The position numbers and the translations under genes are program-made. This document shows positions 1 to 64,000 of a DNA stretch of 64,000 bases, piece after piece. Each line of letters begins with the position of its first letter. Within the stretch, counting starts at the first letter, position 1. The notes beneath the pieces are model-generated. The model saw nothing but the letters and a program-made list of their open reading frames with translations. It ran no database searches and was not told the DNA's origin. Source of the DNA: Candidatus Latescibacterota bacterium. GTDB taxonomy: Bacteria > Krumholzibacteriota > Krumholzibacteriia > WVZY01 > JAKEHA01. The DNA lies in NCBI GenBank assembly GCA_963707635.1, contig OY970173.1, forward strand, positions 2,801,489 to 2,865,488. The letters are read 5' to 3'.

Positions 1-5
1 TAGGA

Positions 6-2897
6 ATGATCAACATCTCGACGCCCCTTGCGCGTACCCTCACGCACCTGCCGACGCTGGTGCTGCTCGTTGCCTTTCCTCAATTATCTGCCGGCCAGAC
101 CGCCCTCTCACCCACAAGAGACGTCACTCTCTTCGACCCGCAGTGTGAAAAAGCGAGCGGGTCCGGAGACTATTTGTTTGCGGGGAACACGAACGGACAG
201 GGCCGGCGTCGCGCGTTGTTGCACTTCGACATTGCCGGGAGTCTGCCGCCCGGCGCCGTGATCCAGAGTGTCACGCTGACCTTGCACATGTCGCAGACCA
301 ATACCGGGACGCGCACCTTCACTCTCCACCGACTGCAGCAGGACTGGGGGGAAGGAGCCTCCAATTCGGGGTCTCCCGGAGGGGGCGGCGGCCCGGCCCT
401 GAATAATGACGCGACCTGGTGCTACCGCTTCTACAACCAGGGTGATCCCGGCGCTTCTCCCGTGTGGTCGCCCTACGGCGGCGAGTTCGACACCACGGCG
501 AGCGCGTCGGCGGGCGTGGACGGAGTCGACTTCTACTCATGGACGTCGCCGCAGATGGTCGCCGACGTGCAGAGCTGGCTCGACAATCCTGCCTCCAACT
601 TCGGCTACATCCTGATCGGGCAGGAGGGCACCTTGCAGACCGCGAAGCGCTTCGACTCGCGCACGAACCCGACGATCAACCTGCGCCCCGTACTGCTGGT
701 TGAGTACGGCCCCCCGCCCGCGCCACCGGAGGTCGCGGTGCTGTCCCCCAACGGAGGCGGAACGGTCACGGCCAACACGGGGACCCTCGCCCAGTGGACG
801 GCAACCGACGCGAGCGGAATTGCCAGGATCGACCTGTACGTTTCGATCGACAACGGGCTCTCGTTCGACCGGGTTGCGATCGATCTTCCCCATACCGGAT
901 CGTACACATGGTTTCCCGCCAATCGCCCCACGACGCAGGCTCGGTTCCGTGTCGTCGCGACTGACAACACCAGTGTCAGCAATCAGGACGACAGCGATAT
1001 GCCGTTCACCATTCTCTCTCCGCCGGGCGGCATCGTGCCCACGACGCTGCGCGACTTCGATCAGCCCGGCACGCAGCCGTTCGACGCGGGCAAGCTCAAG
1101 GACCCCGAGAACTGTGCCACCTGCCACAGCGGCTACGGACAGACCGCGGTGGAGCCCTACTACAACTGGCAGGGCAGCATGATGGCCAATGCATCGCTCG
1201 ATCCCCTGTTCGAGGCAGCGCTGGCGATCGCGAACCAGGACGCACCGGATTCCGGCGATCTCTGCCTGCGATGTCACAACAGCCGCGGCTGGCTGGGCGG
1301 CCGCTCGATTCCGACCAGTGGGACGCAGATGGCCGACCAGGACAAGATTGGCGTTTCGTGCAACCTTTGTCATCGCATGGTCGACCCGATCGCCAACGCG
1401 GAGAATCCGGCCGAGGATGCCGCCGTCCTCGCCGCGCTCGATGAAGTTCCCGCCGAGTTCGGCACCGGCATGTACGTCGTCGACCCGAATGAGTCGGCTC
1501 GCCGCGGTCCTTTTGCCGATGCGGCCAGTGGTCACCCGATACTGGTTTCGCCGTTCCACCGCGAAGCGGCGCTGTGCGGAACGTGCCACAACGTCAGCAA
1601 CCCGGCGTTCACTCGCGATGCGGGCGGCAATTACGTGCCCAACGCGTTCGATACGCCCGCGCCCAGCTTCTCGCCGGACTCCATCATGGCGGTCGAGCGC
1701 ACGTACAGCGAGTGGTTGTTCAGCGCGTACAACACCCCGGGCGGCGTGTACGCGCCCGAGTTCGGAGGCAACAAGACCTACGTCTCGACCTGTCAGGATT
1801 GCCACATGCGGGATGTCACCGGCAAAGGCTGCAACAACGTCGCCGCGCCGGTCCGGTCGGACCTGCCGCTGCACGACCTGACGGGTGGAAGCACCTGGAT
1901 ACCCGGACTCCTGAGCACACTGCACCCGACGGTGGCCAACGACGCCGCGCTCCAGGACGGAATCATTCGGGCGCGCTACATGCTCCAGAACGCGACCGAG
2001 TTGTCACTCGTATCGGCCGACTCACTGCTCAGAGTGCGCGTGACAAACCAGACGGGGCACAAGCTGCCAACCGGCTATCCGGAAGGCCGCCGCGTCTGGC
2101 TCAACGTGAAGTTCTACGACCAGTCCATGGCCCTCGTCGGCGAGTCCGGGGCGTACGACGCAAGTACCGGGGTACTCACGCATGATGCCGAAGCCAAGAT
2201 CTACGAGATCGAGCCCGCCACGAATGGTATTCCCGGAGTTCCGGACGGCTCCCGGTTTCATTTCGTCCTGAACAACACCGTGCTCAAGGATAATCGCATC
2301 CCGCCGCGCGGTTTCACGAATGCTGCTTACGCTGCGTTTGGAGGCCCGCCGGTCGGACACGCCTATGCCGACAGCCAGTACTGGGACGACACGGAGTACG
2401 TCATCCCGACCGGCGCGGTGAAGGCCGAAGTGACGCTGTACTACCAGAGCACCTCGAAGGAGTACGTGGAGTTCCTGCGTGACCAGAACACCACGAACAC
2501 CAGGGGACAGGAGATGTTTGACGTATGGAACAACAACGGCAAGTGCCCTCCCGAAGTAATGAACACCCTGTCGGTGGACTTCAACTTGACCGCGGTTGAT
2601 GACAGCCCGGCGCCCGTGACGCGTCTGGGTCAGAATTACCCGAATCCGTTTAACCCGAGCACGTCGATCCAGTATTCCATCGGCGAACGAGGACACGTCA
2701 CGTTGCGGGTGTACGACGTGGCTGGACGGCTGGTGCGCACACTCGTGGACGCGGACCGCGCGCCCGAGGCCGGCTGGCTGAGCGTTACCTGGGACGGCAG
2801 GAACGATACCGGCGAGCCGGTGTCCAGCGGATTGTACTTCTACCGCCTGACGGTAAACGGCCACCGGGAAACCAGAAAGATGGTGCTTCTGCGATAG
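6..2897 (+). CDS. Secreted pentaheme c-type cytochrome with T9SS-type C-terminal sorting domain
   Basis: 963-aa ORF with N-terminal signal peptide (MINISTPLARTLTHLPTLVLLVAFPQLSAGQ). Five CxxCH motifs: CATCH, CLRCH, CNLCH, CGTCH, CQDCH. C-terminus LGQNYPNPFNPSTSIQY...VYDVAGRLVRTL...WDGRNDTGEPVSSGLYFYRL...RKMVLLR matches the Por-secretion-tail / FlgD-Ig-like sorting-domain pattern. Confidence 0.8.
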   Translation: MINISTPLARTLTHLPTLVLLVAFPQLSAGQTALSPTRDVTLFDPQCEKASGSGDYLFAGNTNGQGRRRALLHFDIAGSLPPGAVIQSVTLTLHMSQTNTGTRTFTLHRLQQDWGEGASNSGSPGGGGGPALNNDATWCYRFYNQGDPGASPVWSPYGGEFDTTASASAGVDGVDFYSWTSPQMVADVQSWLDNPASNFGYILIGQEGTLQTAKRFDSRTNPTINLRPVLLVEYGPPPAPPEVAVLSPNGGGTVTANTGTLAQWTATDASGIARIDLYVSIDNGLSFDRVAIDLPHTGSYTWFPANRPTTQARFRVVATDNTSVSNQDDSDMPFTILSPPGGIVPTTLRDFDQPGTQPFDAGKLKDPENCATCHSGYGQTAVEPYYNWQGSMMANASLDPLFEAALAIANQDAPDSGDLCLRCHNSRGWLGGRSIPTSGTQMADQDKIGVSCNLCHRMVDPIANAENPAEDAAVLAALDEVPAEFGTGMYVVDPNESARRGPFADAASGHPILVSPFHREAALCGTCHNVSNPAFTRDAGGNYVPNAFDTPAPSFSPDSIMAVERTYSEWLFSAYNTPGGVYAPEFGGNKTYVSTCQDCHMRDVTGKGCNNVAAPVRSDLPLHDLTGGSTWIPGLLSTLHPTVANDAALQDGIIRARYMLQNATELSLVSADSLLRVRVTNQTGHKLPTGYPEGRRVWLNVKFYDQSMALVGESGAYDASTGVLTHDAEAKIYEIEPATNGIPGVPDGSRFHFVLNNTVLKDNRIPPRGFTNAAYAAFGGPPVGHAYADSQYWDDTEYVIPTGAVKAEVTLYYQSTSKEYVEFLRDQNTTNTRGQEMFDVWNNNGKCPPEVMNTLSVDFNLTAVDDSPAPVTRLGQNYPNPFNPSTSIQYSIGERGHVTLRVYDVAGRLVRTLVDADRAPEAGWLSVTWDGRNDTGEPVSSGLYFYRLTVNGHRETRKMVLLR

Positions 2898-3174
2898 CCG
2901 TTGGCCGGGGTTGTTTTACCAGGTGCCGGCGCCTATCTCGATGACGTAGCGCAGCGTATCGATCTCGAAGAATCCGTTTCCCACAGCGTCGGAGATTAGC
3001 AGGAGCACGACGAGCGCGAGGAGAAAACAACCCCGGCGCGGGCGATATGACTGCGACCTCTGTCATGTCGATGAATCATGATCCGCGCGAGTCTAGCCGA
3101 CCTGACCTGTACGCGTGGAGAAACTTTGAAGATGACCCGGGACGGAGGCGTGCAACGGCGTCTATACTGCGGAC

Positions 3175-3965
3175 GTGACCCACACTCGTTCGATTGCCGC
3201 CGCCCAGACGATACCGGTCCGCGGTGACGTGGACACGAACATCGAGCGTCACATCCGACTGGTTCATGCCGCAGCGGAGGAGCGCGCGCGAGTTCTCGTC
3301 TTTCCTGAATTGTCGCTGACGGGCTATGAGCTCGATCTCGCCGGCGAGTTGGCCTTTTCGGAGAACGATCCACGCCTGGCCCCTCTCGTCGAGGCGGCGG
3401 CGTCCTGTGCCATGACCCTCGTCGTCGGAGCGCCGGTGAGGATTGATACGCGGCTCTACATCGGGGCGTTCATCGTGTCTCCGGACCGCGCTCTCGACCT
3501 CTATACGAAGCAGCGCCTGGGGGCGTTCTCGGACAGCGCGAAAGTCGACGGCATCGTGCCGCCTGCCGAAGCGACCTTTTTCTTCCCGGTGACCGGAACC
3601 CACTCGTCCAGGTCGATGGTCATACCGCGGCGGTCGCGGTGTGCGCCGATACCGGCCGCCCGTCCCATCCGCAGGCGGCGGCGGATCGCGGTGCCAGGAC
3701 CTACCTGGCGAGCATGTTCGTAATTCCGTCCGAGTTCGAAAGAGAGGCCGCCAACCTTGGCGCCTACGCCGCGCGGCACACGATGGCTGTCGTCTTCGCG
3801 AACTACGGCGGTCCATCGGGTGGACTCGCTTCCGGCGGACGAAGCGCCATCTGGTCCGAAAAGGGCGCACGGTTGGTTCAACTCGAGGCAAGCGGCGCCG
3901 GCGTCGCGGTCGCCACCGAAACTCCGGCGGGTTGGCGTGCCCGCACGATCACCATCGCACGATGA
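3175..3965 (+). CDS. Carbon-nitrogen hydrolase (nitrilase superfamily), apparent -1 frameshift near 3583
   Basis: ORF 3175..3723 (GTG start) carries the CN-hydrolase N-terminal pattern (RVLVFPELSLTGYEL...). The C-terminal half continues in another frame (ORF 3639..3965: ...AVAVCADTGRPSHP...AVVFANYGG...). The two frames join in the run cttttttcttcccggtgac around 3575-3590. Confidence 0.6.
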
Positions 3966-3981
3966 CGCCGGAGGAAAAAGA

Positions 3982-4010
3982 GAGGGCCGGCCCGAACGGC
4001 GCCGGCCCTC
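3982..4010. terminator. Perfect 10-bp GC-rich hairpin downstream of the CN-hydrolase gene (no clear U-tract)
   Basis: gagggccggc-ccgaacggc-gccggccctc inverted repeat read directly; no T-run follows, so intrinsic-terminator function is uncertain. Confidence 0.3.
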
Positions 4011-4420
4011 GCACGGCACGCGATTCGCGCGCGAACTCCTGCTATCGATACAGGCTCTTGACCTGACCCCACGTCGCCGGTTGCACGGGCAACGGGCCGG
4101 TCAGGTACTCCCCGCTGAGTGAACGTCCGCTGGATCGTCGAGTTGCACTTTCGCGACATCCCTGCAAACTAACGCCCTTCGATGGCCATCCCAAGCCTCC
4201 GATTCACGCCGAGGCCATCCCGGGCCCCACACCACCCGGCACAACGTGATATCCCGCTCCCCCGTGATCCCCGACCGCATCAACCTGGCACACGCCATGC
4301 GGCATTACCGGCGTTTGCCAAAATCACCAAACGCCGATGCGCCGGTTGATTCCACTCCGCCGGCGCTGGCTCACATGAAATCTGCTTGGTGAGTGTGTTC
4401 GCCAACAGGGGGATAGCACG

Positions 4421-5713
4421 ATGAGCTTCAATGATCCCATGCTTCGCGCGATTGTGAGCGTCGTCGCGTTTCCAATGCTGTTTCAGAGTGCGCTCATAGC
4501 CTTCGCCTGGGGCGCCGGAGACGATACCTGGCTCCTGGTCGCCAAGCGGATATTCATGCTCCTTCCGGTTTCCGCGGTCGTGGTCGCGTGCTGGGCGAGC
4601 GTCCTCTCGGTGGTGTCCATCCCGGTCCGGAGCGCGCGCCAGGAGTTCACCACCGCGTTGTTCGTGACGTGGTGGGACCTCGGCAAGTCGGTGCTGTCGT
4701 TCTGGGGCGGCGCGTTTCGCTTCGCCGTGGAACTGCTGCTGGCTATCCTGGCGGTCGGACGTGTGGGTGCTTTCGCGGTGTGGGCGCTCATCCACGACAT
4801 GCTCATGCTGCCGTTTGCGTTCCTGCGTCACGTGGCCGGCAACGTCGTACGCTCGCCGATACCGTGGATCGCGGTCACGCTGACGCTGGCCTGGTGCGCG
4901 ATCGAGACGACGATCTTCACCTACGTCATGTCGCCGGTGGTCATCGACACCTTCTCGAACATCACCGGTGAAACGTTCAAGGAAAGCTTCATACGCGTGC
5001 CGCTATTCCTGTTCCTGTTCTTCGTGGTCATGGGAAGCTATGCGGTGCTGTCGACCTTCGTCGATGCGATCAAGGGCCGGAGCTTCCAGCAGATCGCGGG
5101 CATCCTGGTCATCGAGTGCGTCGTGATCTTCGTCGAGGTCATGTTCCTCTACCGCGAGTTCGTCGACGCGCTGGTGCCCTGGTTCGCCCAGTACTCGTCC
5201 AACTTCGAGCTCGGCATCTACGGCACCATCGGGATCGCGTGCTTCGCATGGTTCGGTATCCGGAGTCTTTCGTGGTTCCTGTTTGCCGCCCATGGCACGC
5301 CGACCATCATGGCGGTCATCCAGGGGCGCGGCCTTGAATCCTGGGAAGCCGTTGCGCCGCAGCGCGCGCGCATCTTCGAGATTACCAACGCGTACTGGAC
5401 GCGGATGCATCAGGACGCAGCCTGGATCCGGCAGCGCGGCGACTCCCTGCTATCGTCGTTCATGCTGCCGCCGCTGCAGGTCGTGGCGGCCGCCATCAAC
5501 TTCTGCACGCTCGCCTTGTTGAGCAAGCATCTGTTCTCCCTGCCGTTCGAGAATCTGAACGCGATCCGCTACTCGGAGACGATGATTCGCGACTTCAAGA
5601 AGCGCTCGGGCTTCCACGCTCCGTCGTCAACCACCACTCGCGGGCACGACGTGAGACGGCTCGATCCCGACATGGACCCGGATGCTGCCACGTTGACGGC
5701 AGGTCGCTCGTAA
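4421..5713 (+). CDS. Multi-pass integral membrane protein, function unknown
   Basis: 430-aa ORF dominated by hydrophobic segments (e.g. AIVSVVAFPMLFQSALIAFAWGAG, FFVVMGSYAVLSTFVDAI); no recognisable catalytic motif. Confidence 0.55.
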   Translation: MSFNDPMLRAIVSVVAFPMLFQSALIAFAWGAGDDTWLLVAKRIFMLLPVSAVVVACWASVLSVVSIPVRSARQEFTTALFVTWWDLGKSVLSFWGGAFRFAVELLLAILAVGRVGAFAVWALIHDMLMLPFAFLRHVAGNVVRSPIPWIAVTLTLAWCAIETTIFTYVMSPVVIDTFSNITGETFKESFIRVPLFLFLFFVVMGSYAVLSTFVDAIKGRSFQQIAGILVIECVVIFVEVMFLYREFVDALVPWFAQYSSNFELGIYGTIGIACFAWFGIRSLSWFLFAAHGTPTIMAVIQGRGLESWEAVAPQRARIFEITNAYWTRMHQDAAWIRQRGDSLLSSFMLPPLQVVAAAINFCTLALLSKHLFSLPFENLNAIRYSETMIRDFKKRSGFHAPSSTTTRGHDVRRLDPDMDPDAATLTAGRS

Positions 5714-5745
5714 CGAACGTGGTTTCATCCAGCGGGAGGAAGAAC

Positions 5746-6525
5746 ATGAAGCGGAACTTCGCACTCATCGTCCCGATCGTGCTCCTTCTCGGCGTTGCCG
5801 CGTTGACCGGGTGTGACGTCGCCGGCGGGGCCGAGTCGGACACGCCGAGACAGTCGCTGTTCATCGGCGTCGACATAAGCGGCTCGTTCATGAATGGGGG
5901 AAACTTCAACGACTCCCTCGAGTTTCTCTCCTATTACATCTACGGCCACCTCAACGGGGCCGGCGGCATGGAGCGCCCGAACGCGTTGTTCGTGAGCTCG
6001 ATCGGAGGGGCACGAGAGGGAGAGCCCAAGACGTTTTTCCCGATCCAGACCTTCGAGAACAAGTCCGTGGAGGAGATTCATGCGACGCTCCTTGACATGT
6101 TCCCGAAGGAGAGCCCCAATCCGTTCACGGACTACAACGCGTTCTTTGAACAGGTGGCGTTTACCGTTCGCAGCAAGAACCTGGTGCTTCGCCCGATCAC
6201 GATCGTCATGGTGAGCGACGGCGTGCCGGACGTGTCGCGGGGCACGAAGTTCGAGTACGCAGCGGTCGAGCTCAAGCCGCTGGAGAGGCTGGCGAGGAAC
6301 GTCACCGTGCGGCTGCTGTATACGGATGCCGTCGTCGGCAAGAGCTGGCAGACCGGAGTGAGCCGCAAGCGGGTCAAAGTCTGGACCCAGGACGCGGTGG
6401 TCATGCGCTCCTGGAAGGACCCGAAGATCATGGTCGCGGACGTTCCCTTCGGCGAACAGCCGCATTTCTTCGACTGGGTAGACGACAATGTCGACTTCGG
6501 GGTCCGATCACACCGGGTGAACTAG
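5746..6525 (+). CDS. Lipoprotein with von Willebrand factor A-like domain
   Basis: Signal peptide plus lipobox (MKRNFALIVPIVLLLGVAALTGC); DxSGS metal-site-like motif (GVDISGSF); later ITIVMVSDGVPD, typical of VWA domains. Confidence 0.5.
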   Translation: MKRNFALIVPIVLLLGVAALTGCDVAGGAESDTPRQSLFIGVDISGSFMNGGNFNDSLEFLSYYIYGHLNGAGGMERPNALFVSSIGGAREGEPKTFFPIQTFENKSVEEIHATLLDMFPKESPNPFTDYNAFFEQVAFTVRSKNLVLRPITIVMVSDGVPDVSRGTKFEYAAVELKPLERLARNVTVRLLYTDAVVGKSWQTGVSRKRVKVWTQDAVVMRSWKDPKIMVADVPFGEQPHFFDWVDDNVDFGVRSHRVN

Positions 6526-6566
6526 CGGGCGGGCGGCAACGCGGACCAGCCAGTAGATCCGTTTCT

Positions 6567-7439
6567 TCATTTCCGCAGCCGGCCATGGATGGCGCGCGCA
6601 AAGCGCCCCGGTGCTTCCGGATCCCGCGCTAGAAACATGAGTGGCTCGAAGACCTCCAGCTCCATCAGCAGGAATCTTCCGTCCTTCACCACGCCATCCA
6701 CGCGGGCATAGACCGGCAAGGCCGGGGCGTGCGCAATGCACACGCGAGCCTGTGCCACCAGCGCCTCACTGACCTCCACGTCTTCGTCGGTTCCCCCGTA
6801 CTGAAATTGTACCCGGTACTCACCCGCCCGGGGTCGCTTGCGCACCGCGTGGCTGTAGTCTCCGTCGAAGAACAGCAGTGACAGCTCGCCCTCGAAAATC
6901 TCCGGCAGGAACGGCTGCACCAGTACACCACGATCTACCAGAGTCTGCGTAATGTCGTCCGCGTAGCGTGGGAGCTCATCCAAACGAAAGCGATATGTGC
7001 GATAGCCGCCGCCACCGATCGTGGGCTTGACAACGATCTCGTTCCACCCGCGTTCTCGGGCCAGGGTGGCGATGTCGGCCTGCTCCTGCCGTGCGATGCA
7101 AATCGTTGGCACGAGCTCGACGCCCTTGCGCGCCAAGTCCTGCAGATAACTCTTGTCGAAATTCCAATCGAGAATCTCCCCCGAGTTGCACATCAAGACA
7201 CCGCTCGCGATGCGGGCGTCGAGCCAGCTGCGGAACTCGGCCGCGCGTTCGAAATAATCCCAGGGCGTGCGCATGACCAGCGCGTCGAAGGACGTCCAGT
7301 CGATGTCGGCACGGCTCCACACCGCGGGAACCGCGCTGATACCAATATCTTCGAGCGCGGAGACCAACAAGAGGTCATCCTCGTAGAGCAATGAATACTT
7401 CTCACAGGTCACAAGGGCAACGCGAGGCTTGGACGCCAT
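6567..7439 (-). CDS. ATP-grasp domain protein (RimK / glutathione-synthetase-like)
   Basis: 290-aa ORF; the ATP-grasp assignment rests on overall pattern (IVVKPTIGGGGYRTYR, QPFLPEIFEGELSLLFFDG), not a single diagnostic motif. Confidence 0.5.
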   Translation of the reverse strand: MASKPRVALVTCEKYSLLYEDDLLLVSALEDIGISAVPAVWSRADIDWTSFDALVMRTPWDYFERAAEFRSWLDARIASGVLMCNSGEILDWNFDKSYLQDLARKGVELVPTICIARQEQADIATLARERGWNEIVVKPTIGGGGYRTYRFRLDELPRYADDITQTLVDRGVLVQPFLPEIFEGELSLLFFDGDYSHAVRKRPRAGEYRVQFQYGGTDEDVEVSEALVAQARVCIAHAPALPVYARVDGVVKDGRFLLMELEVFEPLMFLARDPEAPGRFARAIHGRLRK

Positions 7440-7461
7440 TTGAGGGTGCTTCTGCGACAGG

Positions 7462-8511
7462 TTACTTGCGTGAAGTGCGATAGAGCGCCTTGATCTCGCT
7501 CATGGTTGCCGTCTTCGTCGCGACCGTCGCGATCGACCGGCGCCACAGCCCGTCTACGCGGGCTGCATACAGCATGTTATCGTGCGTGGCCAGGCCAAGT
7601 ATAAAGGCAAACGGCAGCACGTCGAGAATCTGCCAACTGGCGCCGTTGTCGTGACTGTACTCGATTGCGGCGAAGGTGGGCGTTCCGAAGGACGCCAACA
7701 CATCGGGCTGCCGAATCGCGAACGCGACGTTAACGAGCGGACCGAGCCCAACATCCAAAAACGTCCACGGTGATTGCCCCTGGGGGCTGTGGAATACTCC
7801 CTTGTTTGTGCCGACCACCCATCGGCTTCCGGTCCATATCGCGGTGAATGCCGAGGTCCCTGGAGACAGCGCCACGTTCTTGAGCCAAGAGTCCGTCCAG
7901 TCGCTCTCGCCGGGATCGCGGAAGAACACCATGCCGTTGGAACCTGCGCAAGCGAGAAGCCGCGTTCCGCCCTCGGTTATGCTGCTCATGTTCGAGGCCT
8001 GATTCGGTTCGAACACCTCTCCAAAGTGGCTCCACGATCCAGCACCGGCGAGGTTTCGCAACCACGGTCCGTCGCCCGCGGTCGCAGCGTACAGTTTGTT
8101 GTCGCTCACCAAGAGATCGACAATGAAAAGTTGCGTGTTGAGAATCCCGCCGACGAGACCCTGGTTGAACCCGAGCCACGTGTCACCAAGGTCGTCGCTG
8201 ACGAACACACCCTGCCCGAAGGTCCCCGCATAAAGCCGTCCATTGCGCACTCGGGCTGCCTGCACCGACGTCACACCCGCCGCCACCACGGCGGAACCCT
8301 TCCACATGACACCCCCGTCGGTGCTGACATAGACGACGCTGTCGGCGGTCGCGATGACGGTGTCGCCATTCGCCCACACCGAAAAGATGGTGGTGGCGGG
8401 CACCTCCGACACGGGCGACCACTGGGCCGCGGCGGGCGCCGCCGCCGCGAGGAAGACGGCGGCAACGATGTTCCAACAAGTGACGAACCGAAGAAGAAGT
8501 GAGTTCTTCAT
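7462..8511 (-). CDS. Secreted BNR (sialidase-like / Ycf48-like) repeat protein
   Basis: Signal peptide (MKNSLLLRFVTCWNIVAAVFLAAAAPAAAQ); repeated S-x-D-x-G-x-x-W motifs (STDGGVMW, SDDLGDTW, SHDNGASW). C-terminus ...SEIKALYRTSRK. Confidence 0.6.
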   Translation of the reverse strand: MKNSLLLRFVTCWNIVAAVFLAAAAPAAAQWSPVSEVPATTIFSVWANGDTVIATADSVVYVSTDGGVMWKGSAVVAAGVTSVQAARVRNGRLYAGTFGQGVFVSDDLGDTWLGFNQGLVGGILNTQLFIVDLLVSDNKLYAATAGDGPWLRNLAGAGSWSHFGEVFEPNQASNMSSITEGGTRLLACAGSNGMVFFRDPGESDWTDSWLKNVALSPGTSAFTAIWTGSRWVVGTNKGVFHSPQGQSPWTFLDVGLGPLVNVAFAIRQPDVLASFGTPTFAAIEYSHDNGASWQILDVLPFAFILGLATHDNMLYAARVDGLWRRSIATVATKTATMSEIKALYRTSRK

Positions 8512-8538
8512 TTGGTGCACAAACATGGTTGGTGGCCG

Positions 8539-9027
8539 CTACGGGACCCAGCCGGGCAGGGCCGCCGCTTGCCGGATCCAGGTCGTCATCCGCGCCTCGT
8601 CGAGCGGGTCGTTCTCATGGATATCGAGGTAGCGCACTTCGTCGTGCTTGGACTTGCCGGGGGGCAAAGGACGCAGTGACGTGCCGCGGAAGAAAGCCAC
8701 TTTGACGTACTTCGTGAAGCAATGAATGCTGAGGAACCAGCCCTGGCCCTCGATGCCATAGAAGGGCGAGTTCCACTTGACCGCCTTGCGCACGTTGGGG
8801 GCGGTGCGCACGATGAGCGCGTCGAGCCGGCGCCCGACGTCGCGTTTCCAGCCCGGCATGGCCGCGATGTAGGCCTGCACCGGGGCGTCGCCGTCGGCCT
8901 TCGCGATCTGAGGGTTGCCGCCTGCAAGCAGGGTCGGCTTCGCGGCCCTGGTCGCCTTCGCAGCGCCCCGCGTGGCGGCAGCCTTCTTTCCGACCTTCGC
9001 GGACTTCCTGGATGCCTTGCTCGCCAT
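8539..9027 (-). CDS. DUF1801 (YdhG-like) domain protein
   Basis: 162-aa ORF with Lys/Ala-rich N-terminus, then ...AYIAAMPGWKRDVGRRLDALI...KWNSPFYGIEGQGWFLSIHCFTKYVKVAFFRG, matching my recollection of the DUF1801 pattern. Confidence 0.55.
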   Translation of the reverse strand: MASKASRKSAKVGKKAAATRGAAKATRAAKPTLLAGGNPQIAKADGDAPVQAYIAAMPGWKRDVGRRLDALIVRTAPNVRKAVKWNSPFYGIEGQGWFLSIHCFTKYVKVAFFRGTSLRPLPPGKSKHDEVRYLDIHENDPLDEARMTTWIRQAAALPGWVP

Positions 9028-9082
9028 TGTCTTTCCTCCCGGACTGCGGTGACTTCGACCTGCGCGAATTGCAGCTCAGAGT

Positions 9083-9580
9083 CTACCGTTTCTTCGCCGG
9101 CGGGCCGTTCAGGGCCACCGCGACTTTCACGAGCGCCTTGAACGCCGCGGCGTCGACCTTCTCCCCTTCGTGGATGTCGATCGCCCTTCGCGTGTTGCCT
9201 TCCAGGCTGGAATTGAAGAGGCGCGATGGGTCCGGGATCCTGGCCCCCCGCGCGAACGTGAGCTTCACGACCTTCGTGTACATCTCCCCTGTACAGACGA
9301 TGCCGTTGTGCGACCAGACCGGGACCCCCGCCATCGCATTCGACGGCTTCCTCCATTTCTGTTCCTCGATCATGTCGGGGTCGGCCGCCAGGATCAGCGC
9401 CCGCATGCGGGCCAGGGTCTCCTCGCGCCAATCCCCCAGGTCGCCGGTCCGCCGGTCGATGACCCGGGAAGTGGGTTTTCGGGTCGCGCCTGCCTTGGGC
9501 GTAGCTTTGGGCTTGGTGGCCCGCTTGCGTGGTTGGCTTGAGCGCGACGTGCCACTCCGCCTTGGTTTTGGCGCCATGGC
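9083..9580 (-). CDS. DUF1801 (YdhG-like) domain protein, tandem paralogue
   Basis: Same architecture as the neighbour (basic N-terminal tail, ...WRKPSNAMAGVPVWSHNGIVCTGEMYTKVVKLTFARG). Start placed at internal ATG (MAPKPRRSG); the ORF-track start at 9694 is probably too far upstream. Confidence 0.5.
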   Translation of the reverse strand, partial: AMAPKPRRSGTSRSSQPRKRATKPKATPKAGATRKPTSRVIDRRTGDLGDWREETLARMRALILAADPDMIEEQKWRKPSNAMAGVPVWSHNGIVCTGEMYTKVVKLTFARGARIPDPSRLFNSSLEGNTRRAIDIHEGEKVDAAAFKALVKVAVALNGPPAKKR

Positions 9581-9763
9581 CAATTCTCCTTTCGTGAGGG
9601 GGTGATACGGCCTTTCGTCATGCTCCGCCAGGTTCGCGCCCGAATCATACCACGTACAGCCGTTGCCACGGCGGGCACGGGAGCGGGAGCGCAACGAATC
9701 ACGTGGGATGGCCGCAACGACGACTGGTTAGGCGTGGCGTCCGGCGTGTACTTACGCCGAGGA

Positions 9764-12295
9764 CTACCTCACGAGCGTCATCTTCCTCGCGTCGCTGAAT
9801 TCGCCAGCGATCAACCGATAGAAATACACGCCCGAGCCTACCGTCGTTCCGCGATCGTTGCGACCGTCCCATTCGAGCGAGTATGACCCGCCTGGCCTCG
9901 ATTCGTTCACCAGCGTGCGTACGGGCGTACCGCTCACGTCATAAACCACCAGCTCCACGTGCTCGCGTGACGCGATTCGATACCGGATGGTCGTCGACGG
10001 ATTGAATGGGTTGGGATAGTTCGGCATGAGCTCGTACCGGGGAGGCACCGGTTCCGGGTCCGCCACGCTGTTCGTTATCTCGAACACATCGTCGAGCATT
10101 GCGCTGGCACCGCCCGGGTTGTAGACCACTACATCATAGAATCCATTGATCGCGCCCGTTGTGTTGAACGTCGCGCGAATCCGGTCCTTCCCCAGCCACG
10201 TGACCGATGTCGCCGCGAACGTTGCGTTGCCGCGCACCAACTCGACAGTGCCCGTCCTGGCAAACCCCGCGCCGTCGATTGTCAGAAGAACAGTCGGCAC
10301 GGAGGTGTTGACGGGAGTCACCGTCGCCGGTGCCGGCGGTGGCCAACCGCCCCGCATCGCAGCATTGATGGGATCGCCGCTGCCACTGGTGATGCGAATG
10401 CTCACGTGACTCGGCCCGCCATGTCCATTGCTGGAGGGAGTGCTGGTACCGCTAAACACGGTGCGGTTAGCCTCTCCCGGGTACGGATCTCCTTCATCAC
10501 CGAGATTTTCGGCTCGCTCCAGGTTGAACAACCCGTCGGCCTGCTCGACCGCGACCCGGCGCGGGATGTTATTGCTCGCACCCCCCGTCTGGTTCCCGCT
10601 GTCAATGTGCCAGATCACAAGGCCGCCTCCACCCAGCACGTTGACATCCGTGCCGACCGGCTGACGGTTCTCCACCAGGAAGTACTCGATGGGGTTCGTC
10701 ATGTCCTCCGCCCATCCATCCTCACGCGTTTCGAAATTCGTGGAATGCGCGACCCCTCCGCCGACCACCGAAATATCATCCAACACGAACGCTCCGCACG
10801 TAGTGGCATTGACGCCGTCTTCGTCCGACCAATTCGCGTCCGACACAAACATGAACTTGATCGTGTAGGGCGTGCCGGCGATCAGGAAAGGCGTGATGTC
10901 CACCACTTCGGTGCCGGAGCCGGTTCCGTGGTAAGTCGCGAACGTGAAGGTCACGCCTCCCGTGATGACCTGGGCGAGCGTGTAGTCAAAGCTCGGTTCC
11001 GTTTCATGGGTATACTTGTACGAGAGCGTGACGGTACCGTTGGTGTAGCCGAATTCCTGTGCCAGCGAATGCTTCCACCGGTTTCCGTAGCCAGCGCCAG
11101 AAATCCAGTTGCGCCGTGCCGCTTCGGAGGAGGTCAGCCCGCATCGCATCGAATATTTTCCGCTAATCGCGCAGGTTGCGCTACGGCGCCAGCGTTCGTA
11201 CATGACGTCGAGACGATAGACGTCACGGTTGGTCTCCACGTTGAAGATCGAGAACGGCGTGGGGACCGACGGGACTACGGTGACGTCCACCCACCCGAGC
11301 TGTGACTTTGACCAGGCGCCCATGTGCGACGGGCTGCTGGCCGTGTACTCGCCTCCGTAACCCATCAGGCACCAGACCCCGACGCCTGCCGACCCGCCAT
11401 CCGTATCGTACAGATCGGGGAGGCCGAAGGCGTGTCCGTACTCGTGGCAAGACACACCGATATTCTCGGTGTTCACTCCGCCGCAGGTGAAGGCCGGCTG
11501 GATCACGTAGTCGTCTACGATGATGCTGCCACCGCCGGTGCGCGGATCGTTGGTCACGTGACCCCCGCCGAGACTCGAATGATGAGACCAGATGCCCCCG
11601 GGCTGGCCGGTGCACTCCCCGCCCGGTTTCGCGTGCACGATGGAAACAAAGTCCACGTAGCCGTCGTCGTCACCCGAGTTGGGAATCCCGTCGGGACCGT
11701 CGTTGTCATACTGGCCGAAGTCGATCGCGGCATCATTCGCAGCGACGGTCGTGATGACCAGCTCGTGGACATTCGCAGCCCCACACCGCCCGTTGCATGT
11801 GCCCGGACCGGCGTAGTACGCGTCCGATTCGGGCAGCGTCGTCCAGCCGTAGACGGTGCCGGTGACGTTGAGATCGCCGTATGAAATCTCGCTGTAATAC
11901 TCCGTCAGCGTGCGTGGTGAAAAGGGCCCGTCATATAGTTTCGTCTGCACGATCGACACCGGATACGGATCCGCGCCGGTGTTGCTGAACTTCACGCAGA
12001 ACGTCGGCACAGCAATCGTGCCTGTGACAGCAAAGCGAGGACGTTCCGCCGCCTGGAGCAGATCACGTTTGTAGAATCCGTGATCCCGGATGAAGCGCTC
12101 GCGGTTATCACGGATGATGCGCGTCTTTTCGATCCATGCGTGCTCGAACTCGAACTGGCCGTTGTTGTCCTTGAGCGACTGACTCACAGAGGGGGAAACC
12201 TCCGAGCCCGGTTCGGGCCGGGAGACTTGCGCGCGGGACGTTGTAATGGCACCGACACCAAGAACCAACGCCAGAATGAGCGGTGCTCGTTGCAT
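9764..12295 (-). CDS. Secreted M6-family (immune-inhibitor-A-like) zinc metalloprotease with T9SS-type C-terminal sorting domain
   Basis: Signal peptide at internal ATG (MQRAPLILALVLGVGAITTSRAQ); zinc motif HEYGHAFGLPDLYD; C-terminus ...MPNYPNPFNPSTTIRYRI...VYDVSGTPVRTL...WDGRNDRGTTVGSGVYFYRL...RKMTLVR. Confidence 0.8.
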   Translation of the reverse strand: MQRAPLILALVLGVGAITTSRAQVSRPEPGSEVSPSVSQSLKDNNGQFEFEHAWIEKTRIIRDNRERFIRDHGFYKRDLLQAAERPRFAVTGTIAVPTFCVKFSNTGADPYPVSIVQTKLYDGPFSPRTLTEYYSEISYGDLNVTGTVYGWTTLPESDAYYAGPGTCNGRCGAANVHELVITTVAANDAAIDFGQYDNDGPDGIPNSGDDDGYVDFVSIVHAKPGGECTGQPGGIWSHHSSLGGGHVTNDPRTGGGSIIVDDYVIQPAFTCGGVNTENIGVSCHEYGHAFGLPDLYDTDGGSAGVGVWCLMGYGGEYTASSPSHMGAWSKSQLGWVDVTVVPSVPTPFSIFNVETNRDVYRLDVMYERWRRSATCAISGKYSMRCGLTSSEAARRNWISGAGYGNRWKHSLAQEFGYTNGTVTLSYKYTHETEPSFDYTLAQVITGGVTFTFATYHGTGSGTEVVDITPFLIAGTPYTIKFMFVSDANWSDEDGVNATTCGAFVLDDISVVGGGVAHSTNFETREDGWAEDMTNPIEYFLVENRQPVGTDVNVLGGGGLVIWHIDSGNQTGGASNNIPRRVAVEQADGLFNLERAENLGDEGDPYPGEANRTVFSGTSTPSSNGHGGPSHVSIRITSGSGDPINAAMRGGWPPPAPATVTPVNTSVPTVLLTIDGAGFARTGTVELVRGNATFAATSVTWLGKDRIRATFNTTGAINGFYDVVVYNPGGASAMLDDVFEITNSVADPEPVPPRYELMPNYPNPFNPSTTIRYRIASREHVELVVYDVSGTPVRTLVNESRPGGSYSLEWDGRNDRGTTVGSGVYFYRLIAGEFSDARKMTLVR

Positions 12296-12317
12296 GGATG
12301 CTCGGATCACCTGCTGC

Positions 12318-12905
12318 TCACTCGTCGCCTTCGTCTCCAAAGTGGGTCGCACGCGGCACTTTTCCCACCAGATCGGCGAACCGATAGGTCTGTGTGAGCC
12401 GTGCGAACTCTGGAGCACCGCGTACCTCGACGTAAAGATGTGCGGCGGGAATCCACGCGTTCTTGGCTCGATACCAACCTTCTCTGCTGGCAGTCGCATT
12501 GACAAGAACGCATTCGAGCGTCGCGGCCACAACGAGCTCCGCAGGCCATCCAAGTTTCTTCGGGTCGAACCCGGTCAAGTCGATGTGGACACGGACCGTA
12601 TCCCCAAAAAGGGCTTGTCCCTGGAAATGATAGGGATCCACCCACGTCTTGATCCCCGCGATGTTGGCTGCATTGCGATTCTCCGGTTTCCCAGCATCGT
12701 TCACGACGAAGCTTTCGTTGCAGGTGTAGTCCACAAGGCGTCCCCACGAGGCAATGTCATCGTATACAACGTACGTCACACGGCTGAGAACGATCCCGTC
12801 CTCAACGACGATGGGCTGCGCAATCTCGATGGCACGTTCCTCGGAGGCAGACACGGTGCTGGCGATAGCCAGAAGGATCCAAGCGACGAGGGGTCGGGCT
12901 AACAT
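12318..12905 (-). CDS. Secreted hypothetical protein
   Basis: Start at internal ATG giving signal peptide MLARPLVAWILLAIASTVSASEE; no recognisable domain. The upstream part of the track ORF is a translation of the adjacent ssrA-derived repeat. Confidence 0.5.
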   Translation of the reverse strand: MLARPLVAWILLAIASTVSASEERAIEIAQPIVVEDGIVLSRVTYVVYDDIASWGRLVDYTCNESFVVNDAGKPENRNAANIAGIKTWVDPYHFQGQALFGDTVRVHIDLTGFDPKKLGWPAELVVAATLECVLVNATASREGWYRAKNAWIPAAHLYVEVRGAPEFARLTQTYRFADLVGKVPRATHFGDEGDE

Positions 12906-12931
12906 GTGGCTCACCAAAACACGAGCAGAAA

Positions 12932-13106
12932 TGGTGGAGGCGGCGGGAATCGAACTTTCAAGAAGATGAAACACTAACCTGATGATGGCGCTCGATTTCG
13001 GACGATAAGAATTGAAACATCACAGGTTATACGAACGCCGCTTCTCCACCCCAGTCCTCTGCAGTCTACCGGAATCGACCCATGTCATGGAGACATTTTG
13101 GAGACG
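12932..13106 (-). repeat. Class I ssrA-3'-end-derived repeat element, copy A (~175 bp)
   Basis: Minus-sense 3' end GTTCGATTCCCGCCGCCTCCACCA is identical to the last 24 nt of ssrA (T-loop to CCA). The adjoining ~150 bp is conserved with copies B and C (shared blocks cctgatgatggcg, gatttcgg, cagtcctct, ggagacattttggagacg) but unrelated to the ssrA body. The T-stem 5' strand and acceptor 5' strand are absent, so it is not an intact tRNA or tmRNA. Confidence 0.7.
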
Positions 13107-13159
13107 AGAACAAGATATCGGGCATGCAGGACTTCATCCTCCAGCCTGGGTGCAACGGT

Positions 13160-13891
13160 TCAATTCCGGACGATCTTGCTGAGTTCTGCAAGCGTGGTCG
13201 CCCGGTAGCCCATCTCATCGAGGCGCGGAAGTACCCGATCGAGAACCTCGATCGTCCGTTTGCGGTTCGGCCGCCCGTCGTGCAGGACGAGGACGGCGCC
13301 AGGGCGAACATTCTCGAGGAACTGTTTGACCGTCAGACCGACACTGGTCCTGAGATCCATCGGGTAGGCCGTGGCCGCCACCGGCGTGTACCCGTTCTTC
13401 CGCATGATCCGGGCGATCCTCTTCGTTATCATGCCGCTTCCCGGACGGCACCAGCGGGGCGATCCGAGAGGCTGGATCAGCCTGTCGGTCCTTTTCAGTT
13501 CCTCGAGAAACTCTTCGTCCGACAGTGACGCGCTCATCCGGTCGGTAAAGAGGTGGTTGGCAAGTTCGTGTCCGTCGGAGCGGATGGATTCGACCAGTTC
13601 GGGATGCGCCTCTGCGTAGGAACCGATGATGAAGAATGTGGCCCTGGTCCGATGCTCGCGCAGCACGCGAAGAATTCCCGGAGTCACCTCGGGATGCGGT
13701 GCGTCATCGATGGTCAGTGCAATCAGGCGTTCCGTGGTGTCGATTCGAAATACAACATCGGGGTCGAGGCTGGATACGCGTGCGAGCAGCCAGTCACTCG
13801 GACGTACGAGCGTCCACGCACCAAGGGCTGCCAGCAGCAGAACCACGCAGGCGATCAGGATGAGGGTCACGTCACTCGCCGTCCACGACAC
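13160..13891 (-). CDS. Polysaccharide deacetylase (NodB-homology / CE4 family), membrane-anchored
   Basis: N-terminal transmembrane anchor; NodB-like motifs LTIDDAPHPEVT, RATFFIIGSYAEAHPELV, HELANHLFTD. Confidence 0.7.
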   Translation of the reverse strand: MSWTASDVTLILIACVVLLLAALGAWTLVRPSDWLLARVSSLDPDVVFRIDTTERLIALTIDDAPHPEVTPGILRVLREHRTRATFFIIGSYAEAHPELVESIRSDGHELANHLFTDRMSASLSDEEFLEELKRTDRLIQPLGSPRWCRPGSGMITKRIARIMRKNGYTPVAATAYPMDLRTSVGLTVKQFLENVRPGAVLVLHDGRPNRKRTIEVLDRVLPRLDEMGYRATTLAELSKIVRN

Positions 13892-13899
13892 TCACTTGA

Positions 13900-15093
13900 T
13901 CAGTAGATGAGGTGCTCCGATATGCTGCCGTACGGCGTCTGACGGCGGTTGTCGTAGTGGCGCTTGACGATCTGACCATTCTCACGCCGCAACAGACCCA
14001 CTTCGTCCAGAAGGCCAGGAGCGTGCGATGGTATCACGGTGTGGTTGCTCATGAGCCAGTGCAGCGCCGCGGGCATGCGAAGGAGGGCCACCGTCCGGTT
14101 ACCGGCTGCCAGCGCGGAAAGGAATTCCGGCATGGTCTTGGGTGAGATGCGGATCCGCTGCGGCTCCCCCAGTCCGGCTCGCTCGTGAATGCGCTGATTG
14201 GCCCAGTCCACCGACTGCAGCGCCATCGTGATGCACGACCGCTCCAGCAGCTGGTAGCGGACTTTCCCGTTGAGAATATCCTCGATCGGGTTCTCCGGAA
14301 CCTCTGCTTTCCTCGACTCCTTGGCCAGAGTCTCCCAGTCCTCGAGTTCCGCAGCCGGATAGCCATCAGGCATCTTGCGGCCCTCCTTTATATGTTCTTC
14401 CATGATGCTCAGGGTCGTCTGCCGCGAGACGGCATCAGCGAGAACGAGACTCACATACAACAGCTCGTTCTTCGCATTCTCAACATCGGGCAGGTTCAGA
14501 GGGTAGCAATGCCAGGGGCGGTCGAGTACGGCGTCGGCCACGCAGCGCACCGGACCCGCAAAGCACCTTGGGGTCAGTGCATACGTCGACGGATCCAAGC
14601 CCGCCACGGGGTCGAATGACGAAAGCGGCGGTCGCCACGCCTCCCAGCTCACGACGATGTCGTCGAGGACGGAATCGTTGGTGAAGGGCTGCCCGTCCGC
14701 TCCCAGCACGATCGGACGACGGTCCTCTCGGAAGGTGAAGCGTAGCATCCCGTGCCCCCCGGGCGATTCTCGGCCGGCAACCTTCGATATCACCATGACG
14801 AACTCGACGGACTCGACGGATTCCGCCCAGACCTTGACCGTACTGAGAAGGGTGATCCCTTCCACCGGATTGTTGAGAACGTTGACGTTTCGAACCAGAT
14901 AGTAATGTTCGGAACCAAAACCGGCCGACGAGGAGAGCCAACTGACGAACAGGGGCGCCATCGCCGCGGAAAGCCCGCTTGGGAGCTCGTCCTGCTGGGT
15001 TCTCACGCGAAGGACCGGACTGTAGGTGCGCTGCCACTTGAGAATATCGGCAGCAGTAACCACGCGACGTTTACTCGACGGCATTGTCATCAT
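13900..15093 (-). CDS. Hypothetical protein
   Basis: 397-aa ORF tightly packed between the deacetylase and ftsH on the same strand; no recognisable motif. Confidence 0.45.
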   Translation of the reverse strand: MMTMPSSKRRVVTAADILKWQRTYSPVLRVRTQQDELPSGLSAAMAPLFVSWLSSSAGFGSEHYYLVRNVNVLNNPVEGITLLSTVKVWAESVESVEFVMVISKVAGRESPGGHGMLRFTFREDRRPIVLGADGQPFTNDSVLDDIVVSWEAWRPPLSSFDPVAGLDPSTYALTPRCFAGPVRCVADAVLDRPWHCYPLNLPDVENAKNELLYVSLVLADAVSRQTTLSIMEEHIKEGRKMPDGYPAAELEDWETLAKESRKAEVPENPIEDILNGKVRYQLLERSCITMALQSVDWANQRIHERAGLGEPQRIRISPKTMPEFLSALAAGNRTVALLRMPAALHWLMSNHTVIPSHAPGLLDEVGLLRRENGQIVKRHYDNRRQTPYGSISEHLIY

Positions 15094-15094
15094 C

Positions 15095-17092
15095 CTAGCT
15101 CGCGCGCCGTGTTTCGGTTCCCGCTTGCGGCGCGAATCCGGTCACCTTCAGAATCTCCGGTTCATCCAGCGTCTCCTGCGCGAGCAGAGCCGTTACCAGC
15201 CTGTCGAGCTGCTGGCGATGCTGGACGAGCAGGCGCGTTGCTTCTTCGTGGCATTCGGAGATGATGCGCTGCACCTCCGCATCGATGAGCCGCGCGGTGG
15301 CGTCGCTGATGGGCTTCTCGCCCATGTACGCCGGAGACCCGCCAAGGTACGGATTGCCGGCGGGCGCCAGCTGTACCAAGCCCAGCTGATCGCTCATTCC
15401 CCAGCGCGTCACCATCATGCGCGTGATGTTGGTTGCCTGCTCGATGTCGTTCTCGGCGCCGGTGGTCCGGCTGCCGTACACGACTTCCTCGGCGGCGCGT
15501 CCGCCCAGCGTCCCGACGATACGCCCGCGCAGATACGACTCCGGATAGTTGTAGCGGTCGCTGATCGGCTGCTGGTACGTAACACCGAGCGCCTGGCCGC
15601 GCGGCACGATCGAGACGCGTTTCACCGGATCGGCCCCGGGAGTCACCAGCCCGAGGATGGTGTGCCCTCCTTCGTGGTAGGCGATGCGCTTGCGGTCTTC
15701 GCTGCTCAGCACGAGTGGACGCGTGGGGCCCAGGATGATCTTTTCCAGCGCGTCGAAGAAGTCTTTCATGTGCACGTTGTCCTGGCCGCGGCGCGCGGCC
15801 TGCAGCGCCGCCTCGTTCACGAGATTCTTGATGTCTGCTCCGGAGAGCCCGGTCGTTGCTCCGGCGATCTCGGCCAGATCGACGTCAGTCGCCAGCGGCA
15901 CCTTGCGCGTGTGTACTTTGAAGATTGCCTCGCGCCCTGTCTTGTCGGGAAGGTTGACGACCACGCGCCGGTCGAACCGGCCCGCGCGCAGCAGCGCCTT
16001 GTCCAGCGTATCCGGCTGGTTGGTCGCGGCGAGGACGATCACGCCTTCTCTGCTCGAAAAGCCGTCCATCTCGGAGAGGATTTGCTGCAGCGTTTGCTCC
16101 TGCTCGCCGACGCCGCCCATCACAACGGGACCACGCGCGCGACCAACCGCGTCGATCTCGTCGATGAAGATGATGGCGGGCGCGTGCTCGCGCGCCTGCC
16201 TGAACAGATCGCGCACGCGCGCAGCACCCACCCCGACGATCATCTCCACGAACTCGGAGGCACTCATGGAGAAGAATGGAACACCTGCCTCTCCCGCCAC
16301 CGCCTTCGCAAGCAGGGTCTTCCCCGTGCCGGGCGCGCCGACGAGGAGTACCCCTTTCGGAGCGGTTCCGCCCAGGCGCGTGTATTTCTCCGGCGCCTTG
16401 AGGAAATCGACGATCTCGACCAATTCGTTCTCGGCTTCGTCGATTCCCGCAACGTCGTCGAATGTCACTTTCGTGTCCGTGCTGGTGTCATATCGGCGAG
16501 CCTTGCTCGCGCCCAGACCCATGACGCCGCCCGCGCCGCCCTGGCGGCGGAGCATCCACGCGTAGAACGCGACTATCAGAATGGCCGGTCCGAACCCCAG
16601 GAGCATTGACAGCAACGGGTTGCCCTTTTGTATGGGCTCTGCGCTGATCTCCACGTCGTGGTCGATCAACAACGCCTCGAACCCAGGGTCCACGAAAGAA
16701 GGAAGCGTGGTCTTGAAATTGCGGCTCGCTCGTGCGCCACCGCCCCATGGCCGGTCCGGAGCAGCGCGGCTCGAATCCGCAGGAGGATAGGTCACCGGTT
16801 CTCGGAACCGGCCCTGGATGATCTCGCCTTTGCTGAAGACCTCTTCGACGTTGTCGCGCGCTACCTGCGTTTTGAAGAATGTGTAGGGAACCGTGGTGGC
16901 CGGTTCGGCACCAAGGAACACGCGCATCACGACGTAGTTGATGATCAGAAGGACCAGGAACGTGAGCCAGACTCGGCGCGGCGGCAGGCGTGGGCCGTCG
17001 CCCGACGAACCACGCGGCCCGGTCCCCGGGGCTCCACCGCGGCGCGTGATGGCAGGGCGCTGGCGTTGTTGGTCCTGATTAACGGTTTCCAT
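15095..17092 (-). CDS. ftsH: ATP-dependent zinc metalloprotease FtsH
   Basis: Two N-terminal TM segments; Walker [24 protein letters not shown]; AAA second region [15 protein letters not shown]; zinc site HEGGHTILG. Start set at internal ATG (METVNQ...). Confidence 0.9.
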
Positions 17093-17190
17093 AATCACTC
17101 CTGTGCACCCGGCACTGTGAATCCCACCGCGTTCCTGCAATTCACCAGGCATGGCGACATCTTGGAGACGACCGCGACATCCAATCCATC

Positions 17191-17952
17191 TCAGCCCGCG
17201 TTGCGCGGTTTGGCCGCCCACTCGGATTTCTTGCCTTGCATGCCGGGAGGCAGCGCGAGCCCGACGCGGTGGCGTGCGAAAGTGTCATCGCGATCGAGGT
17301 GGGCGAGCATGAGCGCGGCCGCATCGGAGTACGGAACGATCATCTGTGGGATCCAGCTCGCAAAGATCGGTAGCAGCAACGGGTCGGGGAGCGCGTGAGC
17401 ATCGACGGGAACCTCGACCGGCAGTGTATCCACCGCAATCCGCAGCCGGTTCAGGCCCAGAGCCGGCTCCTCTACCATTGGCCCCGGACACAGCAGGCGC
17501 CAGTCCAGGCCCGACCGACTGAGACGTTCGAAATTGACTCGGTGCGGCCAGTACGTGGACTCGACTTTGGGCAGGTCCACTCCTTTGCGACCGGAAGGGC
17601 CGATGTCCAGGATCGCCGCCCCCGCGAGGAACCAGCATACCGGTTGCGCGGGAGCCGGAAGTGACTCGACGGCGGTTACGAGACGGTCGACGAGGTCAAC
17701 GAAGGTTTGACCCTCCGTGACCATGCCGGCGCAATTTATGAGCGCATCGTGTCCGCTGATGAGCGCTGCGATGTCAACGGGCGCGACTGTGGAGAGATCG
17801 CCCTGGTGCACTGCGACTTGAGCCTGAGCCTCGAGCGGCAGCCTGGAAGGGGTGCGGACGGAAACGGTGACCTCGTGCCCGGCGGCCAACGCCAGGCGAA
17901 GCACGTGGCTACCCAGGGATCCCGTTGCACCAAAGATAACGAGACGAGACAC
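17191..17952 (-). CDS. NAD(P)-binding domain protein (NmrA / atypical SDR-like)
   Basis: GTG start preceded by GGGAGG; Rossmann motif IFGATGSLGSHV near the N-terminus. Confidence 0.55.
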   Translation of the reverse strand: MSRLVIFGATGSLGSHVLRLALAAGHEVTVSVRTPSRLPLEAQAQVAVHQGDLSTVAPVDIAALISGHDALINCAGMVTEGQTFVDLVDRLVTAVESLPAPAQPVCWFLAGAAILDIGPSGRKGVDLPKVESTYWPHRVNFERLSRSGLDWRLLCPGPMVEEPALGLNRLRIAVDTLPVEVPVDAHALPDPLLLPIFASWIPQMIVPYSDAAALMLAHLDRDDTFARHRVGLALPPGMQGKKSEWAAKPRNAG

Positions 17953-17975
17953 TTTCGATCCTCCCGGCACCGCGC

Positions 17976-19730
17976 CTACGGGTTGATCTCGAACCGCACA
18001 GACCGGAACGAGCCGATACCGTGATCGCTCTTGTAGACCGCCACACCGAAGATGAGCCCGGCGTCGAGGCGGTACGTATTCTGAGTCCACCCCTGGTACC
18101 CGGTCAGACGCCGTTCGCCATCGATCCACAGGTCGGCAGTCTTCAGCGCCGGGTCATAGATGATCTCGTATCGGTGATAGCCGCCAACGGGACTCTGCAT
18201 GAAGTCCATACCCCGAAACTCGGGAACGACCTGCGTGGGCAGGCGTACGATCTCCCGGTCGCCGTCCACAAATACCTGGACGGGAAATCCGAGGCCGCCA
18301 CCACCGAATTCGGCCGCCGCATAGGCCGCACCCGCTTCTGCCCTCAGCACGGCAGTCAGCTTCCAACCCCGATCCATCGCGCGCCGCGTCTCCGAGCTGG
18401 TGAAGGGATGGAAGTACAGCCCCCGACTGGGCGTCTCAAGGCGCCAGCCATCGTAGCCCGTGTGTGTCGGATTCTCGGTGACGCCAGTTCGCACCACTTC
18501 TTCGCGCACCTCGAAGCCCTCGGTGAGTGGGTCGAAGGCACCCACCTTCTCCACGATTCGGACCGGCTCCGCCCGGTCGCGCAGGATCGTCCTCTCGATG
18601 GCCGCTGCGGCGGCAAGGGCGATCGCCAACAGCGCGACGCCCACGGCGGCGCGGCGCACGCGCCGGCGCCCCGGCCCGAGCGTACCGGCCAGCGACTCGC
18701 TCCAGGCCTGAACGTCGGTGGGCCGCTCCTCCACCCGAAAAGCCAGCGCCGACTCCAGCGCCGCCCGGGTCTCGCGGCCCGTCGATGCGGGCAGCGCACG
18801 AACGTGCGGATACCCGCCGAGCATCTCACAGGCCACCAGCGCCATTGCATAGACATCGGAAGCGATCGAGTGTTTGCCTTCGAACTGCTCCGGCGCCATG
18901 TAGCGTACCGTTCCGGCGATCAGCACCGCCGTCGTTTCGGGTTCCAAATCCGAGCGGTCGATCTTAGCGATCCCGAAATCGATGAGTCGCACGATGTCAG
19001 CGCCGTCGTTGCGTGGCTGCAACATGATGTTCCCCGGCTTCAGGTCCCGGTGCGCAACGCCGGCGGTGTGCGCCGCGCCAAGGGCGCTCCCCATCTGCCG
19101 CAGGATTTCGGCCGCACGCGCTGGCGGAATGGGCCCCTGTGACAACAGCTCGCTCAGGCTCACGCCTGGAACGTACTGGATTACCAGAAAAGGCGAGCCG
19201 TCCTCGAGCTCGCCGACGTCCAAGATGCCCACGACCCCCGAATGATCGATTCGCGCGAGCGCATGCATCTCCTGCTCGAAGCGCGCTTTCAGCCAGTGGG
19301 ACCGGCGCCCTTCGACACGCATCACCTTGATCACGACCGGACGCATCGCCAGGTGCTGGTCATGCGCCAGGTAGACCAGCGCCTGCCCGCCCGTGGCGAG
19401 CTCCCGGTCGATGCGGTAGCGATTCCCCAACACCTGACCGCTGGTCAGACGTGCGGCGCTCGTCAGACCCTCCACGACCGATTGCCCGAGAGGTGACCAG
19501 GGAGGATCCTCGAGAAATCCGTCATCCGGCGTGTCCCCCGAAAGCAGTGCCTCCACCTCCGCCCGCAGCGCGCCGTCGCCTTCGCAGGCCAGGGTCAGGA
19601 ACGAATCTCGTTCGTCGCCGTCCAGCGCTCTCGCCGCCGTGAAGAGAGACGAGATCCGCTCCCACCGATCGTTCACGCCTGCGCTCAAGCCTTCAGCCTC
19701 GCATGGAGCCAGGACCGCGCAATGGCCCAA
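17976..19730 (-). CDS. Serine/threonine protein kinase with transmembrane segment and C-terminal extracytoplasmic domain
   Basis: Hanks-kinase motifs: ATGGQALVYLA...VVIKVM (ATP site), HRDLKPGNIML (catalytic loop), DFGIAK, APEQ. One TM helix (AAVGVALLAIALAAAAAI), then ~200 aa. Start uncertain: ATG at 19730 overlaps the sigma gene; TTG at 19688 or GTG at 19676 would couple to the sigma stop. Confidence 0.8.
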   Translation of the reverse strand: MGHCAVLAPCEAEGLSAGVNDRWERISSLFTAARALDGDERDSFLTLACEGDGALRAEVEALLSGDTPDDGFLEDPPWSPLGQSVVEGLTSAARLTSGQVLGNRYRIDRELATGGQALVYLAHDQHLAMRPVVIKVMRVEGRRSHWLKARFEQEMHALARIDHSGVVGILDVGELEDGSPFLVIQYVPGVSLSELLSQGPIPPARAAEILRQMGSALGAAHTAGVAHRDLKPGNIMLQPRNDGADIVRLIDFGIAKIDRSDLEPETTAVLIAGTVRYMAPEQFEGKHSIASDVYAMALVACEMLGGYPHVRALPASTGRETRAALESALAFRVEERPTDVQAWSESLAGTLGPGRRRVRRAAVGVALLAIALAAAAAIERTILRDRAEPVRIVEKVGAFDPLTEGFEVREEVVRTGVTENPTHTGYDGWRLETPSRGLYFHPFTSSETRRAMDRGWKLTAVLRAEAGAAYAAAEFGGGGLGFPVQVFVDGDREIVRLPTQVVPEFRGMDFMQSPVGGYHRYEIIYDPALKTADLWIDGERRLTGYQGWTQNTYRLDAGLIFGVAVYKSDHGIGSFRSVRFEINP

Positions 19731-20251
19731 TCCCGGTCCACGGTTCTGGGGTTCACTCCAAGAGCGCTCGCCACTTCGGGCACACTGAGTCCCGCAAAAT
19801 AGCGCAACTCCACGACACGAGCCTGGCGGGGTGAGAGCTTCTCGAGATCCGAGAGCGCTTCGTCCAGGTCCAGCAGCTCCACCGACTGCTCCTGACTGAG
19901 GCTCAAAGCGTGATCGAGCGAAAGCGCGGTTTGCTCACCCTCGCGCTTCTGTGCCTGCCGGTGGCGCGCGTGATCGATCAGGATCCTCCGCATGATGTTG
20001 GCGGCGGCGGCGTAGAAATGTGCCCGGTTCTCCCACGTGTGGTGTTCGTGGGCCACCAGCCGCATGTACGCCTCGTGCACCAGAGCGGTGGGCTGCAGAT
20101 CGCGACCGGGACGTTCGTGACGGAGCCGGGCTCGTGCCAGGTTTTTCAACTCGGGGTAGATCAGATCCATCAGTCGGGACGCGGCGGCGCCGTCACCCGG
20201 CCGAAACTCGCGCAGGAGAAGCGTCACCTGGGTGGCCCGTTCGCTGGTCAT
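19685..20251 (-). CDS. ECF-type RNA polymerase sigma-70 family factor
   Basis: Region 2-like (ALVHEAYMRLV...) and region 4 helix-turn-helix (RQARVVELRYFAGLSVPEVASALGVNPRTVDRDW). ATG at 20251 is preceded by GGGAGG; lies directly upstream of the kinase on the same strand. Confidence 0.75.
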   Translation of the reverse strand: MTSERATQVTLLLREFRPGDGAAASRLMDLIYPELKNLARARLRHERPGRDLQPTALVHEAYMRLVAHEHHTWENRAHFYAAAANIMRRILIDHARHRQAQKREGEQTALSLDHALSLSQEQSVELLDLDEALSDLEKLSPRQARVVELRYFAGLSVPEVASALGVNPRTVDRDWAIARSWLHARLKA

Positions 20252-20402
20252 TGCCTGCCTCCCGTTTTCTTTTGACCCCAACAAGATAGCACGCGACCCC
20301 GCAGGATGTCGCGATTGCCTCCGCTGTCACGCCATGAAGGGTCGAGGGGTGAAGTGAAACAGGCCAAGTTGTCCGAAATGGACGGAGTGGAAGGAGACAC
20401 AC

Positions 20403-21203
20403 ATGGATAAGTTCACAGTAGCGATTTTTCCGAACGAAGCCGCGGCCTATCAAGGGACACGCGTTTTCAAGGAACTGGACAAGGAACGCAGCCTGACGCT
20501 CTACGGCATGGCCGTGATCGCCAAGGACATGAATGGGAAAGTGACGATCAAGGAGGCCGCGGACCGGGGACCGCTGGGGACGGCGGTGGGCGGTCTGACG
20601 GGCGGACTGATCGGCCTGCTCGGCGGTCCAGTGGGAGCGGCGGTCGGGCTTGGAAGCGGTGCGCTGCTCGGGAGCCTGGTCGACCTTTCCAACCTCGGCG
20701 TGAGCACGAGCTTCGTGGACACCGTCCTGCAGGAAGTCACACCGGGCAAGGCCGCCGTCGTCGCCGAAATGGAGGAGGAATGGATCACGCCGCTCGACAC
20801 GCGGATGGAGGCCATCGGCGGCGTCGTGGTACGTGAGCCGCGGGCTGATTTCGAGTACCTGCAGTACCAGGAGGAAGTCGTGGCGCTGAAGGATGAGCTC
20901 GCGGAACTCAAGGCCGAATTCGCCCAGTCCAAGGACAAAAACCGCGCGAAGTTGAAAGCGCGGATTGACCAGACAGAGAAGAAGCTCGAGGGCGCCTCTG
21001 CCAGAGCCGAAGCATGGATGGATCGCCGCCGGGAGGAGACGGAAGCGAAGGTCAAGGCGCTGCAGGCCCGTGCCGAAAAGGCAAGTGCCGAGACGAAGGC
21101 AAGAAACCAGAAGCGCGCCGCGGAGATTCGAGCCGAAAGCGAGCGCCGGTCGGCCCTGATGCAGCAAGCATCGACGCTGGTGAAAGAGGCGCTCAGACAT
21201 TAG
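20403..21203 (+). CDS. DUF1269-like membrane protein with coiled-coil C-terminal region
   Basis: N-terminal MDKFTVAIFPNEAAAYQGTRVFKEL...LYGMAVIAKDMNGKV, a Gly-zipper segment (GTAVGGLTGGLIGLLGGPVGAAVGLGSGALLGSL), then a charged Lys/Glu/Ala-rich tail. Confidence 0.55.
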   Translation: MDKFTVAIFPNEAAAYQGTRVFKELDKERSLTLYGMAVIAKDMNGKVTIKEAADRGPLGTAVGGLTGGLIGLLGGPVGAAVGLGSGALLGSLVDLSNLGVSTSFVDTVLQEVTPGKAAVVAEMEEEWITPLDTRMEAIGGVVVREPRADFEYLQYQEEVVALKDELAELKAEFAQSKDKNRAKLKARIDQTEKKLEGASARAEAWMDRRREETEAKVKALQARAEKASAETKARNQKRAAEIRAESERRSALMQQASTLVKEALRH

Positions 21204-21306
21204 CCGCGCGCTCGCGGTCCTGACCGGTGTCAGGTCGCTGGTCGCACAAAGGATCGGGGCCGTTCATGGGAACGGCCCCGCATCCGACGAGAAACGGGGG
21301 TCAGTC

Positions 21307-22014
21307 ATGTTTCCGCTGCGGGACGATATTCCATCGCGCCGCCGACCGGTGGTCGTCTGGGCGCTCGTCCTTCTGAACGCCATCGTCTTCCTGTACGAGA
21401 TGCAGCTCTCCGAGGTCGAGCTAACGCAGTTCATCGAACGGTTCGCACTGACGCCGGCGGCGCTGACGGCTCCAAGCGGACTGCTCCACCACTGGACGAC
21501 GCTCTTCACTCACATGTTTCTGCATGGTGGCTGGCTTCACGTCATCGGCAACCTATGGTACCTGTGGATCTTCGGCGACAACGTCCTGGATCGCTTTGGC
21601 AGCGGGCGATTCCTGCTGCTCTATGTTGCGGGTGGGCTCGTGGCGGCTACGCTCCAGGTTTGTCTCAATCCCCAGATGCAGGCGCCGATGGTGGGCGCAA
21701 GCGGTGCGATTGCCGCCGTACTGGGTGCGTACCTCGTGCTCTATCCCAGGGCGCGCGTGATCACTTTCATTCCGATCTTTGTGTTCATCAAGCGGGTGAG
21801 TGTCCCGGCCGTCGTCTGGCTCGGGCTCTGGTTTGTAGAACAGTATCTCCTCGGAACGGGGTCTCGCTCCGATGCGACTGAAAGCGGAGGCGTCGCCTAC
21901 TGGGCGCACGTCGGTGGTTTTCTCTTCGGGATCCTGGCCGGAATCTGGACGCGCGCGCGGGAAGCTGCGGGGAGAGGGCCGGCGCACGGTATCCGGCCCG
22001 CCTTGATGTCGTGA
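21307..22014 (+). CDS. Rhomboid family intramembrane serine protease
   Basis: Catalytic Ser in GASGAIAAVLGAY and His in AHVGGFLFG, within multiple TM helices. Confidence 0.8.
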   Translation: MFPLRDDIPSRRRPVVVWALVLLNAIVFLYEMQLSEVELTQFIERFALTPAALTAPSGLLHHWTTLFTHMFLHGGWLHVIGNLWYLWIFGDNVLDRFGSGRFLLLYVAGGLVAATLQVCLNPQMQAPMVGASGAIAAVLGAYLVLYPRARVITFIPIFVFIKRVSVPAVVWLGLWFVEQYLLGTGSRSDATESGGVAYWAHVGGFLFGILAGIWTRAREAAGRGPAHGIRPALMS

Positions 22015-22108
22015 TCGTCGTCGGCGTTACGCCATAAATGTCGAAGGAAGAACAATCGTCGCCAGCCGGCGGAACCGTCGTCCGGCGACACAACCTGGGA
22101 GGTAGATC

Positions 22109-22825
22109 ATGGTGGAGATGCTGGCGCGCAACTGGGGATGGGTGCTGATGCGCGGGATCGCGGCGATACTGTTCGGCATGCTCACGCTCTGCAATCCGGG
22201 AATCGCACTGACGACGCTCGTCATGCTCTTTGGCGCCTACGCGCTCCTCGACGGCGTCTTTATAGCGGTGTCGGCGGTCGCGAACCGGAAGGGCCAGTCG
22301 CGCTGGGTGGCACTGCTGGTGGGCGGGATCCTGGGGATCGCGGTCGGCATCCAGACCTTCCTGATACCGAGCCTCACGGCGGCCGCTTTGGTAGCATTCA
22401 TCGCGATCTGGTCAATCATCATCGGCATCACCGAGATCGTGGCGGCAATCACGCTGCGCAAGGTGCTCTCGGGCGAATGGATGCTTATGCTCGCCGGCCT
22501 GGCGTCGGCCGCCTTCGGCGTATTCCTCATCGCGCGTCCGTCGCTGGGGGCCCTGGCAGTGGTGCTTTGGATCGGCGCCTCGGCGATGGTATCGGGGATC
22601 CTGCTTATCGCGCTGGCCTTCCGACTGCGCAGCTGGGGCCGCAGTCCGGCCATCGCGGCACTCACCGCGCGCGCAGCAGCGTGGCGTGCCGGCGTAGTGT
22701 ACAAACTCGCGAGCCCGCGGCCGCCACGGAGCGGCCGCGTCGCTTCCAGGCCGCGTGTGACGGCATTTCGCCGGCGGCCGCGAGGTTCATCGAGAGTCCC
22801 TCAGCACACGAAGGAGACTCATTGA
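22109..22825 (+). CDS. HdeD / DUF308-like membrane protein
   Basis: Repeated small-residue TM helices (GIAAILFGMLTL, LFGAYALLDGVFI, ...). The Arg-rich C-terminal ~60 aa look non-native; the stop may be displaced. Confidence 0.55.
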   Translation: MVEMLARNWGWVLMRGIAAILFGMLTLCNPGIALTTLVMLFGAYALLDGVFIAVSAVANRKGQSRWVALLVGGILGIAVGIQTFLIPSLTAAALVAFIAIWSIIIGITEIVAAITLRKVLSGEWMLMLAGLASAAFGVFLIARPSLGALAVVLWIGASAMVSGILLIALAFRLRSWGRSPAIAALTARAAAWRAGVVYKLASPRPPRSGRVASRPRVTAFRRRPRGSSRVPQHTKETH

Positions 22826-22847
22826 GTAGCTCAAAGGAGGAACAATC

Positions 22848-23345
22848 ATGTACGGATTCAAAGCGTTCGTGTTCAATGGCAAGAAGACGGCCAGCAAGGC
22901 TTACGATACTCTCGAAGAGCACATGCCGGTCTACCCGTGGATTGATGACGCCGCCGTGGTGTCGAAGAACAAGCTCGGCTTCACCCGGGTTTACAGCACC
23001 TGGGCGCAGGACGACACCGCGGTCGGCGTCGGAACCGGTCTCGGCGTAGTGACCGGTGCCCTGCTCGGAGCCATTCTGGGGCCCGGCGTCGCTGCGGCGG
23101 GAGCCGCGGTGGGTGGTTCAGTGGGCGCCGTGTCCGGCGCGGTCGGCGAAAGCGTCCTCAGCGACCCGCGCTTGGACGACTTTGCGGCGTCGCTCGCGAA
23201 GGACACCTCGGCGTTGATTCTGGTCGGCGAGAGAGCCTCGATCCTCGACTTCACCTCGGCGGTCGCGCCCTACGGTGGAAAGATCATCGAGACCAACCTC
23301 GACGAGAAGGACGTCAAGGCCCTGAGGAAGTCTCTCAAGAAGTAG
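22848..23345 (+). CDS. DUF1269-like membrane protein, second paralogue
   Basis: Same N-terminal pattern as 20403..21203 (MYGFKAFVFNGKKTASKAYDTLEEH...) plus a Gly/Ala zipper segment. Confidence 0.55.
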   Translation: MYGFKAFVFNGKKTASKAYDTLEEHMPVYPWIDDAAVVSKNKLGFTRVYSTWAQDDTAVGVGTGLGVVTGALLGAILGPGVAAAGAAVGGSVGAVSGAVGESVLSDPRLDDFAASLAKDTSALILVGERASILDFTSAVAPYGGKIIETNLDEKDVKALRKSLKK

Positions 23346-23488
23346 GGAGCCGTCGATCCCGATGCCCGGCGGGAGCGATCTGGGGGCGACGCGCCAACAC
23401 AAGGTTGGCCCGTCGCCCCTCTTTTTTCGCGTCGGCGCGGCCCATTTAGGACGCAGAGCGCTTCATCATGAGCAGCGATGCCACAAAG

Positions 23489-23533
23489 GGTTGGTGGAGG
23501 CGGCGGCGAGCGAAGCGAAGCTCAGAGCCGACC
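23489..23533 (-). repeat. Class II ssrA-3'-end-like 45-bp repeat, copy B2 (identical to 28973..29017)
   Basis: ggttggtggaggcggcggcgagcgaagcgaagctcagagccgacc read identically at both loci; the minus-sense 3' end ...CGCCGCCUCCACCA matches the ssrA acceptor end. Confidence 0.7.
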
Positions 23534-23563
23534 TCTGGCTTGTGTTCTACACAAACAGAGTTT

Positions 23564-23737
23564 GGTGGAGGAGGCGGGAATCGAACTCTGTCGATGGAGA
23601 AACTCTAACACGTTGATGGCGTGTGGTTTCGGATGCTACGAGTTGAAACATCGCCAGTTAGGTGACCGCTGCTTCTCCACTCCAGTCCTCTGCAGTCTTC
23701 TGGAATCGACCCACGTCATGGAGACATTTTGGAGACG
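23564..23737 (-). repeat. Class I ssrA-3'-end-derived repeat element, copy B (~175 bp)
   Basis: Core tggtggaggaggcgggaatcgaac has one mismatch to the ssrA 3' end; arm conserved with copies A and C up to ggagacattttggagacg; preceded by the small inverted repeat tgtgttctacacaaacagag. Confidence 0.7.
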
Positions 23738-23760
23738 CCACGCAGCGTTCGCTCGGGACG

Positions 23761-25245
23761 TTAGTGCTGCGTGGGCAGATCTGAGGAATGTAGCAGCTCC
23801 ACAACCAGCCGCTGCTCCTCGTTGCCTCCCTCGTCGTGCCACCGAACGCGCGTGATCTGGATGGACCGGTTCGTGATCCACAGCGGATCGGACACGGCCC
23901 ATTCGGAGCCATCGAGTAGGCACCACGAATCACCCGTCGCGGCGTCCGCAATCCACAGGTCGGCCGCAATGGTGTCGCCCACGTGGTGCAGCCGTGTCGG
24001 ACGCGAGAATGCAATCCACCGCCCATCCCGGCTCCAGGAGAATTCATGCGACGCGCCCACCTTCAGACTGTCGATAACCGTTACTCGGGCATCGGGAACG
24101 GTGACAGTGTAGAGAAGGGCTCCGCTCCACTTGCGGGAGATGCCGCTTACTGCGATGGTGCGTGAGTCCGGCGACCACTTCGATTCAGTCCCGTCGGTGA
24201 GGTCGCCTTCCATGACGATCTTGGACGCCGTCACGTCGACCACCGTCAATTGATAGGGATTCAGATGCGATTTCCAGACCACGCAGCTAAGGCAGCGGCC
24301 GTCCGGCGACCATTGAGGCAAGGACGCCGGCGTCTCTAGCAAACGGCGCGATTCTCCAGTCGCGACATCGACGATCTCCACGTAACCCCTGCGCGAAACA
24401 ATCACGACGCGTGCAACCAGAGAGTCCGGCCCAGGCACGTAGTTTCGGTCCGACGACGACCGGAGATAATCCGTTTTTGTTTCGAAGGGGACGTCGTCAG
24501 CCCACGGCTCTCGCAAAGCCACGACTTTCCACGGATTCACGGACGCGTGATTGCGGACTGCGCTGCACTTGACGGCAGTCAGGAGCAGACTTTCGTCGCC
24601 CGGCGCAAACTCTCCAACGGCGACATCGTCCAATCCGAAGCTCGCCCCGTTCTTCCCCACGACGCGGAAGCCAAACTGAACCTTCTTGCCGGCCCACGCC
24701 GACAGATCGACAAAACGTTCGCGGTAGATGAATGGATCCGCCGGTGACTCATTGCCAGTGATCGACCAGAGAGACGTCCAGCCTGTCGTACCCGCTTCAC
24801 GAATGTTGAGCGATCCATCGAGCACACTCGACCACTGCGTATTCCCGGACCAGGAAAACTTGATTGCCTTGTCGGTCGCTCCGAGCGCCACCACCGGCGT
24901 GATCAGCCACTCGTCGATAGCTCTCGGTGACTCGCTTCCGACATACGCCGCCGCGCTCCCGGTTCCAATGTTGTCGGGATCGGTGGTTCGGTGCCAGGCG
25001 TGCGGCAGAGGCAGGCCTGCGCTCTTCGTGCTCCAGCCCGGCGGCGGAAAGGTTGCGCCCTCGAATCCCTCCGCCAGTGTGGCTGGCGGTACACGTCCCG
25101 CCGGTACCGCCGACTGGGATCGTTGGGAAGCAGCCAACGGCGTGCATTCTGGTACTCCGTGGGCGTTGCCGACGATGAACGTGGGAACGCTGAGGAGAAG
25201 CCCGGCAATAAACGCCTTCATAAGGAGTGTCATGGGTCGCTTCAT
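23761..25245 (-). CDS. Secreted PD40 / TolB-like beta-propeller repeat protein
   Basis: Signal peptide (MKRPMTLLMKAFIAGLLLSVPTFIVGNAHG); repeated WSPDGR / WSPDSR / WSRDGR motifs. Start uncertain (ATG at 25296, 25245 or 25233). Confidence 0.6.
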   Translation of the reverse strand: MKRPMTLLMKAFIAGLLLSVPTFIVGNAHGVPECTPLAASQRSQSAVPAGRVPPATLAEGFEGATFPPPGWSTKSAGLPLPHAWHRTTDPDNIGTGSAAAYVGSESPRAIDEWLITPVVALGATDKAIKFSWSGNTQWSSVLDGSLNIREAGTTGWTSLWSITGNESPADPFIYRERFVDLSAWAGKKVQFGFRVVGKNGASFGLDDVAVGEFAPGDESLLLTAVKCSAVRNHASVNPWKVVALREPWADDVPFETKTDYLRSSSDRNYVPGPDSLVARVVIVSRRGYVEIVDVATGESRRLLETPASLPQWSPDGRCLSCVVWKSHLNPYQLTVVDVTASKIVMEGDLTDGTESKWSPDSRTIAVSGISRKWSGALLYTVTVPDARVTVIDSLKVGASHEFSWSRDGRWIAFSRPTRLHHVGDTIAADLWIADAATGDSWCLLDGSEWAVSDPLWITNRSIQITRVRWHDEGGNEEQRLVVELLHSSDLPTQH

Positions 25246-25544
25246 TGGATCATCGTGCGAGTGCGACAGGTCGCTGCATAACCTTCGCCATTTCACGACC
25301 AGAAGGGACCGCTGAAAGGTGCTGCAGAGGTGCGTTCAATGCAGAGTGTCCGCGGAGTAGTTAGCTAACGCGGCGATGCCACCCAAGCGACGACTAGATA
25401 CGAAGCGGCGGGAACTGCGGAAACGCGGATTTCGTCATGGAAACGGCGAGCGGCATAAGTTGTTCACGCTTCAGCGGTTGGTTACAATGGCACGCAAGTC
25501 GCGCTTCGCGCGAGCACTCATAACTCTATACGAATACACAAGAA

Positions 25545-25719
25545 ATGGTGGAGGCGGCGGGAATCGAACCCTGTTGCGAACGAAACATTAACCTGATGAT
25601 GGCGTGCGATTTCGGTTGTTGTGAGTTGAGAGATCGCAGGTTAGTTGACCGCCGCTTGTCCACTTCAGTCCTCTTGAGTCTACCGGACTCAACCCACGTC
25701 ATGGAGACATTTTGGAGAC
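25545..25719 (-). repeat. Class I ssrA-3'-end-derived repeat element, copy C (~175 bp)
   Basis: Core tggtggaggcggcgggaatcgaac identical to the ssrA 3' end; arm conserved with copies A and B; lies in the divergent region between the PD40 gene and the M36-like protease gene. Confidence 0.7.
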
Positions 25720-25914
25720 GGGTTTGACCTTCGCCCTTGTGCGGAGTTACTTTTATGGTGAATTGCCAGTCGGTTCTCGCCCGTCTCCGGGCAAAGATGT
25801 GGGCTTGAAAGTGTCCACCGTTCGGATTACGCTGCCTGCATTCCGGCCCGGTGATTTCATTCCGGAGACCTCCTTTCTTGCGGTTAACTCCAGGCGGCCA
25901 TCGGCCCAAGGAGC

Positions 25915-28836
25915 GTGACGCGCTTGCCAACTCCGCGCGATTTCATCCTGCACCGCAGTTTCTTCGCCATGCTCGTACTGGCGGTCCCGCTCTTCCCGGC
26001 GCTGCTCTCCGCGGCAGAGAACGCGACCTCGACGGCCGTTCCTGCTCCGGCCGCGCCCGTGCGCCATGCGCCGTCGATTGATCGCAACGCCATCCAGGCC
26101 GCCGTTCAGGAATTCCAGTCTTCCCAGTCACCCCGCTGGACGGTGTCGTGGGACCCGGTGAGCGGTCTCCCTCGAATGCTGACTGGCCAGACCACGCGCT
26201 CCTACGGGGCCACATCGGAAGCCGCCGCGCTGGCATTCGCTGGCGAGCATCGGATGCTTCTGGGCTTGATCGATGAGAAACACTCGGTGCGCCTGGTTGG
26301 AACGAAACTCATGCGCACCCAATGGCGCGTAACGCTGCAACAACAATTCGCCGGGATCGACGTCCTCGATGGGACGATTCAGGTGGTCGTGGACGGGAAA
26401 GGCCGCGTCCTATATGTGACAAACTCGGCGTGGCCGGTTTCCGCCGTCGATTTCTCGATCGATGTCGGTGAGAGCGCCGTACGCTCCTCGATCGCCCGGC
26501 GGTTCAGTGGCGAAGACGTCACCTACAATGACGGACCCCGCCGCGTGATCTACCCATCCGGGAATGGGCGGCTCGCGTATGTGGCGTACGTGCTCGCCGG
26601 CCCGCAGGGGCCGTGGCGCGTCCTCGTCGATGCGCGGACGGGCGGCATCCTGGAAGCGCGGCGGTTGGTGGTCGAGGAGAAGCAGGCCCCATCGCAGGAT
26701 GCCGCGACGCAGCAGAATCCGTCGCGCCCCGCGGACGTCGCCGACGTCAATGATCCGTGTGCCCGCGAGTGGAACGAGATGGGGGGAGCCGCGGTGATCG
26801 AGGTCCCGGATCCTGCAGACCCGTACTATGTCGACGTAAAGGTTGGCGTGCCCGGTCTCGGCGAGTTTCAACCGCAGGGGATCGGGACGTCCGCTGCGGG
26901 GATCAAACTCTTTCCGTGCATTTATTACACAATCCAGGTCGACTACAACGTGCACACCTGGGGTGGCTGGAATACTCCCAACGGCTTCCGTGATGTCTTC
27001 TTCGTCAACGTCAACAACATGAACTGGTACTGGAATCTCGGGCTCATTCCGCAGGCGCAGCTGTTCTGTACGACCGCCTACAACGACATGGGACTGATTC
27101 TCCCCGGCAAGGCCTGGGTCGCCGGCGGGAATCGATGCGGCGACGGCCTCTTGTGCGATCTGGTGGGATCGTTCCAGTTCGACATCATCGAACCGAACAA
27201 CACCAAAGAGCTCTATCTCTCGGTTGGGATGCAGCGGGTCTCAGTTTCGTGTCCGTCATGGGGGACCATCCGGGTCAAGATCATCGCGAAGTCCCGTGTC
27301 TTCGACCCCAACCCGGTGACCACGCTGAACCAGCCCTTCACGGACCAGGATGACGCCAACGAAGCCGTTCCCTGCGACGCGTACATCGGCGTCGACCTTC
27401 CGAATCTTACCCCGCCGCCGCCCGGGCAACCCTGGACTCTCACGGGCGACTATTGCGAGATCGTGGACATCACGGCCCCTGCCAAAACGTACACCTCGGC
27501 GCGCGACCCGAATTTCCCCTATCTGCGCCGGTGCGACATGTTCGAAGCGGTGAATGCCTACTACCACATCACGACCAACCAGCTCTACATCCAGTCTCTC
27601 GGTTTTACCGGCCTTTCCGGCATCAACAACCGCGCGCATCGCGTGGACCCGCATGGGATGGATCACGTGGACAACTCGCAATACGTCGGTAATCCCCCGG
27701 GACTTGGCTACATCGAGTTCGGCGAGGCCTTTGTCGACGACGCCGAAGACGCCGACGTGATCCTCCACGAGTACGGCCACTCGATTCAGGACAACCAGAC
27801 ATTCGGCTATTACCTCGGGACTGGCGCAGGCAACGGCTTCGGCAACGAGACGTGGGCGATGGGCGAGGGGTTCGCCGACTACTGGGCGTGCAGCAACTTT
27901 GCCGACGAGAGTACCGCGAGCGGCTTCGACCCCGCCGCGTACGGCGAGTGGAACAAACAGAACATGACCGGGACCCGCAGGGTCGACAAGAACAAGATCT
28001 ATCCGACGAATATGGAAAGCGAAGAACACGCCGACGGAGAGATCTGGTCGCGCACGCTGTGGGACCTCTTTCAGGCAGTCGGGAAGACGACCTCTGACGT
28101 GCTCATACTGGAGAGTCACTATCTCGTTCCTTCACGTCCATTGTTCAGCGACGGCGCCAAGGCGTTGATTGCAGCGGACGCAGTTGCCAACGCGGGCGCC
28201 AACAAGAATACGATTGTCGCCATCTACGTCGATCGCGGCATCTTCCGTAGTCTCGCCGTTGCATCGTCGCCCATCAACGGCGTGCCGATCACCGTGTCGA
28301 GGCAGGACGTACGTGGCGATCAAAGTGATGCCACCGACTTCAACCGGACGTATGCGTGGGGGGACTCGGTATCGCTCGACGCACCGCCCTCGTTTGGCGA
28401 CCGTACTTTCACGCGCTGGGATGTGGACGGCGTCGCGGGTGCGAACGGCGACTTGACCGCCGTCGTGCGCATGGACGAATCGCCACCATTTCACTCGGCC
28501 ATCGCTTACTACGATACTCTCCCTGGCGACCCCGGCACGCCCGTCCGTGACATCCCGAAAGCCCTGGCGCTGCTTCAGAATCACCCGAACCCGTTCAACC
28601 CGACGACGACGATCACGTTCACGTTGCCGAGGGAGATGGAGATCGAGCTTTCGGTGTTCGACGTGGCGGGCCGGCGGGTGGCCACACTCCGGAGCGGACG
28701 CGAACGGGCAGGCGTCTATGCCGTGGTGTGGGATGGACGGAGCGCGGCCGGTGAGACGGTGAGCTCGGGCGTGTACATCTACCGGTTGCGAGCGGGCCAA
28801 ACGGTTCTGACGAGGAAGATGACACTACTCAAGTAG
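25915..28836 (+). CDS. Secreted zinc metalloprotease, fungalysin/thermolysin-like (M36/M4-like), with T9SS-type C-terminal sorting domain
   Basis: HExxH site VILHEYGHSIQ with a downstream Glu motif GEGFADYWA, resembling fungalysin HEYTHG...EGWSD. C-terminus LLQNHPNPFNPTTTITF...VFDVAGRRVATL...WDGRSAAGETVSSGVYIYRL...RKMTLLK. GTG start at 25915 (ATG alternative 25969). Confidence 0.65.
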   Translation: MTRLPTPRDFILHRSFFAMLVLAVPLFPALLSAAENATSTAVPAPAAPVRHAPSIDRNAIQAAVQEFQSSQSPRWTVSWDPVSGLPRMLTGQTTRSYGATSEAAALAFAGEHRMLLGLIDEKHSVRLVGTKLMRTQWRVTLQQQFAGIDVLDGTIQVVVDGKGRVLYVTNSAWPVSAVDFSIDVGESAVRSSIARRFSGEDVTYNDGPRRVIYPSGNGRLAYVAYVLAGPQGPWRVLVDARTGGILEARRLVVEEKQAPSQDAATQQNPSRPADVADVNDPCAREWNEMGGAAVIEVPDPADPYYVDVKVGVPGLGEFQPQGIGTSAAGIKLFPCIYYTIQVDYNVHTWGGWNTPNGFRDVFFVNVNNMNWYWNLGLIPQAQLFCTTAYNDMGLILPGKAWVAGGNRCGDGLLCDLVGSFQFDIIEPNNTKELYLSVGMQRVSVSCPSWGTIRVKIIAKSRVFDPNPVTTLNQPFTDQDDANEAVPCDAYIGVDLPNLTPPPPGQPWTLTGDYCEIVDITAPAKTYTSARDPNFPYLRRCDMFEAVNAYYHITTNQLYIQSLGFTGLSGINNRAHRVDPHGMDHVDNSQYVGNPPGLGYIEFGEAFVDDAEDADVILHEYGHSIQDNQTFGYYLGTGAGNGFGNETWAMGEGFADYWACSNFADESTASGFDPAAYGEWNKQNMTGTRRVDKNKIYPTNMESEEHADGEIWSRTLWDLFQAVGKTTSDVLILESHYLVPSRPLFSDGAKALIAADAVANAGANKNTIVAIYVDRGIFRSLAVASSPINGVPITVSRQDVRGDQSDATDFNRTYAWGDSVSLDAPPSFGDRTFTRWDVDGVAGANGDLTAVVRMDESPPFHSAIAYYDTLPGDPGTPVRDIPKALALLQNHPNPFNPTTTITFTLPREMEIELSVFDVAGRRVATLRSGRERAGVYAVVWDGRSAAGETVSSGVYIYRLRAGQTVLTRKMTLLK

Positions 28837-28900
28837 TCCGCGTCTGATCGAAGCGGCGCACAGAGCCAACGCATGGTCCTCGTTCGACGAGAACAGGGTT

Positions 28901-28936
28901 TGGCGGAGGCAGCGGCTGGCGCGGAACGCGCTGCTC
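28901..28936 (-). repeat. Degenerate tRNA-3'-end-like fragment (E3) next to ssrA
   Basis: Minus-sense GAGCAGCGCGUUCCGCGCCAGCCGCUGCCUCCGCCA: T-arm-like hairpin plus a CCUCCGCCA end resembling the ssrA acceptor end. Confidence 0.3.
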
Positions 28937-28972
28937 AAAGCCCACCTCAGGTTTGTGTCTTACACAAACAGA

Positions 28973-29017
28973 GGTTGGTGGAGGCGGCGGCGAGCGAAGC
29001 GAAGCTCAGAGCCGACC
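28973..29017 (-). repeat. Class II ssrA-3'-end-like 45-bp repeat, copy E2 (identical to 23489..23533)
   Basis: Same 45-mer as B2; lies 28 bp from the ssrA 3' end; preceded by the inverted repeat tttgtgtcttacacaaacagag. Confidence 0.7.
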
Positions 29018-29044
29018 GGAGGCTTACTGTTAGTAAGCATGGGT

Positions 29045-29416
29045 TGGTGGAGGCGGCGGGAATCGAACCCGCGTCCGAAGAAGCAGCCGCAACGGTTACT
29101 ACGTGTGTAGTCCGTGGTGATTTCTCATCTCCGTACCCACCGCGGACGAAAGTGTAACGGAGACCAGCCCGGTAGTTTCTCGCGCCTCAGCCCCAGACAT
29201 AGCCTCGGCGCCAGCCCCCAGAGTATGACGCCCACTCACCGGCCCTGGAGACCCAGCCGGTGGGGACGGGAGCCTAAGCTAGCTTAGCTAGTTAGGCAGC
29301 CAGTGCGACGTTGTTGTCAGCACTTGAATTGGTGCCACCTGGTTTTACGAGGCTTGTGACCTGGCTCGACACGCAACCGGTACGCCCATCTTCCCCGTCG
29401 AGACCTGTTCGCCCCC
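29045..29416 (-). ncRNA. ssrA: tmRNA (transfer-messenger RNA, SsrA), standard one-piece form
   Basis: Minus-sense 5' end GGGGGCGAACAGGUCUCGACGGGG resembles the tmRNA 5' consensus. 3' end GCGGGUUCGAUUCCCGCCGCCUCCACCA is a perfect T-arm, 7-bp acceptor stem pairing with the 5' end (G3:U70, discriminator A) and encoded CCA. Internal tag reading frame ...GCU GAC AAC AAC GUC GCA CUG GCU GCC UAA encodes ...ADNNVALAA-stop. Confidence 0.9.
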
Positions 29417-29513
29417 ATCGTGGAATAGACGCGGTTACCCCCAAATGATAGCAAGAAGTTCGCCGCGGGACAAACACCTTGAGCACCCGCCACGCCGTCG
29501 CGTCTCGGAACAT

Positions 29514-30341
29514 CTAGTCGCGATAGAGTGCCTTGACCCCTCCCCACGAACGCGGCTCGGTGGAAATAGGACCGAAGCCACACGCCGGCATCAGGCCCTG
29601 GGATGCGTACGGCCCCTGCTGCACCCACGGTGCGATAGAGTAAGATGGGGTAAGGCCAGGAAAGAAGTTCGTCGTGCACCCGGGAATATCGCAGAACTGG
29701 GGACCGGAATCGTACACCCAAGGGGCAGAGCCTGCGGGCACCAGTTGAATTGGTGGGAGCCCTTCTACGCCCGTGTCGAGAGTCTTCACCGTTGAGGGAG
29801 TGGTGACGTTGGTGAAGGTGAACCGCGGCTGGACGAAGAAAACGGAATCGAACGTGCCACCGTTCGCATGTGTCTTTCGGATGGTCATGTTTCCAGGCGG
29901 TGGCGCGATGCTCGAAAGATCGACCTCGAGCCACCATGGGTCCGGAAACTGCCCCCCGTTGTAGGTGACCGTAATCGGCTGCACGCTGACCAGGTGCAGC
30001 GCGACGATCTCGATCGGAACCACGTCCTGGCTACCGATCAAGGGTAGTTGAGCGTTGTCGAGCCGCCGGACAATCGTGTCCGTGCTCCCGAGGTTCCCGG
30101 CTCCACAAACGGGATGGGTCACCAGCGGAACGCCCTTGAGCTGCACATGCCCGGTGAAGGGGTCTGATCCCGGGCCGAAGAAGCCCACGGGGATCGTGTA
30201 CGGTCCAATGAAATTCTGATACGTCGGGGGGGAATCGGTCGCCAGGAAATCATTCCCAGCAATGACGTCCTGGGCCAGAGTCGGCACGGGGACCGCGACG
30301 AGTCCGAGAGCGACCAGCATTCGCAAGGTACGCATATCCAT
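29514..30341 (-). CDS. Secreted hypothetical protein
   Basis: Signal peptide (MDMRTLRMLVALGLVAVPVPTLAQD); Gly/Pro-rich; C-terminus ...RSWGGVKALYRD; directly upstream of ssrA on the same strand. Confidence 0.55.
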   Translation of the reverse strand: MDMRTLRMLVALGLVAVPVPTLAQDVIAGNDFLATDSPPTYQNFIGPYTIPVGFFGPGSDPFTGHVQLKGVPLVTHPVCGAGNLGSTDTIVRRLDNAQLPLIGSQDVVPIEIVALHLVSVQPITVTYNGGQFPDPWWLEVDLSSIAPPPGNMTIRKTHANGGTFDSVFFVQPRFTFTNVTTPSTVKTLDTGVEGLPPIQLVPAGSAPWVYDSGPQFCDIPGCTTNFFPGLTPSYSIAPWVQQGPYASQGLMPACGFGPISTEPRSWGGVKALYRD

Positions 30342-30469
30342 CACCTTCGATTTGGAGAAGACACGTGAGCGTGCGACTGACACCCCGTGGACTCAGGGGT
30401 GTCGAGAGGGTATTCCACAGTCTTGCAACCGTCAAGTCAATGGTGACGAGGGCCGCAAAGAGGCGCGGA

Positions 30470-32859
30470 CTACTTCAGCAATAGCATCTTACGTGCGAGC
30501 GTCGCTCCGCTCGCGTTGAGACGGTAAAAGTAGATCCCGCTTCCCACGCGCCGGCCTTCATTATCGACACCGTCCCATTCCGCGACATAGGTCCCGGCAC
30601 GGCGATGCGTGTCGAGTAGCGAACGGACGAGGGCGCCTCGCGCGTCGTAAATACGCAGCGAGACCGGGCCGTCGCGTTCCACGCCGTAAGAAATCCTGGT
30701 GGTGGGATTGAACGGATTGGGGACGTTCTGATCCAGGTGGGTGCGAGCCGGCGTTGTGCCGGCGCCCGTCACCGCGCCCGGCGTGAGCAGCCGCAAAGGC
30801 GCTCTCGTTGTCGTGCAAATCGAACGCGCTGACCTTGTAGTAGTAGCCGCTCGAGGGTGTCCACGCGGGATCGAGGAACGACTCCGACGCCGGCGTTGCG
30901 ATGCGATTACCCGCATCCGGGACAAAGCCCGCCGTGCTTCCCCGATACACGCCGTAATTCGCGAGATCGTGCTCGTCGTTTGGCTGCCACGACATCGAGA
31001 GTCCGGCAGGAGAATGTGATTGTGCACCCGCGAGATTCTGAGGCGCGGCCGGGGCAAGGTTATCGACCGAGTATCCGCTGTCTGGCGCGCTGTCGTAATA
31101 CACCGACGGCGTCGTGGTCTGCGCCATTACGAAGTACACGTTGTACGGAGTGACCGCAACCGTCTGGTCAGCCTGCGTAGGTGCGAGCACGATGTAGTCG
31201 CTCGACTGCTGCCGCGCGGGAGCGCTCGCGACCGATTCCCACAACGCTGCTGTGGACACCGCATCCAGCGAGGGCTCGCGCCAGATCCGGTGACCTTCCC
31301 ATTCGATAGCGCTCGACTTCCCTACCACGCCCTCGCTTTGGATCTGCGCAACGAGAGCTGCATTATCGATGCGCCGAAACACGTAGTACGTGAGCACACC
31401 CGGCGAAGCACTCGCGATGTCCTCTCCCGATCCCTGGAAGTAGACACGCACCCAGCCACCCTGATCTCCGGGCACATCGACGATGTTGTGAATCTCCGGC
31501 TTCTGGCGGCTGAATCGGGCGATGAAGATATCCTGGCCCGATGCTGTGAGATTGCTTCCCCCAAAATTGGTCGTACCGTTGACGTAGCCGGTCATGACGA
31601 CATTGTTCGCCGGGTCGGTGACGACCCGGTTGGCATGCTGATCAGACGCGTCACCGTACGTCGCGTTGAACAGAAGATTCCCGTCGTTGTCGAATCGAAC
31701 GAGAAAAATGTCGGTGCCACCGGCACTGGTGAGGGCTCCGGTTCCAAAATCCACGCTGCCCGCGTAGTAACCCGACCACGCCACCGCACCGCCGGCATCC
31801 ACCGCGGGCCCATTGGCGTTTTGCGCGCCGGCATCCCCGAAGCGTCTTGCTCCAGACATGATTGCCCGCGGCATCCAGCCTGGCGATGCAGATGTCGTTG
31901 CCACCTGCCGACGTCAGCCCGCCGCCGCCGAAATCCACCGTCCCCTGGAATGTTCCCGTGACGAAGACGTTACCCGCCGGATCGAATCCGATTCCATTTC
32001 CGATCTGGCTGCTGGCATCCCCGAAGCGCTTGCTCCACACGTGCACGCCCGCGCTCGTGAACCGCGCAACAAAGATGTCGTTGCTTCCTCCGCTGGTAAT
32101 GGTGCCACCACCGAAGTCGGCGCTGCCCGCCATGTTCCCCGCAATTCCAACGTCTCCGTCCGCACTAACTGCCACCCCGATCCCATTCTGGCCCCCAGTC
32201 GCTCCGAAGCGTTTGCTCCACAGATGATTTCCGGCGGGATCGAACTTCACCAGGAATATGTCGGCGCCGCCCCCGCTCGTGAGCGGCCCCCCACCGAAGT
32301 CCACGGTTCCATTCATCAATCCGGTCATGTAGATGTTGCCGCTGCCGTCGGTGGCGATGCCGTTTGGAATCTGGTCGGTCGCGTCGCCAAATTGCTTGCT
32401 CCACTGATGCGCGCCGGCGGAGTTGAATTTACCGACAAAAATGTCGGTCAAGCCGGCGGAACTGAGGGTCGAACCTCCCAGGTTCACGGATCCTGACACT
32501 TGCCCGGCCAGAACGACGTTGCCGGAAGGGTCACAGGCCAGTGCGGTGCCGTATTCGGACATTGTCGTGCTTTGGAAAAAGCCCACGCTGTAGAGATGGG
32601 TCCCGCCAGCGTTGAATTTGGCGAGATACGGTGCATCGTCCGTGCTTCCGACCGTGAAGTCCCCCCCGCCAAAATTGACCGTCCCCCGAAACATGCCCGT
32701 GATCCATACGTTGCCGCTCGGATCCACGGCAATTCCGCGGCCGTCCTGTGTGTTGACATCGCCAAAGATCTTGCTCCAGCTATGCTGGAGAGCCGGGGCA
32801 GCCTCGAGACGGACGGAATTGAGGAGAAGAAGCGAGAGGACGACGGGACGGATTCGCAT
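30470..32859 (-). pseudogene. Secreted beta-propeller (SBBP-like) repeat protein with fibronectin-III-like region and T9SS-type C-terminal domain; reading frame broken twice
   Basis: Three track ORFs (31651..32895, 30561..31904, 30470..31057) are consecutive parts of one protein: signal peptide MRIRPVVLSLLLLNSVRLEAAPA, ~8 repeats of the D-x-x-G-N-x-x-x-T-G...FGGG type, a YSVDNLAPAAP segment, and C-terminus ...NVPNPFNPTTRISY...IYDARGALVRSL...WDGVDNEGRRVGSGIYFYRL...RKMLLLK. Frame switches near 31845 and near 30790. Confidence 0.65.
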
Positions 32860-33112
32860 GGGAGGCGCCCTTTCTGCACAGGTGGTCTTGTGCAATACGG
32901 GCGCCTCAAAGAGTCGCCAACGACGCCCGAGAGGGATTAACTATATCACAGATACGCGCAGGTTGGCACTGCAGCTGCGGGCACCGTCAAGTCAATGGTG
33001 AAGAAGAAAGGCCACCGCCGGGCAGCCAGCCGGGCCCGCCGGTGGTGTGATAGAATGCGCACGCCAGCGCATGCCGCATTCCCACGACAGGTGATCCCAA
33101 AGGCCGTGACCC

Positions 33113-34255
33113 ATGACACACTCCCCCGACGCGAGCCGTTCTCTTCCCGTTCTCCGAGCTTTGATCGACGCGGTGGACCACGAGGTCCTCGAACTTCTAT
33201 CGCGGCGCAACGGACTGGTGGCCGAAATCGCCAGCTACAAGCGCCACCACCAGGTGGCCATCCGCGACCCGCGCCGCGAGAGCGAGATCATCGCCGACCG
33301 GCGCGCTCGATCTACGCCGCTGGGCCTCCAGCCCGACGTCGTCGAAAGCATCTACCGATTGATCCTGTGGGCGAGCCGCGACCGGCAGGCGTCGCTGCGC
33401 GCGCAGGTCCCGCTCGACGTGGAGACAAAGACCGTCGCGGTGATCGGCGGCCACGGGGCGATGGGGTCGTGCATGGCCGATCTCTTCGCCGACCTGGGCC
33501 ACGCGGTCATGATCGCCGACCTCGACACCGACCTCTCCCCCGAGGAAGCAGCCCGGGAAGCGGACGTGGTCGTGATCAGCGTCCCGATCGACGTCACGGC
33601 GGAGGTGATCCGGCGCCTCGGCCCGCTGGTCCGCAAGGACGCGCTCTTGATGGACGTCACGTCGGTGAAGACGACGCCGGTTCGCGCCATGCTCGAGGCG
33701 TCCAGGGCGGCGGTGGTCGGCACGCACCCCCTCTTCGGCCCGTCGGTGCATTCGCTCCAGGGGCAGCGCGTGGCACTCGTTCCCGGCCGCGGGGACGACT
33801 GGCTCGCATGGCTGCGGACGATGCTCGAGGCGAGGGGACTCAATGTGGTCGATACCACCGCGGAGGCGCACGACCGCGCCATGGCGGTGGTGCAGGTGCT
33901 GACCCATTTCACGACCGAGGTCATGGGCAGTACGCTGGCCGGTCTCGGCGTGCCGCTCGAGGAGACGTTGCGTTTCACCTCGCCGGTGTACCTGATGGAG
34001 CTGCTCATGACGGCCCGGCACTTCGCGCAGTCGCCTGACCTCTACGCATCCATCCAGATGTCCAACCCGGAGTCGGGCCGCATTGCCGATGCGTTCCTCG
34101 AGACGGCGCAGCGGCTGCGCGAGAACGTAGCCCGCCGCGACCACGCCGCCTTCGAGACGGTGTTCCGCGAGGTGCACGACTATTTCGGAGACTTCACGGA
34201 ACGGGCGCTCGCCCAGTCCTCGTTCCTGATCGACCGCCTGGTCGAACGGACGTGA
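33113..34255 (+). CDS. tyrA: Bifunctional chorismate mutase / prephenate dehydrogenase
   Basis: N-terminal chorismate-mutase-type helix (LRALIDAVDHEVLELLSRRNGLVAEIASYKR) followed by a Rossmann motif VAVIGGHGAMGS and prephenate-dehydrogenase-like remainder. Confidence 0.75.
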   Translation: MTHSPDASRSLPVLRALIDAVDHEVLELLSRRNGLVAEIASYKRHHQVAIRDPRRESEIIADRRARSTPLGLQPDVVESIYRLILWASRDRQASLRAQVPLDVETKTVAVIGGHGAMGSCMADLFADLGHAVMIADLDTDLSPEEAAREADVVVISVPIDVTAEVIRRLGPLVRKDALLMDVTSVKTTPVRAMLEASRAAVVGTHPLFGPSVHSLQGQRVALVPGRGDDWLAWLRTMLEARGLNVVDTTAEAHDRAMAVVQVLTHFTTEVMGSTLAGLGVPLEETLRFTSPVYLMELLMTARHFAQSPDLYASIQMSNPESGRIADAFLETAQRLRENVARRDHAAFETVFREVHDYFGDFTERALAQSSFLIDRLVERT

Positions 34256-34354
34256 GCACCTCCCAAAAAACTCGTGACGGATCCTGCCCCGGCACGTCTA
34301 ACCGGGAAACGGGCTCCATGCCCGAAAGCCAGCCACCGAACCGGAGGGCCTCCC

Positions 34355-35359
34355 ATGTTTCGACGTCTCGTGCTCCTGACCGTGCTGACCCTGATTGCCG
34401 GCTTCCGCCCGGCACAGGCCGACATCACGACGGGCCTCATCGCCCGCTACCCGTTTGACGGCAACGCCAACGATATCAGTGGAAACAACAATCACGGCTC
34501 GTTGGTGGGTGCGGTGGCGTCCACCACCGATCGTTTCGGGTTGCCCGACCGGGCCTATGCGTTCAACGGCCTGAATACCTATGTGCTGGTCCCTGCCTCG
34601 GCCAGCCTGAACTCGCCGACCACGGCTTGCACGCAGGCGGGATGGACGCTGCAATCCGGAGTGAGTAGTGTGGGATCGGGCTTCAATCCGCTCCTCATGA
34701 AGAGCAATAGCGGTGAGAATGCGTTCATGTACCGGATGATCACGAACCCCACCTACGTGGGCGCCGCATTCAACAACTGGAACACCGCCCAGAGCGCCGG
34801 GCAGGCGACACCGCTCAACGAGTGGCACCACTTCGCGACCGTGTTCAACGGCGCTACCGTCAGGTACTACTACGACGGCGCGTACATCGGGTCGCAGCCG
34901 ATGGTGATGACGATCACCCCGGACAACCGCCCGCTCACCATTGGCGCCGATGTGCCCGGTATTCTCGAGATCTTCAACGGCAAGATCGACGATGTGTCCA
35001 TCTACAGTCGTGCACTCACCGACGAGGACATCGTCGAGCTCTACAATCAGGCGACGCCGACTGCCGTGTCCCAATCGACGCCGCCGTTTTCGCTGGGCTA
35101 CAGCGTTCCCAATCCCAGCGGCGGCGAAAGCAGCGTGGAGTTCACCCTCGACTCGGAGCAGTTCGTCCAGCTCGACGTGTTCGATGTGGCCGGGCGCCGC
35201 GTGCGCGTCATGGAATCCGGAGTTCGTTCGGCCGGAGTCCATCGCGCGACGTGGGATGGGCGCCGGGACAACGGGAGCCATACGCCGTCGGGCGTCTATT
35301 TCTTTCGTCTCCACAGTGGAAACCACGTGCTGACGAGCCGAATCGTTCGGGTGCGGTAG
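34355..35359 (+). CDS. Secreted LamG / concanavalin-A-like lectin domain protein with T9SS-type C-terminal sorting domain
   Basis: Signal peptide (MFRRLVLLTVLTLIAGFRPAQA); LamG-like block (DGNANDISGNNNHGSLVG...WHHFATVFNG...GKIDDVSIYSRALTDEDI); C-terminus ...VPNPSGGESSVEF...VFDVAGRRVRVM...WDGRRDNGSHTPSGVYFFRL...SRIVRVR. Confidence 0.7.
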   Translation: MFRRLVLLTVLTLIAGFRPAQADITTGLIARYPFDGNANDISGNNNHGSLVGAVASTTDRFGLPDRAYAFNGLNTYVLVPASASLNSPTTACTQAGWTLQSGVSSVGSGFNPLLMKSNSGENAFMYRMITNPTYVGAAFNNWNTAQSAGQATPLNEWHHFATVFNGATVRYYYDGAYIGSQPMVMTITPDNRPLTIGADVPGILEIFNGKIDDVSIYSRALTDEDIVELYNQATPTAVSQSTPPFSLGYSVPNPSGGESSVEFTLDSEQFVQLDVFDVAGRRVRVMESGVRSAGVHRATWDGRRDNGSHTPSGVYFFRLHSGNHVLTSRIVRVR

Positions 35360-35376
35360 TTACGGCGGGGCAAAAA

Positions 35377-35406
35377 GAGAGGGCACCGGCTCGGCGGTGC
35401 CCTCTC
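35377..35406. terminator. Hairpin between the convergent genes 34355..35359 and 35429..36520
   Basis: gagagggcaccg-gctcgg-cggtgccctctc inverted repeat flanked by A/T-rich sequence. Confidence 0.45.
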
Positions 35407-35428
35407 GTGACAACGATGTCGGCAATGC

Positions 35429-36520
35429 CTATTTGCCGCCACCCTTCTTCCCCTGGTCGTGGGGAACGACCACCTCGACCCTGGTATCGGTAGCGTTGCC
35501 AGCGCTGTCCTCACAACGAACCAGAACCGTGTAGATGCGGGACGACCCGCCGCCAGAGCGCTCGGCGCGGAGCTCGAGGCCCGTGTCACCCGTGATCAGC
35601 CAGTCGGGTTCGGTGTTGCCGTCGCCCGTGCCATTGACCGGCTCGTTGCTGGTGACTCCGAGAATCTTGCACGTCGGCGTGGAATCGCACTCATCCTCGG
35701 CGTCCACCGCTATCCGGATGTTCCTCCACTTGTGGTTGGGCGGCCACAGGATTCCCGGTGTGGCAGTCACGCCGGTGATGACCGGCGGCTCCGTGTCCGT
35801 CCCGACGGTCACGGTGAACGCGCACGTCGAGGTATTCCCCAGCGAATCGACGGCCGTGCAGGTGACCGCCGTCTCTCCCACCGGGAACGTGCTGCCGGAG
35901 GGCGGGTCGCAGGTCACGACCGGCAGCGGATCGCAGTCATCGATCGCGGTCACGCTGAATTCGACGACCGCACCATCGGCGCCGGCACAGGCGATGGTGG
36001 TATCGGCCGCGCAAGTGATCTCGGGCGCGGTCACGTCGGGCTGAAACACCGGCGGGTCGGGCAGGAATGCCTGACTGCGCTGTGTTTCCAGCGCCGCCTT
36101 CCACGAAACCAGTAGCGACGAGAGCCCGGTCAGGTAGCCCTGCCGCGGTGTGGTGGCGGGATCGAAATCGGCCACCGTATCGAGCACCGCGGATCCAAGC
36201 GCGCCGTTGATGGCGCCTTCCCACTGTTGCAGAGCCGGCACGAGTTCGTCGAGGTATCCGGCGACCGTGGACTCGTCCGTCCATGCCGGCGTGTCATCCA
36301 GACCGGCTCCAAGCCAGGTCTCGATCGAATCCTCCCAGACCGGGAGGACGGGCGAAAGCTGAAAGAGGTAGATGTACTCTCCGCACCCGGCCTGCGCCCG
36401 GAATGCCCTGCTCTTGAATTGCTCTGGACCCGCGGGTGAACCTTCGTGGTTTCCGCATCCATAAATGACGAACGTGGCGACGAGCGCCGCCACGCCGAGG
36501 CGAATGTTGAGTTTGATCAT
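35429..36520 (-). CDS. Lipoprotein with HYR (hyalin-repeat) domain
   Basis: Signal peptide plus lipobox (MIKLNIRLGVAALVATFVIYGC); Cys-rich HYR-like block (PEITCAADTTIACAG...GETAVTCTAVDSLGNTSTCAFTVTV). Confidence 0.6.
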   Translation of the reverse strand: MIKLNIRLGVAALVATFVIYGCGNHEGSPAGPEQFKSRAFRAQAGCGEYIYLFQLSPVLPVWEDSIETWLGAGLDDTPAWTDESTVAGYLDELVPALQQWEGAINGALGSAVLDTVADFDPATTPRQGYLTGLSSLLVSWKAALETQRSQAFLPDPPVFQPDVTAPEITCAADTTIACAGADGAVVEFSVTAIDDCDPLPVVTCDPPSGSTFPVGETAVTCTAVDSLGNTSTCAFTVTVGTDTEPPVITGVTATPGILWPPNHKWRNIRIAVDAEDECDSTPTCKILGVTSNEPVNGTGDGNTEPDWLITGDTGLELRAERSGGGSSRIYTVLVRCEDSAGNATDTRVEVVVPHDQGKKGGGK

Positions 36521-36665
36521 GTGATGCCCCCGCGAGGATGCATGAAAGAGGCGGCCGTATGCCTCAAAATTAGAGCTCCATTATACCACTACAACCCCGG
36601 TCGCCGTCTACCTCCGTGCGCGGTGTGATAGAATCCCGGAGCGTGATCGATACCCACGCTCCAGC

Positions 36666-37286
36666 ATGCCTTCCCTCGCCGAGATTCTCGCCACGCCGGG
36701 TCCCAAGTGCCTCGACCGCGACTTCGAAGGCACCGTCGCCGACTTGTTTCCGGCCCGGCAACCGCTCGAGATCGAAATCGGAGCCGGCCGCGGCCGCTTC
36801 CTGCTCGAACGCGCCGCCGTCCATCGCGACCGCAACTTTCTCGGCCTGGACTACCGCTGGCGGTTCCTGCGCGAGGGGTTCGAGCGCGCGGAGGCGCGCG
36901 GGCTGGACAACCTTTGCTTCTTCAGGTCCGAGGCGAGCGAAATCATCGAGCACCTGGTCCCGGACGCAAGCGTTGCGATCTTCCACATCTACTTCCCCGA
37001 CCCGTGGCACAAGCGCAAGCACCACAAGCGCCGGCTGCTCACGCCGGATTTCTTCAAGCTGCTCCACCGGAGGCTGGAGCCGGGCGGACTCCTCGAGCTG
37101 GCGACGGACAACTTCGACTACATGGTGAGGTTCAAGCTGGCGCTGGTCGAGGCGGGAGACACGCTCTGGTCGGCGACGCGCGAGGCTCGAAACGAGAGAC
37201 TGATCGACCCGCACCTCAAGACCCACTACGAAGCGAAGTACATGCGCCAGGGCCGGGAGCTTTATTATATAGAGCTGCTCAAATGA
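36666..37286 (+). CDS. trmB: tRNA (guanine-N7)-methyltransferase
   Basis: SAM-binding LEIEIGAGRGRF and the TrmB signature FPDPWHKRKHHKRR. Confidence 0.8.
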   Translation: MPSLAEILATPGPKCLDRDFEGTVADLFPARQPLEIEIGAGRGRFLLERAAVHRDRNFLGLDYRWRFLREGFERAEARGLDNLCFFRSEASEIIEHLVPDASVAIFHIYFPDPWHKRKHHKRRLLTPDFFKLLHRRLEPGGLLELATDNFDYMVRFKLALVEAGDTLWSATREARNERLIDPHLKTHYEAKYMRQGRELYYIELLK

Positions 37287-37362
37287 CGGAGGATGCCGGC
37301 AGAAGCACCCATTGTATTCCTCTTTGAGCCTTCCGGAATGATCGCGCTATAATCCGCCCCGC

Positions 37363-38064
37363 ATGAAGAATCTCGACATCCACGCGCAGCCCGACGACAT
37401 GAGCTGCGGGGCCACCTGCCTGCACGCGATCTACCGCCACCACGGCGACCGGATCGCCCTGGACGACGTCGTACGCGACGTCGAGCGGCTCGAGGAGGGC
37501 GGGACCCTCGGCGTGTATCTCGGCACCCACGCGCTGCGCCGCGGCTACAAGGTGAGCCTCTACTCGTACAACCTCCAGGTCTTCGACCCGACCTGGCGCG
37601 CGCTCGGCCGCGACGAGCTGGTGGACCGGCTCGCGCGCCAGATGGCAGTCAAGCACCAGCGCAAACTCAAGATCGCGTCGCAGGCCTACATCGAGTTCAT
37701 GCGCCTGGGGGGAGAGATTCGCTTCGCGGAGCTTTCGCCCAAGCTGATCCGCCGCCACCTCACCGGCAACGTGCCCATGCTGGCCGGTTTGAGCTCCACG
37801 TATCTCTATCAGACCGCGCGCGAATACGGACCGCAGGGCGAGTACGACGACGTACGCGGTGTTCCCGGCGGGCATTTCGTGGTCCTGTTCGGCTACGACA
37901 ACGAGTCGCGCGACGTGCGCGTCGCCGACCCGTGGCAGCCCAATCCCGAGAAGGAGCGCTACTACGAGGTGGGAATCAACCGGCTCATCTGCGCGATCCT
38001 GCTCGGGGTACTCACCTACGACGCCAATCTGCTCGTCATATCGCCGAGCCGGAAGCGGGGCTGA
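37363..38064 (+). CDS. Papain-fold cysteine peptidase-like protein (C39-like / transglutaminase-like), first gene of the amidoligase operon
   Basis: Candidate catalytic Cys (DDMSCGATCL), His (GGHFVVLFGYD) and Asp (VRVADPW) in the order expected for a papain-fold peptidase; its stop lies 2 nt before the GTG start of the next gene. Confidence 0.5.
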   Translation: MKNLDIHAQPDDMSCGATCLHAIYRHHGDRIALDDVVRDVERLEEGGTLGVYLGTHALRRGYKVSLYSYNLQVFDPTWRALGRDELVDRLARQMAVKHQRKLKIASQAYIEFMRLGGEIRFAELSPKLIRRHLTGNVPMLAGLSSTYLYQTAREYGPQGEYDDVRGVPGGHFVVLFGYDNESRDVRVADPWQPNPEKERYYEVGINRLICAILLGVLTYDANLLVISPSRKRG

Positions 38065-38066
38065 CC

Positions 38067-39524
38067 GTGTCGCGCCTGTTCGTCGTCAATAATCCGAAGA
38101 ACTGGCCGCTCCACGTCCCTGGCGTGGAGGTGGTATCGGCGCGGAGCTACCTCACCGACTCGGCGTACAGCGAAATCGAGAACGCCAAGGTATTCAACCT
38201 GTGCCGGTCGTATCGATACATGAGCACCGGGTACTACGTCTCGCTCCTCGCCGAGGCCCGCGGCCATCGCGCCATCCCGAGCATCATGACGCTGCAGGAC
38301 ATGCGCCAGGACGCGATTTTCCGGATCCGCTCCGAGGACCTGGACGAGCTGATCCAGCGCGCCATGTCGCACCTCAAGGCGGAGCGCTACCAGTTGAGCA
38401 TCTACTTCGGCCGGCCGCTCGCGAAGCGCTATGAGCGCCTCGCGCAGCAGCTGTTCTCCTATTTTGAAGCGCCGCTACTGCGTGCGCACTTCGTCTATCG
38501 CAAGAAGTGGGAGCTGGACCAGATCGATCCGATCGCGGTCAAGGACATCCCCGACTGGCAGCGACCGTTCGTGGTCAACGCGGCCGGAGAGTACTTCCTC
38601 AAGCTCGAGCGCAGGCCGCGCCGGCACAAGACCTTCCGGTACGACCTCGCGATTCTCTACAACCCGGACGAGGCCGAGCCTCCCTCCGACCCGCGCTCGC
38701 TGCGGAAATTCTGCCGCGCCGCCGAACAGCTGGGCATGGATCCCGAGCTCATCACGCGCGACGACTACCGGCGTATCGCCGAGTTCGACGCGCTCTTCAT
38801 CCGCGAGACGACGGCGGTCAACCACCACACCTATCGGTTCGCGCGGCGCGCGGTCGCGGAGGGGCTGCCGGTCATCGACGACCCCGAATCGATTATTCGC
38901 TGCACCAACAAGGTCTACCTGGCGGAGATGTTCGACCGCTATCGCCTCGCCACGCCGAAGACGATGATCGTCCACCGCGAGAACGCGAGCCAGGTCGCGG
39001 AGACGCTGAATCTCCCCTGCATCGTGAAACAACCCGACAGCTCGTTCTCGCAGGGGGTGGTGAAGCTCAACACCCACAAGGAGCTCGACGACGAGATCGA
39101 GCGACGGCTGGAAAGCTCGGACCTCCTGATCGCGCAGGAGTTCATGCCGACCGACTTCGACTGGCGCATCGGCGTGCTGGAGGGCAAGGCGCTCTACGCC
39201 TGCCGGTATTTCATGGCGCACAAGCACTGGCAGATCCTGAAGCGCACCTCGCGCGGCCGGCTGCGGAGCGGGCGCGTGGAATCGATCGCGGTGCCGCGCG
39301 CGCCGCGCGACGTGATCCGGCTGGGCGTGGCCGCAGCCGGCGCGGTCGGCGACGGGCTCTACGGCGTCGACATCAAGCAGCGCGGCGACGAGTTCTACCT
39401 GATCGAGGTCAACGACAACCCGAGCATCGAGGCGGGCTACGAAGACAAGATCCTCGGCGACAAGCTCTATACCCGGATCATGAAGTCGCTCCTGCGACGG
39501 ATCGTCGAGCTAAAGGGAGCGTAA
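38067..39524 (+). CDS. RimK-like ATP-grasp ligase with N-terminal extension
   Basis: The C-terminal ~300 aa follow the RimK-type ATP-grasp pattern (LPVIDDPESIIRCTNKVYL..., PCIVKQPDSSFSQGV, DLLIAQEFMPTDFDWRIGVLEG, GVDIKQRGDEFYLIEVNDNPSIEAG); preceded by a ~180-aa N-terminal domain. GTG start at 38067. Confidence 0.7.
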   Translation: MSRLFVVNNPKNWPLHVPGVEVVSARSYLTDSAYSEIENAKVFNLCRSYRYMSTGYYVSLLAEARGHRAIPSIMTLQDMRQDAIFRIRSEDLDELIQRAMSHLKAERYQLSIYFGRPLAKRYERLAQQLFSYFEAPLLRAHFVYRKKWELDQIDPIAVKDIPDWQRPFVVNAAGEYFLKLERRPRRHKTFRYDLAILYNPDEAEPPSDPRSLRKFCRAAEQLGMDPELITRDDYRRIAEFDALFIRETTAVNHHTYRFARRAVAEGLPVIDDPESIIRCTNKVYLAEMFDRYRLATPKTMIVHRENASQVAETLNLPCIVKQPDSSFSQGVVKLNTHKELDDEIERRLESSDLLIAQEFMPTDFDWRIGVLEGKALYACRYFMAHKHWQILKRTSRGRLRSGRVESIAVPRAPRDVIRLGVAAAGAVGDGLYGVDIKQRGDEFYLIEVNDNPSIEAGYEDKILGDKLYTRIMKSLLRRIVELKGA

Positions 39525-39530
39525 CCGGGC

Positions 39531-40799
39531 GTGTCGCTGCGGCTTTTCGAGGGTTTTGGGGTCGAGCTGGAGTACATGCTCGTCCACGCGGACTCGCTCG
39601 ACGTCCTCCCCGCCACCGATCAGGTCATCCTCGCCGTCGCGGGAGACTTTATCGCCGAGGTCGAGCGCGGCGCGCTCGCCTGGTCGAACGAGCTGGTCAA
39701 CCACGTCATCGAGCTCAAGACCAACGGCCCCGCGCCGCAGCTTCGCGGGCTCGACGATGCCTTCGCGCGCGACGTGGTCGAAATCCTCGCGTTGCTTCGC
39801 CCGCTCGGCGGGCGCCTGATGCCGACCGCCACCCACCCGTGGATGGACCCCGCCCGCGAGACCACGCTCTGGTCGCACGAGGAATACAACGAGGTCTATG
39901 AGGCGTTCGATCGCATCTTCGGCGTGCGGGGGCACGGATGGGCGAACCTCCAGTGCGTGCATCTCAACATTCCCTTCTACGGGGACGCCGAGTTTGCGCG
40001 GCTCCACGCCGCCATGCGTCTGCTCCTTCCGATCATCCCGGCGATCGCGGCGAGCTCGCCCATCCTGGACGGACGCCTCACCGGCCTCATGGACAGCCGG
40101 ATGCATTTCTATCGCGAGAACACGAGGAAGATTCCCTCCATCACCGGCAAGGTGATTCCCGAGCCGGTGTACTCGAAGCGCGAATACGAGGAGACGATCC
40201 TGGGGCGCATGTACGCCGATATCGCGCCGCACGACCCGGAGGAGACTCTGCGCGACGAGTGGCTGAATGCACGCGGCGCCATCGCGCGTTTCGACCGGAG
40301 TGCCATCGAGATCCGCATCATCGACATCCAGGAGTGCCCCACCGCCGACTTCGCCGTCATGCACGCGATCACCTGCGTCCTGCGCGCGCTGGTCGAAGAG
40401 AAATGGCAGCCCGCCGAGCGCCAGCAACGGTTCGACACCGACGCGCTGAATGCCGTTCTACTCGACACCACCCGCCACGCGGAAGAGGCGGCGATTCGGG
40501 ATTCCGATTACCTCGCCGCGTTCGGCTTGCACGCAACCCCGGTGAAAGCCGGCGAGCTGTGGCAGCACCTGGTCGAAACCGTGGTGGCGCCCGATGCGGA
40601 CTTCGGCGATCCGTGGTCGTCGGCGATGCGTACCATTCTGGACGAAGGCACGCTCGCGCGGCGGATCGTGCGCGCGGTCGCCCGCGAGAAGCCGGGAGCG
40701 GCGGCCCGGGCCGGCCTCGAGCGTGACACGCTCCACCGAGTCTACGCCTCGCTGTGCGACTGCCTGAAGTGGAACCGGGGCTTCCATGCCACGCCGTGA
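39531..40799 (+). CDS. Glutamate-cysteine ligase family 2 (GCS2 / YbdK-like carboxylate-amine ligase)
   Basis: GCS2-like N-terminus FGVELEYMLV; ~420 aa; GTG start 7 nt after the upstream stop. Confidence 0.65.
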   Translation: MSLRLFEGFGVELEYMLVHADSLDVLPATDQVILAVAGDFIAEVERGALAWSNELVNHVIELKTNGPAPQLRGLDDAFARDVVEILALLRPLGGRLMPTATHPWMDPARETTLWSHEEYNEVYEAFDRIFGVRGHGWANLQCVHLNIPFYGDAEFARLHAAMRLLLPIIPAIAASSPILDGRLTGLMDSRMHFYRENTRKIPSITGKVIPEPVYSKREYEETILGRMYADIAPHDPEETLRDEWLNARGAIARFDRSAIEIRIIDIQECPTADFAVMHAITCVLRALVEEKWQPAERQQRFDTDALNAVLLDTTRHAEEAAIRDSDYLAAFGLHATPVKAGELWQHLVETVVAPDADFGDPWSSAMRTILDEGTLARRIVRAVAREKPGAAARAGLERDTLHRVYASLCDCLKWNRGFHATP

Positions 40800-41511
40800 C
40801 CGCGGCCGGCGCGACCTTGCGATCGTCGTGAGCTGCGAGCACGGCGGACATCGCGTCCCCGCGCACTACCGTTCGCTTTTCAAGGGCCACGAGCGCGTTC
40901 TAGCTTCGCACCGGGGGTGGGACCCGGGAGCGCTGGTGCTGGCGCGCGCGATCGCGCGCGTGTGCGGCGCCCGGCTGGTCGCCACCACGACCTCGCGCTT
41001 GTTGGTCGAATGCAACCGCTCGATCGGGCACCCGCAGCTCTTCTCCGAGTTCACGCGCCGACTCCCGCCCAACGAGCGCACACGCCTCCTGGAGCGCTAC
41101 TACCGCCCCCATCGCCGCGCGGTCGAAGAAGCGATCACCCGCGCGCTCGAGTCGCACAAACGCGTGTTGCACGTCGGCGTGCATACGTTCACGCCGGTCT
41201 TGAACGGCGTGCGGCGACGCGCCGACGTCGGCCTGCTCTACGACCCGAAGCGCCCGTTCGAGCACGCGGTGGCCGACTCCCTCGTCGTCCACCTCGGCCT
41301 GCGCGCGCCCGCGCTGGTTGTCCGCAGGAACTATCCGTATCGCGGCTGGTCCGACGGCCTGACCACGGCGCTGCGTTCGTGGCTCCCCCGCGGCCGCTAC
41401 GCCGGCATCGAGCTGGAAGTGAACCAGGCGCTCGCCGCCGGAAACGCCCACGCCTGGTCGGCGACGCGGCGCCGGATCGCGGCGTCGTTTCGGGACGCCT
41501 TTCTGGACTGA
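40786..41511 (+). CDS. N-formylglutamate amidohydrolase family protein
   Basis: LAIVVSCEHGGHRVP (metal-binding EHGG-type motif) and later HVGVHTFTP, typical of the formylglutamate-amidohydrolase fold; overlaps the upstream gene by 14 nt. Confidence 0.6.
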   Translation: MPRRDRGRRDLAIVVSCEHGGHRVPAHYRSLFKGHERVLASHRGWDPGALVLARAIARVCGARLVATTTSRLLVECNRSIGHPQLFSEFTRRLPPNERTRLLERYYRPHRRAVEEAITRALESHKRVLHVGVHTFTPVLNGVRRRADVGLLYDPKRPFEHAVADSLVVHLGLRAPALVVRRNYPYRGWSDGLTTALRSWLPRGRYAGIELEVNQALAAGNAHAWSATRRRIAASFRDAFLD

Positions 41512-41578
41512 GTCCGGAAAAGAGCGAAGCCCGCCGGCGCACCGACGGGCTTCGTCGCACAGAGTCTCACCGGCGAGC

Positions 41579-42226
41579 CTAGATACCGACCCCGACCCCT
41601 ACGCTCACAAATGGTTCACCGCTATCGTACGGTGAGTTGTCGTCCTGGAGGACGTCGAAGAGCACTTCGACCGTCAACGCGGTGCGAGGGCTGATCCGCT
41701 GGACCACCCCCCCGCCGACCAGGAGAAATGGCACCCATGTGCGATCTGTCTCCTGGCCGGAGATCTGGTACTCATAGCTCATGTAGTCGAATTCGGCGTG
41801 CCCGTAGAAGCGCGGCACCGGAAAGAAACGGGCGAAGACACCGCCGCCGTAATTGCTCGCCGTGACCTTCTTGCCGTAACTTTCGTCTTCGACGTATTCG
41901 TATGTCGCCTCGACGCCGACCGCCACTCGCGGCGTAAGCATCATGCCAATCATCGGTGAGATGCTGATGCTCGTGTAGTCACCAAACGTCGCGCCGACCG
42001 TTCCGCCGTAGAAAATGTCTCGCTTCTTCTTCGGCTTCTCCGCGGGCGGAGGCGCCTGGGTCGCCGCGGCGGTAGACGCAGCGGCGGGCGCCGGTGCGAT
42101 GGCCGCCGGAGCGGCGGTCGAATCAACGATCGTCGAATCGACCGTCGCCGATTCCGTCTGGGCGGACGCGTTCGCGGCGAGCAGAATCGTGAACATGACC
42201 GGGACGAGCGCGATTGATGACTTCAT
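41579..42226 (-). CDS. Small secreted protein, probable outer-membrane beta-barrel
   Basis: Signal peptide (MKSSIALVPVMFTILLAANASA) after GGAGGAACC; Ala/Pro-rich linker; alternating aromatic/Gly-rich C-terminal strands. Confidence 0.55.
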   Translation of the reverse strand: MKSSIALVPVMFTILLAANASAQTESATVDSTIVDSTAAPAAIAPAPAAASTAAATQAPPPAEKPKKKRDIFYGGTVGATFGDYTSISISPMIGMMLTPRVAVGVEATYEYVEDESYGKKVTASNYGGGVFARFFPVPRFYGHAEFDYMSYEYQISGQETDRTWVPFLLVGGGVVQRISPRTALTVEVLFDVLQDDNSPYDSGEPFVSVGVGVGI

Positions 42227-42430
42227 GGTTCCTCCACCTTCTCGCATGAACATGAAAGGCCGGACAATCGCCACAGTACGCCGATACAGGGACCGAGTCA
42301 CGACTTTTTCCGCGGGCCGTGGCCACAAGACCGCGACCCCATGCGACCCGCGTTTTTTCGTATTCCCTTTCATTTTCCCCTGTGATAAGTTTTCAACCGA
42401 TTCGTGACTGTAACCCTTGGAGGTCAACGC

Positions 42431-42871
42431 GTGAAACGCTTTTGCATTCTTGTCACTGGACTGTTTCTCGTCGCCACCGAAGCCGCGCCTGCATTTGCCG
42501 GCGTCGGGTTTCACATCGGGGGAACGATCGACCCGGATATGTTCCTGATCGGCGCACGCTTCAGGAGCCGCCCCCTCGCAGAGGCGATTTACGTGGTCCC
42601 CAACGCCGAGGCGGGCTTCGGCAGCGACATCCTCATGATCGGCGGCAACCTGGACGGCTACTATTCCTTCAAGACCAGCTCTGAGCTCCGGCCGTATATC
42701 GGCGGCGGCATCACGCTCAACTGGTTCGACTTCGACAACGGCGGGAGCGACACCGAGTTTGGCGGGAGCATTCTCGGCGGAATCTATGTCAAACCAACGC
42801 TCTTCTTCGAGACCAAGTGGGGACTGGGAGACGTTCCCGACTGGAAGTTCTACGTCGGCTGGAACAAGTAG
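42431..42871 (+). CDS. Small outer-membrane beta-barrel-like protein
   Basis: GTG start preceded by GGAGG; signal peptide (VKRFCILVTGLFLVATEAAPAFA); Gly/aromatic-rich strands ending ...WKFYVGWNK. Confidence 0.55.
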   Translation: MKRFCILVTGLFLVATEAAPAFAGVGFHIGGTIDPDMFLIGARFRSRPLAEAIYVVPNAEAGFGSDILMIGGNLDGYYSFKTSSELRPYIGGGITLNWFDFDNGGSDTEFGGSILGGIYVKPTLFFETKWGLGDVPDWKFYVGWNK

Positions 42872-42916
42872 GCTGGCGTCCACCTGCTCCAGGGGTCCGA
42901 TAAGCCCCGAGACAAA

Positions 42917-42945
42917 CGGCCCACGTCGAAGGACGCGGGCCGTTT
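42917..42945. terminator. GC-rich hairpin plus T-run, immediately followed by a tRNA-Lys 3'-end-like decamer
   Basis: cggcccacgtc-gaag-gacgcgggccg followed by ttt, then cagttggtgcg, which matches the trailer and 3' terminus of tRNA-Lys. Confidence 0.4.
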
Positions 42946-42966
42946 CAGTTGGTGCGTCCCCCAGCG

Positions 42967-43959
42967 TCAGCGATTGACGAGCCCCAGCATCTTCGGATCG
43001 TAGCGACCGCCCACGACGGCGCCCTTCGGCGAGGCCTCTTCGATGCGCGCGATATCCGCGTCGCCGAGCTCGACATCGACCGCCGCTATGTTCTCTTCCA
43101 ACCGCGCGATGCTGCTCGTACCCGGAATCGGGATGATGTCGTCGCGCCGGTGCAGCAGCCAGGCCAGGGCGAGTTGGGCCGGCGTGCAGCCTTTCTTCGC
43201 CGCCACTTCCCTTACCCTTTCGGCAATCGCCAGGTTCTTCGCAAAATTTTCGCCCTGGAACCGCGGGTTGTTGCGACGCCAGTCGTCGGGACTCAAGTCC
43301 TCGACCCCTCGAAAGCGTCCACCCAGGAATCCGCGGCCGAGGGGGCTGTACGCGATCAGCGCAATGCCTAGCTCCTCCAGGGTCGATAGCATCTCGAGTT
43401 CCGGGTCCCGGGTGAACAGAGAGTATTCATTCTGCACCGACGCCAGCGGATGAACCGCGTGCGCGCGGCGAGCCGTGGCTACCGACGGCTCCGACAATCC
43501 GATGTGCCTCACCTTTCCCTCGCGCACGAGCTCTGCCATCGCACCGACGGTCTCCTCGATCGGCACGGACGTGTCGACGCGGTGCAACTGATAGAGATCG
43601 ATGTATTCGACGCCCAGGCGTTTGAGCGAAGACTCGCACGCCTGGCGCACGTACTTCGCGCTGCCGTCGACGGGGCGCCCGGCGGCTGCCCCTCCGCGCG
43701 CGAAACCGAACTTCGTGGCGAGGATCACACGCTCACGCCGGCCCCTGATGGCCTTGCCCACCTTGAGCTCCGAGTCGCCGTAGATGTCGGCGGTGTCGAG
43801 GAACGTGAGACCCAGATCGAGGGCACGGTGAATGAGCGCCATGGCCTCATCGTCGTTCTTCACGCTGCTGGTATACGTATCCGCGATGCCAATGCTCATG
43901 CAGCCGAGACCCAGAGCCGACACCTCGGGGCCGCTGCGGCCGAGTTTTCGATGCTTCAT
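42967..43959 (-). CDS. Aldo/keto reductase
   Basis: LGCMSIG...DTADIYG...ILATKFG...DLYQLH pattern typical of the aldo/keto-reductase family; 330 aa. Confidence 0.8.
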
Positions 43960-44046
43960 ATTGCTGCCTCCTGGTCACACGTATGATATCGGCACAGAAT
44001 CGAAAATGCAAACGGCCACGTCCGCGCCGACGTGGGCCGTTTTAGT

Positions 44047-44106
44047 TGGTGCGCCGCGAAAGACTCGAACCTTCAACCACCTGATCAAGAGTCAGATGCT
44101 CTACCA
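44047..44106 (-). repeat. tRNA-Lys 3' fragment (~60 nt) with its own upstream hairpin
   Basis: tggtgcgccgcgaaagactcgaaccttcaaccacctgatcaagagtcagatgctctacca matches the 3' 60 nt of tRNA-Lys (47455..47529) with two mismatches, then diverges; preceded by hairpin cggccacgtc...gacgtgggccg plus tttt. Confidence 0.7.
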
Positions 44107-44270
44107 CGCACGCTGGCCCTCGGGCCTGCGTGCGTGATAGACTTATATCCAACGCGAGAGCCTCCTACCGACGCTCCCGCCTGATCGTCGACATCCGAAC
44201 GTCGGCCGGGTGTAGTTATGTGTTCTTCGGCGGCCACCGACTCCGCCCCCGAATACGCAGGAGGCCGTCC

Positions 44271-46682
44271 ATGCGCTCGTTTCTCCTCTCCCTGTCGATC
44301 ACTGTCAGCCTGTTTCCCGTCGCCGCGAGCGCCCAGTGGGGGCTCGACGGGGCTCCGATCTGCACCGCGTGGAACAGCCAGTACTCCCCGGACATTGTCT
44401 CCGACGGCGCGGGCGGAGCGATCATTGCCTGGTACGACTACCGTTTGAGCAGCCTGGATATCTACGTGCAGCGGGTAAACGCTCTAGGGATTCCGCAGTG
44501 GACAGCCAACGGTGTCGCACTGTGTTCGGCCGCCAACGAACAGTACTACCCGGTCGTCGTCTCCGACGGCGCGGGCGGAGCGATCGTCGCGTGGTACGAC
44601 GGCCGCGGAAGTAGCTACGATATCTACGCGCGGCGAATCAACTCGTCGGGGGTTCCCCAGTGGGCAGCCGACGGCGTCGCCCTCACAACCGCGGCGAACG
44701 GCCAGTTCAGCCCCACCATAGTTTCCGATGGTGCCGGAGGAGCGATCGTCGCATGGTACGATTTCAGCAGCGGATCCGATTACGACATCTACGCGCGGCG
44801 GATCAACGCGTCGGGAACTCCCCAGTGGACCGCCAACGGTGTCGCCCTCTGCACCGCTCTTAACGACCAGGCCTATCCCAACCTCGTCTCCGACGGCGCG
44901 GGCGGAGCGATCGTCGTGTGGAGTGACTATCGATCCGGCGCAGGCGACATCTACGCGCGACGGATCAATGCATCGGGGACGCCGCAATGGACCGCCAACG
45001 GCGTCGCCCTTTGCAGCACGGTCGGAGATCAGGCGCACCCCGCCATCGCCGTGGATGGCGCGGGCGGAGCTATCGTGGCATGGGACGACCGTCGCGGCGG
45101 ACCGAACTCGGATCTCTATATCCAGCGCGTGAACGCGTCGGGAACGCCGCAGTGGGCCCCCAACGGCGTCGCCATGTGCACCGCCATGAACGATCAGGAG
45201 TACCCCGCCATCACCCTCGACGGAGCGGGCGGTGCGATCGTGGCCTGGGAGGACTTCCGCAGCGGATTCGACCACGACATTTTCGCCCAGCGGATGGTCG
45301 CCTCGGGATCTCCCCAGTGGGCCGATAACGGCGTTGCCGTTGCCATCGCACCGAACTCGACATATCTGCCTACCATGGTTTCCGATGGCACCGGTGGTGC
45401 AATTCTAGCGTGGCAGGACGACCGCAACGGGTTCGACTTCTCCGACGTCTACATGCAACGGCTCGATGCGCTCGGGAACGCCCAGTGGACCCCCAACGGA
45501 GCCGTGATCTCGAGCGCGGTCGGTCACCAATACGACCTGGCGTTGATCACCGACGGTGCCGGAGGAGCGACGGTCGCCTGGACGGATGACCGCAGCAGTT
45601 TCTACAGCACCCACATCTACGCCCAGCGAGTCGAAGATCACTATGGGTACTGGGGGCACCCGGAGCCCGTCGTCAAGTCGGTCGCCGACATTCCGAAAGA
45701 CAACGGCGGAAGGGTCGCACTCAACTGGACGCCGAGTGGGCGCGACCTCTCGAACCCGCGCACGGTCGATCATTACACGATCTGGCGCGCGGTCGACGTC
45801 ATCCCGGCCCCGGTCTCGAACGCGACCGCGGTCTTGACCGACATTGCGAATGTGGGCGAGACCGCGGACGGACCGGTGTACGCGGTACTTCCTTCTTTGT
45901 CCGGCTACTACTGGGAGCTGGTGGGAACGCAGTCCGCGAACGCCTGGTCCGGGTACTCGTTCTCCACCTCGACGCGTGCCGATTCGGTCGCCGGGAATTC
46001 GGGAACCGAGACCTTCATGGTGGCGGCGCACCTCCAGTACGACTCCTATGTCGCGTTCCCGTCGAACGTGATGAGCGGCCACTCCGTCGATAACCTGGCT
46101 CCCGCCGCCCCGCTGATGCTCACAGCGCTGCGTGCCGGCGCCGACGTGCACTTGCAATGGAATCGCGTGCGCGTCCCTGACCTGCGCGACTACTCGCTGT
46201 ATCGCGCCACGTCCACCGGTGTGACCCCCGTGCCGATCAACTTCCTCGCGTCGGCCGAGGAGACGTTGCTGGTCGACGCAGGCGCGCCGTCCTCCGCGCT
46301 TTACTACATCGTGACCGCTATCGACGTGCACCACAACCAGGGTCCACCGTCGAATGAGGCCAGTGTCGGTGCGCTGACTGGCATCGGAAACACACCACCG
46401 ATCGCCGCCCTGACCGTGCTCGAGAACGTGCCAAATCCGTTCAATTCCCGAACGACATTGCGCGTCGGCCTGCCGCGGGCGAGCGAACTGGAGGTCGAGG
46501 TGTACGACGTCTCCGGCAGGCGGATCCGGGACGAACGGACCGCGGCGCTCGGGGCGGGTTGGCGAGAGGTTCCCTTCGAGGCGCGGAGCACAAACGGGAG
46601 TGTGCTCCCGAGCGGAGTCTATTTCTATCGCGTGACGGCAGCGGGACAGTCCGTCAGGGGCAAGATGGTGATCGCCAGGTAG
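44271..46682 (+). CDS. Secreted tandem-repeat protein (about nine ~55-aa repeats) with FN3-like region and T9SS-type C-terminal sorting domain
   Basis: ATG after GGAGG; signal peptide (MRSFLLSLSITVSLFPVAASAQ); repeats of the form ...PQWTANGVALC...VSDGAGGAIVAW.D.R....DIYA.R.NASG.; a HSVDNLAPAAP segment; C-terminus LENVPNPFNSRTTLRV...VYDVSGRRIR...SGVYFYRV...GKMVIAR. Confidence 0.7.
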   Translation: MRSFLLSLSITVSLFPVAASAQWGLDGAPICTAWNSQYSPDIVSDGAGGAIIAWYDYRLSSLDIYVQRVNALGIPQWTANGVALCSAANEQYYPVVVSDGAGGAIVAWYDGRGSSYDIYARRINSSGVPQWAADGVALTTAANGQFSPTIVSDGAGGAIVAWYDFSSGSDYDIYARRINASGTPQWTANGVALCTALNDQAYPNLVSDGAGGAIVVWSDYRSGAGDIYARRINASGTPQWTANGVALCSTVGDQAHPAIAVDGAGGAIVAWDDRRGGPNSDLYIQRVNASGTPQWAPNGVAMCTAMNDQEYPAITLDGAGGAIVAWEDFRSGFDHDIFAQRMVASGSPQWADNGVAVAIAPNSTYLPTMVSDGTGGAILAWQDDRNGFDFSDVYMQRLDALGNAQWTPNGAVISSAVGHQYDLALITDGAGGATVAWTDDRSSFYSTHIYAQRVEDHYGYWGHPEPVVKSVADIPKDNGGRVALNWTPSGRDLSNPRTVDHYTIWRAVDVIPAPVSNATAVLTDIANVGETADGPVYAVLPSLSGYYWELVGTQSANAWSGYSFSTSTRADSVAGNSGTETFMVAAHLQYDSYVAFPSNVMSGHSVDNLAPAAPLMLTALRAGADVHLQWNRVRVPDLRDYSLYRATSTGVTPVPINFLASAEETLLVDAGAPSSALYYIVTAIDVHHNQGPPSNEASVGALTGIGNTPPIAALTVLENVPNPFNSRTTLRVGLPRASELEVEVYDVSGRRIRDERTAALGAGWREVPFEARSTNGSVLPSGVYFYRVTAAGQSVRGKMVIAR

Positions 46683-46766
46683 CGCCGCGCCGCCTCAAAT
46701 GCTGCCGGGTCGAAAAGTGCCACAAGAGTGACGGGCCACGCCTGTGTCGACGTGGCCCGTTTCAGT

Positions 46767-46807
46767 TGGTGCGCCGCGAAGGACTCGAACCTTTAGCCAC
46801 CTGATTA
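46767..46807 (-). repeat. tRNA-Lys 3' fragment (~41 nt) with its own upstream hairpin
   Basis: tggtgcgccgcgaaggactcgaacctttagccacctgatta matches the tRNA-Lys 3' part with two mismatches; preceded by hairpin gggccacg...cgtggccc plus gttt. Confidence 0.7.
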
Positions 46808-46938
46808 TGCGTGTGTCCGGCTGACACCCCTCAACTTGATAAATCGTGCGGGGCACGCTATGCTGAACTCCGGATGCCAGACGGCCCCGGGCACGTTGGC
46901 GCATAATCCATCACGCAGGTCACCGGAGGAATCCCGTT

Positions 46939-47391
46939 ATGAAGACAATGCTTCGCCTGTTTCTCATGCTTGCAAGCGTCGTGACGCTTGTCGTCCATCT
47001 CGGTTGTTCCAACTCCGGTGGCACTAGCGCCGTCGGCAAGACCCTCTATGAGCAGTTGGGGGGCGAAGACGGCGTAACCCGACTCGCCAACCAGTTCGGC
47101 ACCAGCCTCCAGGCCGACCCCGATCTGTCCCAGCTCTTGAGCGCAGAGGTGATTGAAAACGCCAAGGCCGGCCTGACCAACGACATCAAGAAGGCGAGCA
47201 ACATGAGCGCTGGCGACATGTCACTCGACAGCGCACTCAAAGACCAGAAGCTCGATGCCAACACCCTCGCCGGCGTCAACAATGCAATCGTCCAGGCCGC
47301 GAAGGGCATGAACCTCAGCCAGGCGACGACCGATGGCCTCACGAACCTGATCAAGCCGCTCGCCCACAGTGTGCTGGAGCCGAAATTGTAG
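46939..47391 (+). CDS. Lipoprotein, function unknown
   Basis: Signal peptide plus lipobox (MKTMLRLFLMLASVVTLVVHLGC). The N-terminal LYEQLGG motif recalls globin-like proteins, but no well-placed proximal His, so no globin call. Confidence 0.5.
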   Translation: MKTMLRLFLMLASVVTLVVHLGCSNSGGTSAVGKTLYEQLGGEDGVTRLANQFGTSLQADPDLSQLLSAEVIENAKAGLTNDIKKASNMSAGDMSLDSALKDQKLDANTLAGVNNAIVQAAKGMNLSQATTDGLTNLIKPLAHSVLEPKL

Positions 47392-47407
47392 GAGGCTCGC
47401 CAGGACA

Positions 47408-47451
47408 GGAGAAGAAACGGCCCGCATCTTTCGATGCGGGCCGTTCTTGTT
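47408..47451. terminator. Bidirectional intrinsic terminator between the lipoprotein gene and tRNA-Lys
   Basis: cggcccgcatc-tttc-gatgcgggccg with T-run on the plus strand (ttcttgtt) and U-run on the minus strand (revcomp of ggagaagaaa). Confidence 0.55.
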
Positions 47452-47454
47452 AGT

Positions 47455-47529
47455 TGGTGCGCCGCGAAGGACTCGAACCTTCAACCACCTGATTAAGAGT
47501 CAGATGCTCTACCATTGAGCTAGCAGCGC
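47455..47529 (-). tRNA. tRNA-Lys (anticodon CTT), CCA encoded
   Basis: Hand-folded from the minus strand: acceptor GCGCUGC / GCGGCGC, anticodon arm UCUGA-CUCUUAA-UCAGG (anticodon CUU), T-arm GAAGG-UUCGAGU-CCUUC, discriminator A, CCA. Confidence 0.85.
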
Positions 47530-47545
47530 ATTATTTTCGAACCGA

Positions 47546-47980
47546 CTAGAAAGGAAGGTCGTCGTCGGTGCTCGCCGCCGCCTGCGGAGCCGGTTCCGCC
47601 GCGAAGTCCTGCGGCACAAAGTCACTGCTGCCGCCGCCACCTTCGCCCGCCCGGCCCAGCATGGTCATGTTGTTGGCGACCACTTCGGTCGTGGATCGCT
47701 TTTGACCCTGCTGGTCCTCCCACTGGCGTGTCTGCAACCGGCCCTCGATGTAGACCTGCTTCCCCTTCTTCAAGTACTGCTGGCAGATCTCCGCGAGCTT
47801 GCCCCACGCGACGATGCGATGCCATTCGGTCCGCTCCTCTTTCTCGCCGCTCTTGTTGGTGAAGCGTTCCGACGTCGCAATGTTGAAGTTCGCAACCGCC
47901 GTCCCCTGCGGTGTATACCGCACGGTCGGGTCGCTGCCGAGATTGCCGATCAGAATAACCTTGTTCACCCCACTCATCAC
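47546..47980 (-). CDS. ssb: Single-stranded DNA-binding protein
   Basis: OB-fold N-terminus ([34 protein letters not shown]...[13 protein letters not shown]), Gly-rich linker and acidic C-terminal tail ending DDDLPF. Confidence 0.85.
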
Positions 47981-48112
47981 AAACCTCCCATTCTTTCAGT
48001 AGCTTGTCCGGGCGGGCCAATCCCCGCCCCGGACTTCATTTATACCGGATGGGGGCCGCGGGGTCAAGGGCCGCCCCGGCGCGCCGTGCCTCTGGACTGA
48101 AGGGGGAGGAAT

Positions 48113-48190
48113 GGGGTGGATGATGGGACTCGAACCCACGACAACCGGATCCACAATCCGGGGCTCTAACCAGCTGAGCTACACCCACCA
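48113..48190 (-). tRNA. tRNA-His (anticodon GTG) with encoded G-1 and CCA
   Basis: Hand-folded: acceptor GUGGGUG / CAUCCAC, anticodon arm CCGGA-UUGUGGA-UCCGG (anticodon GUG), T-arm GUGGG-UUCGAGU-CCCAU, discriminator C, extra 5' G (-1) as expected for tRNA-His. Confidence 0.85.
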
Positions 48191-48314
48191 CCGTGTGACG
48201 CCGAATCCTAAGGCCCGCGACCGCGTGTGTCAAGGCAGCCCCGGCACCGGGAATAAGCAGCGGGTCGTGTGGTACAATCCGACCTCGAAATTCTACTAAT
48301 CAGGAGGCGTCATC

Positions 48315-49265
48315 ATGGCAGCGAAAAAGATTCTGGCGGTGGTGGGTGCGACCGGGGCCCAGGGCGGTTCTCTAGCGCGCGCGATCCTGGGCGACAAGGC
48401 GGGTGATTTCAGCCTGCGCGCGATCACGCGCAAGGTCGATTCCGACAAGGCGAAGGAGCTCAAGAAGTCGGGAGCGGAGGTAGTCGCCGCCGACCTCGAC
48501 GACGTCGAGAGCCTCAAGCGCGCGTTCGACGGCGCCTACGGTGCGTTCTGCATCACGAATTTCTGGGAGCACTTTTCCGCCGAGAAGGAATTCACGCAGG
48601 CAAACCACATGGCGAAAGCCGCGAAGCACGCGAACGTGAAGCACGTCATCTGGTCGACGCTCGAAGACACGCGCCGGTGGGTGCCCTTAAGCGACGACCG
48701 CATGCCGACGCTGGGGGGCAAGTACAAGGTGCCGCACTTCGACGGCAAGGGCGAGGCGGATCACCTGTTCACCGAGGTCGGCGTCCCGACGACGTTTCTG
48801 CTGACATCCTTCTACTGGGAGAACCTCATCTATTTCGGCGCGGGCCCGAAACCCGGGCCGGACGGCAAGCTCGCCCTTACCTATCCGATGGGCGACAAGA
48901 AGCTCCCCGGCATCGCGGTCGAAGACATCGGCAAGTGCGCGTACGCGGTGTTCAAGAAGGGGAACCAGTTCGTGAACAAGACGATCGGGATCGCCGGCGA
49001 GCACCTGACCGGCGCGCAGATGGCGGCAGCGTTGACGAAGGCGCTGGGCCAGGAAGTCCGCTACAACTCCGTGACGCCGGAAGTGTACCGGAGCTTCGGC
49101 TTCCCGGGCGCGGACGACATGGGCAACATGTTCCAGTTCAAGCGCGACTTCGAGTCGGTGTTCTGCGGGGCGCGGAGTCTGGAGTTTTCGCGGTCGCTCA
49201 ATCCCGCGATGCTGACCTTCGACGCGTGGCTCGCGCGCAACAAGGACCGCATCCCGCTCACGTAA
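48315..49265 (+). CDS. NmrA-family NAD(P)-binding protein
   Basis: Rossmann motif ILAVVGATGAQGGSLARAIL at the N-terminus; 316 aa. Confidence 0.65.
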   Translation: MAAKKILAVVGATGAQGGSLARAILGDKAGDFSLRAITRKVDSDKAKELKKSGAEVVAADLDDVESLKRAFDGAYGAFCITNFWEHFSAEKEFTQANHMAKAAKHANVKHVIWSTLEDTRRWVPLSDDRMPTLGGKYKVPHFDGKGEADHLFTEVGVPTTFLLTSFYWENLIYFGAGPKPGPDGKLALTYPMGDKKLPGIAVEDIGKCAYAVFKKGNQFVNKTIGIAGEHLTGAQMAAALTKALGQEVRYNSVTPEVYRSFGFPGADDMGNMFQFKRDFESVFCGARSLEFSRSLNPAMLTFDAWLARNKDRIPLT

Positions 49266-49313
49266 GCCCGAACGAACGATTGGCGCGGGTGGCGAGGCGA
49301 CAGGACCCGCGCG

Positions 49314-50459
49314 CTACAAGCCAAGTAGCGGGCCGATGATGGTGCGCTGGATTTCCGACGTGCCCGAGTACAGGGTGCTGGCGAGGGCGTCGCGCAGCTC
49401 GCGCTCGATGCCGTATTCCACCATGTAGCCGTAGCCGCCGTGGATCTGGAGCGCGTGGCGGGCGCACTCGACCCACGACTCGCTGATGTAGAGCTTGGCC
49501 AGCGCGGCCTCGAGGTACACGCTCCGGCCCCGGGACTTTTGCCAGGCCGACTGGTACAGGAGGCCGCGGGCAGTCTCGAGGCGGATCTTCATGTCGACGA
49601 TCTTTGACGAGATCAGCTGGAACTTGCCGATCGGCTGCCCGAACTGCTCGCGCTCGTTGGCGTAGCGGATCGACGTTTCCAGCAGCCGCCGCATCGCTCC
49701 CACCGCGCCGGCCAGGATGCAGCCGCGCTCCCACGACATCGAGTCGGCGAAGAGCATCTTGCCGGCGCCCTCGCGGCCGAGCCGGTTCGCCTCCGGCACC
49801 ACGCAGTCTTCGAAAAACACCTCGCACATGGGCGAGGTCCGGATGCCCATCTTGTGCGTGTGCTTGCCCAGCGAAAGGCCCGGCGAGTTCCGTTCCACCA
49901 GGAAGCCGGTGACACCGTTGGGGCCGAGCGACGGGTCAATAGTAGCAAACGCGAGGTAGATATCCGCCACCGGGCCGTTGGACACGAACACCTTGCCGCC
50001 ATTGAGCACATAGGCGTCGCCCTTCTTCTTCGCCGTGGTGGCGATCGAATAGGCGTCGGAGCCCGAATTCGGCTCCGACATCGCGTTGGCGCCGATCAGC
50101 TCCCCGCTGCACAGCCTCGGCAGGAATTTCTTCTTCTGCTCCTCGGTTCCGAATCCCATCAGCGGCGTCTCGAGCGTCCACATGTGCGCGTTGATGGAGA
50201 ACACGAGTCCGTTGTCCTGGCACCCGTAGCCGAGACTCTCGAGCACGCCGACGGTGGTGAGCGCGTCCATGCCCATGCCGCCGTATTCGACCGGAACCGG
50301 GAGCCCGTGCACACCCATGGCCGCGCACTTCTTCCAGCCCTCGCGGTTGAACTCGCCCTTCTGATCGCGCTCGATGATGCCGTCGTTGAGTTCCTCGCGC
50401 GCGAATTTCGCGATGCTCTCGCGCAGCTGGGTTTGCTCTTCGGACCAGGAGAAATCCAT
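49314..50459 (-). CDS. Acyl-CoA dehydrogenase family flavoprotein
   Basis: 381 aa from ATG MDFSWSEEQ...; ACAD-family pattern including the C-terminal ...ALQIHGGYGYMVEYGIERELRDA...YSGTSEIQ. The upstream part of the 712-aa track ORF is an out-of-frame overlap with the next gene and is not used. Confidence 0.8.
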   Translation of the reverse strand: MDFSWSEEQTQLRESIAKFAREELNDGIIERDQKGEFNREGWKKCAAMGVHGLPVPVEYGGMGMDALTTVGVLESLGYGCQDNGLVFSINAHMWTLETPLMGFGTEEQKKKFLPRLCSGELIGANAMSEPNSGSDAYSIATTAKKKGDAYVLNGGKVFVSNGPVADIYLAFATIDPSLGPNGVTGFLVERNSPGLSLGKHTHKMGIRTSPMCEVFFEDCVVPEANRLGREGAGKMLFADSMSWERGCILAGAVGAMRRLLETSIRYANEREQFGQPIGKFQLISSKIVDMKIRLETARGLLYQSAWQKSRGRSVYLEAALAKLYISESWVECARHALQIHGGYGYMVEYGIERELRDALASTLYSGTSEIQRTIIGPLLGL

Positions 50460-50464
50460 GTTCG

Positions 50465-52030
50465 CTACTCCATCTTCATGAGGGTCTGATAGTCGGTCTT
50501 CTCGGTGGATGTCTTGGGCAGCTCGGCGTGAAAGCTGAACACGTCCGGGATCATGTACACCGGCAGGTGCTCGGCGCAAAACGCCTTGAGCTTGATCAGC
50601 GAGAGCCGGGCACCGTCGCGGGTGGCGAGGTGGGCGCGCACCTTCATCCCGAGCTCCTCGTCGGGCAGCGCCACCACCGCAGCCTCGCGAATGTCCGGGT
50701 GCCGGTACAGACACGACTCGATCTCGCCCAGCTCGACCCGGTAGCCGCGTTTCTTGACCATGCGATCCTTGCGGCCGGCGTAGGTGTAGTTGCCGCCACC
50801 GGCTTCGGTCACGATGTCGCCCGTCTTGTACCAGCGTACCGCCGCCGCGCGCGGGCCGGTGTCGAGGTAGGCCTTGGCGGTCTGCTCGGGCAAACTCCAG
50901 TAGCCCGAGGTCACCGACGGACCGCTGATGCACAGCTCGCCGCGCTCGCCCCGGGGCACATCGTTTCCCCCCTCGTCGACGACCACGGCTTCCAAATGCG
51001 AGCACACGACACCGATGGGAAACGGGTCGACCCGATCGGCGGGAATCTCCGGGGGCAGCTCGTAGAATGTGCACACGTTCGTCTCGGTGGGCCCGTACAG
51101 GTTGAAGTACCGCGGCTTCGGCATGATCTTGTGCAGCGCCTTCAGGTGGACGATCGGAAACACCTCGCCGGCGAAGAGCACGGTGCGAATGTGGGAGAGA
51201 TCGTAGGTCTCGAGCTTCCCATACTGCACGAGCAGGCTCAAGATGGACGGAGTCGAGTACCACACCGTGATCCGGGCATCGTGGATCAACTGCGCGAGCT
51301 TCTGCGGCTCCTTGCCCACGTCCTCGGGGATCAGGGCGAGCGTGGCGCCGTGCTTGAGCGGGGTGTAGATGTCGAGGATCGACAGGTCGAAATGAAACGG
51401 CGCGTGCGACGAAAACACGTCCGCCGGCACGGGCGAAAACGTCTCGCTGCACCAGTCCACGAAGCTGGTTGCGTTGCGGTGGGACAGCATTACGCCCTTG
51501 GGTCTCCCGGTGGACCCCGACGTGTAGAGGATGTACGCCAGCGCGTCGGCGTCGGGATACACGCTCGACGTCGCCGGGGCCGGCGTCTTCGCATCGCCGG
51601 CGTCCAATGCGTCGCGCAGCCCGCCTCCCCCACCGACATGGCCCAGCACGATCAGCGCGGGGCTCGAACCCTCGCGCGCGAGCTCGCTGCGCAGGGTCGC
51701 TTCGAAGCGCTTCTCGGTGACCGCCACCTTCACCGAACAGTTGTTCAGGATGTACGCGTTGCGTGTCGCCGGCGCGGTCGGGTCGACGGGCACGTAGGCC
51801 GCGCCGGCCTTGAGCGTCCCGAAGATCGCGGCCACCGTGTCGATCGACTTGCCGAGATAGATACCCACGCGATCGCCCGGCCGGACGCCGAGGTGGACGA
51901 GGCGGTCGCGCAGGCGGTCGGACAATCCGCCGAGCTCGCCGTACGTGATCGCCGCGTCGCCCGGCTCGCGGATCGCCGTCTTTGTGGCGAAGCGGGTCAC
52001 CGAATGGTCCAGATATTCGTGCAACGTCAT
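50465..52030 (-). CDS. Stand-alone adenylation (AMP-binding) enzyme, NRPS A-domain-like
   Basis: A-domain-like core motifs: LKAGAAYVPVDP, YILYTSGSTGRPKGV, NLYGPTE, YKTGD, GRKDRMVKKRGYRVELGEIE, ELPKTSTEKTDY. Confidence 0.8.
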   Translation of the reverse strand: MTLHEYLDHSVTRFATKTAIREPGDAAITYGELGGLSDRLRDRLVHLGVRPGDRVGIYLGKSIDTVAAIFGTLKAGAAYVPVDPTAPATRNAYILNNCSVKVAVTEKRFEATLRSELAREGSSPALIVLGHVGGGGGLRDALDAGDAKTPAPATSSVYPDADALAYILYTSGSTGRPKGVMLSHRNATSFVDWCSETFSPVPADVFSSHAPFHFDLSILDIYTPLKHGATLALIPEDVGKEPQKLAQLIHDARITVWYSTPSILSLLVQYGKLETYDLSHIRTVLFAGEVFPIVHLKALHKIMPKPRYFNLYGPTETNVCTFYELPPEIPADRVDPFPIGVVCSHLEAVVVDEGGNDVPRGERGELCISGPSVTSGYWSLPEQTAKAYLDTGPRAAAVRWYKTGDIVTEAGGGNYTYAGRKDRMVKKRGYRVELGEIESCLYRHPDIREAAVVALPDEELGMKVRAHLATRDGARLSLIKLKAFCAEHLPVYMIPDVFSFHAELPKTSTEKTDYQTLMKME

Positions 52031-52046
52031 GGGCGCGACTTTAGGA

Positions 52047-52328
52047 TCAAAGCTTGCCGTGAACGAGTTTGGAAATGAGCGCCAGCGTGTTCAGGTTCTC
52101 GATATCGGCCTCGTGAGCCTCCACCGTGATGTTGAACTTCTGCTCGAGGAACGTCACCAGCTTGAGTGTCGCCAGCGAATCCAGGATCCCCGTGGTCACC
52201 AGCGGGGTGTCGTCGGTGAGCTCGTCCGGGTCCTCGCCCGGAAGGAACTCCGTCAGTATGTACTTCTTCACTACATCGTGAATTGCCTGTTGCTCCACGC
52301 CACTTCCTTTCGTTGGCAGTCCGTTCAT
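52047..52328 (-). CDS. Acyl/peptidyl carrier protein
   Basis: ~93 aa from internal ATG; phosphopantetheine attachment motif GILDSLATLKLV; 16 nt upstream of the adenylation gene. Confidence 0.65.
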   Translation of the reverse strand: MNGLPTKGSGVEQQAIHDVVKKYILTEFLPGEDPDELTDDTPLVTTGILDSLATLKLVTFLEQKFNITVEAHEADIENLNTLALISKLVHGKL

Positions 52329-52415
52329 CCGGCGGGCTGCTGCCCGAGCGAGGCCAGCATCCGTCCCCGCAAGTTTGTCGTGCAGCTGGTCGGCCAGCAA
52401 CCGGCCGGGGCAGGG

Positions 52416-52907
52416 CTAATCCTGGTATCCCTCGCAGAAGTCGACTTCCAGGATTTCGAACGTCTTCACGCCGACCGGAAGCCGCACGTCGACCACCTCG
52501 CCCCTGGCGTGGCCGATCAGCGCGCTCGCCAGCGGTGAGTTGTAGGCGATGACGCCGTTTTCGGGGTCGGTCTCGCCGTCGCCGAGAATCGTGCACTCGC
52601 GCTGGGCGCCGGTCTTGACGTCGCGAATCTTGATCTTCTTTCCGAACGTGACCGACTCCGCGGGAAGCAGCTCTTCCCTGCGCACGACGTTCGCGCCCGT
52701 GAATCGTTCCTGGAGTTGGCGCAATTTGGCGGCCGTGAGCACCTGCTTCTCCTTCGCCGCGTGGTACTCGCCGTTCTCCTTCAGGTCCCCGTGGGCGGCC
52801 GCCGTCGCGATCTCCTTCGCGATGTCGTTTTTCAGAAGCTTCTCGAGGCGGGCAATCTCGTCCCCGAGCTTGCGATACCCGTTTTCCGTAAAGAAATACT
52901 GAGCCAT
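52416..52907 (-). CDS. greA: Transcription elongation factor GreA
   Basis: 163 aa from MAQYFFTENGYRKLGDEIARLEK; conserved GDLKENGEYHAAKE and C-terminal ...NSPLASALIGHARGEVVDV. Confidence 0.85.
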   Translation of the reverse strand: MAQYFFTENGYRKLGDEIARLEKLLKNDIAKEIATAAAHGDLKENGEYHAAKEKQVLTAAKLRQLQERFTGANVVRREELLPAESVTFGKKIKIRDVKTGAQRECTILGDGETDPENGVIAYNSPLASALIGHARGEVVDVRLPVGVKTFEILEVDFCEGYQD

Positions 52908-53124
52908 ATCACCTTTCGTATTCCCGCGCTGACGTACCTCGACCGGGGGGATCACGACAAGCCCGTCGTTGGCAGGACCTCTATTGTAAACGGTCCCCAT
53001 GGCCCCCGTCCACATGCAGCCAACGCGCCACCCCGGGCCGGAGCTGGTGCGCCTCTTGCACAAGTGGAGCGCACACGGCAACTGAGACCCGGCACGAATC
53101 CGCTCCCGACATGGAGGCTTTGAA

Positions 53125-53701
53125 ATGAAACGAGTTAGTGTGGCCCTGGTGGCGATGGCAATTTGCACGTTGCTCGCCAGTCAGGCATCGGCCGCGGCAA
53201 ATCTTGCCCTGCGCGGCATCGGACTCAAGGCAGGCGTCGTCAATCCAGAGGAAGTGGACATGACGCTCGGCCTGGGGCTCATTGTCGACCTCGGCACCGT
53301 GCATCCCAATATCGCCCTGGAAAGCTACGCGGGGTTCTGGTCGCAGACCGAAGACTTCTACGGATCGGAATTCCGGGTGCGCGACATCGCCATCGGCGCG
53401 AAGGGCAAGTACTTGTTCAAGATCTCCAATCCCTCCGTGCAGCCCTTTGCCGGAGCCGGGCTCGGGACTTCACTTCCTCAACGCGAATGCGGAAACCCCA
53501 CCGTTCTCATTCGGCGGGGTTACCATTCCGGGAACATCCGTGGGCGACACCGACACCGAGCTCGGGCTGGATCTCGGCGGCGGGCTTCGCATCGACACCG
53601 GCAGCCAGTTCTCGTTCGTCGCGGAGAGCTGGTTCACACTCGTGAGCGACGTGAATCATTTCTCGCTGATGGCCGGCGCCGTCTACATGTTCGGCCGCTA
53701 G
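53125..53701 (+). CDS. Small outer-membrane beta-barrel-like protein, apparent frameshift near 53470
   Basis: Signal peptide (MKRVSVALVAMAICTLLASQASA). The N-terminal half is in the frame of ORF 53125..., the C-terminal half (...GLDLGGGLRIDTGSQFSFVAESWFTLVSDVNHFSLMAGAVYMFGR) in the frame of ORF 53282..53701; the switch is around ctcgggacttcacttcc. Confidence 0.55.
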
Positions 53702-53728
53702 CATCCGGGAGCGAGCACGCGCAAGAAG

Positions 53729-53760
53729 GCGCCCCGCGATGATTCGCGGGGCGCTTTTTC
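53729..53760. terminator. Intrinsic terminator between convergent genes
   Basis: gcgccccgcg-atgattc-gcggggcgc followed by tttttctt. Confidence 0.55.
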
Positions 53761-53761
53761 T

Positions 53762-54928
53762 TCAGCGTTCCGTCAGTTTCCGGAGATCCTTGATGCTCGT
53801 CTGCCCCTCCGGAACCGCCCGGGCCGGGACGTTGGACGCCGAGCTTCGGTAGCCCTCGAGAAATGTGAGCGCCTGTCTGGCGACCTCCGACTTCGGGGCC
53901 TGGCGGATCGATTTCTCGAGCAGGTAGTCGGTCTCCGAGATCCAGAACGAGTGGGAAACATACGACTCTGCCACCCCGAGAAGATAGTAGGCCTCCGCGA
54001 GGATCACATCGTCCTGCGGATTGGACCGCAGATACCGGTGCACGATCGTGATTGCGCCGATGAACTCGACCATGCGCGAGTGGTCCGACGCCGAGGCTGT
54101 CTTCTCCCTCGCGTCCGCCACCATGCGCCGCGCCGCACTCATCTCCTCACCCTTGGGGGGTTCGAGGTTCAGCGTCTCCAGCGACTTGATCCAGATTCGC
54201 GCTTGCGCCTTGACGTCTTCCGGCATGTCCGGACGGTTGACAAACTGCGTGAGCGTCGACACCGGACGCTTGGTATCGTACATGGCCCCGATGGAGACCC
54301 TGAGGTAGTTTTCGAACGTGTTGAACGTCGCCAGGTCCTCCGCGCTCACATTGGGAGAGAGAAAGGTCTCCTCGTATGTCTTCATGGCGTCGGAAAACTG
54401 GCGGCTGGCAACCTGGAGTTTGGCGCGAACGGCCGGGGGGAAGCTCTTCGCGTTGATGGCGTCGAGAAACTCCTTGCCGGGATCGAACGGTCTCTCGGCC
54501 GGCCGCTTGGTGTGGCACGTCACGCAGTTCTCGGTGATCTGGCCCACGATGAACCTCGACCCCATGTAGTTGGCGTCCCGAAAGCTATCGAGCGCTTCTT
54601 GCGAGTCTCTCGCAATGGACCGGCGCACAAAGTCGAAGCTCGGGTCGAGCCCACCGCCGTGCTCTTTCAGTTGGCCGGCACCCTCGCCGAGCGCTACCAG
54701 CAGGCGCCCGATTTCCTCGTGATTCTGTGGGTCTTCAAAGGCATCGGCATTGAGGGCGTACCGGTAGAGGTTGGAAACGACCACGAACAGGCCGCGCATC
54801 GCCGCCCAGGTGGCCGTCTGCCCGGATTCCTGTGACGATCCGACTCCTGCGCCAAGTGCGATCGTCACCGCCACGACACCGAACAACAGCACACCCCCTA
54901 GACGCCGCCTGGTTTTCATTTTACTCAC
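53762..54928 (-). CDS. Secreted mono-heme c-type cytochrome-like protein
   Basis: Signal peptide region (MSKMKTRRRLGGVLLFGVVAVTIALGAG) and a single CxxCH (CVTCH); otherwise unassigned. Confidence 0.5.
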   Translation of the reverse strand: MSKMKTRRRLGGVLLFGVVAVTIALGAGVGSSQESGQTATWAAMRGLFVVVSNLYRYALNADAFEDPQNHEEIGRLLVALGEGAGQLKEHGGGLDPSFDFVRRSIARDSQEALDSFRDANYMGSRFIVGQITENCVTCHTKRPAERPFDPGKEFLDAINAKSFPPAVRAKLQVASRQFSDAMKTYEETFLSPNVSAEDLATFNTFENYLRVSIGAMYDTKRPVSTLTQFVNRPDMPEDVKAQARIWIKSLETLNLEPPKGEEMSAARRMVADAREKTASASDHSRMVEFIGAITIVHRYLRSNPQDDVILAEAYYLLGVAESYVSHSFWISETDYLLEKSIRQAPKSEVARQALTFLEGYRSSASNVPARAVPEGQTSIKDLRKLTER

Positions 54929-54987
54929 CTCGCTGAGTTCAAGTAGTTCCGTCCATGCGACCAGGATTTCGCGGCCGTTGCAAGCTA

Positions 54988-55064
54988 TGGCGACCCCGCC
55001 AGGGATTGAACCTGGAACATCCAGCTTAGAAGGCTGGTGCTCTATCCAATTGAGCTACGGGGTC
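54988..55064 (-). tRNA. tRNA-Arg (anticodon TCT), CCA encoded
   Basis: Hand-folded: acceptor GACCCCG / CGGGGUC, anticodon arm CCAGC-CUUCUAA-GCUGG (anticodon UCU), T-arm CCAGG-UUCAAUC-CCUGG, discriminator G, CCA. Confidence 0.85.
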
Positions 55065-55170
55065 GCTTCTCGAATAATAGCACGCGGAATACCGCGAGTG
55101 CGTCCCCGGAAACGAGAAGCGGCCGGTCGTCGTTCGGCCGGCCGCTCCGTCGCAACTGTACGAAGGCCGT

Positions 55171-57108
55171 CTAGGCCTGCTTCCCGCCCATCGCCTTGCG
55201 GTAGAGCGTCCACGCCATGAACCCGAGGCCGGCCAGCGATACCAGCAGCATCACGCCATTCGACGCCCACGGCGCCACCAGCGGCATGTTCAACTTTGCC
55301 ACCACCAGCCCGGCGATGACGATTCCCATGATCGCCTCCCCGGCCACCAGGCCCGACGAGAACAGGAACCCGCGGTGAATTACCGCCATGTGGGCGTCGC
55401 CGGTGAGCCCCTTGCGGCGCGCGCGCGTGTCGATTATTCGGTACACGACGCCGCCCACCAAAAGCGGTGTCGTCACCGTGAGCGGCAGATACATGCCGAC
55501 CGCGAGCGGCATCACGTGCAGGCGAAACGCGGTGTTCCGCGGCGCCAGAAACATCCGGTCGATCACGATGGCCGCGATCCCGACCGACGCCCCCGCAAAC
55601 AGGAGTCCCCACGGCATCGGCTGGTGGGTGAAGATGGTGCCGACGAGCTGACGGAACATCATCGCCTGCGGCGCCGCGAGTTCGTTCGCGCCCTCGAACG
55701 CCGGCCTGCCGATTCCGTATGCCCGGTGCAGCAAGGTCAGCACCGGCGCGATCATGAACGACGCCAGCACGGTCCCCCAGATTGCCGACCACTGCTGCCG
55801 GCGGGGCGTCCCGCCGACGATGTAGCTGATCTTCAAGTCCTGGCATATATCGCCGGATAACGACGCCGCGCAACACACCACCCCGGCCACGCCGAGGGTG
55901 GCCAGCATCCCTCGCTCCCCGGTGAAGCCGAAGAGCAGGATGACTCCCGCCGCGATCAGCACGGTGCAGATGGTCATGCCCGAGGTCGGGCTGTTGGAGG
56001 ACCCCACCAGCCCGACGATGTACGCCGCCACCGCGACAAAGAAAAACGCGAGAAAGAACATCAGGACCGTGGTGACGATCGTCACCGGCGTGCTGCCGGT
56101 CATCCGGATGTACACGGCCGCCATCAGCACCATGCACAGGGCGGTCAGCCCGATGAGCCACTTGCCCCGTATGTCCTGCTCGGTGCGAAGCATCGAGCCG
56201 GTGTCGCCGTGGCGAAAACTGTGCAGCGCGCTCGCGATTCCGGCGCGAATGCTCCCGGCCACTTTGATGATCGAATACACGCCTCCGACCACCATGGCGC
56301 CGATCCCGAAGAAACGAATCTTCTGGTCCCAGATGTTGTTCACGAAGGCGGTCACGTCGCCGCCGAAATCGCCGCCCATCGCCAGAATCGGGACGGCGAC
56401 CCAGAAGCTGATCAGGCCCCCCAGGACGATGAGCATGCTCACTTCGAACCCGCAGATGAAGCCCACCGCCATCAGCATCGGCGAATTGTCGATGCCCCCG
56501 TAGATCGCGGTCTTTCCGACCCGGAACGCCTTCTCGAGGTGCGGGATCATCAGGCCGGCGACGTCGACGACGATCTTGTAGATCGCACCCACGCCCAGGG
56601 CGCCGAAGATGCCCTTCATCTCCTCGCCGCCGCGGTCGCCCGCCTTGAGCACCTCCGCGCACGCCACCCCCTCCGGGAAACGCAGCTCCTTCTGCTCGAT
56701 CACCATCGCCTTCCGCAGCGGCACCATCATGGTGACGCCGATCACCCCGCCGGCGAGCGCGATCATCGTCGTCTCCAGATAGTTGAAATGGGTCCACAGC
56801 CCGAGCAGGACGATGGCCGGAACGGTGAAGATTACCCCCGCCGCGAGCGACTCGCCGGCGCTGGCGATCGCGTGCACGATGTTGTTTTCCAGGATGGTGC
56901 CGCGGCGGAACATGCCGCGCAGCACCCCCATCGAGATCACCGACGCCGGGATGGCGGCGCTCACCGTCATGCCGGCGTAGAGTCCGACGTAGACGTTCGC
57001 GCCGCACATGAGCAGGCACAGGATGCTCCCGAGCACGAGCGCGCGCAGACTCGTCTCCGCCATCGTCGTCGTTTCGGCGGGCACATAGGGTCGGAATTCG
57101 TTGGCCAT
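55171..57108 (-). CDS. OPT-family oligopeptide transporter
   Basis: 645-aa polytopic membrane protein; overall pattern resembles the OPT family as I recall it. Confidence 0.7.
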   Translation of the reverse strand: MANEFRPYVPAETTTMAETSLRALVLGSILCLLMCGANVYVGLYAGMTVSAAIPASVISMGVLRGMFRRGTILENNIVHAIASAGESLAAGVIFTVPAIVLLGLWTHFNYLETTMIALAGGVIGVTMMVPLRKAMVIEQKELRFPEGVACAEVLKAGDRGGEEMKGIFGALGVGAIYKIVVDVAGLMIPHLEKAFRVGKTAIYGGIDNSPMLMAVGFICGFEVSMLIVLGGLISFWVAVPILAMGGDFGGDVTAFVNNIWDQKIRFFGIGAMVVGGVYSIIKVAGSIRAGIASALHSFRHGDTGSMLRTEQDIRGKWLIGLTALCMVLMAAVYIRMTGSTPVTIVTTVLMFFLAFFFVAVAAYIVGLVGSSNSPTSGMTICTVLIAAGVILLFGFTGERGMLATLGVAGVVCCAASLSGDICQDLKISYIVGGTPRRQQWSAIWGTVLASFMIAPVLTLLHRAYGIGRPAFEGANELAAPQAMMFRQLVGTIFTHQPMPWGLLFAGASVGIAAIVIDRMFLAPRNTAFRLHVMPLAVGMYLPLTVTTPLLVGGVVYRIIDTRARRKGLTGDAHMAVIHRGFLFSSGLVAGEAIMGIVIAGLVVAKLNMPLVAPWASNGVMLLVSLAGLGFMAWTLYRKAMGGKQA

Positions 57109-57175
57109 CGCTTCCTCCCAGGGTTCCGGGCATTATCTCCGGGACGGCACCCGGCCACAAACAAAAACGGCTCCC

Positions 57176-57191
57176 GAATTCGAGAGCCGTT
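57176..57191 (-). terminator. Intrinsic terminator after the cupredoxin gene
   Basis: Minus sense: AACGGCUCUCGAAUUCGGGAGCCGUU followed by UUUUGUUUG. Confidence 0.5.
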
Positions 57192-57219
57192 CCTGTCAGC
57201 AATTGCCGGGAAACGTCCG

Positions 57220-57654
57220 TTATTCGGTCGCCGCGTACAGCGCCTTGATGGCACCCCACGTTGACGACTGGACCGCCACCGGGTTGGCATTCACCCTGAT
57301 GCTGCCGGTCATGCCGCTGAAGCAGTGAATAACGCAATAGTACGGATAGAGTCCGGCGACGTTGAACGTGACGAACGACGAAAAGGCCGCGGCGTTCAAG
57401 TACCCCGTGTCCCACAGACCGTCCGGCGTGTCGCAGTCGGGACCGCTGGTCGAGGTGTGCTGCAACGTGGTTTGATTCCGCCAGCGCACGCGGTCTCCCG
57501 CAACAATGACGAGATCCTTCGGCGAGAAACTGCCTCCGGCCGTATTCGTCATGTTCACGGTGTAGTCGGTCGACGACGACGGAACCGCGGCGAGGGTCAC
57601 GGCCAAGGCTGCCATAATACCGAACAGGACAACTGCCCGATCACTGAGGCGCAT
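57220..57654 (-). CDS. Secreted blue-copper (cupredoxin, plastocyanin/azurin-like) protein
   Basis: Signal peptide (MRLSDRAVVLFGIMAALAVTLAA); type-1 copper ligand pattern YYCVIHCFSGMTG (Cys-x-x-His-x-x-x-x-Met). C-terminus ...STWGAIKALYAATE. The longer track ORF start overlaps tRNA-Pro and is rejected. Confidence 0.7.
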   Translation of the reverse strand: MRLSDRAVVLFGIMAALAVTLAAVPSSSTDYTVNMTNTAGGSFSPKDLVIVAGDRVRWRNQTTLQHTSTSGPDCDTPDGLWDTGYLNAAAFSSFVTFNVAGLYPYYCVIHCFSGMTGSIRVNANPVAVQSSTWGAIKALYAATE

Positions 57655-57790
57655 AAGAGCCCTCCGACGGTGAATAGCCAACTGCAACGTTGGGATTCTA
57701 TCACGCCCGGATCGGGAATCATAGCAAAGATATGCAAACGGCGAGGCAACCGGCTGCTGCGAATAGTGTTCGGTGGCTCGGCGGAAGGAG

Positions 57791-57867
<77 letters not shown>

Positions 57868-57914
57868 ACCCGAACCGGAGTCTATCACATGCCGGTGTTA
57901 CCGGCGCATCGGCA

Positions 57915-59177
57915 TCAGCGCGCCTGCCGGTACCAGTGCACGAGTTCGCGCAAGGACGGCGGCTTTCCGTACATGAGCGCCCCCACTCGAAACACGCGCG
58001 CGGCGAAGTTGATCGTGAAGTAGATCGAGACCGCCAGGAGGGCCATGCTCAACGCCACCTGCCAGGCGGGCGGCTGAATCAGGATGATCCGGGCGAGCAT
58101 CACCATGGGGCTGAACAGCGGCAGGAGCGAGAGCGTGACGGCGAGCGGGCTGTTCGGGTTCTGAATCAGGAGCATCAGCGTGAGCAGCGGCACGATCAGG
58201 GGGAGCGTGATCAGCCCCTGGAGTTGCTGCGCGTCCTGATCGGTGCTGCACATCGCCCCGACCGTCATGAACAGGGCGGAAAACAGCAGGAACCCGAGGA
58301 CGAAGAAGCCCAGGAAATAGACGAACACGATCGGCGCGATGTGGACGGACGACAGGATCGCCACCACGCCGGTGGCGGCGTAGCGTGCTGACCGCGGCGC
58401 CGATCAGCGCCCAGATGGTGAGCTGCGTCAACCCGGCCAGCCCCACCCCGATCAGCTTCCCGGCCATGAAATCGCGCGGGGTCACCGAGCTCAGGATCAC
58501 TTCCATGATGCGCGTGCCCTTCTCCTCGATGATGCTCTTGGAGATGGTGACGCCCCAGGAGAGGAGCGCCATGTAGAGGATCAACGTGAACGCGAACACG
58601 ACCCCATAATCGCCCATCACGTTCTTCTTCTCCACGCCGCCCGCGGCGGTCACCTGGCTCATCTCGAGACTGACGGCGGTCGTGAGCGACTTCACGCGCC
58701 CGTAGTCCAGCCCCTCCGCGGCGAGGCGCTGCTTGATCACGATGTCGTTGAGCGCGTCCTCGATGCGCGTGAGCACGTTGAAATTCCGCTCGTCGCGCGT
58801 GATGTACCCGGCCTTGCCGTCGTCCAGCACGGACGCCGGAATGGTGATGACGATATCGAACACTCCGTTCTGCACATCGCCGACCCGGGCCGTGCGTTCG
58901 GCCTCGAACCGGTCGCCCGGCGCCACCCCGACCGTCGACGCGTATTTCGGGCTCCCGTCGTCGAGCGTATCGGTGAGCGCCGCCGCCAGCTCCGCGCCCA
59001 TGGCACCGGTCTGGTCCAGGATCGCCACCCGGTAGCTCTTGGCCGGCTCCAGCACCGAAAACAACACCGGCACGACGACGAAGACCAGCATCAGCACCGG
59101 CACCAGCAGCGTGCTGATGATGAAGCTCTTACGCCGGACGATCTCGGTGTACTCGCGGCGGATGATCCGGGTGGTTT

Positions 59178-59181
<4 letters not shown>
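57915..59181 (-). CDS. ABC-2 type transporter permease, apparent frameshift near 58385
   Basis: The N-terminal ~265 aa are in the frame of ORF 57898..59181; the remaining TM helices are in the frame of ORF 57915..58367. The junction lies in ...gcgtagcgtgctgaccgcggcgcc... Confidence 0.6.
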
Positions 59182-60083
<902 letters not shown>

Positions 60084-60085
60084 CG

Positions 60086-60763
60086 CTATCGCTCGCGCGC
60101 CAGCTCGAAGCGAAGCAGCATCTCGCGCATTTCGACCAGCGCGCGATAGCGATGGCTGGTCCGGTTCTTCTCCGCGGCGGTCATCTCGGCCAGGGTCTTG
60201 CGGGAGGCGGCATCCACGAACACGGGGTCGTAGCCGAACCCGTGGGTGCCGCGGGGTGCGAGTGCGATCTCGCCCGGCAGGACGCCGTCGGCGAGCAGGC
60301 AATCGGCGCCGCCGGGCGGCACCTCGGAGCCGCGCGCCGCCACCGCGGCCATGCGCTCCGCATCCGCAGGGACGAGTGCCAGCGCCATCACGGTGCGAAA
60401 GCGTGCGCCGCGCCGGCCCTCGGCCACGCCGTTCATTTCGCGCAGCAGCCTGGTGCAGTTGTCCGCGTACGATGCCTTCTCCCCCGCGTAGCGGGCCGCG
60501 AGCACGCCCGGGGCACCCCCCAGCGCGTCGACCTCGAGCCCGGTGTCGTCGGCCAGCGCGGAGCAGCCGGTGTGCCCCCGCGCCTCGCGTGCCTTCTTGA
60601 GCGCGTTTGCTTCGAGCGTGGCGCCGTCTTCGACCGTCGCGGGGGCAGTTGGAAACGCATCCAGAGTCGTGACCTCGACGTCGATATCCGACAGCAGGTC
60701 GAGGATTTCGCGCGCCTTGTCCCGATTGTGCGTGGCCAGCACCAGCCTCACGTCCGCCCTCAT
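60086..60763 (-). CDS. rdgB: Non-canonical purine NTP pyrophosphatase (RdgB / Ham1 family)
   Basis: LVLATHNRDKAREI...EDGATLEANALKKA...GFGYDPVF pattern. Confidence 0.8.
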   Translation of the reverse strand: MRADVRLVLATHNRDKAREILDLLSDIDVEVTTLDAFPTAPATVEDGATLEANALKKAREARGHTGCSALADDTGLEVDALGGAPGVLAARYAGEKASYADNCTRLLREMNGVAEGRRGARFRTVMALALVPADAERMAAVAARGSEVPPGGADCLLADGVLPGEIALAPRGTHGFGYDPVFVDAASRKTLAEMTAAEKNRTSHRYRALVEMREMLLRFELARER

Positions 60764-61470
60764 TTGATCCCGAGCGCCGTGCGCTGCGCTTGGAACAGCG
60801 CCGTGCACCCGTTGTGCGCGAGCCGCAGCATCTCGTCGAACTGCACCCGGGTGAACGGCATTCGCTCCGCGGTGCCCTGCACTTCGATGTAGGCACCGCT
60901 TTCCGCCATGACCACGTTCAGATCGACGTCGGCGGTCGAGTCCTCATGGTAGGCGAGGTCGAGCGCCGGGCGTCCGTCCAGCATGCCCACGCTCACCGCC
61001 GAGACCAGGAAGTTGATGGGACTCTGCTTGAGCTCGAGCGTGCGAATCGCGTCGTAGAGCGCCACGCAGGCGCCGGTGACGGACGCGGTCCGCGTGCCGC
61101 CGTCGGCCTCGATGACGTCGCAGTCGACGATGATCGTGTTCTCGCCCAGCATCTCCATCGCCACCGCCGCCCGGCAGCTGCGCCCGATGAGGCGCTGAAT
61201 CTCGTGCGTGCGCCCGCTGCGCCCGCGCTCCGCCTCGCGCTTGATGCGGTCGCGCGAGCTGCGCGGGAGCATGCCGTATTCGGCCGTGATCCAGCCGCGC
61301 CTCTCGCCCATCATCCAGCGCGGGACGCCCGGCTCCAGCGTGGCGCTGCAAATCACCCGCGTCTCGCCGATTTCGATCAGCGCCGAGCCTTCGGCGTGGC
61401 GCAGGTACCCGCGCTCGATGCGCACGGGGCGAAGTTGTTCGAGCGAGCGTCCGTCTTTTCGCATTAGCAC
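60760..61470 (-). CDS. rph: Ribonuclease PH
   Basis: RPH-type motifs including RxDGR (MRKDGRSLEQLRP), SATLEPG and CDVIEADGGTRTASVTGA; overlaps rdgB by 4 nt, the common rph-rdgB arrangement. Confidence 0.85.
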   Translation of the reverse strand: MLMRKDGRSLEQLRPVRIERGYLRHAEGSALIEIGETRVICSATLEPGVPRWMMGERRGWITAEYGMLPRSSRDRIKREAERGRSGRTHEIQRLIGRSCRAAVAMEMLGENTIIVDCDVIEADGGTRTASVTGACVALYDAIRTLELKQSPINFLVSAVSVGMLDGRPALDLAYHEDSTADVDLNVVMAESGAYIEVQGTAERMPFTRVQFDEMLRLAHNGCTALFQAQRTALGIK

Positions 61471-61595
61471 CTCTTCATGCCATTACGCGGGTCCTGGCGC
61501 CGACAGCCCGGGGCGGCTCGTTTCGTCCGCGCCTGCGCACTAGACTCACTCGCCGCCCGGGCACCCGTCGGCGCCACCCGCTCGTGCAGGAGATC

Positions 61596-62393
61596 CTATA
61601 GCACGGAGACCAGTTCGATGTCCGCCACGCGGCGTCCCAGGAATCGCGTGGCGATGTCGCCGAAACTCGGGCTGGTATCGCTCAACACGATGTGGAATTC
61701 CCCCGTGCCGGAGGGCGCGGCGATCCCGCGCGCCGCGAGCACGCGCGCCACCTCGCGCGCCGTTTCCACCGCCGAGTCCACCAGCGTGACACCCGCGCCC
61801 AACACCCCGGTGATCACCGGCTTGAGAAGCGGATAGTGCGTGCACCCCAGCACGAGCGCGTCGATGTTCGTGCCTTCGTACGGCCGCAGGTACTCCTGGG
61901 CGACCAGCCGCGTCACCGGCGTGTCGATCCAGCCTTCCTCGACCAGCGGGACGAACAGCGGGCAGGCCTGCGGAATTACCACCGCGTCGGGCAGCGCGGC
62001 GAGGATCTTCGCCTGGTACGCCCCCGACCGGATGGTGCCCGGGGTGCCGATGACGCCGATGCGGCGGCGCCGGGTGGCCGCGACGGCGGCGCGCACGCCG
62101 GGTTCGATCACGCCCACGATCGGGACCGGAAACTCGTGCTCGAGCTCGGGAAGCGCCTCCGACGACGCGGTGTTGCACGCGATCACGACCATCTTCACAC
62201 CCCGGTCGAGGAGGAAGCTGACGTTCTCGCGCGAGAAGCGGCGCACGGTGTCGGCGCTCTTGGTGCCGTAGGGCACGCGCGCCGTGTCGCCAAAATAGAC
62301 GTACGACTCCGAGGGCAGGTGCCCGAGCAGCTCCTTGAGCACGGTCAGCCCGCCGATCCCGGAATCGAACACGCCGATGGGTTGTTTCGACAT
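61596..62393 (-). CDS. murI: Glutamate racemase
   Basis: IGVFDSGIGGLTVL at the N-terminus, VIACNTAS (first catalytic Cys) and LGCTHYPLL (second catalytic Cys). Confidence 0.85.
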   Translation of the reverse strand: MSKQPIGVFDSGIGGLTVLKELLGHLPSESYVYFGDTARVPYGTKSADTVRRFSRENVSFLLDRGVKMVVIACNTASSEALPELEHEFPVPIVGVIEPGVRAAVAATRRRRIGVIGTPGTIRSGAYQAKILAALPDAVVIPQACPLFVPLVEEGWIDTPVTRLVAQEYLRPYEGTNIDALVLGCTHYPLLKPVITGVLGAGVTLVDSAVETAREVARVLAARGIAAPSGTGEFHIVLSDTSPSFGDIATRFLGRRVADIELVSVL

Positions 62394-62399
62394 GGCTTC

Positions 62400-63008
62400 C
62401 TAACGCCAGTCGCGGACGTAGAACGGCTCGTCCGCGCGAATGTGTCCCGCGATGGTTTCGATCTGCGAGCCGTCGACCAGGATCTGCACCTTCTGCACCT
62501 CGGGGAAGTTCTCTCCCACGGTGCGGACGATCGAGGCAACGGTGCAGTACTCGGCCGCGCTGCCCCCGGGGTGCGACGCGACCAACTCGCTCGAGAAATC
62601 GAGATACACCGTTCCGCTGTCGGTGTCCACCATCACCGCCAGCAATCGCGTATCGGCAGGGATGGCGCTCAGCGCCTTCGGGTCTTCCGGTCCGGTCAAG
62701 AGCGCGTCGACGACCTGGCGGAGCTGCTCGTCGATCCGGTGCCCCACCGCCACCTCCCGGGGCTCGCTCACCAGCACGGGCTCGTCCGCGCCGGCGAAGT
62801 ACAGCGTCACCGTGCGGCTCCCTTCCGGGACCCGCTCCACCCGCGTCGGCGCCGGCGCCTCCGGCTCCTTCGGGCCCCGGGCCGTGAACCACAGCACCAC
62901 CCCCAGCACCACCGCCGCCACCACGGCGATCGCGATCAGATGACGGGCGCGCAGTCCGTCATGCCGATCCGGGTGTTCCTCCATCATCGGGTCGAAGGGA
63001 TCCGACAC
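62400..63008 (-). CDS. GerMN domain-containing protein
   Basis: N-terminal TM anchor, then a GerMN-like pattern (TVTLYFAG...VYLDFS...VQILVDGSQIETIAGH). Confidence 0.5.
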   Translation of the reverse strand: MSDPFDPMMEEHPDRHDGLRARHLIAIAVVAAVVLGVVLWFTARGPKEPEAPAPTRVERVPEGSRTVTLYFAGADEPVLVSEPREVAVGHRIDEQLRQVVDALLTGPEDPKALSAIPADTRLLAVMVDTDSGTVYLDFSSELVASHPGGSAAEYCTVASIVRTVGENFPEVQKVQILVDGSQIETIAGHIRADEPFYVRDWR

Positions 63009-63009
63009 G

Positions 63010-63894
63010 CTACCGGTACCTTTCCTGCATGCGGCGAATCGCCTCCACGATCCCCTCCGCCACCCGGCGGTGGAAATCCGGGTCCACCAGCATCCGTTCC
63101 TCGGCCGGGTTGGACAGGAAGGCGGTTTCGATCAGCACCGCCGGCATCTTCGCCCCCTGGAGCACGACGAAGTTGGCCTGCTTCACACCGCGGCTCGCCA
63201 GCTGCACGCGCGACATCATCTCGCGCTGGATGTACTCCGCGAACGTGCTGCTCTGCGCGATGTACTCGTTTTGAACCAGGTCCCACAGGATGAACTCGAC
63301 GTCGCCGCGCGGTCCGCCCTCGTCCCCGTTGCCGGCCGCGTTCTCGAACCGCGCCAGCGCGCGGTCGGACTCGCTGCGCGCCGGCGAGAGAAAGTAGGAC
63401 TCGAACCCGCCGGTGTGGTCGTTGAACCAGCTGTTGCAATGGATGCTGACGAAGAGGTCGGCGCCCGAGGTGTTCGCGATCTCGGTGCGCTCGCGCAACT
63501 CCACCAGCCGGTCGTCGTCGCGGGTCATGACCACCTCGAGCTGCAGCTCCTCCTGGATGCGGTCCCGCACCGCGCGGGCGATGGCGAGCGTCACGTCCTT
63601 CTCGAACACCCCGCTCGCGCTTTCCTTGCCGACCTCGCGCCCGCCGTGACCGGCGTCGATGCAGATCTTGTCGATCACCAGGCCCGCGCGCTCGCCCGCG
63701 GCCTCGTCGACCACTTCGACCCCGCCGGCTTCCGGCTGGCCGCTGCGCTCGAGCACGATGACGAGCTGGGGCGGGGTGTCCACGCGGTCGACCCGCATGC
63801 GCCGGACGTCGCGCGAGATGTCGATGGTCACGAACGCGTCGCGCTCGCTCTGCTCGGCGCGCACGCCGGATACCAGGCCGCGTTTTTCGCTCAC
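63010..63894 (-). CDS. N-acetylmuramoyl-L-alanine amidase (AmiC-like); 5' end may extend beyond the first ATG
   Basis: Amidase_3-type catalytic region (ICIDAGHGG...DLFVSIHCNS...) preceded by an AMIN-like N-terminal region; the real start is unclear. Confidence 0.7.
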   Translation of the reverse strand: MSEKRGLVSGVRAEQSERDAFVTIDISRDVRRMRVDRVDTPPQLVIVLERSGQPEAGGVEVVDEAAGERAGLVIDKICIDAGHGGREVGKESASGVFEKDVTLAIARAVRDRIQEELQLEVVMTRDDDRLVELRERTEIANTSGADLFVSIHCNSWFNDHTGGFESYFLSPARSESDRALARFENAAGNGDEGGPRGDVEFILWDLVQNEYIAQSSTFAEYIQREMMSRVQLASRGVKQANFVVLQGAKMPAVLIETAFLSNPAEERMLVDPDFHRRVAEGIVEAIRRMQERYR

Positions 63895-64000
63895 GCTGAA
63901 CGCGCGCAGGTCGACGCGGCCGCCGTAGAGCTTCAGGCGGATCAGCCCGGGCGTCCCGCTGTCGACGTGGTAGACCAGCGGCTCGGTGAGGTGGAGCGTG

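Follow-up and report, generated by a model that had tools for sequence, protein, structure and literature searches.

The gene at positions 6..2897 (+ strand) of the 64-kb stretch of DNA analyzed here, called the window below, is a real and ordinary-looking gene, and its product, a secreted cytochrome with five hemes, ends in a tail of the type IX secretion system (T9SS). The complete open reading frame (ORF) encodes 963 amino acids from an ATG only 5 nt into the window, and the gene call on an independent contig gives the identical 963 residues with the same start. Although the architecture of this protein is well supported, its function is what we infer: at about even probability, we favor an extracellular electron relay, i.e., a T9SS-exported holo-cytochrome with a chain of six-coordinate hemes. 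What was seen directly is the ORF with its motifs and domains, the fold, the size of the family, and its tails and fusions; where the protein resides, how its hemes are ligated, which way electrons flow, and with which partners are treated below as predictions.

Domain architecture

Residues 1-30 (6..95, + strand) form a predicted Sec signal peptide (...AFPQLSAG/Q), in which n, h, and c regions of the typical kind could be read by eye and no lipobox cysteine was found. A preliminary description of this DNA had seen no motif in the N-terminal ~350 residues, which proved wrong. A DNRLRE domain, a CBM96-like beta-sandwich, occupies residues 51-232 (156..701, + strand; NF033679, 64.5 bits versus a cut-off of 34), and an Ig-like (Big_7/Fn3-like) domain occupies residues 241-337 (726..1016, + strand). 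The Big_7 match is slightly under its cut-off; the region is confidently modeled as a beta-sandwich and is kept together with the cytochrome core in most homologues. The Pfam CBM96 match (24.4 bits) is under its cut-off of 26, so alginate binding of the kind described in PMC9971899 should not be read from it. An alpha-helical pentaheme domain (residues 355-610; 1068..1835, + strand) follows, and then a beta-sandwich "stem" with a conserved C-terminal subdomain (residues 611-857; 1836..2576, + strand) and the T9SS type A C-terminal sorting domain (residues 878-963; 2637..2894, + strand).

Heme motifs and candidate axial ligands

Five CxxCH motifs start at residues 370, 420, 452, 524, and 596, all on the + strand: CATCH for heme 1 (residues 370-374; 1113..1127), CLRCH for heme 2 (420-424; 1263..1277), CNLCH for heme 3 (452-456; 1359..1373), CGTCH for heme 4 (524-528; 1575..1589), and CQDCH for heme 5 (596-600; 1791..1805). 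Found by motif scan, they are 98-100% conserved in 90 diverse homologues, with heme 1 at 100%, and no shuffled version of the protein, out of 20,000, had as many as five. Their placement by the preliminary description in the central part of a secreted 963-residue protein is thus borne out, at residues 370-600 and beyond shuffle expectation. CxxCK or longer-spaced variants of the heme motif do not occur in the 963-residue protein.

Conserved ligand candidates in the homologue alignment are His510, His623, His685, His752, and Met393, which, judged from conservation, could act as the sixth ligands of all five hemes; His518, 79% conserved, is an alternative candidate. Met393 (1182..1184, + strand), the predicted distal methionine ligand, lies in W388-x2-S391-x-M393 and aligns to the histidine of WKGSMHA in the cytochrome structure 5ZE8; this position is methionine in 98% of the 90 homologues and histidine in one. 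His685 is invariant and belongs to the motif GHKLPTGYPEGRR (residues 684-696; 2055..2093, + strand), in which Tyr691 takes the slot of selenocysteine Sec325 of MccSep, as indicated by alignment to 9wt8 and by conservation (Tyr in 84%, His in 8%, and Phe in 7% of homologues). Since four histidines and one methionine could complete five hemes, electron transfer is favored over catalysis, and the earlier view of this protein as a candidate for extracellular electron transfer is supported.

Relationship to known multiheme cytochromes

A structure model that included the Ig domain (pLDDT 76) gave Foldseek matches to Ig/Fn3 folds only, whereas a trimmed AF2 model from a more diverse alignment reached pLDDT >90 for residues 611-857 and gave a fold match to 5ZE8. 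A non-cytochrome fold around the CxxCH motifs had been raised as a reason for doubt; both fold and profile instead match 5ZE8, the pentaheme cytochrome c552 of Thermochromatium tepidum. This low-potential penta-heme cytochrome (LPC) is a soluble protein of 385-435 residues whose function is unknown (bioRxiv 10.1101/2023.11.21.568154). The two proteins are superimposable, each with a helical five-heme cap ahead of a beta-sandwich, the stem aligning with the Ig-like domain of 5ZE8, at only 16-22% identity. The window core is ~130 residues longer, owing to a longer spacer between hemes 4 and 5 (72 residues versus ~29) and a C-terminal helical subdomain; Met393 and Tyr691 stand where c552 has histidine and alanine, respectively, and the DNRLRE, Ig, and T9SS domains are additional to the c552 plan. 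PtdA of the ptdABCDEFG cluster, a c552 homologue with a penta-heme domain and a C-terminal beta-sandwich (bioRxiv 10.1101/2023.11.21.568154), has by description the same two-domain plan, but it lies beside a porin and partners with four and ten hemes, whereas the window family is without conserved neighbors.

ExtKL/MccSep of Geobacter sulfurreducens (NF040886, 9wt8) likewise combines five CxxCH motifs with a cap-plus-Ig-stem, a link made by HMM and motif alignment only. The NF040886 model was matched by 28 of 38 family members (best E 9e-12), at 28-40 bits for the family and 27.9 bits for the window protein (partial match, residues 587-706) against a cut-off of 250 bits. The G-H-x-x-P-x-G-[U/Y]-P loop aligns residue by residue between MccSep and the window protein, with Tyr691 replacing Sec325 and no Sec or Cys there; the heme-2 ligand C239 of MccSep is without a counterpart, as no cysteine occurs between residues 528 and 596. 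MccSep is a periplasmic, tetrameric polysulfide reductase found mainly in Desulfobacterota and Nitrospirota, and its C239H, U325A, and U325C variants are inactive (bioRxiv 10.1101/2025.11.18.688581). In contrast, the window protein's family occurs in PVC and FCB lineages and is predicted to be extracellular.

This resemblance makes a catalytic role conceivable, in which the protein would be an extracellular reductase or oxidase, either a Sec-independent MccSep relative or an NrfA/HAO-like enzyme, with Tyr691 and its loop forming a pocket and one heme acting as the active site. We consider this rather unlikely. Across 90 diverse cores, 57 positions are ≥95% conserved, and many of these lie beyond the heme-binding motifs; this would agree with such a role, as would the predominance of tyrosine in the Sec slot and marginal profile similarity to Escherichia coli NrfA (E 0.06-0.1) in the stretch separating the motifs of hemes 4 and 5. 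The ExtKL/MccSep homology also spans the heme 5-stem region, which builds the active site in MccSep (bioRxiv 10.1101/2025.11.18.688581). However, both residues essential for MccSep activity according to that preprint are missing, as is the CxxCK active-site heme of NrfA; the five conserved ligand candidates leave no heme obviously open, and phenylalanine replaces Tyr691 in some members.

MtrC and OmcA have ten hemes in two pentaheme domains, a lipoprotein anchor, type II secretion, and MtrAB as partner. Their likeness to the window protein is a functional analogy, in that all are surface multiheme proteins with heme and beta-sandwich domains. By this analogy, the protein might be the MtrC/OmcA-like outer terminal reductase of a cell-to-mineral conduit, taking over respiratory electrons from a trans-outer-membrane partner whose gene lies elsewhere and using them to reduce Fe(III), Mn(IV), sulfur, or humics. 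A surface sorting signal joined to a multiheme chain would suit such a role, as would sub-threshold Pfam/NCBIfam similarity to MtrC/MtrF domains II/IV and OmcA/MtrC and the wide occurrence of the family in metagenome-assembled genomes (MAGs) of Planctomycetota, Verrucomicrobiota, and FCB lineages. We nevertheless judge it unlikely: the decaheme models failed (PF22113, 22.8 bits versus a cut-off of 30; TIGR03507, 16.2 versus 209), the Mtr-type matches span only three CxxCH motifs, there are five hemes and not ten, and the fold neighbor is c552, neither structure search having MtrC or OmcA among its 50-60 fold matches listed. Moreover, a porin, periplasmic decaheme, or quinol dehydrogenase is neither conserved beside the gene in 80 loci nor present among the scanned window genes, and many host lineages of the family are fermentative polysaccharide degraders.

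Secreted redox modules with a carbohydrate-binding module are also known from fungal CDH and AA12 PDH and from Cellvibrio Cbp2D/E, which have single b- or c-type heme domains. The window protein differs from these in being a five-heme chain without its own dehydrogenase domain; the likeness lies in the pairing of redox module and CBM, and in the fusion of a PQQ/GSDH dehydrogenase to the module in some homologues. A link to LPMOs was not found.

C-terminal sorting domain and export

The tail matches TIGR04183 (T9SS type A sorting domain) over residues 878-960 with 36.5 bits against a curated cut-off of 23, and with 40.1 bits when taken alone; it also has weak similarity to the C-terminal domain of PorU (6za2). 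The HMM check proposed for the tail gave a divided result, above the cut-off for TIGR04183 and under it for Pfam Por_Secre_tail (23.3 bits versus 27). Pfam FlgD_ig was matched above its cut-off (33.2 bits versus 27), and CHU_C under its own. At least five other window ORFs have the same tail and pass TIGR04183, including an M6 protease (9764-12553), an M36 protease (25915-28836), and ORFs at 44130-46682 and 30470-31057; an ORF at 34274-35359 has a FlgD_ig tail. The suggestion that a T9SS-type tail is common to the cytochrome and the proteases is thereby upheld. These five or six putative cargo proteins are indirect evidence for a T9SS in the genome. Among named sequences, the M36 protease is closest to one from a Chitinivibrionia MAG (59%), and a search with FtsH carried no taxonomic information; the host probably belongs to the FCB group.

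If the C-terminal domain were just an Ig-like or FlgD-like fold with no part in secretion, the cytochrome would stay in the periplasm, as expected from soluble c552 and, according to the preprint, periplasmic MccSep. The sub-threshold Por_Secre_tail and CHU_C matches would fit this, and no T9SS core genes (SprA, PorV, PorU, GldK-N) were found among the scanned ORFs of the 64-kb window; heme-maturation genes were likewise absent among its scanned genes. Yet we regard a periplasmic location as very improbable: TIGR04183 is passed by 13 bits here and also by five other window ORFs, the tail-bearing M6 and M36 proteases are of the kind named T9SS-dependent by NCBIfam, CBM-like and Ig domains are typical of secreted proteins, and homologues in other phyla bear dockerin-like or PEP-CTERM tails instead, which are also extracytoplasmic anchors. 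We know of no other multiheme cytochrome that is T9SS cargo, so this one would be the first, with the implication that a protein already folded and loaded with heme passes through the T9SS.

Distribution of the family

At least 598 species genomes of Planctomycetota, Verrucomicrobiota, Eisenbacteria, Latescibacterota, Zixibacteria, and others encode the 618-residue core at 47-70% identity, with 60-70% in the closest Planctomycetota and Verrucomicrobiota. Other phyla have dockerin-like or PEP-CTERM tails in place of the T9SS tail, and the export tails of the family look lineage-specific. In some homologues the same module is fused to a PQQ sugar dehydrogenase (GSDH); such fusions are a small minority, and among the representatives listed, 5 of 150 have a long enough N-terminal sequence. 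A description of this family was not found in the literature on T9SS/Por secretion, dockerin-Planctomycetes, or Phycisphaerae multiheme cytochromes, in keeping with the earlier remark that the combination seems poorly characterized.

Proposed function and implications

In the electron relay that we favor, the protein would be exported by Sec, receive its five c-type hemes covalently in the periplasm, and cross the outer membrane through the T9SS by means of its type A sorting domain, probably coming to rest on or near the cell surface. The DNRLRE/CBM96-like and Ig domains may hold the cytochrome in position on a polymeric matrix. Its core is a module of the c552/ExtKL type, in which an Ig-like stem bears an alpha-helical cap with five hemes; four bis-His hemes and one His/Met heme would form a chain rather than a substrate-binding enzyme, and electrons might be relayed between secreted or surface oxidoreductases, such as PQQ-dependent sugar dehydrogenases, and external acceptors. 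The core identity across phyla speaks against a relay, as it exceeds what would be expected of simple electron carriers and could point to an enzyme with a defined substrate; because no porin-cytochrome partner is conserved, there is also no obvious electron route from the cell.

Extracellular multiheme cytochromes have mostly been studied in Geobacter and Shewanella. The present family is a distinct five-heme module in phyla known more for degrading polymers than for respiring metals. To judge from its tails, it leaves the cell by at least three sorting systems that are unrelated to one another, and it places both the orphan c552 structure and the MccSep enzymes, a family described only recently, in context. 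If the relay is real, many uncultured Planctomycetota, Verrucomicrobiota, Eisenbacteria, Latescibacterota, and Zixibacteria would move electrons outside the cell unrecognized, with a bearing on carbon, iron, sulfur, and humic cycling in sediments. A more speculative proposal, which we hold to be improbable, is a self-contained extracellular five-heme wire of PVC and FCB polysaccharide degraders, anchored according to lineage and carrying electrons from secreted PQQ-type or other dehydrogenases on polymers to external acceptors. Such a wire would give fermenters an electron sink or an oxidative attack on polysaccharides with no need for a conduit through the outer membrane; it would be to bacteria, in multiheme form, what the cytochrome domain of CDH/PDH is to fungi.

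Gene neighborhood and database records

All-against-all clustering of ~700 flanking ORFs from 80 loci found no conserved neighbor beyond the gene itself. Database representatives that start exactly at Met601 suggested selenocysteine recoding or split ORFs, which we rejected as truncated gene calls: in-frame TGA was found in none of 80 genomic loci, and two TAA stops lie at unrelated positions. Other genes near the cytochrome in the window, namely a frameshifted CN hydrolase, membrane proteins, and an ATP-grasp enzyme, are unrelated to it.

Domain architecture of the pentaheme protein

The ORF at 6..2897 (+) has an ATG start and encodes a protein of 963 aa, with exactly five CxxCH motifs (aa 370, 420, 452, 524 and 596) and no CxxCK. 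Shuffling the protein sequence 20,000 times never gave as many CxxCH motifs, and the preliminary description was thus right to claim a pentaheme protein. The T9SS-type sorting tail that it had proposed was also recovered, at aa 878-960, by the T9SS type A sorting domain model TIGR04183 (36.5 bits; curated cut-off, 23), and this domain and a predicted signal peptide are the evidence for localisation. The N-terminal ~350 aa, in which no motif had been recognised, actually contain a DNRLRE domain (residues 51-232, 64.5 bits; cut-off, 34), which is related to Pfam CBM96 but sub-threshold for that model, followed by an Ig/Fn3-like sandwich (residues 241-337).

Fold and predicted heme ligation

For aa 340-857, a second model drawn from a more diverse alignment had a pLDDT of 95.4 and a pTM of 0.93. 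Its sole significant Foldseek match (E 8e-16), which repeats the earlier Foldseek outcome, was 5ZE8, the structure of the penta-heme cytochrome c552 from Thermochromatium tepidum, and the family profile also retrieves 5ZE8 by sequence (E 5.6e-8). Cytochrome c552 consists of a five-heme helical domain upon an Ig-like domain and is without an assigned function (bioRxiv 10.1101/2023.11.21.568154). Compared with c552, the only relative with a solved structure, the window protein differs in location, size and accessory domains, as well as by a His-to-Met ligand change: Met393, in the context W388-x-x-S391-x-M393, corresponds to a His of c552, in WKGSMHA.

Candidate axial ligands outside the CxxCH motifs are His623 and His685 (both 100% conserved), Met393 (98%, the one exception being His), His752 (94%) and His510 (92%); His518 is only 79% conserved. 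At the level of sequence, five candidate ligands for five hemes suggest that four hemes are bis-His and one is His/Met, which would leave no coordination site open. Such predicted ligation points to electron transfer, not to substrate chemistry at the iron, and predicts one higher-potential heme that is absent from c552. The main alternative, that the protein is an enzyme with a defined substrate, would account for the very high conservation, and we consider it unlikely. The reading with the most support, to which we give an even chance, makes the protein a five-heme electron-transfer protein of the c552/ExtKL fold that is exported by the T9SS and associated with the surface, non-catalytic at its hemes and acting as a relay. 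In that role it would carry electrons between external acceptors and oxidoreductases that are extracellular or at the surface, and the DNRLRE and Ig domains would supply its positioning.

Relation to MccSep

The NCBIfam model NF040886 (ExtKL/MccSep) matched aa 587-706 of the window protein (E 8.6e-7) and, from a diverse set of 38 family members, 28 (E 9e-12 at best), with all scores far under the 250-bit cut-off. MccSep, described in late 2025, is a tetrameric polysulfide reductase of the periplasm that combines a five-heme cap with an Ig-like stem. Cys239 is the ligand of its heme 2, and the active site is completed by Sec325 of the stem; activity was lost in the variants C239H, U325A and U325C (bioRxiv 10.1101/2025.11.18.688581). 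The stem loops align residue for residue (GHSIPDGUPTPNR in MccSep, GHKLPTGYPEGRR in the window protein), and therefore Tyr691 lies in the Sec slot, a position that is Tyr in 84%, His in 8% and Phe in 7% of 90 diverse cores. In the window protein, the stretch separating the heme 4 motif from the heme 5 motif has no Cys, and no in-frame TGA was found in 80 family loci. Judged by sequence, the protein is a distant homologue of MccSep, and it is not a member of the MccSep family because three defining features of MccSep do not hold for it.

Family size and distribution

A search of ~5.8 billion proteins returned 795 matches at E <= 1e-5, the best 120 of which share 60-70% identity over residues 240-857, that is, the Ig, heme and C-terminal domains. 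Representatives clustered at 50% identity were searched exhaustively and gave 706 clusters at E <= 1e-30, and a scan of species-representative genomes confirmed the family in at least 598 genomes; the gene belongs to a large natural family and is thus not rare. The 80 loci listed, all from MAGs and 47-70% identical to the window protein, are labelled Planctomycetota (mostly Phycisphaerae), Verrucomicrobiota including Pontiella, Eisenbacteria, Latescibacterota, Krumholzibacteriia, Zixibacteria, Fibrobacteraceae, Ignavibacteria, Bacteroidota and Gemmatimonadota. Homologues are annotated at source as "hypothetical protein" or with generic cytochrome names, and full-text literature searching and follow-up reading found no published description of the pentaheme family.

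Three MAGs labelled Bifidobacteriaceae, Bifidobacterium and Hyphomicrobiales (loci L021, L027 and L050) carry the gene with Verrucomicrobiota-type or T9SS-like tails; these labels look unreliable, or the contigs mis-binned. In-frame TAA codons break the otherwise intact homologues L002 (query aa 327) and L042 (query aa 761); recoding was rejected, and these stops are probably sequencing errors or pseudogenes.

Export tails and localisation

TIGR04183 was matched by 33 of 48 homologue tails (37 from FCB-type or unclassified genomes, including the window protein, and 11 Verrucomicrobiota-type) and not by the other 15; the 48 tails together matched 13 families, among which the T9SS-related models were the only ones for sorting domains. 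Planctomycete homologues end in dockerin-like repeats or PEP-CTERM-like anchors, and verrucomicrobial ones in a common ...G-x-R-F-Y-R-[VI] motif without a model match. The full ending, ...T-S-G-x(3-6)-G-x-R-F-Y-R-[VIF]-x(2-5), is shared by the Verrucomicrobiota-type loci L018, L021, L022, L024, L025, L027, L030, L033 and L045, and perhaps serves as a C-terminal signal, specific to the PVC group, for sorting or anchoring.

Homologues that share the DNRLRE-Ig-core architecture end in a T9SS tail (P0002 and P0003), a PEP-CTERM tail (P0004) or a dockerin-like tail (P0005). A conserved core with interchangeable extracytoplasmic anchors provides strong comparative evidence that the pentaheme module works outside the cell, and a periplasmic location, being at odds with the export tails, is very improbable. 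The window core is 63-70% identical to Planctomycetota versions versus 47-57% to other T9SS-tailed versions, and the identity of its tail to other T9SS-type tails reaches 53%, which suggests that the core moved horizontally and the tail was replaced locally.

Fusions and genomic neighbourhood

Of 38 architecturally diverse members, five (P0089, P0130, P0179, P0181 and P0203) bear a GSDH/PQQ-dependent sugar dehydrogenase domain at the N-terminus (E down to 4e-38), its beta-propeller lying upstream of the pentaheme core with PKD, DUF11 or malectin between. Such fusions suggest that an extracellular dehydrogenase can use the pentaheme module as its redox partner, in a setting associated with carbohydrates. 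Other members carry CBM96/DNRLRE, malectin, MopE-type motifs, PKD or Fn3, and one non-GSDH member has a lysyl oxidase domain. Most Planctomycetota homologues (P0007-P0120, N-terminal ~150 aa) have a sixth CxxCH ~230 residues upstream of the pentaheme block, in a conserved module RNNIRDAFF...HCGVCH...GGGxRNPYG...DxDGDGFS, which the DNRLRE domain replaces in the window protein.

Across 80 loci, the family has no conserved neighbouring gene, and the genes of the window that were scanned included none for T9SS, porin-cytochromes or heme maturation. For the alternative of an Mtr-like terminal reductase that receives its electrons from the cell, there is no conserved conduit partner, and we regard it as improbable. 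The window neighbours, namely a frameshifted CN hydrolase, membrane proteins and an ATP-grasp enzyme, are unrelated to the cytochrome gene.

Other features of the window

The sorting tail had been said to recur in other proteins of the window, and indeed five further ORFs pass TIGR04183, including an M6 metalloprotease (9764-12553, -), an M36 metalloprotease (25915-28836, +), a short ORF (30470-31057, -) and a beta-propeller repeat protein (44130-46682, +); a sixth, a Laminin_G_3 lectin-like secreted protein (34274-35359, +), has a related FlgD_ig tail. At least five further T9SS-tailed secreted proteins within 64 kb represent an unusually dense cargo set.

The CN hydrolase gene (3175-3965, +) comprises two overlapping ORFs in different frames, 3175-3723 and 3639-3965, which match positions 2-113 and 149-250 of Pfam CN_hydrolase, respectively; this frameshift indicates either a pseudogene or an assembly error. 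On another contig, the automatic gene call places a 246-aa gene on the opposite strand in this region instead. An ORF of 388 aa at 53762-54928 (-) looks secreted, has one CxxCH (aa 176) and matches no Pfam model; it might encode a monoheme cytochrome of unassigned family. Three successive genes at 37932-41511 (+), encoding a RimK-like ATP-grasp protein with an RLAN domain, a GCS2 glutamate-cysteine ligase family 2 protein and an N-formylglutamate amidohydrolase, form a small peptide or amide-bond metabolism cluster.

Follow-up and report, generated by a model that had tools for sequence, protein, structure and literature searches.

Probable accessory genes for type IX-like tail proteins and small ssrA and tRNA-Lys islets in a Krumholzibacteria-like genome

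Why should six genes that share one C-terminal tail lie close together on a single stretch of a bacterial contig? The stretch analysed here, called the window throughout, is 64,000 nucleotides long. A sequence-only reading had recognised the six genes, placed several of them directly beside repeat copies of ssrA or tRNA-Lys, considered their density unusual and proposed that they belong to a variable, horizontally exchanged gene pool. The analysis reported here indicates that they are probably accessory genes for putative substrates of a type IX-like export pathway, which cluster because several of their lineage's insertion hotspots fall within the window. The ssrA gene of the window is 92% identical to that of the MAG contig CAVTNQ010000001.1, with the same tag peptide, and the homologues of TyrA and MurI carry the source names Candidatus Krumholzibacteria or Latescibacteria. 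By these matches the window belongs to a Krumholzibacteria-like member of the FCB superphylum.

Six proteins with a common C-terminal tail

A homologous tail of about 90 residues, with PNPFNP and GxYFYRL motifs and a basic-hydrophobic motif at its terminus, closes exactly six of the ORFs in the window, and both the coordinates and the tails given by the sequence-only reading are borne out (Table 1). A local HMM, trained on these same six tails, recovered six full copies (E 1e-38 to 1e-42) and one partial relic of a seventh from the six-frame translation of the window, where it found nothing else with E below about 0.1. In all six proteins the match reaches the C-terminal residue or the one before it. 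Each protein also begins with a signal peptide, recognised by eye as a hydrophobic segment closing in an A-x-A/Q-like site; it reads MINISTPLARTLTHLPTLVLLVAFPQLSAGQ in the cytochrome and MQRAPLILALVLGVGAITTSRAQ in the M6 protease. The start codons at 12295, 32859, 34355 and 44271 are the methionines that begin obvious signal peptides.

Table 1. Positions of the tail genes, the integration targets and their displaced fragments in the window
Feature	Position	Strand	Remarks
Secreted pentaheme c-type cytochrome	6..2897	+	DNRLRE/CBM96-like N-terminal domain; tail about 2625-2894; TIGR04183 36.5 bits
Relic of seventh tail	9665..9760	+	profile positions 43-74 only, E 3e-6; converges on the M6 stop codon
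M6 (immune inhibitor A-type) metalloprotease	9764..12295	-	tail 9767-10036; TIGR04183 30.6 bits
Outermost displaced ssrA 3' copy and arm	12927..13106	-	bounds 10.6-kb segment
Second displaced ssrA 3' copy and arm	23558..23737	-	bounds one-gene islet
Displaced ssrA 3' end (last ~25 nt) and conserved ~150-nt arm	25541..25720	-	attR-like end of M36 islet
M36 (fungalysin-type) metalloprotease with FTP propeptide and tail	25915..28836	+	Peptidase_M36, FTP; TIGR04183 31.1 bits
ssrA (tmRNA, tag ADNNVALAA), integration target	29045..29416	-	ARAGORN; Rfam RF00023 180.6 bits
SBBP beta-propeller-repeat protein with tail	30470..32859	-	between ssrA and tyrA; TIGR04183 28.2 bits
2.4-kb insertion between tyrA and trmB	34256..36665	.	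LamG-tail gene and HYR gene
LamG/concanavalin-like lectin-domain protein with tail	34355..35359	+	Laminin_G_3 E 6e-21; TIGR04183 34.5 bits
HYR-domain lipoprotein	35429-36520	-	in the tyrA-trmB insertion
Displaced tRNA-Lys 3' fragment, about 60 nt	44047..44106	-	D arm to CCA; adjoins AKR gene
Tandem-repeat protein with tail	44271..46682	+	~54-55 aa x 8, beta-propeller-like; TIGR04183 34.6 bits
Displaced tRNA-Lys 3' fragment	46767..46807	-	anticodon loop to CCA, then terminator-like hairpin
tRNA-Lys(CTT), integration target	47455..47529	-	

In front of the tail, the N-terminal modules recognised by Pfam and NCBIfam are mutually unrelated and comprise proteases, a cytochrome, a lectin and propellers. 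The cytochrome, which matches DNRLRE_dom, has five CXXCH motifs, as its description as a pentaheme protein had implied; pentaheme cytochromes are not known as a class of T9SS cargo in Bacteroidota. The M6 protease matches Peptidase_M6 (E 8e-28) and TIGR03296, and its tail is 97% identical to that of the JGI fragment P0001. Three-frame translation of the SBBP gene confirmed that it is frameshifted, with two frameshifts, near 31850 and near 30800, spreading it over three frames. The tandem-repeat gene has a repeat period of 162-165 nt and matches the repeat model TIGR04275.

Islets behind ssrA and tRNA-Lys and further variable spots

The repeat copies described earlier are real. There are three displaced copies of the 3' part of ssrA and two of tRNA-Lys, all of which bound their segments in direct orientation, and their 20-nt 3' ends (at 25546, 23563 and 12932 for ssrA, 46767 and 44047 for tRNA-Lys) show 0-1 mismatches with the respective gene. 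The M36 gene is the sole gene from ssrA to the displaced copy that ends its islet, and in the closest relative, L006, this segment is absent and a different gene occupies the place. The islet closed by the second copy likewise consists of one gene (ORF 23761-25296), which encodes a choice-of-anchor J protein without tail. The segment closed by the outermost copy carries genes for a deacetylase, an FtsH paralogue, a Ser/Thr kinase, an ECF sigma factor, a rhomboid protein and DUF1269/DUF308 proteins. Each ssrA islet closes in the same arm of about 150 nt.

As an att arm of fixed length, about 175 nt, this element begins with an invariant 23-mer common to Acidobacteriota, Krumholzibacteriia and Latescibacteria, and its conservation across phyla is a side lead judged worth following. 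Its interpretation as a tmRNA fragment or a structured RNA was rejected: Rfam matches the T-loop only, and RNAalifold gave -5 kcal/mol with essentially no covariation over 13 copies from three phyla. The arm is therefore treated as a DNA site. The 23-mer was not found in IMG/VR viral contigs, and no integrase was found among the ORFs that adjoin the arm in eight further genomes. Pfam and NCBIfam searches of about 45 ORFs of the window, including all of at least 250 aa, revealed no integrase or recombinase family either.

At the other target, the tandem-repeat gene is the sole gene between the two displaced tRNA-Lys copies. The corresponding empty site is preserved in the relative L020, in which AKR, tRNA-Lys and SSB are contiguous and align to positions 42971-44106 and 47412-48233 of the window. 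The longer displaced fragment is the original end of tRNA-Lys, contiguous with the AKR gene as in L020. Scars of tRNA fragments were absent at tRNA-His, tRNA-Arg and tRNA-Pro of the window and also at the hotspots beside tRNA-Pro and tRNA-Arg in relatives.

The tyrA-trmB junction and the ssrA-tyrA interval are additional variable spots. In the relatives L019, L020 and L022, tyrA and trmB are separated by 3-9 nt and the LamG and HYR genes are absent; the flanks of the junction align to these relatives at 74-78% nucleotide identity, while the insert does not align. Nothing convincing was found by way of boundary repeats at this insertion, and there are no att-like scars around the SBBP and LamG genes. 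In relatives, the position of the SBBP gene is taken by unrelated genes. The ssrA array of a relative (L003/L020) holds three other tail genes, one of which encodes a homologue of the LamG protein with 69% amino acid identity.

The two positional claims of the sequence-only reading are consequently upheld in part. Strictly bounded by repeat copies are the M36 and tandem-repeat genes, two of the six. The SBBP and LamG genes are found 5' of ssrA. The M6 gene falls beyond the outermost repeat that could be detected, a displaced ssrA copy some 0.6 kb away from its 5' end, and the cytochrome gene has no demonstrated link to any hotspot or repeat copy in the window. Membership in a variable gene pool holds for several of the genes, as the islets, the empty site, the tyrA-trmB insertion and the confinement of tail genes to non-syntenic segments testify.

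These arrangements show that site-specific integrations have succeeded one another 3' of ssrA and tRNA-Lys. They have produced islets in tandem, with one gene or a few in each and a displaced 3' piece of the target gene as boundary. Since the islets lack integrases, they would be decayed remnants or would have been moved by an integrase acting in trans. Islets may later have been exchanged between relatives if their conserved flanks recombined homologously. The occurrence of accessory secretome genes in tDNA-linked islets is a real feature, and one of an ordinary kind. There is a slim chance that the ssrA and tRNA-Lys arrays are instead a working cassette platform without an integrase of its own, where a conserved integrase encoded elsewhere would capture and shuffle modules with fixed-length arms of about 175 nt at tDNA sites. 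Such modules would contain one or two genes, mostly for surface or secreted proteins and many with type IX-style tails, and would constitute an integron-like route to secretome diversification in these lineages. Unlike integron cassettes, the segments of the window come without an integrase, are bounded by 3' fragments of tDNA rather than attC sites, and have an arm without conserved folded structure.

Identity of the tail and density of the tail genes

The tails could be Ig-like domains of the FlgD type that serve another role, such as surface anchoring, adhesion or a different kind of sorting, and the lineage might have no T9SS. In profile searches, five of the six tails pass the gathering score of FlgD_ig (Pfam PF13860), while with Por_Secre_tail (PF18962) they reach 19-26 bits, under the gathering score of 27; nevertheless, with 28.2-36.5 bits all six exceed the curated cutoff of 23 bits that NCBIfam sets for its T9SS type A sorting domain model, TIGR04183, and the equivalog models of FlgD itself give them 16-31 bits against cutoffs of 230-383. 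The best sequence match of the tail in the PDB is FlgD (E 4e-9, versus 1.2e-5 for the PorU CTD). The AF2 model of the tail (pLDDT 92.3) is an Ig-like beta-sandwich for which the top Foldseek match is the PorU CTD (6za2, TM 0.71), with the PorZ CTD (5m11, TM 0.69) and the RemA/RemZ CTDs in SprA complexes (8gl8_D and 8gl6_D) among the other matches; FlgD matches it equally well. The invariable position of the domain at the extreme C-terminus of signal-peptide proteins with unrelated modules is the architecture of T9SS cargo and not that of FlgD. NCBIfam also has entries for the combination of a type A tail with an M6 or an M36 protease (NF052323, NF038113). No gene for T9SS machinery (SprA/Sov, PorV, PorU, GldK/L/M/N) was detected when the window was scanned with Pfam and NCBIfam, and none appears in the gene tables of the loci retrieved from relatives; and no paper was found that reports a T9SS in Krumholzibacteriota or Latescibacteria, but the system has been described for the FCB superphylum (PMC11205867). 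Taken together, the curated model, the architecture and the predicted fold support the tails as putative T9SS type-A-like sorting domains, and a FlgD-type domain with some other role appears unlikely. We infer that a type IX-like pathway most likely carries the six proteins to the cell surface or into the medium.

An unusual density of such genes, as the sequence-only reading had it, could not be established, as 18-21 kb of the corresponding regions in relatives contain 2-3 of them. The density of the window appears typical of the hotspots of this lineage and unusual only in a relative sense, and the high local density would therefore be a property of the hotspots and not of this genome region in particular. 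It might be argued from the same numbers that the clustering is unremarkable, with tail genes abundant throughout the genome and their adjacency to tRNA or tmRNA fragments coincidental. The tail family is indeed enormous, with at least 8000 candidates in a database search, and at a base rate of 6-10% the probability of finding six or more among 54 genes is 0.10-0.46; at the control rate of about 3%, it drops to 0.005. The distribution of the genes within the window argues against coincidence: four of the nine variable genes have tails, compared with none of the 22 syntenic backbone genes (Fisher p=0.004), and in a rough, hand-classified pool of the window and relatives the counts are 13/44 and 0/79 (p=4e-7). 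Variable genes of the window also have lower GC3 than backbone genes (0.77 versus 0.86, p=4e-4). Five murI-seeded control loci from relatives, all syntenic with this window, contain no tail gene among about 105 backbone genes, and the only 2-3 tail genes in them are directly 3' of tRNA-Pro or tRNA-Arg. The window has 0.94 tails for every 10 kb. In tail-seeded IMG/VR loci, a weak comparator made up of contigs from other organisms and contexts, the additional tails amount to 0.19 per 10 kb. With two genes exactly bounded by att-like repeats in addition, mere abundance has a low probability. Local duplication of one tail gene followed by domain shuffling is very improbable, even though the tail is common to six neighbouring genes and the tails share short DNA similarity (repeat family D8, 73-80% over 30 nt). 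The N-terminal modules are unrelated, and homologues of the LamG and tandem-repeat proteins are located elsewhere in a relative. Pairwise protein identity among the tails is 34-58%; because the best match of each within the window is 41-57% identical and five of the six match some database tail better, the tails are not recent local duplicates.

Relation to known systems and meaning for the lineage

The six proteins resemble the type A CTD cargo of the Bacteroidota T9SS (gingipains, the CTDs of PorU and PorZ, Flavobacterium johnsoniae RemA and the cellulases of C. hutchinsonii) in combining a Sec signal, a variable module and a C-terminal beta-sandwich. They differ in that the host is Krumholzibacteria-like and that FlgD_ig gives the tails a better score than Por_Secre_tail does. 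Flagellar FlgD has an Ig-like domain that is alike in sequence and in fold, whereas the proteins of the window have neither the N-terminal domain of FlgD nor a flagellar context.

Islands in tRNA and tmRNA genes are defined in Islander/TIGER by a regenerated target and a displaced 3' fragment that marks the far end (PMC4383910). The islets of the window conform to this pattern, with displaced 3' fragments, tandem arrangement 3' of ssrA and tRNA-Lys, and an empty site in a relative. They depart from it in being very small (0.65-3.5 kb, often one gene) and without integrase, and in that the ssrA islets all end in a common arm. Integrase-less, att-flanked elements that accumulate in tandem beside integrative elements are familiar as CIME-like elements from the literature on Streptococcus ICESt. 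The segments described here are likewise att-flanked, without recombination genes and in tandem at a tDNA-type site, but no integrase-bearing element resides at the sites of the window.

The hotspot reading extends two established principles, tDNA islands and the accessory secretome, and introduces no new one; it is genome plasticity of a familiar kind, here in a little-studied lineage. In this uncultured FCB lineage, for which MAGs are the only source, proteins with type IX-style tails are part of the flexible genome. A few tDNA-linked hotspots are where their genes turn over, between relatives that share 74-78% nucleotide identity in the conserved flanks. This knowledge can be used in the annotation of 'FlgD-like' tails in non-Bacteroidota genomes, in reading strain-level variation in extracellular functions and in flagging loci for niche-specific exoenzymes.

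The shared C-terminal tail

The six open reading frames singled out in the sequence-only reading do share an alignable C-terminal tail of ~90 residues, with the motifs ...N-x-PNPFNP..., V-Y/F-D-V-x-G-R, W-D-G and S-G-V-Y-F-Y-R-L and the terminus R-K-M-x-L-x-R/K. The start codons proposed there are the methionines that open clear signal peptides, the cytochrome has the expected five CXXCH motifs and the SBBP gene is indeed broken by two frameshifts. At the first of these, near 31850, there is an apparent single extra base after ...TGGAGCAAG, outside any homopolymer run, so that a real pseudogene seems likelier than a sequencing error. When a profile of the six tails was searched against the window in six reading frames, the same six were recovered (E 1e-38 to 1e-42) with no further full copy; after these and a relic of a seventh tail, the next match had an E of ~0.2. 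The relic, flanked by the DUF1801 gene on one side and the M6 stop codon on the other, covers profile positions 43-74 only and suggests past turnover of tail genes beside the M6 gene.

All six proteins score above the curated cutoff of the T9SS type A sorting domain model, NCBIfam TIGR04183 (28-36 bits against 23), and the tails are also similar to the C-terminal parts of the PorU, PorZ, T9SS-dependent M6-like and T9SS-dependent M36 models. The Pfam preference is FlgD_ig, whose gathering score is passed by five of the six tails, while all six fall just under that of PF18962. Among solved structures, FlgD (E 4e-9) and the C-terminal domain of PorU (E 1.2e-5) come nearest by sequence. AlphaFold, given a 41-sequence alignment, predicts a beta-sandwich of six to seven strands (pLDDT 92), for which Foldseek ranks the PorU C-terminal domain at the top (TM 0.71), followed by FlgD and the PorZ C-terminal domain and, lower, by cargo domains bound in SprA translocon complexes. 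The tail occupies the extreme C-terminus of proteins that have a signal peptide and unrelated N-terminal modules (M6, M36, multiheme cytochrome, LamG, SBBP and a further propeller-like repeat); type IX cargo is built in this way and FlgD is not. Because no T9SS machinery gene lies within the window, we can only infer that these proteins are exported by a T9SS or type IX-like system.

An invariant 23-mer adjoining the ssrA copies matches 13 GTDB genomes, including contig CAVTNQ010000001.1, labelled Candidatus Latescibacteria, which has the same tmRNA tag (ADNNVALAA), an ssrA of 92% nucleotide identity and two neighbouring genes at 87%. Homologues of TyrA and MurI with 75-85% identity come from sources labelled Candidatus Krumholzibacteria or Latescibacteria. 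The ssrA, TyrA and MurI matches thus show the organism to be Krumholzibacteria-like and to belong to the FCB superphylum, the group for which T9SS has been described (PMC11205867).

Tail genes in conserved and variable neighbourhoods

The window (63% GC, with genes for tRNA-Lys, tRNA-His, tRNA-Arg and tRNA-Pro) was compared with TyrA-seeded loci of three relatives, L019, L020 and L022. All have in common a backbone of tyrA-trmB-C39 peptidase-RLAN/RimK-GCS2-FGase at 74-78% nucleotide identity; this cluster, with gene order kept in all three relatives, may be a peptide-modification or amino-acid-ligation pathway. A gap of 3-9 nt separates tyrA from trmB in the three relatives; the window has 2.4 kb at this junction, with the LamG-tail gene and a gene for an HYR lipoprotein. 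The M36 position is occupied in the closest relative by an unrelated gene of 532 aa. AKR, tRNA-Lys and SSB are contiguous in L020, where the window AKR gene and the 44047 fragment align, implying that the tandem-repeat-tail gene and a 150-aa ORF are insertions into tRNA-Lys. Two further intervals, ssrA-tyrA (where the window has the SBBP pseudogene) and FGase-AKR, are different in each genome compared; other tail genes are often present in them, with two in L019 and two in L022. The ssrA array of L020, with copies at 4980, 2554 and 625, contains three tail genes, among them a LamG homologue (69% amino acid identity) and a relative of the tandem-repeat protein. In L019, the position of the SBBP pseudogene is taken by a radical-SAM enzyme, an ABC exporter and an NHL-repeat gene, which looks like a RiPP-type cluster.

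Tail genes make up 6 of the ~54 window genes (11%; 0.94 per 10 kb), a density that had been regarded as unusual. In the part of the window with comparators they account for 4 of 9 non-syntenic genes and for none of the 22 genes of the syntenic backbone (Fisher p=0.004). In five murI-seeded control loci of relatives (~105 genes) the backbone has no tail gene, and the only tail genes, two complete and one running off the locus end, sit directly 3' of tRNA-Pro or tRNA-Arg. The site 3' of tRNA-Pro, empty in the window, is filled in relatives by tail genes whose products are a copper-binding protein and one with a CHRD domain; a further tail gene follows tRNA-Arg, and no tRNA-fragment scars were found at these sites. 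When genes were pooled after a rough hand classification of the gene tables, 13 of 44 variable and 0 of 79 backbone genes had a tail (p=4e-7). On the other hand, tail genes reach a similar density in the corresponding regions of relatives (2-3 per 18-21 kb). The control loci are all syntenic with the window, and a genome-wide base rate of 6-10%, if that applies, makes six tail genes in 54 unsurprising. In our reading the enrichment over the conserved backbone is real, but it belongs to the hotspots found in this lineage and is not peculiar to this genome; the earlier description of the density as unusual is supported only in part.

Displaced ssrA and tRNA-Lys ends

An island that integrates into a tRNA or tmRNA gene regenerates its target and leaves the displaced 3' fragment at its far boundary (PMC4383910). 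The ssrA and tRNA-Lys repeats in the window are the classic signature of this process. No recombinase was found among the ~45 ORFs scanned, which included all of at least 250 aa. The M6-tail gene starts ~0.6 kb past the outermost ssrA copy.

Features of the window and of related loci
Feature	Position	Strand	Content
Cytochrome tail gene	6-2897		
Tail relic	~9665-9760	+	
M6-tail gene	9764-12295		
M36-tail gene	25915-28836		
SBBP pseudogene	30470-32859	-	
LamG-tail gene	34355-35359		
Tandem-repeat-tail gene	44271-46682		
ssrA	29045-29416	-	
ssrA 3'-end copies	25546, 23563, 12932	same as ssrA	3'-terminal 20-25 nt
Shorter ssrA 3'-end copies	28976, 23492		
Displaced ssrA ends with arm	12927-13106, 23558-23737, 25541-25720	-	also in loci L001-L013
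tRNA-Lys 3' copies	46767, 44047		~41 nt, ~60 nt
Segment	ssrA to 25546		M36-tail gene only
Segment	25546 to 23563		one ORF, tail-less choice-of-anchor J domain protein
Choice-of-anchor J gene	23761-25296	-	
Segment	23563 to 12932		10.6 kb, regulatory and membrane genes
Largest segment, interior	13107-23557		
Segment	tRNA-Lys to 46767		150-aa lipoprotein gene only
Segment	46767 to 44047		tandem-repeat-tail gene only
Backbone cluster	33113-34255, 36666-41511		tyrA, trmB, C39-like peptidase, RLAN/RimK ATP-grasp, GCS2 (glutamate-cysteine ligase family 2), N-formylglutamate amidohydrolase
Mini-units, window	28840-29045, 23489-23562		
Mini-units, relatives	L006 3569-3678; L022 875-1043; L004 2399-2505		
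RiPP-like cluster (closest relative, ssrA to tyrA)	L019 3189-7576		
Tail genes by tRNA-Pro/tRNA-Arg, relatives	L102 14684-16132; L106 16388-17047, 20030-end		

The choice-of-anchor J protein, the sole product of the middle ssrA islet, has a signal peptide; since parts of it match two adjacent genes of one relative (loci L003/L020), one of them tail-bearing, it may be a mosaic or truncated form. The largest segment encodes a second FtsH-type protease, a rhomboid protease, DUF1269/DUF308 membrane proteins and a Ser/Thr kinase adjoining an ECF sigma factor (PF07638 type). The closest relative shares this segment, at least towards ssrA (87% nucleotide identity), and the segment therefore predates the small islets.

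Each displaced ssrA 3' end is preceded by a conserved arm, 174-177 nt from its first base to CCA, which starts with the invariant 23-mer CGTCTCCAAAATGTCTCCATGAC containing two GTCTCC half-sites at a spacing of 11 nt. The arm occurs across Acidobacteriota, Krumholzibacteriia and Latescibacteria, with a 3' end that differs by host. It is absent from IMG/VR, and the 8-kb loci examined have no integrase next to it. The arm resembles a region to which an integrase would bind, retained by ssrA-targeting elements of a widespread family; it is not tmRNA-like and has no conserved RNA fold, and readings as a tmRNA-like sequence or a structured RNA were rejected.

Tandem mini-units of ~72 nt, in 2-3 copies, sit just 3' of the window ssrA and of one displaced copy. 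They consist of a terminator-like hairpin (CTCTGTTTGTGTA...ACACAAAC..GAG), then GGTCGGCTCTGAGC and then a partial ssrA core (CGCCGCCTCCACCA), and resemble either unoccupied att sites or duplicated terminators.

Origin and meaning of the tail-gene islets

Local duplication as the origin of the six tails is ruled out, since the best in-window match of each tail is at 41-57% identity and five of the six are closer to a database tail, in one case at 97%, than to those of the window. tDNA-targeted insertion scars bound two of the six tail genes, tail-gene positions are insertion-polymorphic among relatives, and the codon composition of variable genes is unlike that of the backbone (GC3 0.77 versus 0.86, p=4e-4). 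The islets would have been delivered by site-specific recombination, with an integrase that was lost or acts in trans, and later exchange may have been possible by homologous recombination across the conserved flanks. The earlier assignment of the tail genes to a variable, exchanged gene pool is supported for at least four of the six. Almost all other genes of the variable segments carry signal or lipoprotein signals, and therefore the hotspots are secretome hotspots more broadly. The significance of the tail-gene islets is modest: they add a new case, from an uncultured phylum, to two principles already known, tDNA-linked islands and the accessory secretome.

Follow-up and report, generated by a model that had tools for sequence, protein, structure and literature searches.

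The region between 12.9 and 29.4 kb of the 64,000-nucleotide stretch of DNA analysed here (the window) raises the question of why the 3' end of the tmRNA gene ssrA recurs several times on one side of that gene. ssrA lies at 29045..29416 on the minus strand; it had been called unambiguous and indeed the ARAGORN call (tag ADNNVALAA) and the Rfam match (RF00023, 180.6 bits, full model) agree. The 26-mer at its end, GGGTTCGATTCCCGCCGCCTCCACCA, matches four times in the window, where none is expected (none in 100 shuffles): at 29045, which is ssrA itself, at 25546 (copy C) without a mismatch, and at 12932 (copy A) and 23563 (copy B) with two mismatches each. When only the final 24 nt of ssrA are considered, A and C match perfectly and B differs at a single position, as described in the original prediction; of the three starts given there, 12932 stands, whereas those of B and C, 23564 and 25545, are wrong by 1 nt. 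Likewise, the copies share the orientation of ssrA (minus strand throughout) and sit on its 3' side. The 26-mer is absent from the four other tRNAs of the window, and the link to ssrA therefore holds against the objection that a generic tRNA end is repeated. The block of identity extends from G(G)GTTCGATT in the T loop to the CCA, and upstream of it the copies are unlike ssrA. An intact target gene is accompanied by three displaced 3' fragments in direct orientation, each reaching from the T stem/loop to the end of the gene.

Each fragment is the end of a 175-nt element (12932-13106, 23563-23737 and 25546-25720), and the pairwise identity of 79-82% bears out the claim that about 150 bp, without similarity to the part of ssrA that precedes the T loop, are conserved among the copies. 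In element C (25546..25720, minus strand), a putative attR-type site, the arm block CGTCTCCAAAATGTCTCCATGAC (25698-25720) is followed by four 10-bp GnGGAC repeats (25656-25695), an IHF-like box CCATCATCAGGTTAA (25588-25602) and the core, the last 24 nt of ssrA (25546-25569), which is exact over 26 nt in all. Element B (23563..23737, minus strand) has the same layout, with the arm block at 23715-23737, the repeats at 23673-23712, the IHF-like box at 23605-23619 and a core at 23563-23586 that carries one G>T mismatch. In element A (12932..13106, minus strand), the copy farthest from ssrA, these features are found at 13084-13106, 13042-13081, 12974-12988 and 12932-12955, the last with all 24 nt exact. 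In each of the three full copies, both arm block and repeats are intact. A fourth copy, truncated and degenerate (CGTCTCCAAGATGTCGCCATGCCTGGTGAATTGCAGGAAC...), was detected by nhmmer with the family profile at 17124..17170 on the minus strand (E = 0.0013), between the gene for an NAD-binding protein and ftsH; it covers profile positions 2-51, that is the first ~50 nt with the arm block and the first repeats but without the core, and contains a one-mismatch match to GTCTCC-N5-GTCTCC. A second T-loop-like motif near the 5' end of the element, GGGTCGATTCC, was considered and is merely the first of the four 10-bp repeats.

The element is a member of a family. A 19-mer from the arm block retrieved 3 genome-contig loci and 75 metagenome loci, about 60 of which are true homologues, and had no match in viral contigs; when arm and T loop were combined in a gapped pattern, the outcome was a single distant, AT-rich candidate (L094) besides two chance matches. 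Length (~177 nt) and layout are constant among the homologues, which come from metagenomes and MAGs, and an alignment of 48 of them is nearly gapless. The order is always GTCTCC-N5-GTCTCC, four GnGGAC repeats, the IHF-like ATCA-N5-TTA and the T-loop-to-CCA segment. The GTCTCC pair is invariant, with a spacing of 11 nt, and in every element precedes the core by ~150 nt; the four repeats are spaced by exactly 10 nt, and within the repeat the G at position 3 and the A at position 7 occur in 44-48 of the 48 sequences. The ATCA-N5-TTA box agrees as a sequence match with the IHF consensus, WATCAANNNNTTR. The 3' segment, on the other hand, varies and resembles the tmRNA, tRNA-His, tRNA-Ser, tRNA-Gln and others. 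Where the upstream gene is visible, the segment is the end of that gene, a tRNA-His gene 3.4 kb upstream in L011 and a tmRNA gene 2.9 kb upstream in L021; in these loci the element is tied to a tDNA and not scattered without such a link. An all-against-all BLASTP of the ORFs of ~65 loci revealed no shared neighbour protein, the largest cluster being an antisense ORF over the element itself.

Integrases were said to be missing from the window, and this was confirmed: Pfam found no recombinase, including Phage_integrase, resolvase and serine recombinase, in the scanned window ORFs, a profile built from 12 full-length integrases of the family gave no match at E <= 10 in a six-frame hmmsearch, and neither an int nor a xis gene is present in the 64 kb. 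Outside the window the picture is different. Intact tyrosine integrase genes are convergent to a tmRNA gene in L084 (15-nt gap) and L092 and to a tRNA-Gln gene in L088 (10-nt gap); contigs L083 and L085 end beside int, and the break falls inside a tRNA-His-like or tmRNA 3' end. The enzymes have ~360-385 aa (full-length proteins 357-387 aa). In intact elements int is located directly past the target gene and faces it, so close that only 5-15 nt separate its stop codon from the CCA end. An HTH_17 gene is the usual upstream neighbour of int and was found directly upstream in three contexts; this small gene is read as a putative Xis-type gene. Remnants of integrases adjoin elements or target tRNAs in L011, L020, L026, L034, L044, L066, L079 and L080-82; an integrase gene is part of the island in L084, L088 and L092 and, as a remnant, in L011, L044, L066 and L080. 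GTCTCC-N5-GTCTCC occurs again, in the same orientation, 45-70 nt past the core in the 3' end of int in L026, L082, L083 and L084, where the last int codons that contain it encode G-D-x-x-E-T; degenerate pairs are present on this P' side in L020, L044 and L066. In the family, arm-type repeats of one consensus are thus found on both arms, far from the core. In the window, only the P-arm copies are present: the exact GTCTCC-N5-GTCTCC is confined to the three P-arm blocks, and no P' arm motif pair follows ssrA or any copy. Since an intact integrase and a P-arm element at opposite ends of one island were seen on no contig examined, junctions and remnants are the evidence that suggests the link between element and integrase.

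Two further candidates were rejected. The top 120 matches to a 77-aa integrase remnant are all 68-133 aa long and the substitutions in the remnants are biased to third codon positions (105:33:419), but a conserved functional 'mini-integrase' is not tenable: representatives at 50% identity show every fragment length beside full-length proteins, the remnants retain different extents of the profile, the one in L082 has an internal deletion and the one in L079 has lost the catalytic Tyr. A split integrase as in SSV1 was dismissed as well; because the core is past the stop codon, recombination leaves int uncut.

A unit of fixed length with a sharp 5' boundary and a CCA end could also be an RNA, and a structured-RNA repeat with a borrowed tRNA-like end had been named as the alternative. 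The element would then be a structured or tRNA-like sRNA gene, or an mRNA leader or trailer, whose T-arm/acceptor/CCA mimic is processed by RNase P, RNase Z or the CCA-adding enzyme. Copy A ends, as stated before, 26 nt ahead of the ATG at 12905 (gene 12318-12905), which would suit a leader, and with the three window copies only, RNAalifold predicted a long-range helix, GTGGAG..GCGGCGG, with the 3' end. This helix, however, is paired to 58.3% compared with 56.6% in shuffles, and on the 48 homologues RNAalifold gave 3 trivial pairs at -2 kcal/mol. The covariation score of 0.093 is within the range of shuffled and slid controls, the T-stem 5' strand is replaced in most copies, and Rfam returned nothing more than a 13-nt, 10.9-bit sub-threshold partial tmRNA match; neither a covariance-model match nor a covarying fold with intact T arm and acceptor stem was found. 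The exact 10-bp periodicity and a motif pair that lies on both sides of the core, on one side inside a coding gene, point to recognition of double-stranded DNA. The RNA reading is largely refuted, and we consider it highly improbable. The lack of a conserved fold and of covariation, together with the integrase-linked layout, argues for a P arm plus core (attR) instead.

Could the element simply be a non-autonomous transposable repeat, MITE- or REP-like, that ends in or prefers tRNA-like sequence and is independent of integrase islands? It is a discrete unit of ~177 nt with sharp ends and many copies per genome (at least 4 in the window, 4 across L021/L047), and numerous homologues lie close to contig ends. 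Terminal inverted repeats and target-site duplications are lacking, though, no transposase is associated, the 3' end switches to fit the local tDNA, every copy is oriented as the tDNA and placed on its 3' side, and the element is physically joined to the 3' ends of integrases. Such an origin is highly improbable in our view.

Altogether, the region from 12.9 to 29.4 kb is likely a tandem array of genomic islets that arose by successive integrations into the T-loop-to-3'-end segment of ssrA and is now debris without an integrase. The original prediction, a series of site-specific integrations into the 3' end of ssrA, is supported, and the ~150 conserved bases find their explanation as the P arm of one family of tyrosine-integrase elements. 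ssrA is the integration target and carries the present attL-side copy of the core; the 175-bp element is, on this reading of its motifs, the attR of a lambda-type attachment site, a ~150-bp P arm with the displaced last 24-26 nt of ssrA. The lambda attP carries Int arm sites, Xis sites and IHF sites on its P arm. The family shares with it the length of the P arm (~150 bp), a single arm-site consensus on P and P', phased direct repeats in the middle of the P arm, an IHF-like box between arm sites and core, and an int gene next to P'. In contrast to lambda with its intergenic attB, the target here is a tDNA T loop, the P' sites are within int, and int is convergent with the target.

The repeat anatomy, the conservation in the family, the tDNA-matched ends and the linkage to an integrase family are observed; the assignment of the motifs to proteins is inferred. 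The arm-binding domain of the integrase would recognise GTCTCC-N5-GTCTCC on both arms, on P at the end distal to the core. The four GnGGAC repeats may be bound cooperatively, along one side of the double helix, by Xis or by additional Int protomers, and the ATCA-N5-TTA box may bind IHF or HU, by which the arm would be bent back to the core. Strand exchange would take place within the T-loop region. Islands would insert serially into the T-loop-to-3' segment of ssrA, the newer pushing the older outward; int, xis and the P' arm sites would later be lost and the cargo retained by the host.

The cargo differs from segment to segment. Next to ssrA is a secreted M36-type metallopeptidase with a FlgD_ig/Por_Secre_tail C-terminus (25915..28836, plus strand). 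The segment from C to B (1983 bp) has one gene only, for a 511-aa protein with a weak PD40 match (23761..25296, minus strand). Between B and the truncated copy (17191..23345) Pfam identified DUF1269, DUF308, rhomboid and again DUF1269 proteins on the plus strand and an ECF sigma factor, a Ser/Thr kinase and the NAD-binding protein on the minus strand, and no recombinase. The segment from the truncated copy to A (13160..17091, minus strand) encodes an ftsH paralogue, a 397-aa protein without assigned function and a polysaccharide deacetylase, and is conserved beside an element in L074 and L061. The retained cargo is mostly secreted proteases, envelope or signalling genes. GC3 is 0.69-0.83 in the array genes and 0.86-0.94 in housekeeping genes elsewhere in the window (33-41 and 48-64 kb). 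Beyond copy A, fusion of 12318-12905 and the M6 peptidase ORF into one frameshifted gene was rejected; these are two genes, because the peptidase has its own downstream signal peptide.

Relatives have similar arrays with other cargo and other copy numbers (L021 with L047/L054; L074; L061; L008), and no empty ssrA site was recovered among them. The element shares 78% identity with that of L061, where synonymous sites of the neighbouring gene share 87%, and 81% with that of L074, where synonymous sites share 72-74%; resident copies show no consistent excess conservation. The closest labelled relatives of the lineage are Candidatus Krumholzibacteria MAGs.

No islet in the window has an integrase, and neither have most of those in related loci; either integrases were lost repeatedly or the integrase-less cassette is the normal state. 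The islets might still be mobile, CIME- or integron-like: a cognate integrase, supplied from another place in the genome or by an incoming element, would recombine the retained cores, and single-gene segments would be excised, shuffled or captured at ssrA. The preserved cores of A, B and C, the intact arm blocks and repeats of three full copies, the single-gene segment between C and B, the cargo that varies among relatives and the recurrence in L011 and L021 of islets that have no integrase and lie between a tDNA and an element all fit, and CIMEs are an accepted concept (PMC5704250, PMC3146451). CIMEs of streptococcal ICE/IME tandems are likewise decayed, have lost integration and transfer genes and form tandems at tRNA gene 3' ends (PMC5704250), just as the int-less islets here do. 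By definition, however, a CIME keeps functional attL and attR (PMC5704250), whereas here attR-type sites are kept and the P' pair of the intact integrases is missing after ssrA and after every copy. Canonical attL x attR excision would therefore be one arm short, and the mobility of the islets is doubtful. Moreover, int and xis are lacking throughout the 64 kb, one copy is truncated, and no consistent excess conservation is seen in the resident copies. Integron arrays have an integron integrase with attI beside them and attC sites that form imperfect hairpins; here, no integrase is found near ssrA and the element has no conserved single-strand fold. We regard continued mobility as unlikely; since the window lacks an integrase, a Xis gene and P' arm sites, the array is most probably fixed, immobile debris of serial integration.

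The locus does not reveal a new kind of system but belongs to the known tandem tDNA islands. In the Islander survey, attP sites of the T-stem-region class are the commonest, and among the targets enrichment is highest for the tmRNA gene; an island is counted only with its own integrase, and tandems of three or more are rare, with 4 in the survey (PMC4383910). Islander/TIGER islands and the array have in common an intact tDNA followed by displaced direct 3' fragments, an identity block from the T loop to the 3' end, tyrosine-integrase chemistry (here in relatives) and the displacement of older islands by newer ones; they differ in that the islets here are all without an integrase and in the P arm, which is a recognisable 150-bp family conserved in metagenomes. 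Dehalococcoides has multiple, tandem ssrA islands within 100 kb downstream of the gene, with direct repeats of the ssrA 3' end (McMurdie et al. 2011, PMC3146451); some are without an integration module, and the authors discuss possible cis-mobilizable elements (PMC3146451). Tandem islets behind ssrA, direct repeats of its end and the missing integration module are also seen here. The Dehalococcoides islands, however, have a CcrB-like serine recombinase module next to attL and a 20-bp repeat, whereas the present family has a tyrosine integrase with an HTH_17 gene, a repeat of 24-26 nt that begins in the T loop, and a P arm that is long and structured; a CcrB-like module was absent from the scanned window ORFs, and the family in relatives is a tyrosine recombinase. 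Tycheposon islands of Prochlorococcus, according to the parts of the account used here, lie beside a few tRNA genes and the tmRNA gene, grow by repeated integration, harbour partial tRNAs and broken integrases left over from earlier insertions and carry small adaptive cargo (bioRxiv 10.1101/2020.12.28.424599). Islands at tRNA and tmRNA genes, serial integration and integrase remnants are thus shared; tycheposons belong to another phylum and apparently have other integrases, and no conserved 150-bp arm with phased repeats is described in those parts of the account.

Islands that insert serially and then lose their integrases are a known route to bacterial accessory genes, and at this locus an uncultivated soil/sediment lineage stacks accessory genes behind one essential RNA gene. 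A complete attachment site could be reconstructed from nucleotide sequence, from the arm sites on P and P' through the phased repeats and the IHF-like box to the core in the T loop, and the integrase family is widespread in metagenomes. The 177-nt profile flags island boundaries that are invisible to integrase-dependent tools such as Islander, and the shifting tRNA/tmRNA targets may be of interest for integrases with new site specificities. It is tempting to speculate that P arm plus core is a portable site, by which an integrase in trans captures, stacks and exchanges integrase-less cassettes of one to a few genes at ssrA and other tDNAs. This is rather improbable, but if true, it would be a tDNA-anchored analogue of the integron cassette array across Krumholzibacteriota-like and Acidobacteriota genomes.

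A one-crossover history does not fully account for the flank of the sites, a hairpin plus a short unit that is found after ssrA and also after elements. The two shorter ssrA-end-like repeats and the degenerate third reported earlier were recovered at 23489-23541, 28973-29025 and 28902-28954, the first two being 94% identical. Each such repeat closes a unit of ~72-75 nt, in which a hairpin is followed by GGTCGGCTCTGAGC and this in turn by 15-17 nt from the end of ssrA. Directly 3' of ssrA, two units of ~72 nt with a terminator-like hairpin are arranged in tandem (28902..29044, minus strand), the second degenerate and followed by a third hairpin, and one unit (hairpin, GGTCGGCTCTGAGC, CGCCGCCGCCTCCACCAACC) comes directly after element B (23489..23562, minus strand).

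The tmRNA gene ssrA, located concordantly by ARAGORN and Rfam at 29045-29416 on the minus strand, is a standard one-piece gene. The window has four matches to its last 26 nt (GGGTTCGATTCCCGCCGCCTCCACCA), every one on the minus strand: the gene's own end, an exact copy at 25546, and copies at 12932 and 23563 that each differ at two positions (both within the first three bases, or one of them inside). No such match arose in 100 dinucleotide-preserving shuffles. Repeat finding and alignment revealed that each extra copy terminates a 175-nt element at its 3' side, namely A (12932-13106), B (23563-23737) and C (25546-25720). The elements are 79-82% identical in pairwise comparison and have no relation to ssrA 5' of the T loop, which bears out the original observation of a conserved ~175-bp repeat. 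A profile built from homologues detected a fourth copy between an NAD-binding gene and ftsH, comprising only the first ~50 nt (17124-17170, minus strand). The shorter ssrA-end repeats noticed previously are also real and form the ends of ~72-75-nt units, in which a terminator-like hairpin and GGTCGGCTCTGAGC precede 15-17 nt of the ssrA end. There are two such units behind ssrA, of which the second is degenerate, and one behind copy B. Short hairpin units were also found 3' of elements in several relatives. They may be island-borne substitutes for the ssrA terminator, displaced in turn, or may be scars of a second element type whose 15-17-nt core reaches into the ACC flank. The array as a whole most probably consists of tandem islets from successive integration into the ssrA 3' end.

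An ssrA-like end could be a generic feature of the element, but this was ruled out by ends that match the local target gene. The commonest end in the family is tmRNA-like (CCGCCGCCTCCACCA); others are tRNA-His-like (CCCGTCACCCACCCCA), tRNA-Ser-like (CCCTGCCTCACCGCCA), CCCTGCCTCCCAGCCA, CCCGTCCACCCCGCCA, CTTTCTTCCGCACCA and more variants. Given enough flanking sequence, the end agrees with the upstream gene. In locus L011, an element with the His 3' end (~4739-4866) follows tRNA-His(GTG) (1233-1307), and the islet holds cargo alone, bestrophin-like and response-regulator genes. In L021, the gene 2.9 kb upstream of the element, on the same strand, is a tmRNA gene, likewise with the tag ADNNVALAA; here, too, the islet is cargo alone (DUF1565 beta-helix and Big_2 proteins). 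Element ends that track the upstream tDNA are the signature of an attL/attR pair.

Homologues were sought with a 19-mer of the invariant 5' block. The search returned three MAG contigs labelled Acidobacteria and 75 metagenome loci, ~60 of which are true homologues; the 19-mer had no match in viral contigs. The 48 distinct full-length members gave a near-gapless alignment, and nearly all of them span ~177 nt between the 5' block and the CCA end. The block, CGTCTCCAAAATGTCTCCATGAC, holds GTCTCC(A) twice in direct orientation at a spacing of 11 nt; that it is invariant in this set is owed partly to the search with that block, and variants such as CGTCTCCACAATATCTCCACGAC (L082) retain both hexamers. 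Then follow four repeats with an exact spacing of 10 nt and the consensus nnGnGGACnn; for every repeat, 44-48 of the 48 sequences have G at position 3 and A at position 7. GGnGAC is nearly the reverse complement of GTCTCC. After ~45 weakly conserved bases with a TAAC/TAAG motif comes GAAGTCGCGCGCCATCA-N5-TTAG. The IHF consensus is WATCAANNNNTTR, which the ATCA-N5-TTA core matches in ATCA, spacing and TTR. The element closes with ~20 variable bases, the T loop, the 3' strands of the T-stem and acceptor stem and usually CCA. The GTCTCC-N5-GTCTCC pair is also borne by the AT-rich contigs L094, L007, L023 and L059; in L094 (1326-1489; IMG/VR UViG 650716068_000001), a tRNA-like 3' end follows it at ~140 nt, and a distantly related integrase is encoded upstream on the opposite strand. 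Integrases of a much wider clade, in low-GC organisms, may have this arm motif in common.

The earlier suggestion that the element could be a structured-RNA repeat was not supported. Rfam was empty in the elements save for a 13-nt, 10.9-bit tmRNA T-arm match in copy C. RNAalifold predicted a helix of GTGGAG..GCGGCGG with the 3' end from the three window copies, and the consensus fold shrank to three invariant pairs with 48 homologues. The helix was paired in 58.3% versus 56.6% in column shuffles and, in covariation, was no different from slid controls. GTGGAG is simply the last of the four 10-bp repeats. Most copies have another sequence in place of the T-stem 5' strand (CAGGG for GCGGG), so that a tRNA-like arm cannot form.

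No protein family is common to the element neighbourhoods. By tblastn and profile search, however, C-terminal remnants of a tyrosine recombinase (HRLRHTFCSHLAMRGAPARAIQELAGHxDLxTTQRYMHLSP...) were found near the cores, the tDNA segments from T loop to CCA. They are convergent with the core, with the stop codon 10-25 nt past the CCA end, and lie 3' of elements in L044, L066, L034 and L080/82 and 3' of tRNA-Asp in L026 and L079. The remnant in L020 (3853-4026) is distant from that locus' truncated copy and adjoins a separate tmRNA-like 3' end that has no upstream arm block; a more distantly related one follows tRNA-His in L011, ~105 nt past the CCA end. In a first search of protein databases, the best 120 matches were all short ORFs (68-133 aa); representatives at 50% identity comprise fragments of every length and full-length proteins of 357-387 aa. 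Convergent with the integrase gene (int) are an intact tmRNA gene in L084 (gap 15 nt), tRNA-Gln in L088 (gap 10 nt, int preceded by a small HTH_17 gene that we read as Xis-type) and a tmRNA gene in L092, an IMG/VR predicted provirus. HTH_17 and int also occur together around the integrase P0153 and in L083, a contig that stops within a tRNA-His-like 3' end; L085 has int and stops within a tmRNA 3' end. None of the contigs examined holds a complete island with intact int at one end and an element at the other.

The idea of a dedicated small gene was rejected for the remnants: their profile matches start variously at position 272, 284, 289, 296, 302 or 315, the L082 remnant has an internal deletion, and P0094 (L079 10001-10255, beside tRNA-Asp) has lost the catalytic tyrosine (RYMH to RSMH). 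Judged by sequence, the remnants are decay products, and the change in P0094 reads as direct evidence of decay after truncation. The island 5' of the element in L044 (1571-4791) holds DUF4062 and DUF6602 genes, which may be defence-type cargo; it also carries a second, unrelated integrase fragment at 5724-6329.

On the int side of the core, the P' arm, GTCTCC-N5-GTCTCC recurs in tDNA orientation 45-70 nt past the core, within the last int codons. In the int reading it is GGAGAC-N5-GGAGAC, at 716-732 in L026, 10286-10302 in L082, 2294-2310 in L083 and 1720-1736 in L084; L020, L044 and L066 have degenerate pairs, L085 and L088 variant hexamers. The pair codes for G-D-x-x-E-T, conserved in an otherwise variable C-terminal tail, and therefore a constraint on the DNA site appears as protein conservation. 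Spacing and orientation of the motif pair are identical on both sides of the crossover region, at distances of ~150 nt and ~55 nt. Arm-type integrase sites of lambda-type attP likewise place a motif of the same spacing and orientation on both sides of the crossover. Three features argue for recognition of double-stranded DNA: repeats phased at 10 bp, an IHF-like box and an HTH_17 gene that is Xis-like. These sequence features support an intasome-type architecture, within which we infer the assignment of proteins to motifs.

In ssrA orientation, ORFs and Pfam place the two short units directly after ssrA and then, on the opposite strand, an M36 metallopeptidase gene. Element C comes next and is separated from element B by a single 511-aa gene. 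B and its short unit are followed by seven genes (DUF1269, DUF308, rhomboid, DUF1269, ECF sigma factor, Ser/Thr kinase, NAD-binding protein) that lead up to the truncated copy. From there to element A the genes are, in order, an ftsH paralogue, one for a 397-aa product of unknown function and one for a polysaccharide deacetylase; beyond A are the genes of a secreted protein of 196 aa and of an M6 peptidase. As noted previously, no integrase was found: recombinases of every class are missing from the 39 window ORFs analyzed with Pfam, the other ORFs, at 6-2897, 36.6-41.5 and 47.5-64 kb, having been classed as housekeeping or secreted from translations alone, and a six-frame hmmsearch of the window with a profile of 12 full-length family integrases gave no match at E <= 10. 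GC3 is 0.69-0.83 for genes at ~6.5-33 kb versus 0.86-0.94 for housekeeping genes at 33-41 and 48-64 kb, which fits accessory DNA without being decisive. A (V)YDV(A/S)GR(L/R)V motif, conserved in a C-terminal sorting domain, is common to at least four large secreted proteins (D8 repeats at 2708-2737, 28653-28682, 35176-35205 and 46499-46528).

Under the standard model, each newcomer would enter the intact gene and push older elements outward; copy A would then be the oldest and copy C the youngest. Relatives have arrays of this kind with other contents. In L021 followed by L047/L054, a tmRNA gene and two short units lead into a truncated copy, a full copy and two further full copies; the series closes with a truncated copy, and the homologue of the window's BNR gene (7462-8526) comes directly after it. 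L074 reads element-397aa-ftsH but lacks the deacetylase and the 17.2-22.1 kb genes, and L061 keeps deacetylase-element with a different downstream flank. L008 has the element between two M6-peptidase paralogues; at 1-1165, it separates a peptidase 3' end (94% identical to 9758-10337) from the beginning of a gene homologous to that of the 196-aa secreted protein (68% to 12647-12932), and M6-peptidase paralogues thus seem to have been exchanged repeatedly at this locus. An empty ssrA site was not found in relatives. Within the 64 kb, exact GTCTCC-N5-GTCTCC pairs are confined to the three P-arm blocks, ~150 bp before the core, with a one-mismatch pair in the truncated copy; all int genes, xis genes and P' pairs are missing from the array. 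Resident copies have no consistent excess conservation over synonymous sites of neighbouring genes. We therefore interpret the array as debris, now fixed, from four or more integrations; that the cores are still usable by an integrase supplied in trans is a minority possibility.

Tandem islands bounded by tDNA fragments are well described; the tmRNA gene is a target that they favour, and their crossovers fall most commonly in the T-stem region (PMC4383910). Dehalococcoides has ssrA arrays with integrase-less members (PMC3146451), CIMEs are described in streptococci (PMC5704250), and Prochlorococcus islands are full of partial tRNAs and fragmented integrases (bioRxiv 10.1101/2020.12.28.424599). 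The window array is a new family of this known kind. It is distinguished by an attachment site reconstructed from sequence alone, by P' arm sites within int and by its presence in MAGs assigned to two phyla. The window RNase PH is 79-81% identical to proteins of MAGs labelled Candidatus Krumholzibacteria.

A second array of the same kind, lacking both integrase and 175-nt arm element, occupies 42932-47529 (minus strand) at tRNA-Lys(CTT) (47455-47529). Partial 3' copies of the tRNA start from the anticodon loop (~46764-46812) and the D arm (~44044-44110) or comprise the last 8 nt (42932-42956), and every one of them has the downstream terminator hairpin in a copy of its own. The intervening segments hold a 150-aa gene and the genes of an 850-aa repeat protein with a T9SS-type tail and of an aldo-keto reductase. 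ORF 44130-46682 encodes a secreted protein with a FlgD_ig/Por_Secre_tail C-terminus; within the ORF, DNA repeats of 162-165 nt in six to eight tandem copies (44384-45600, plus strand) specify a repeated ~54-aa module (…SDGAGGAIVAW.D.R…).
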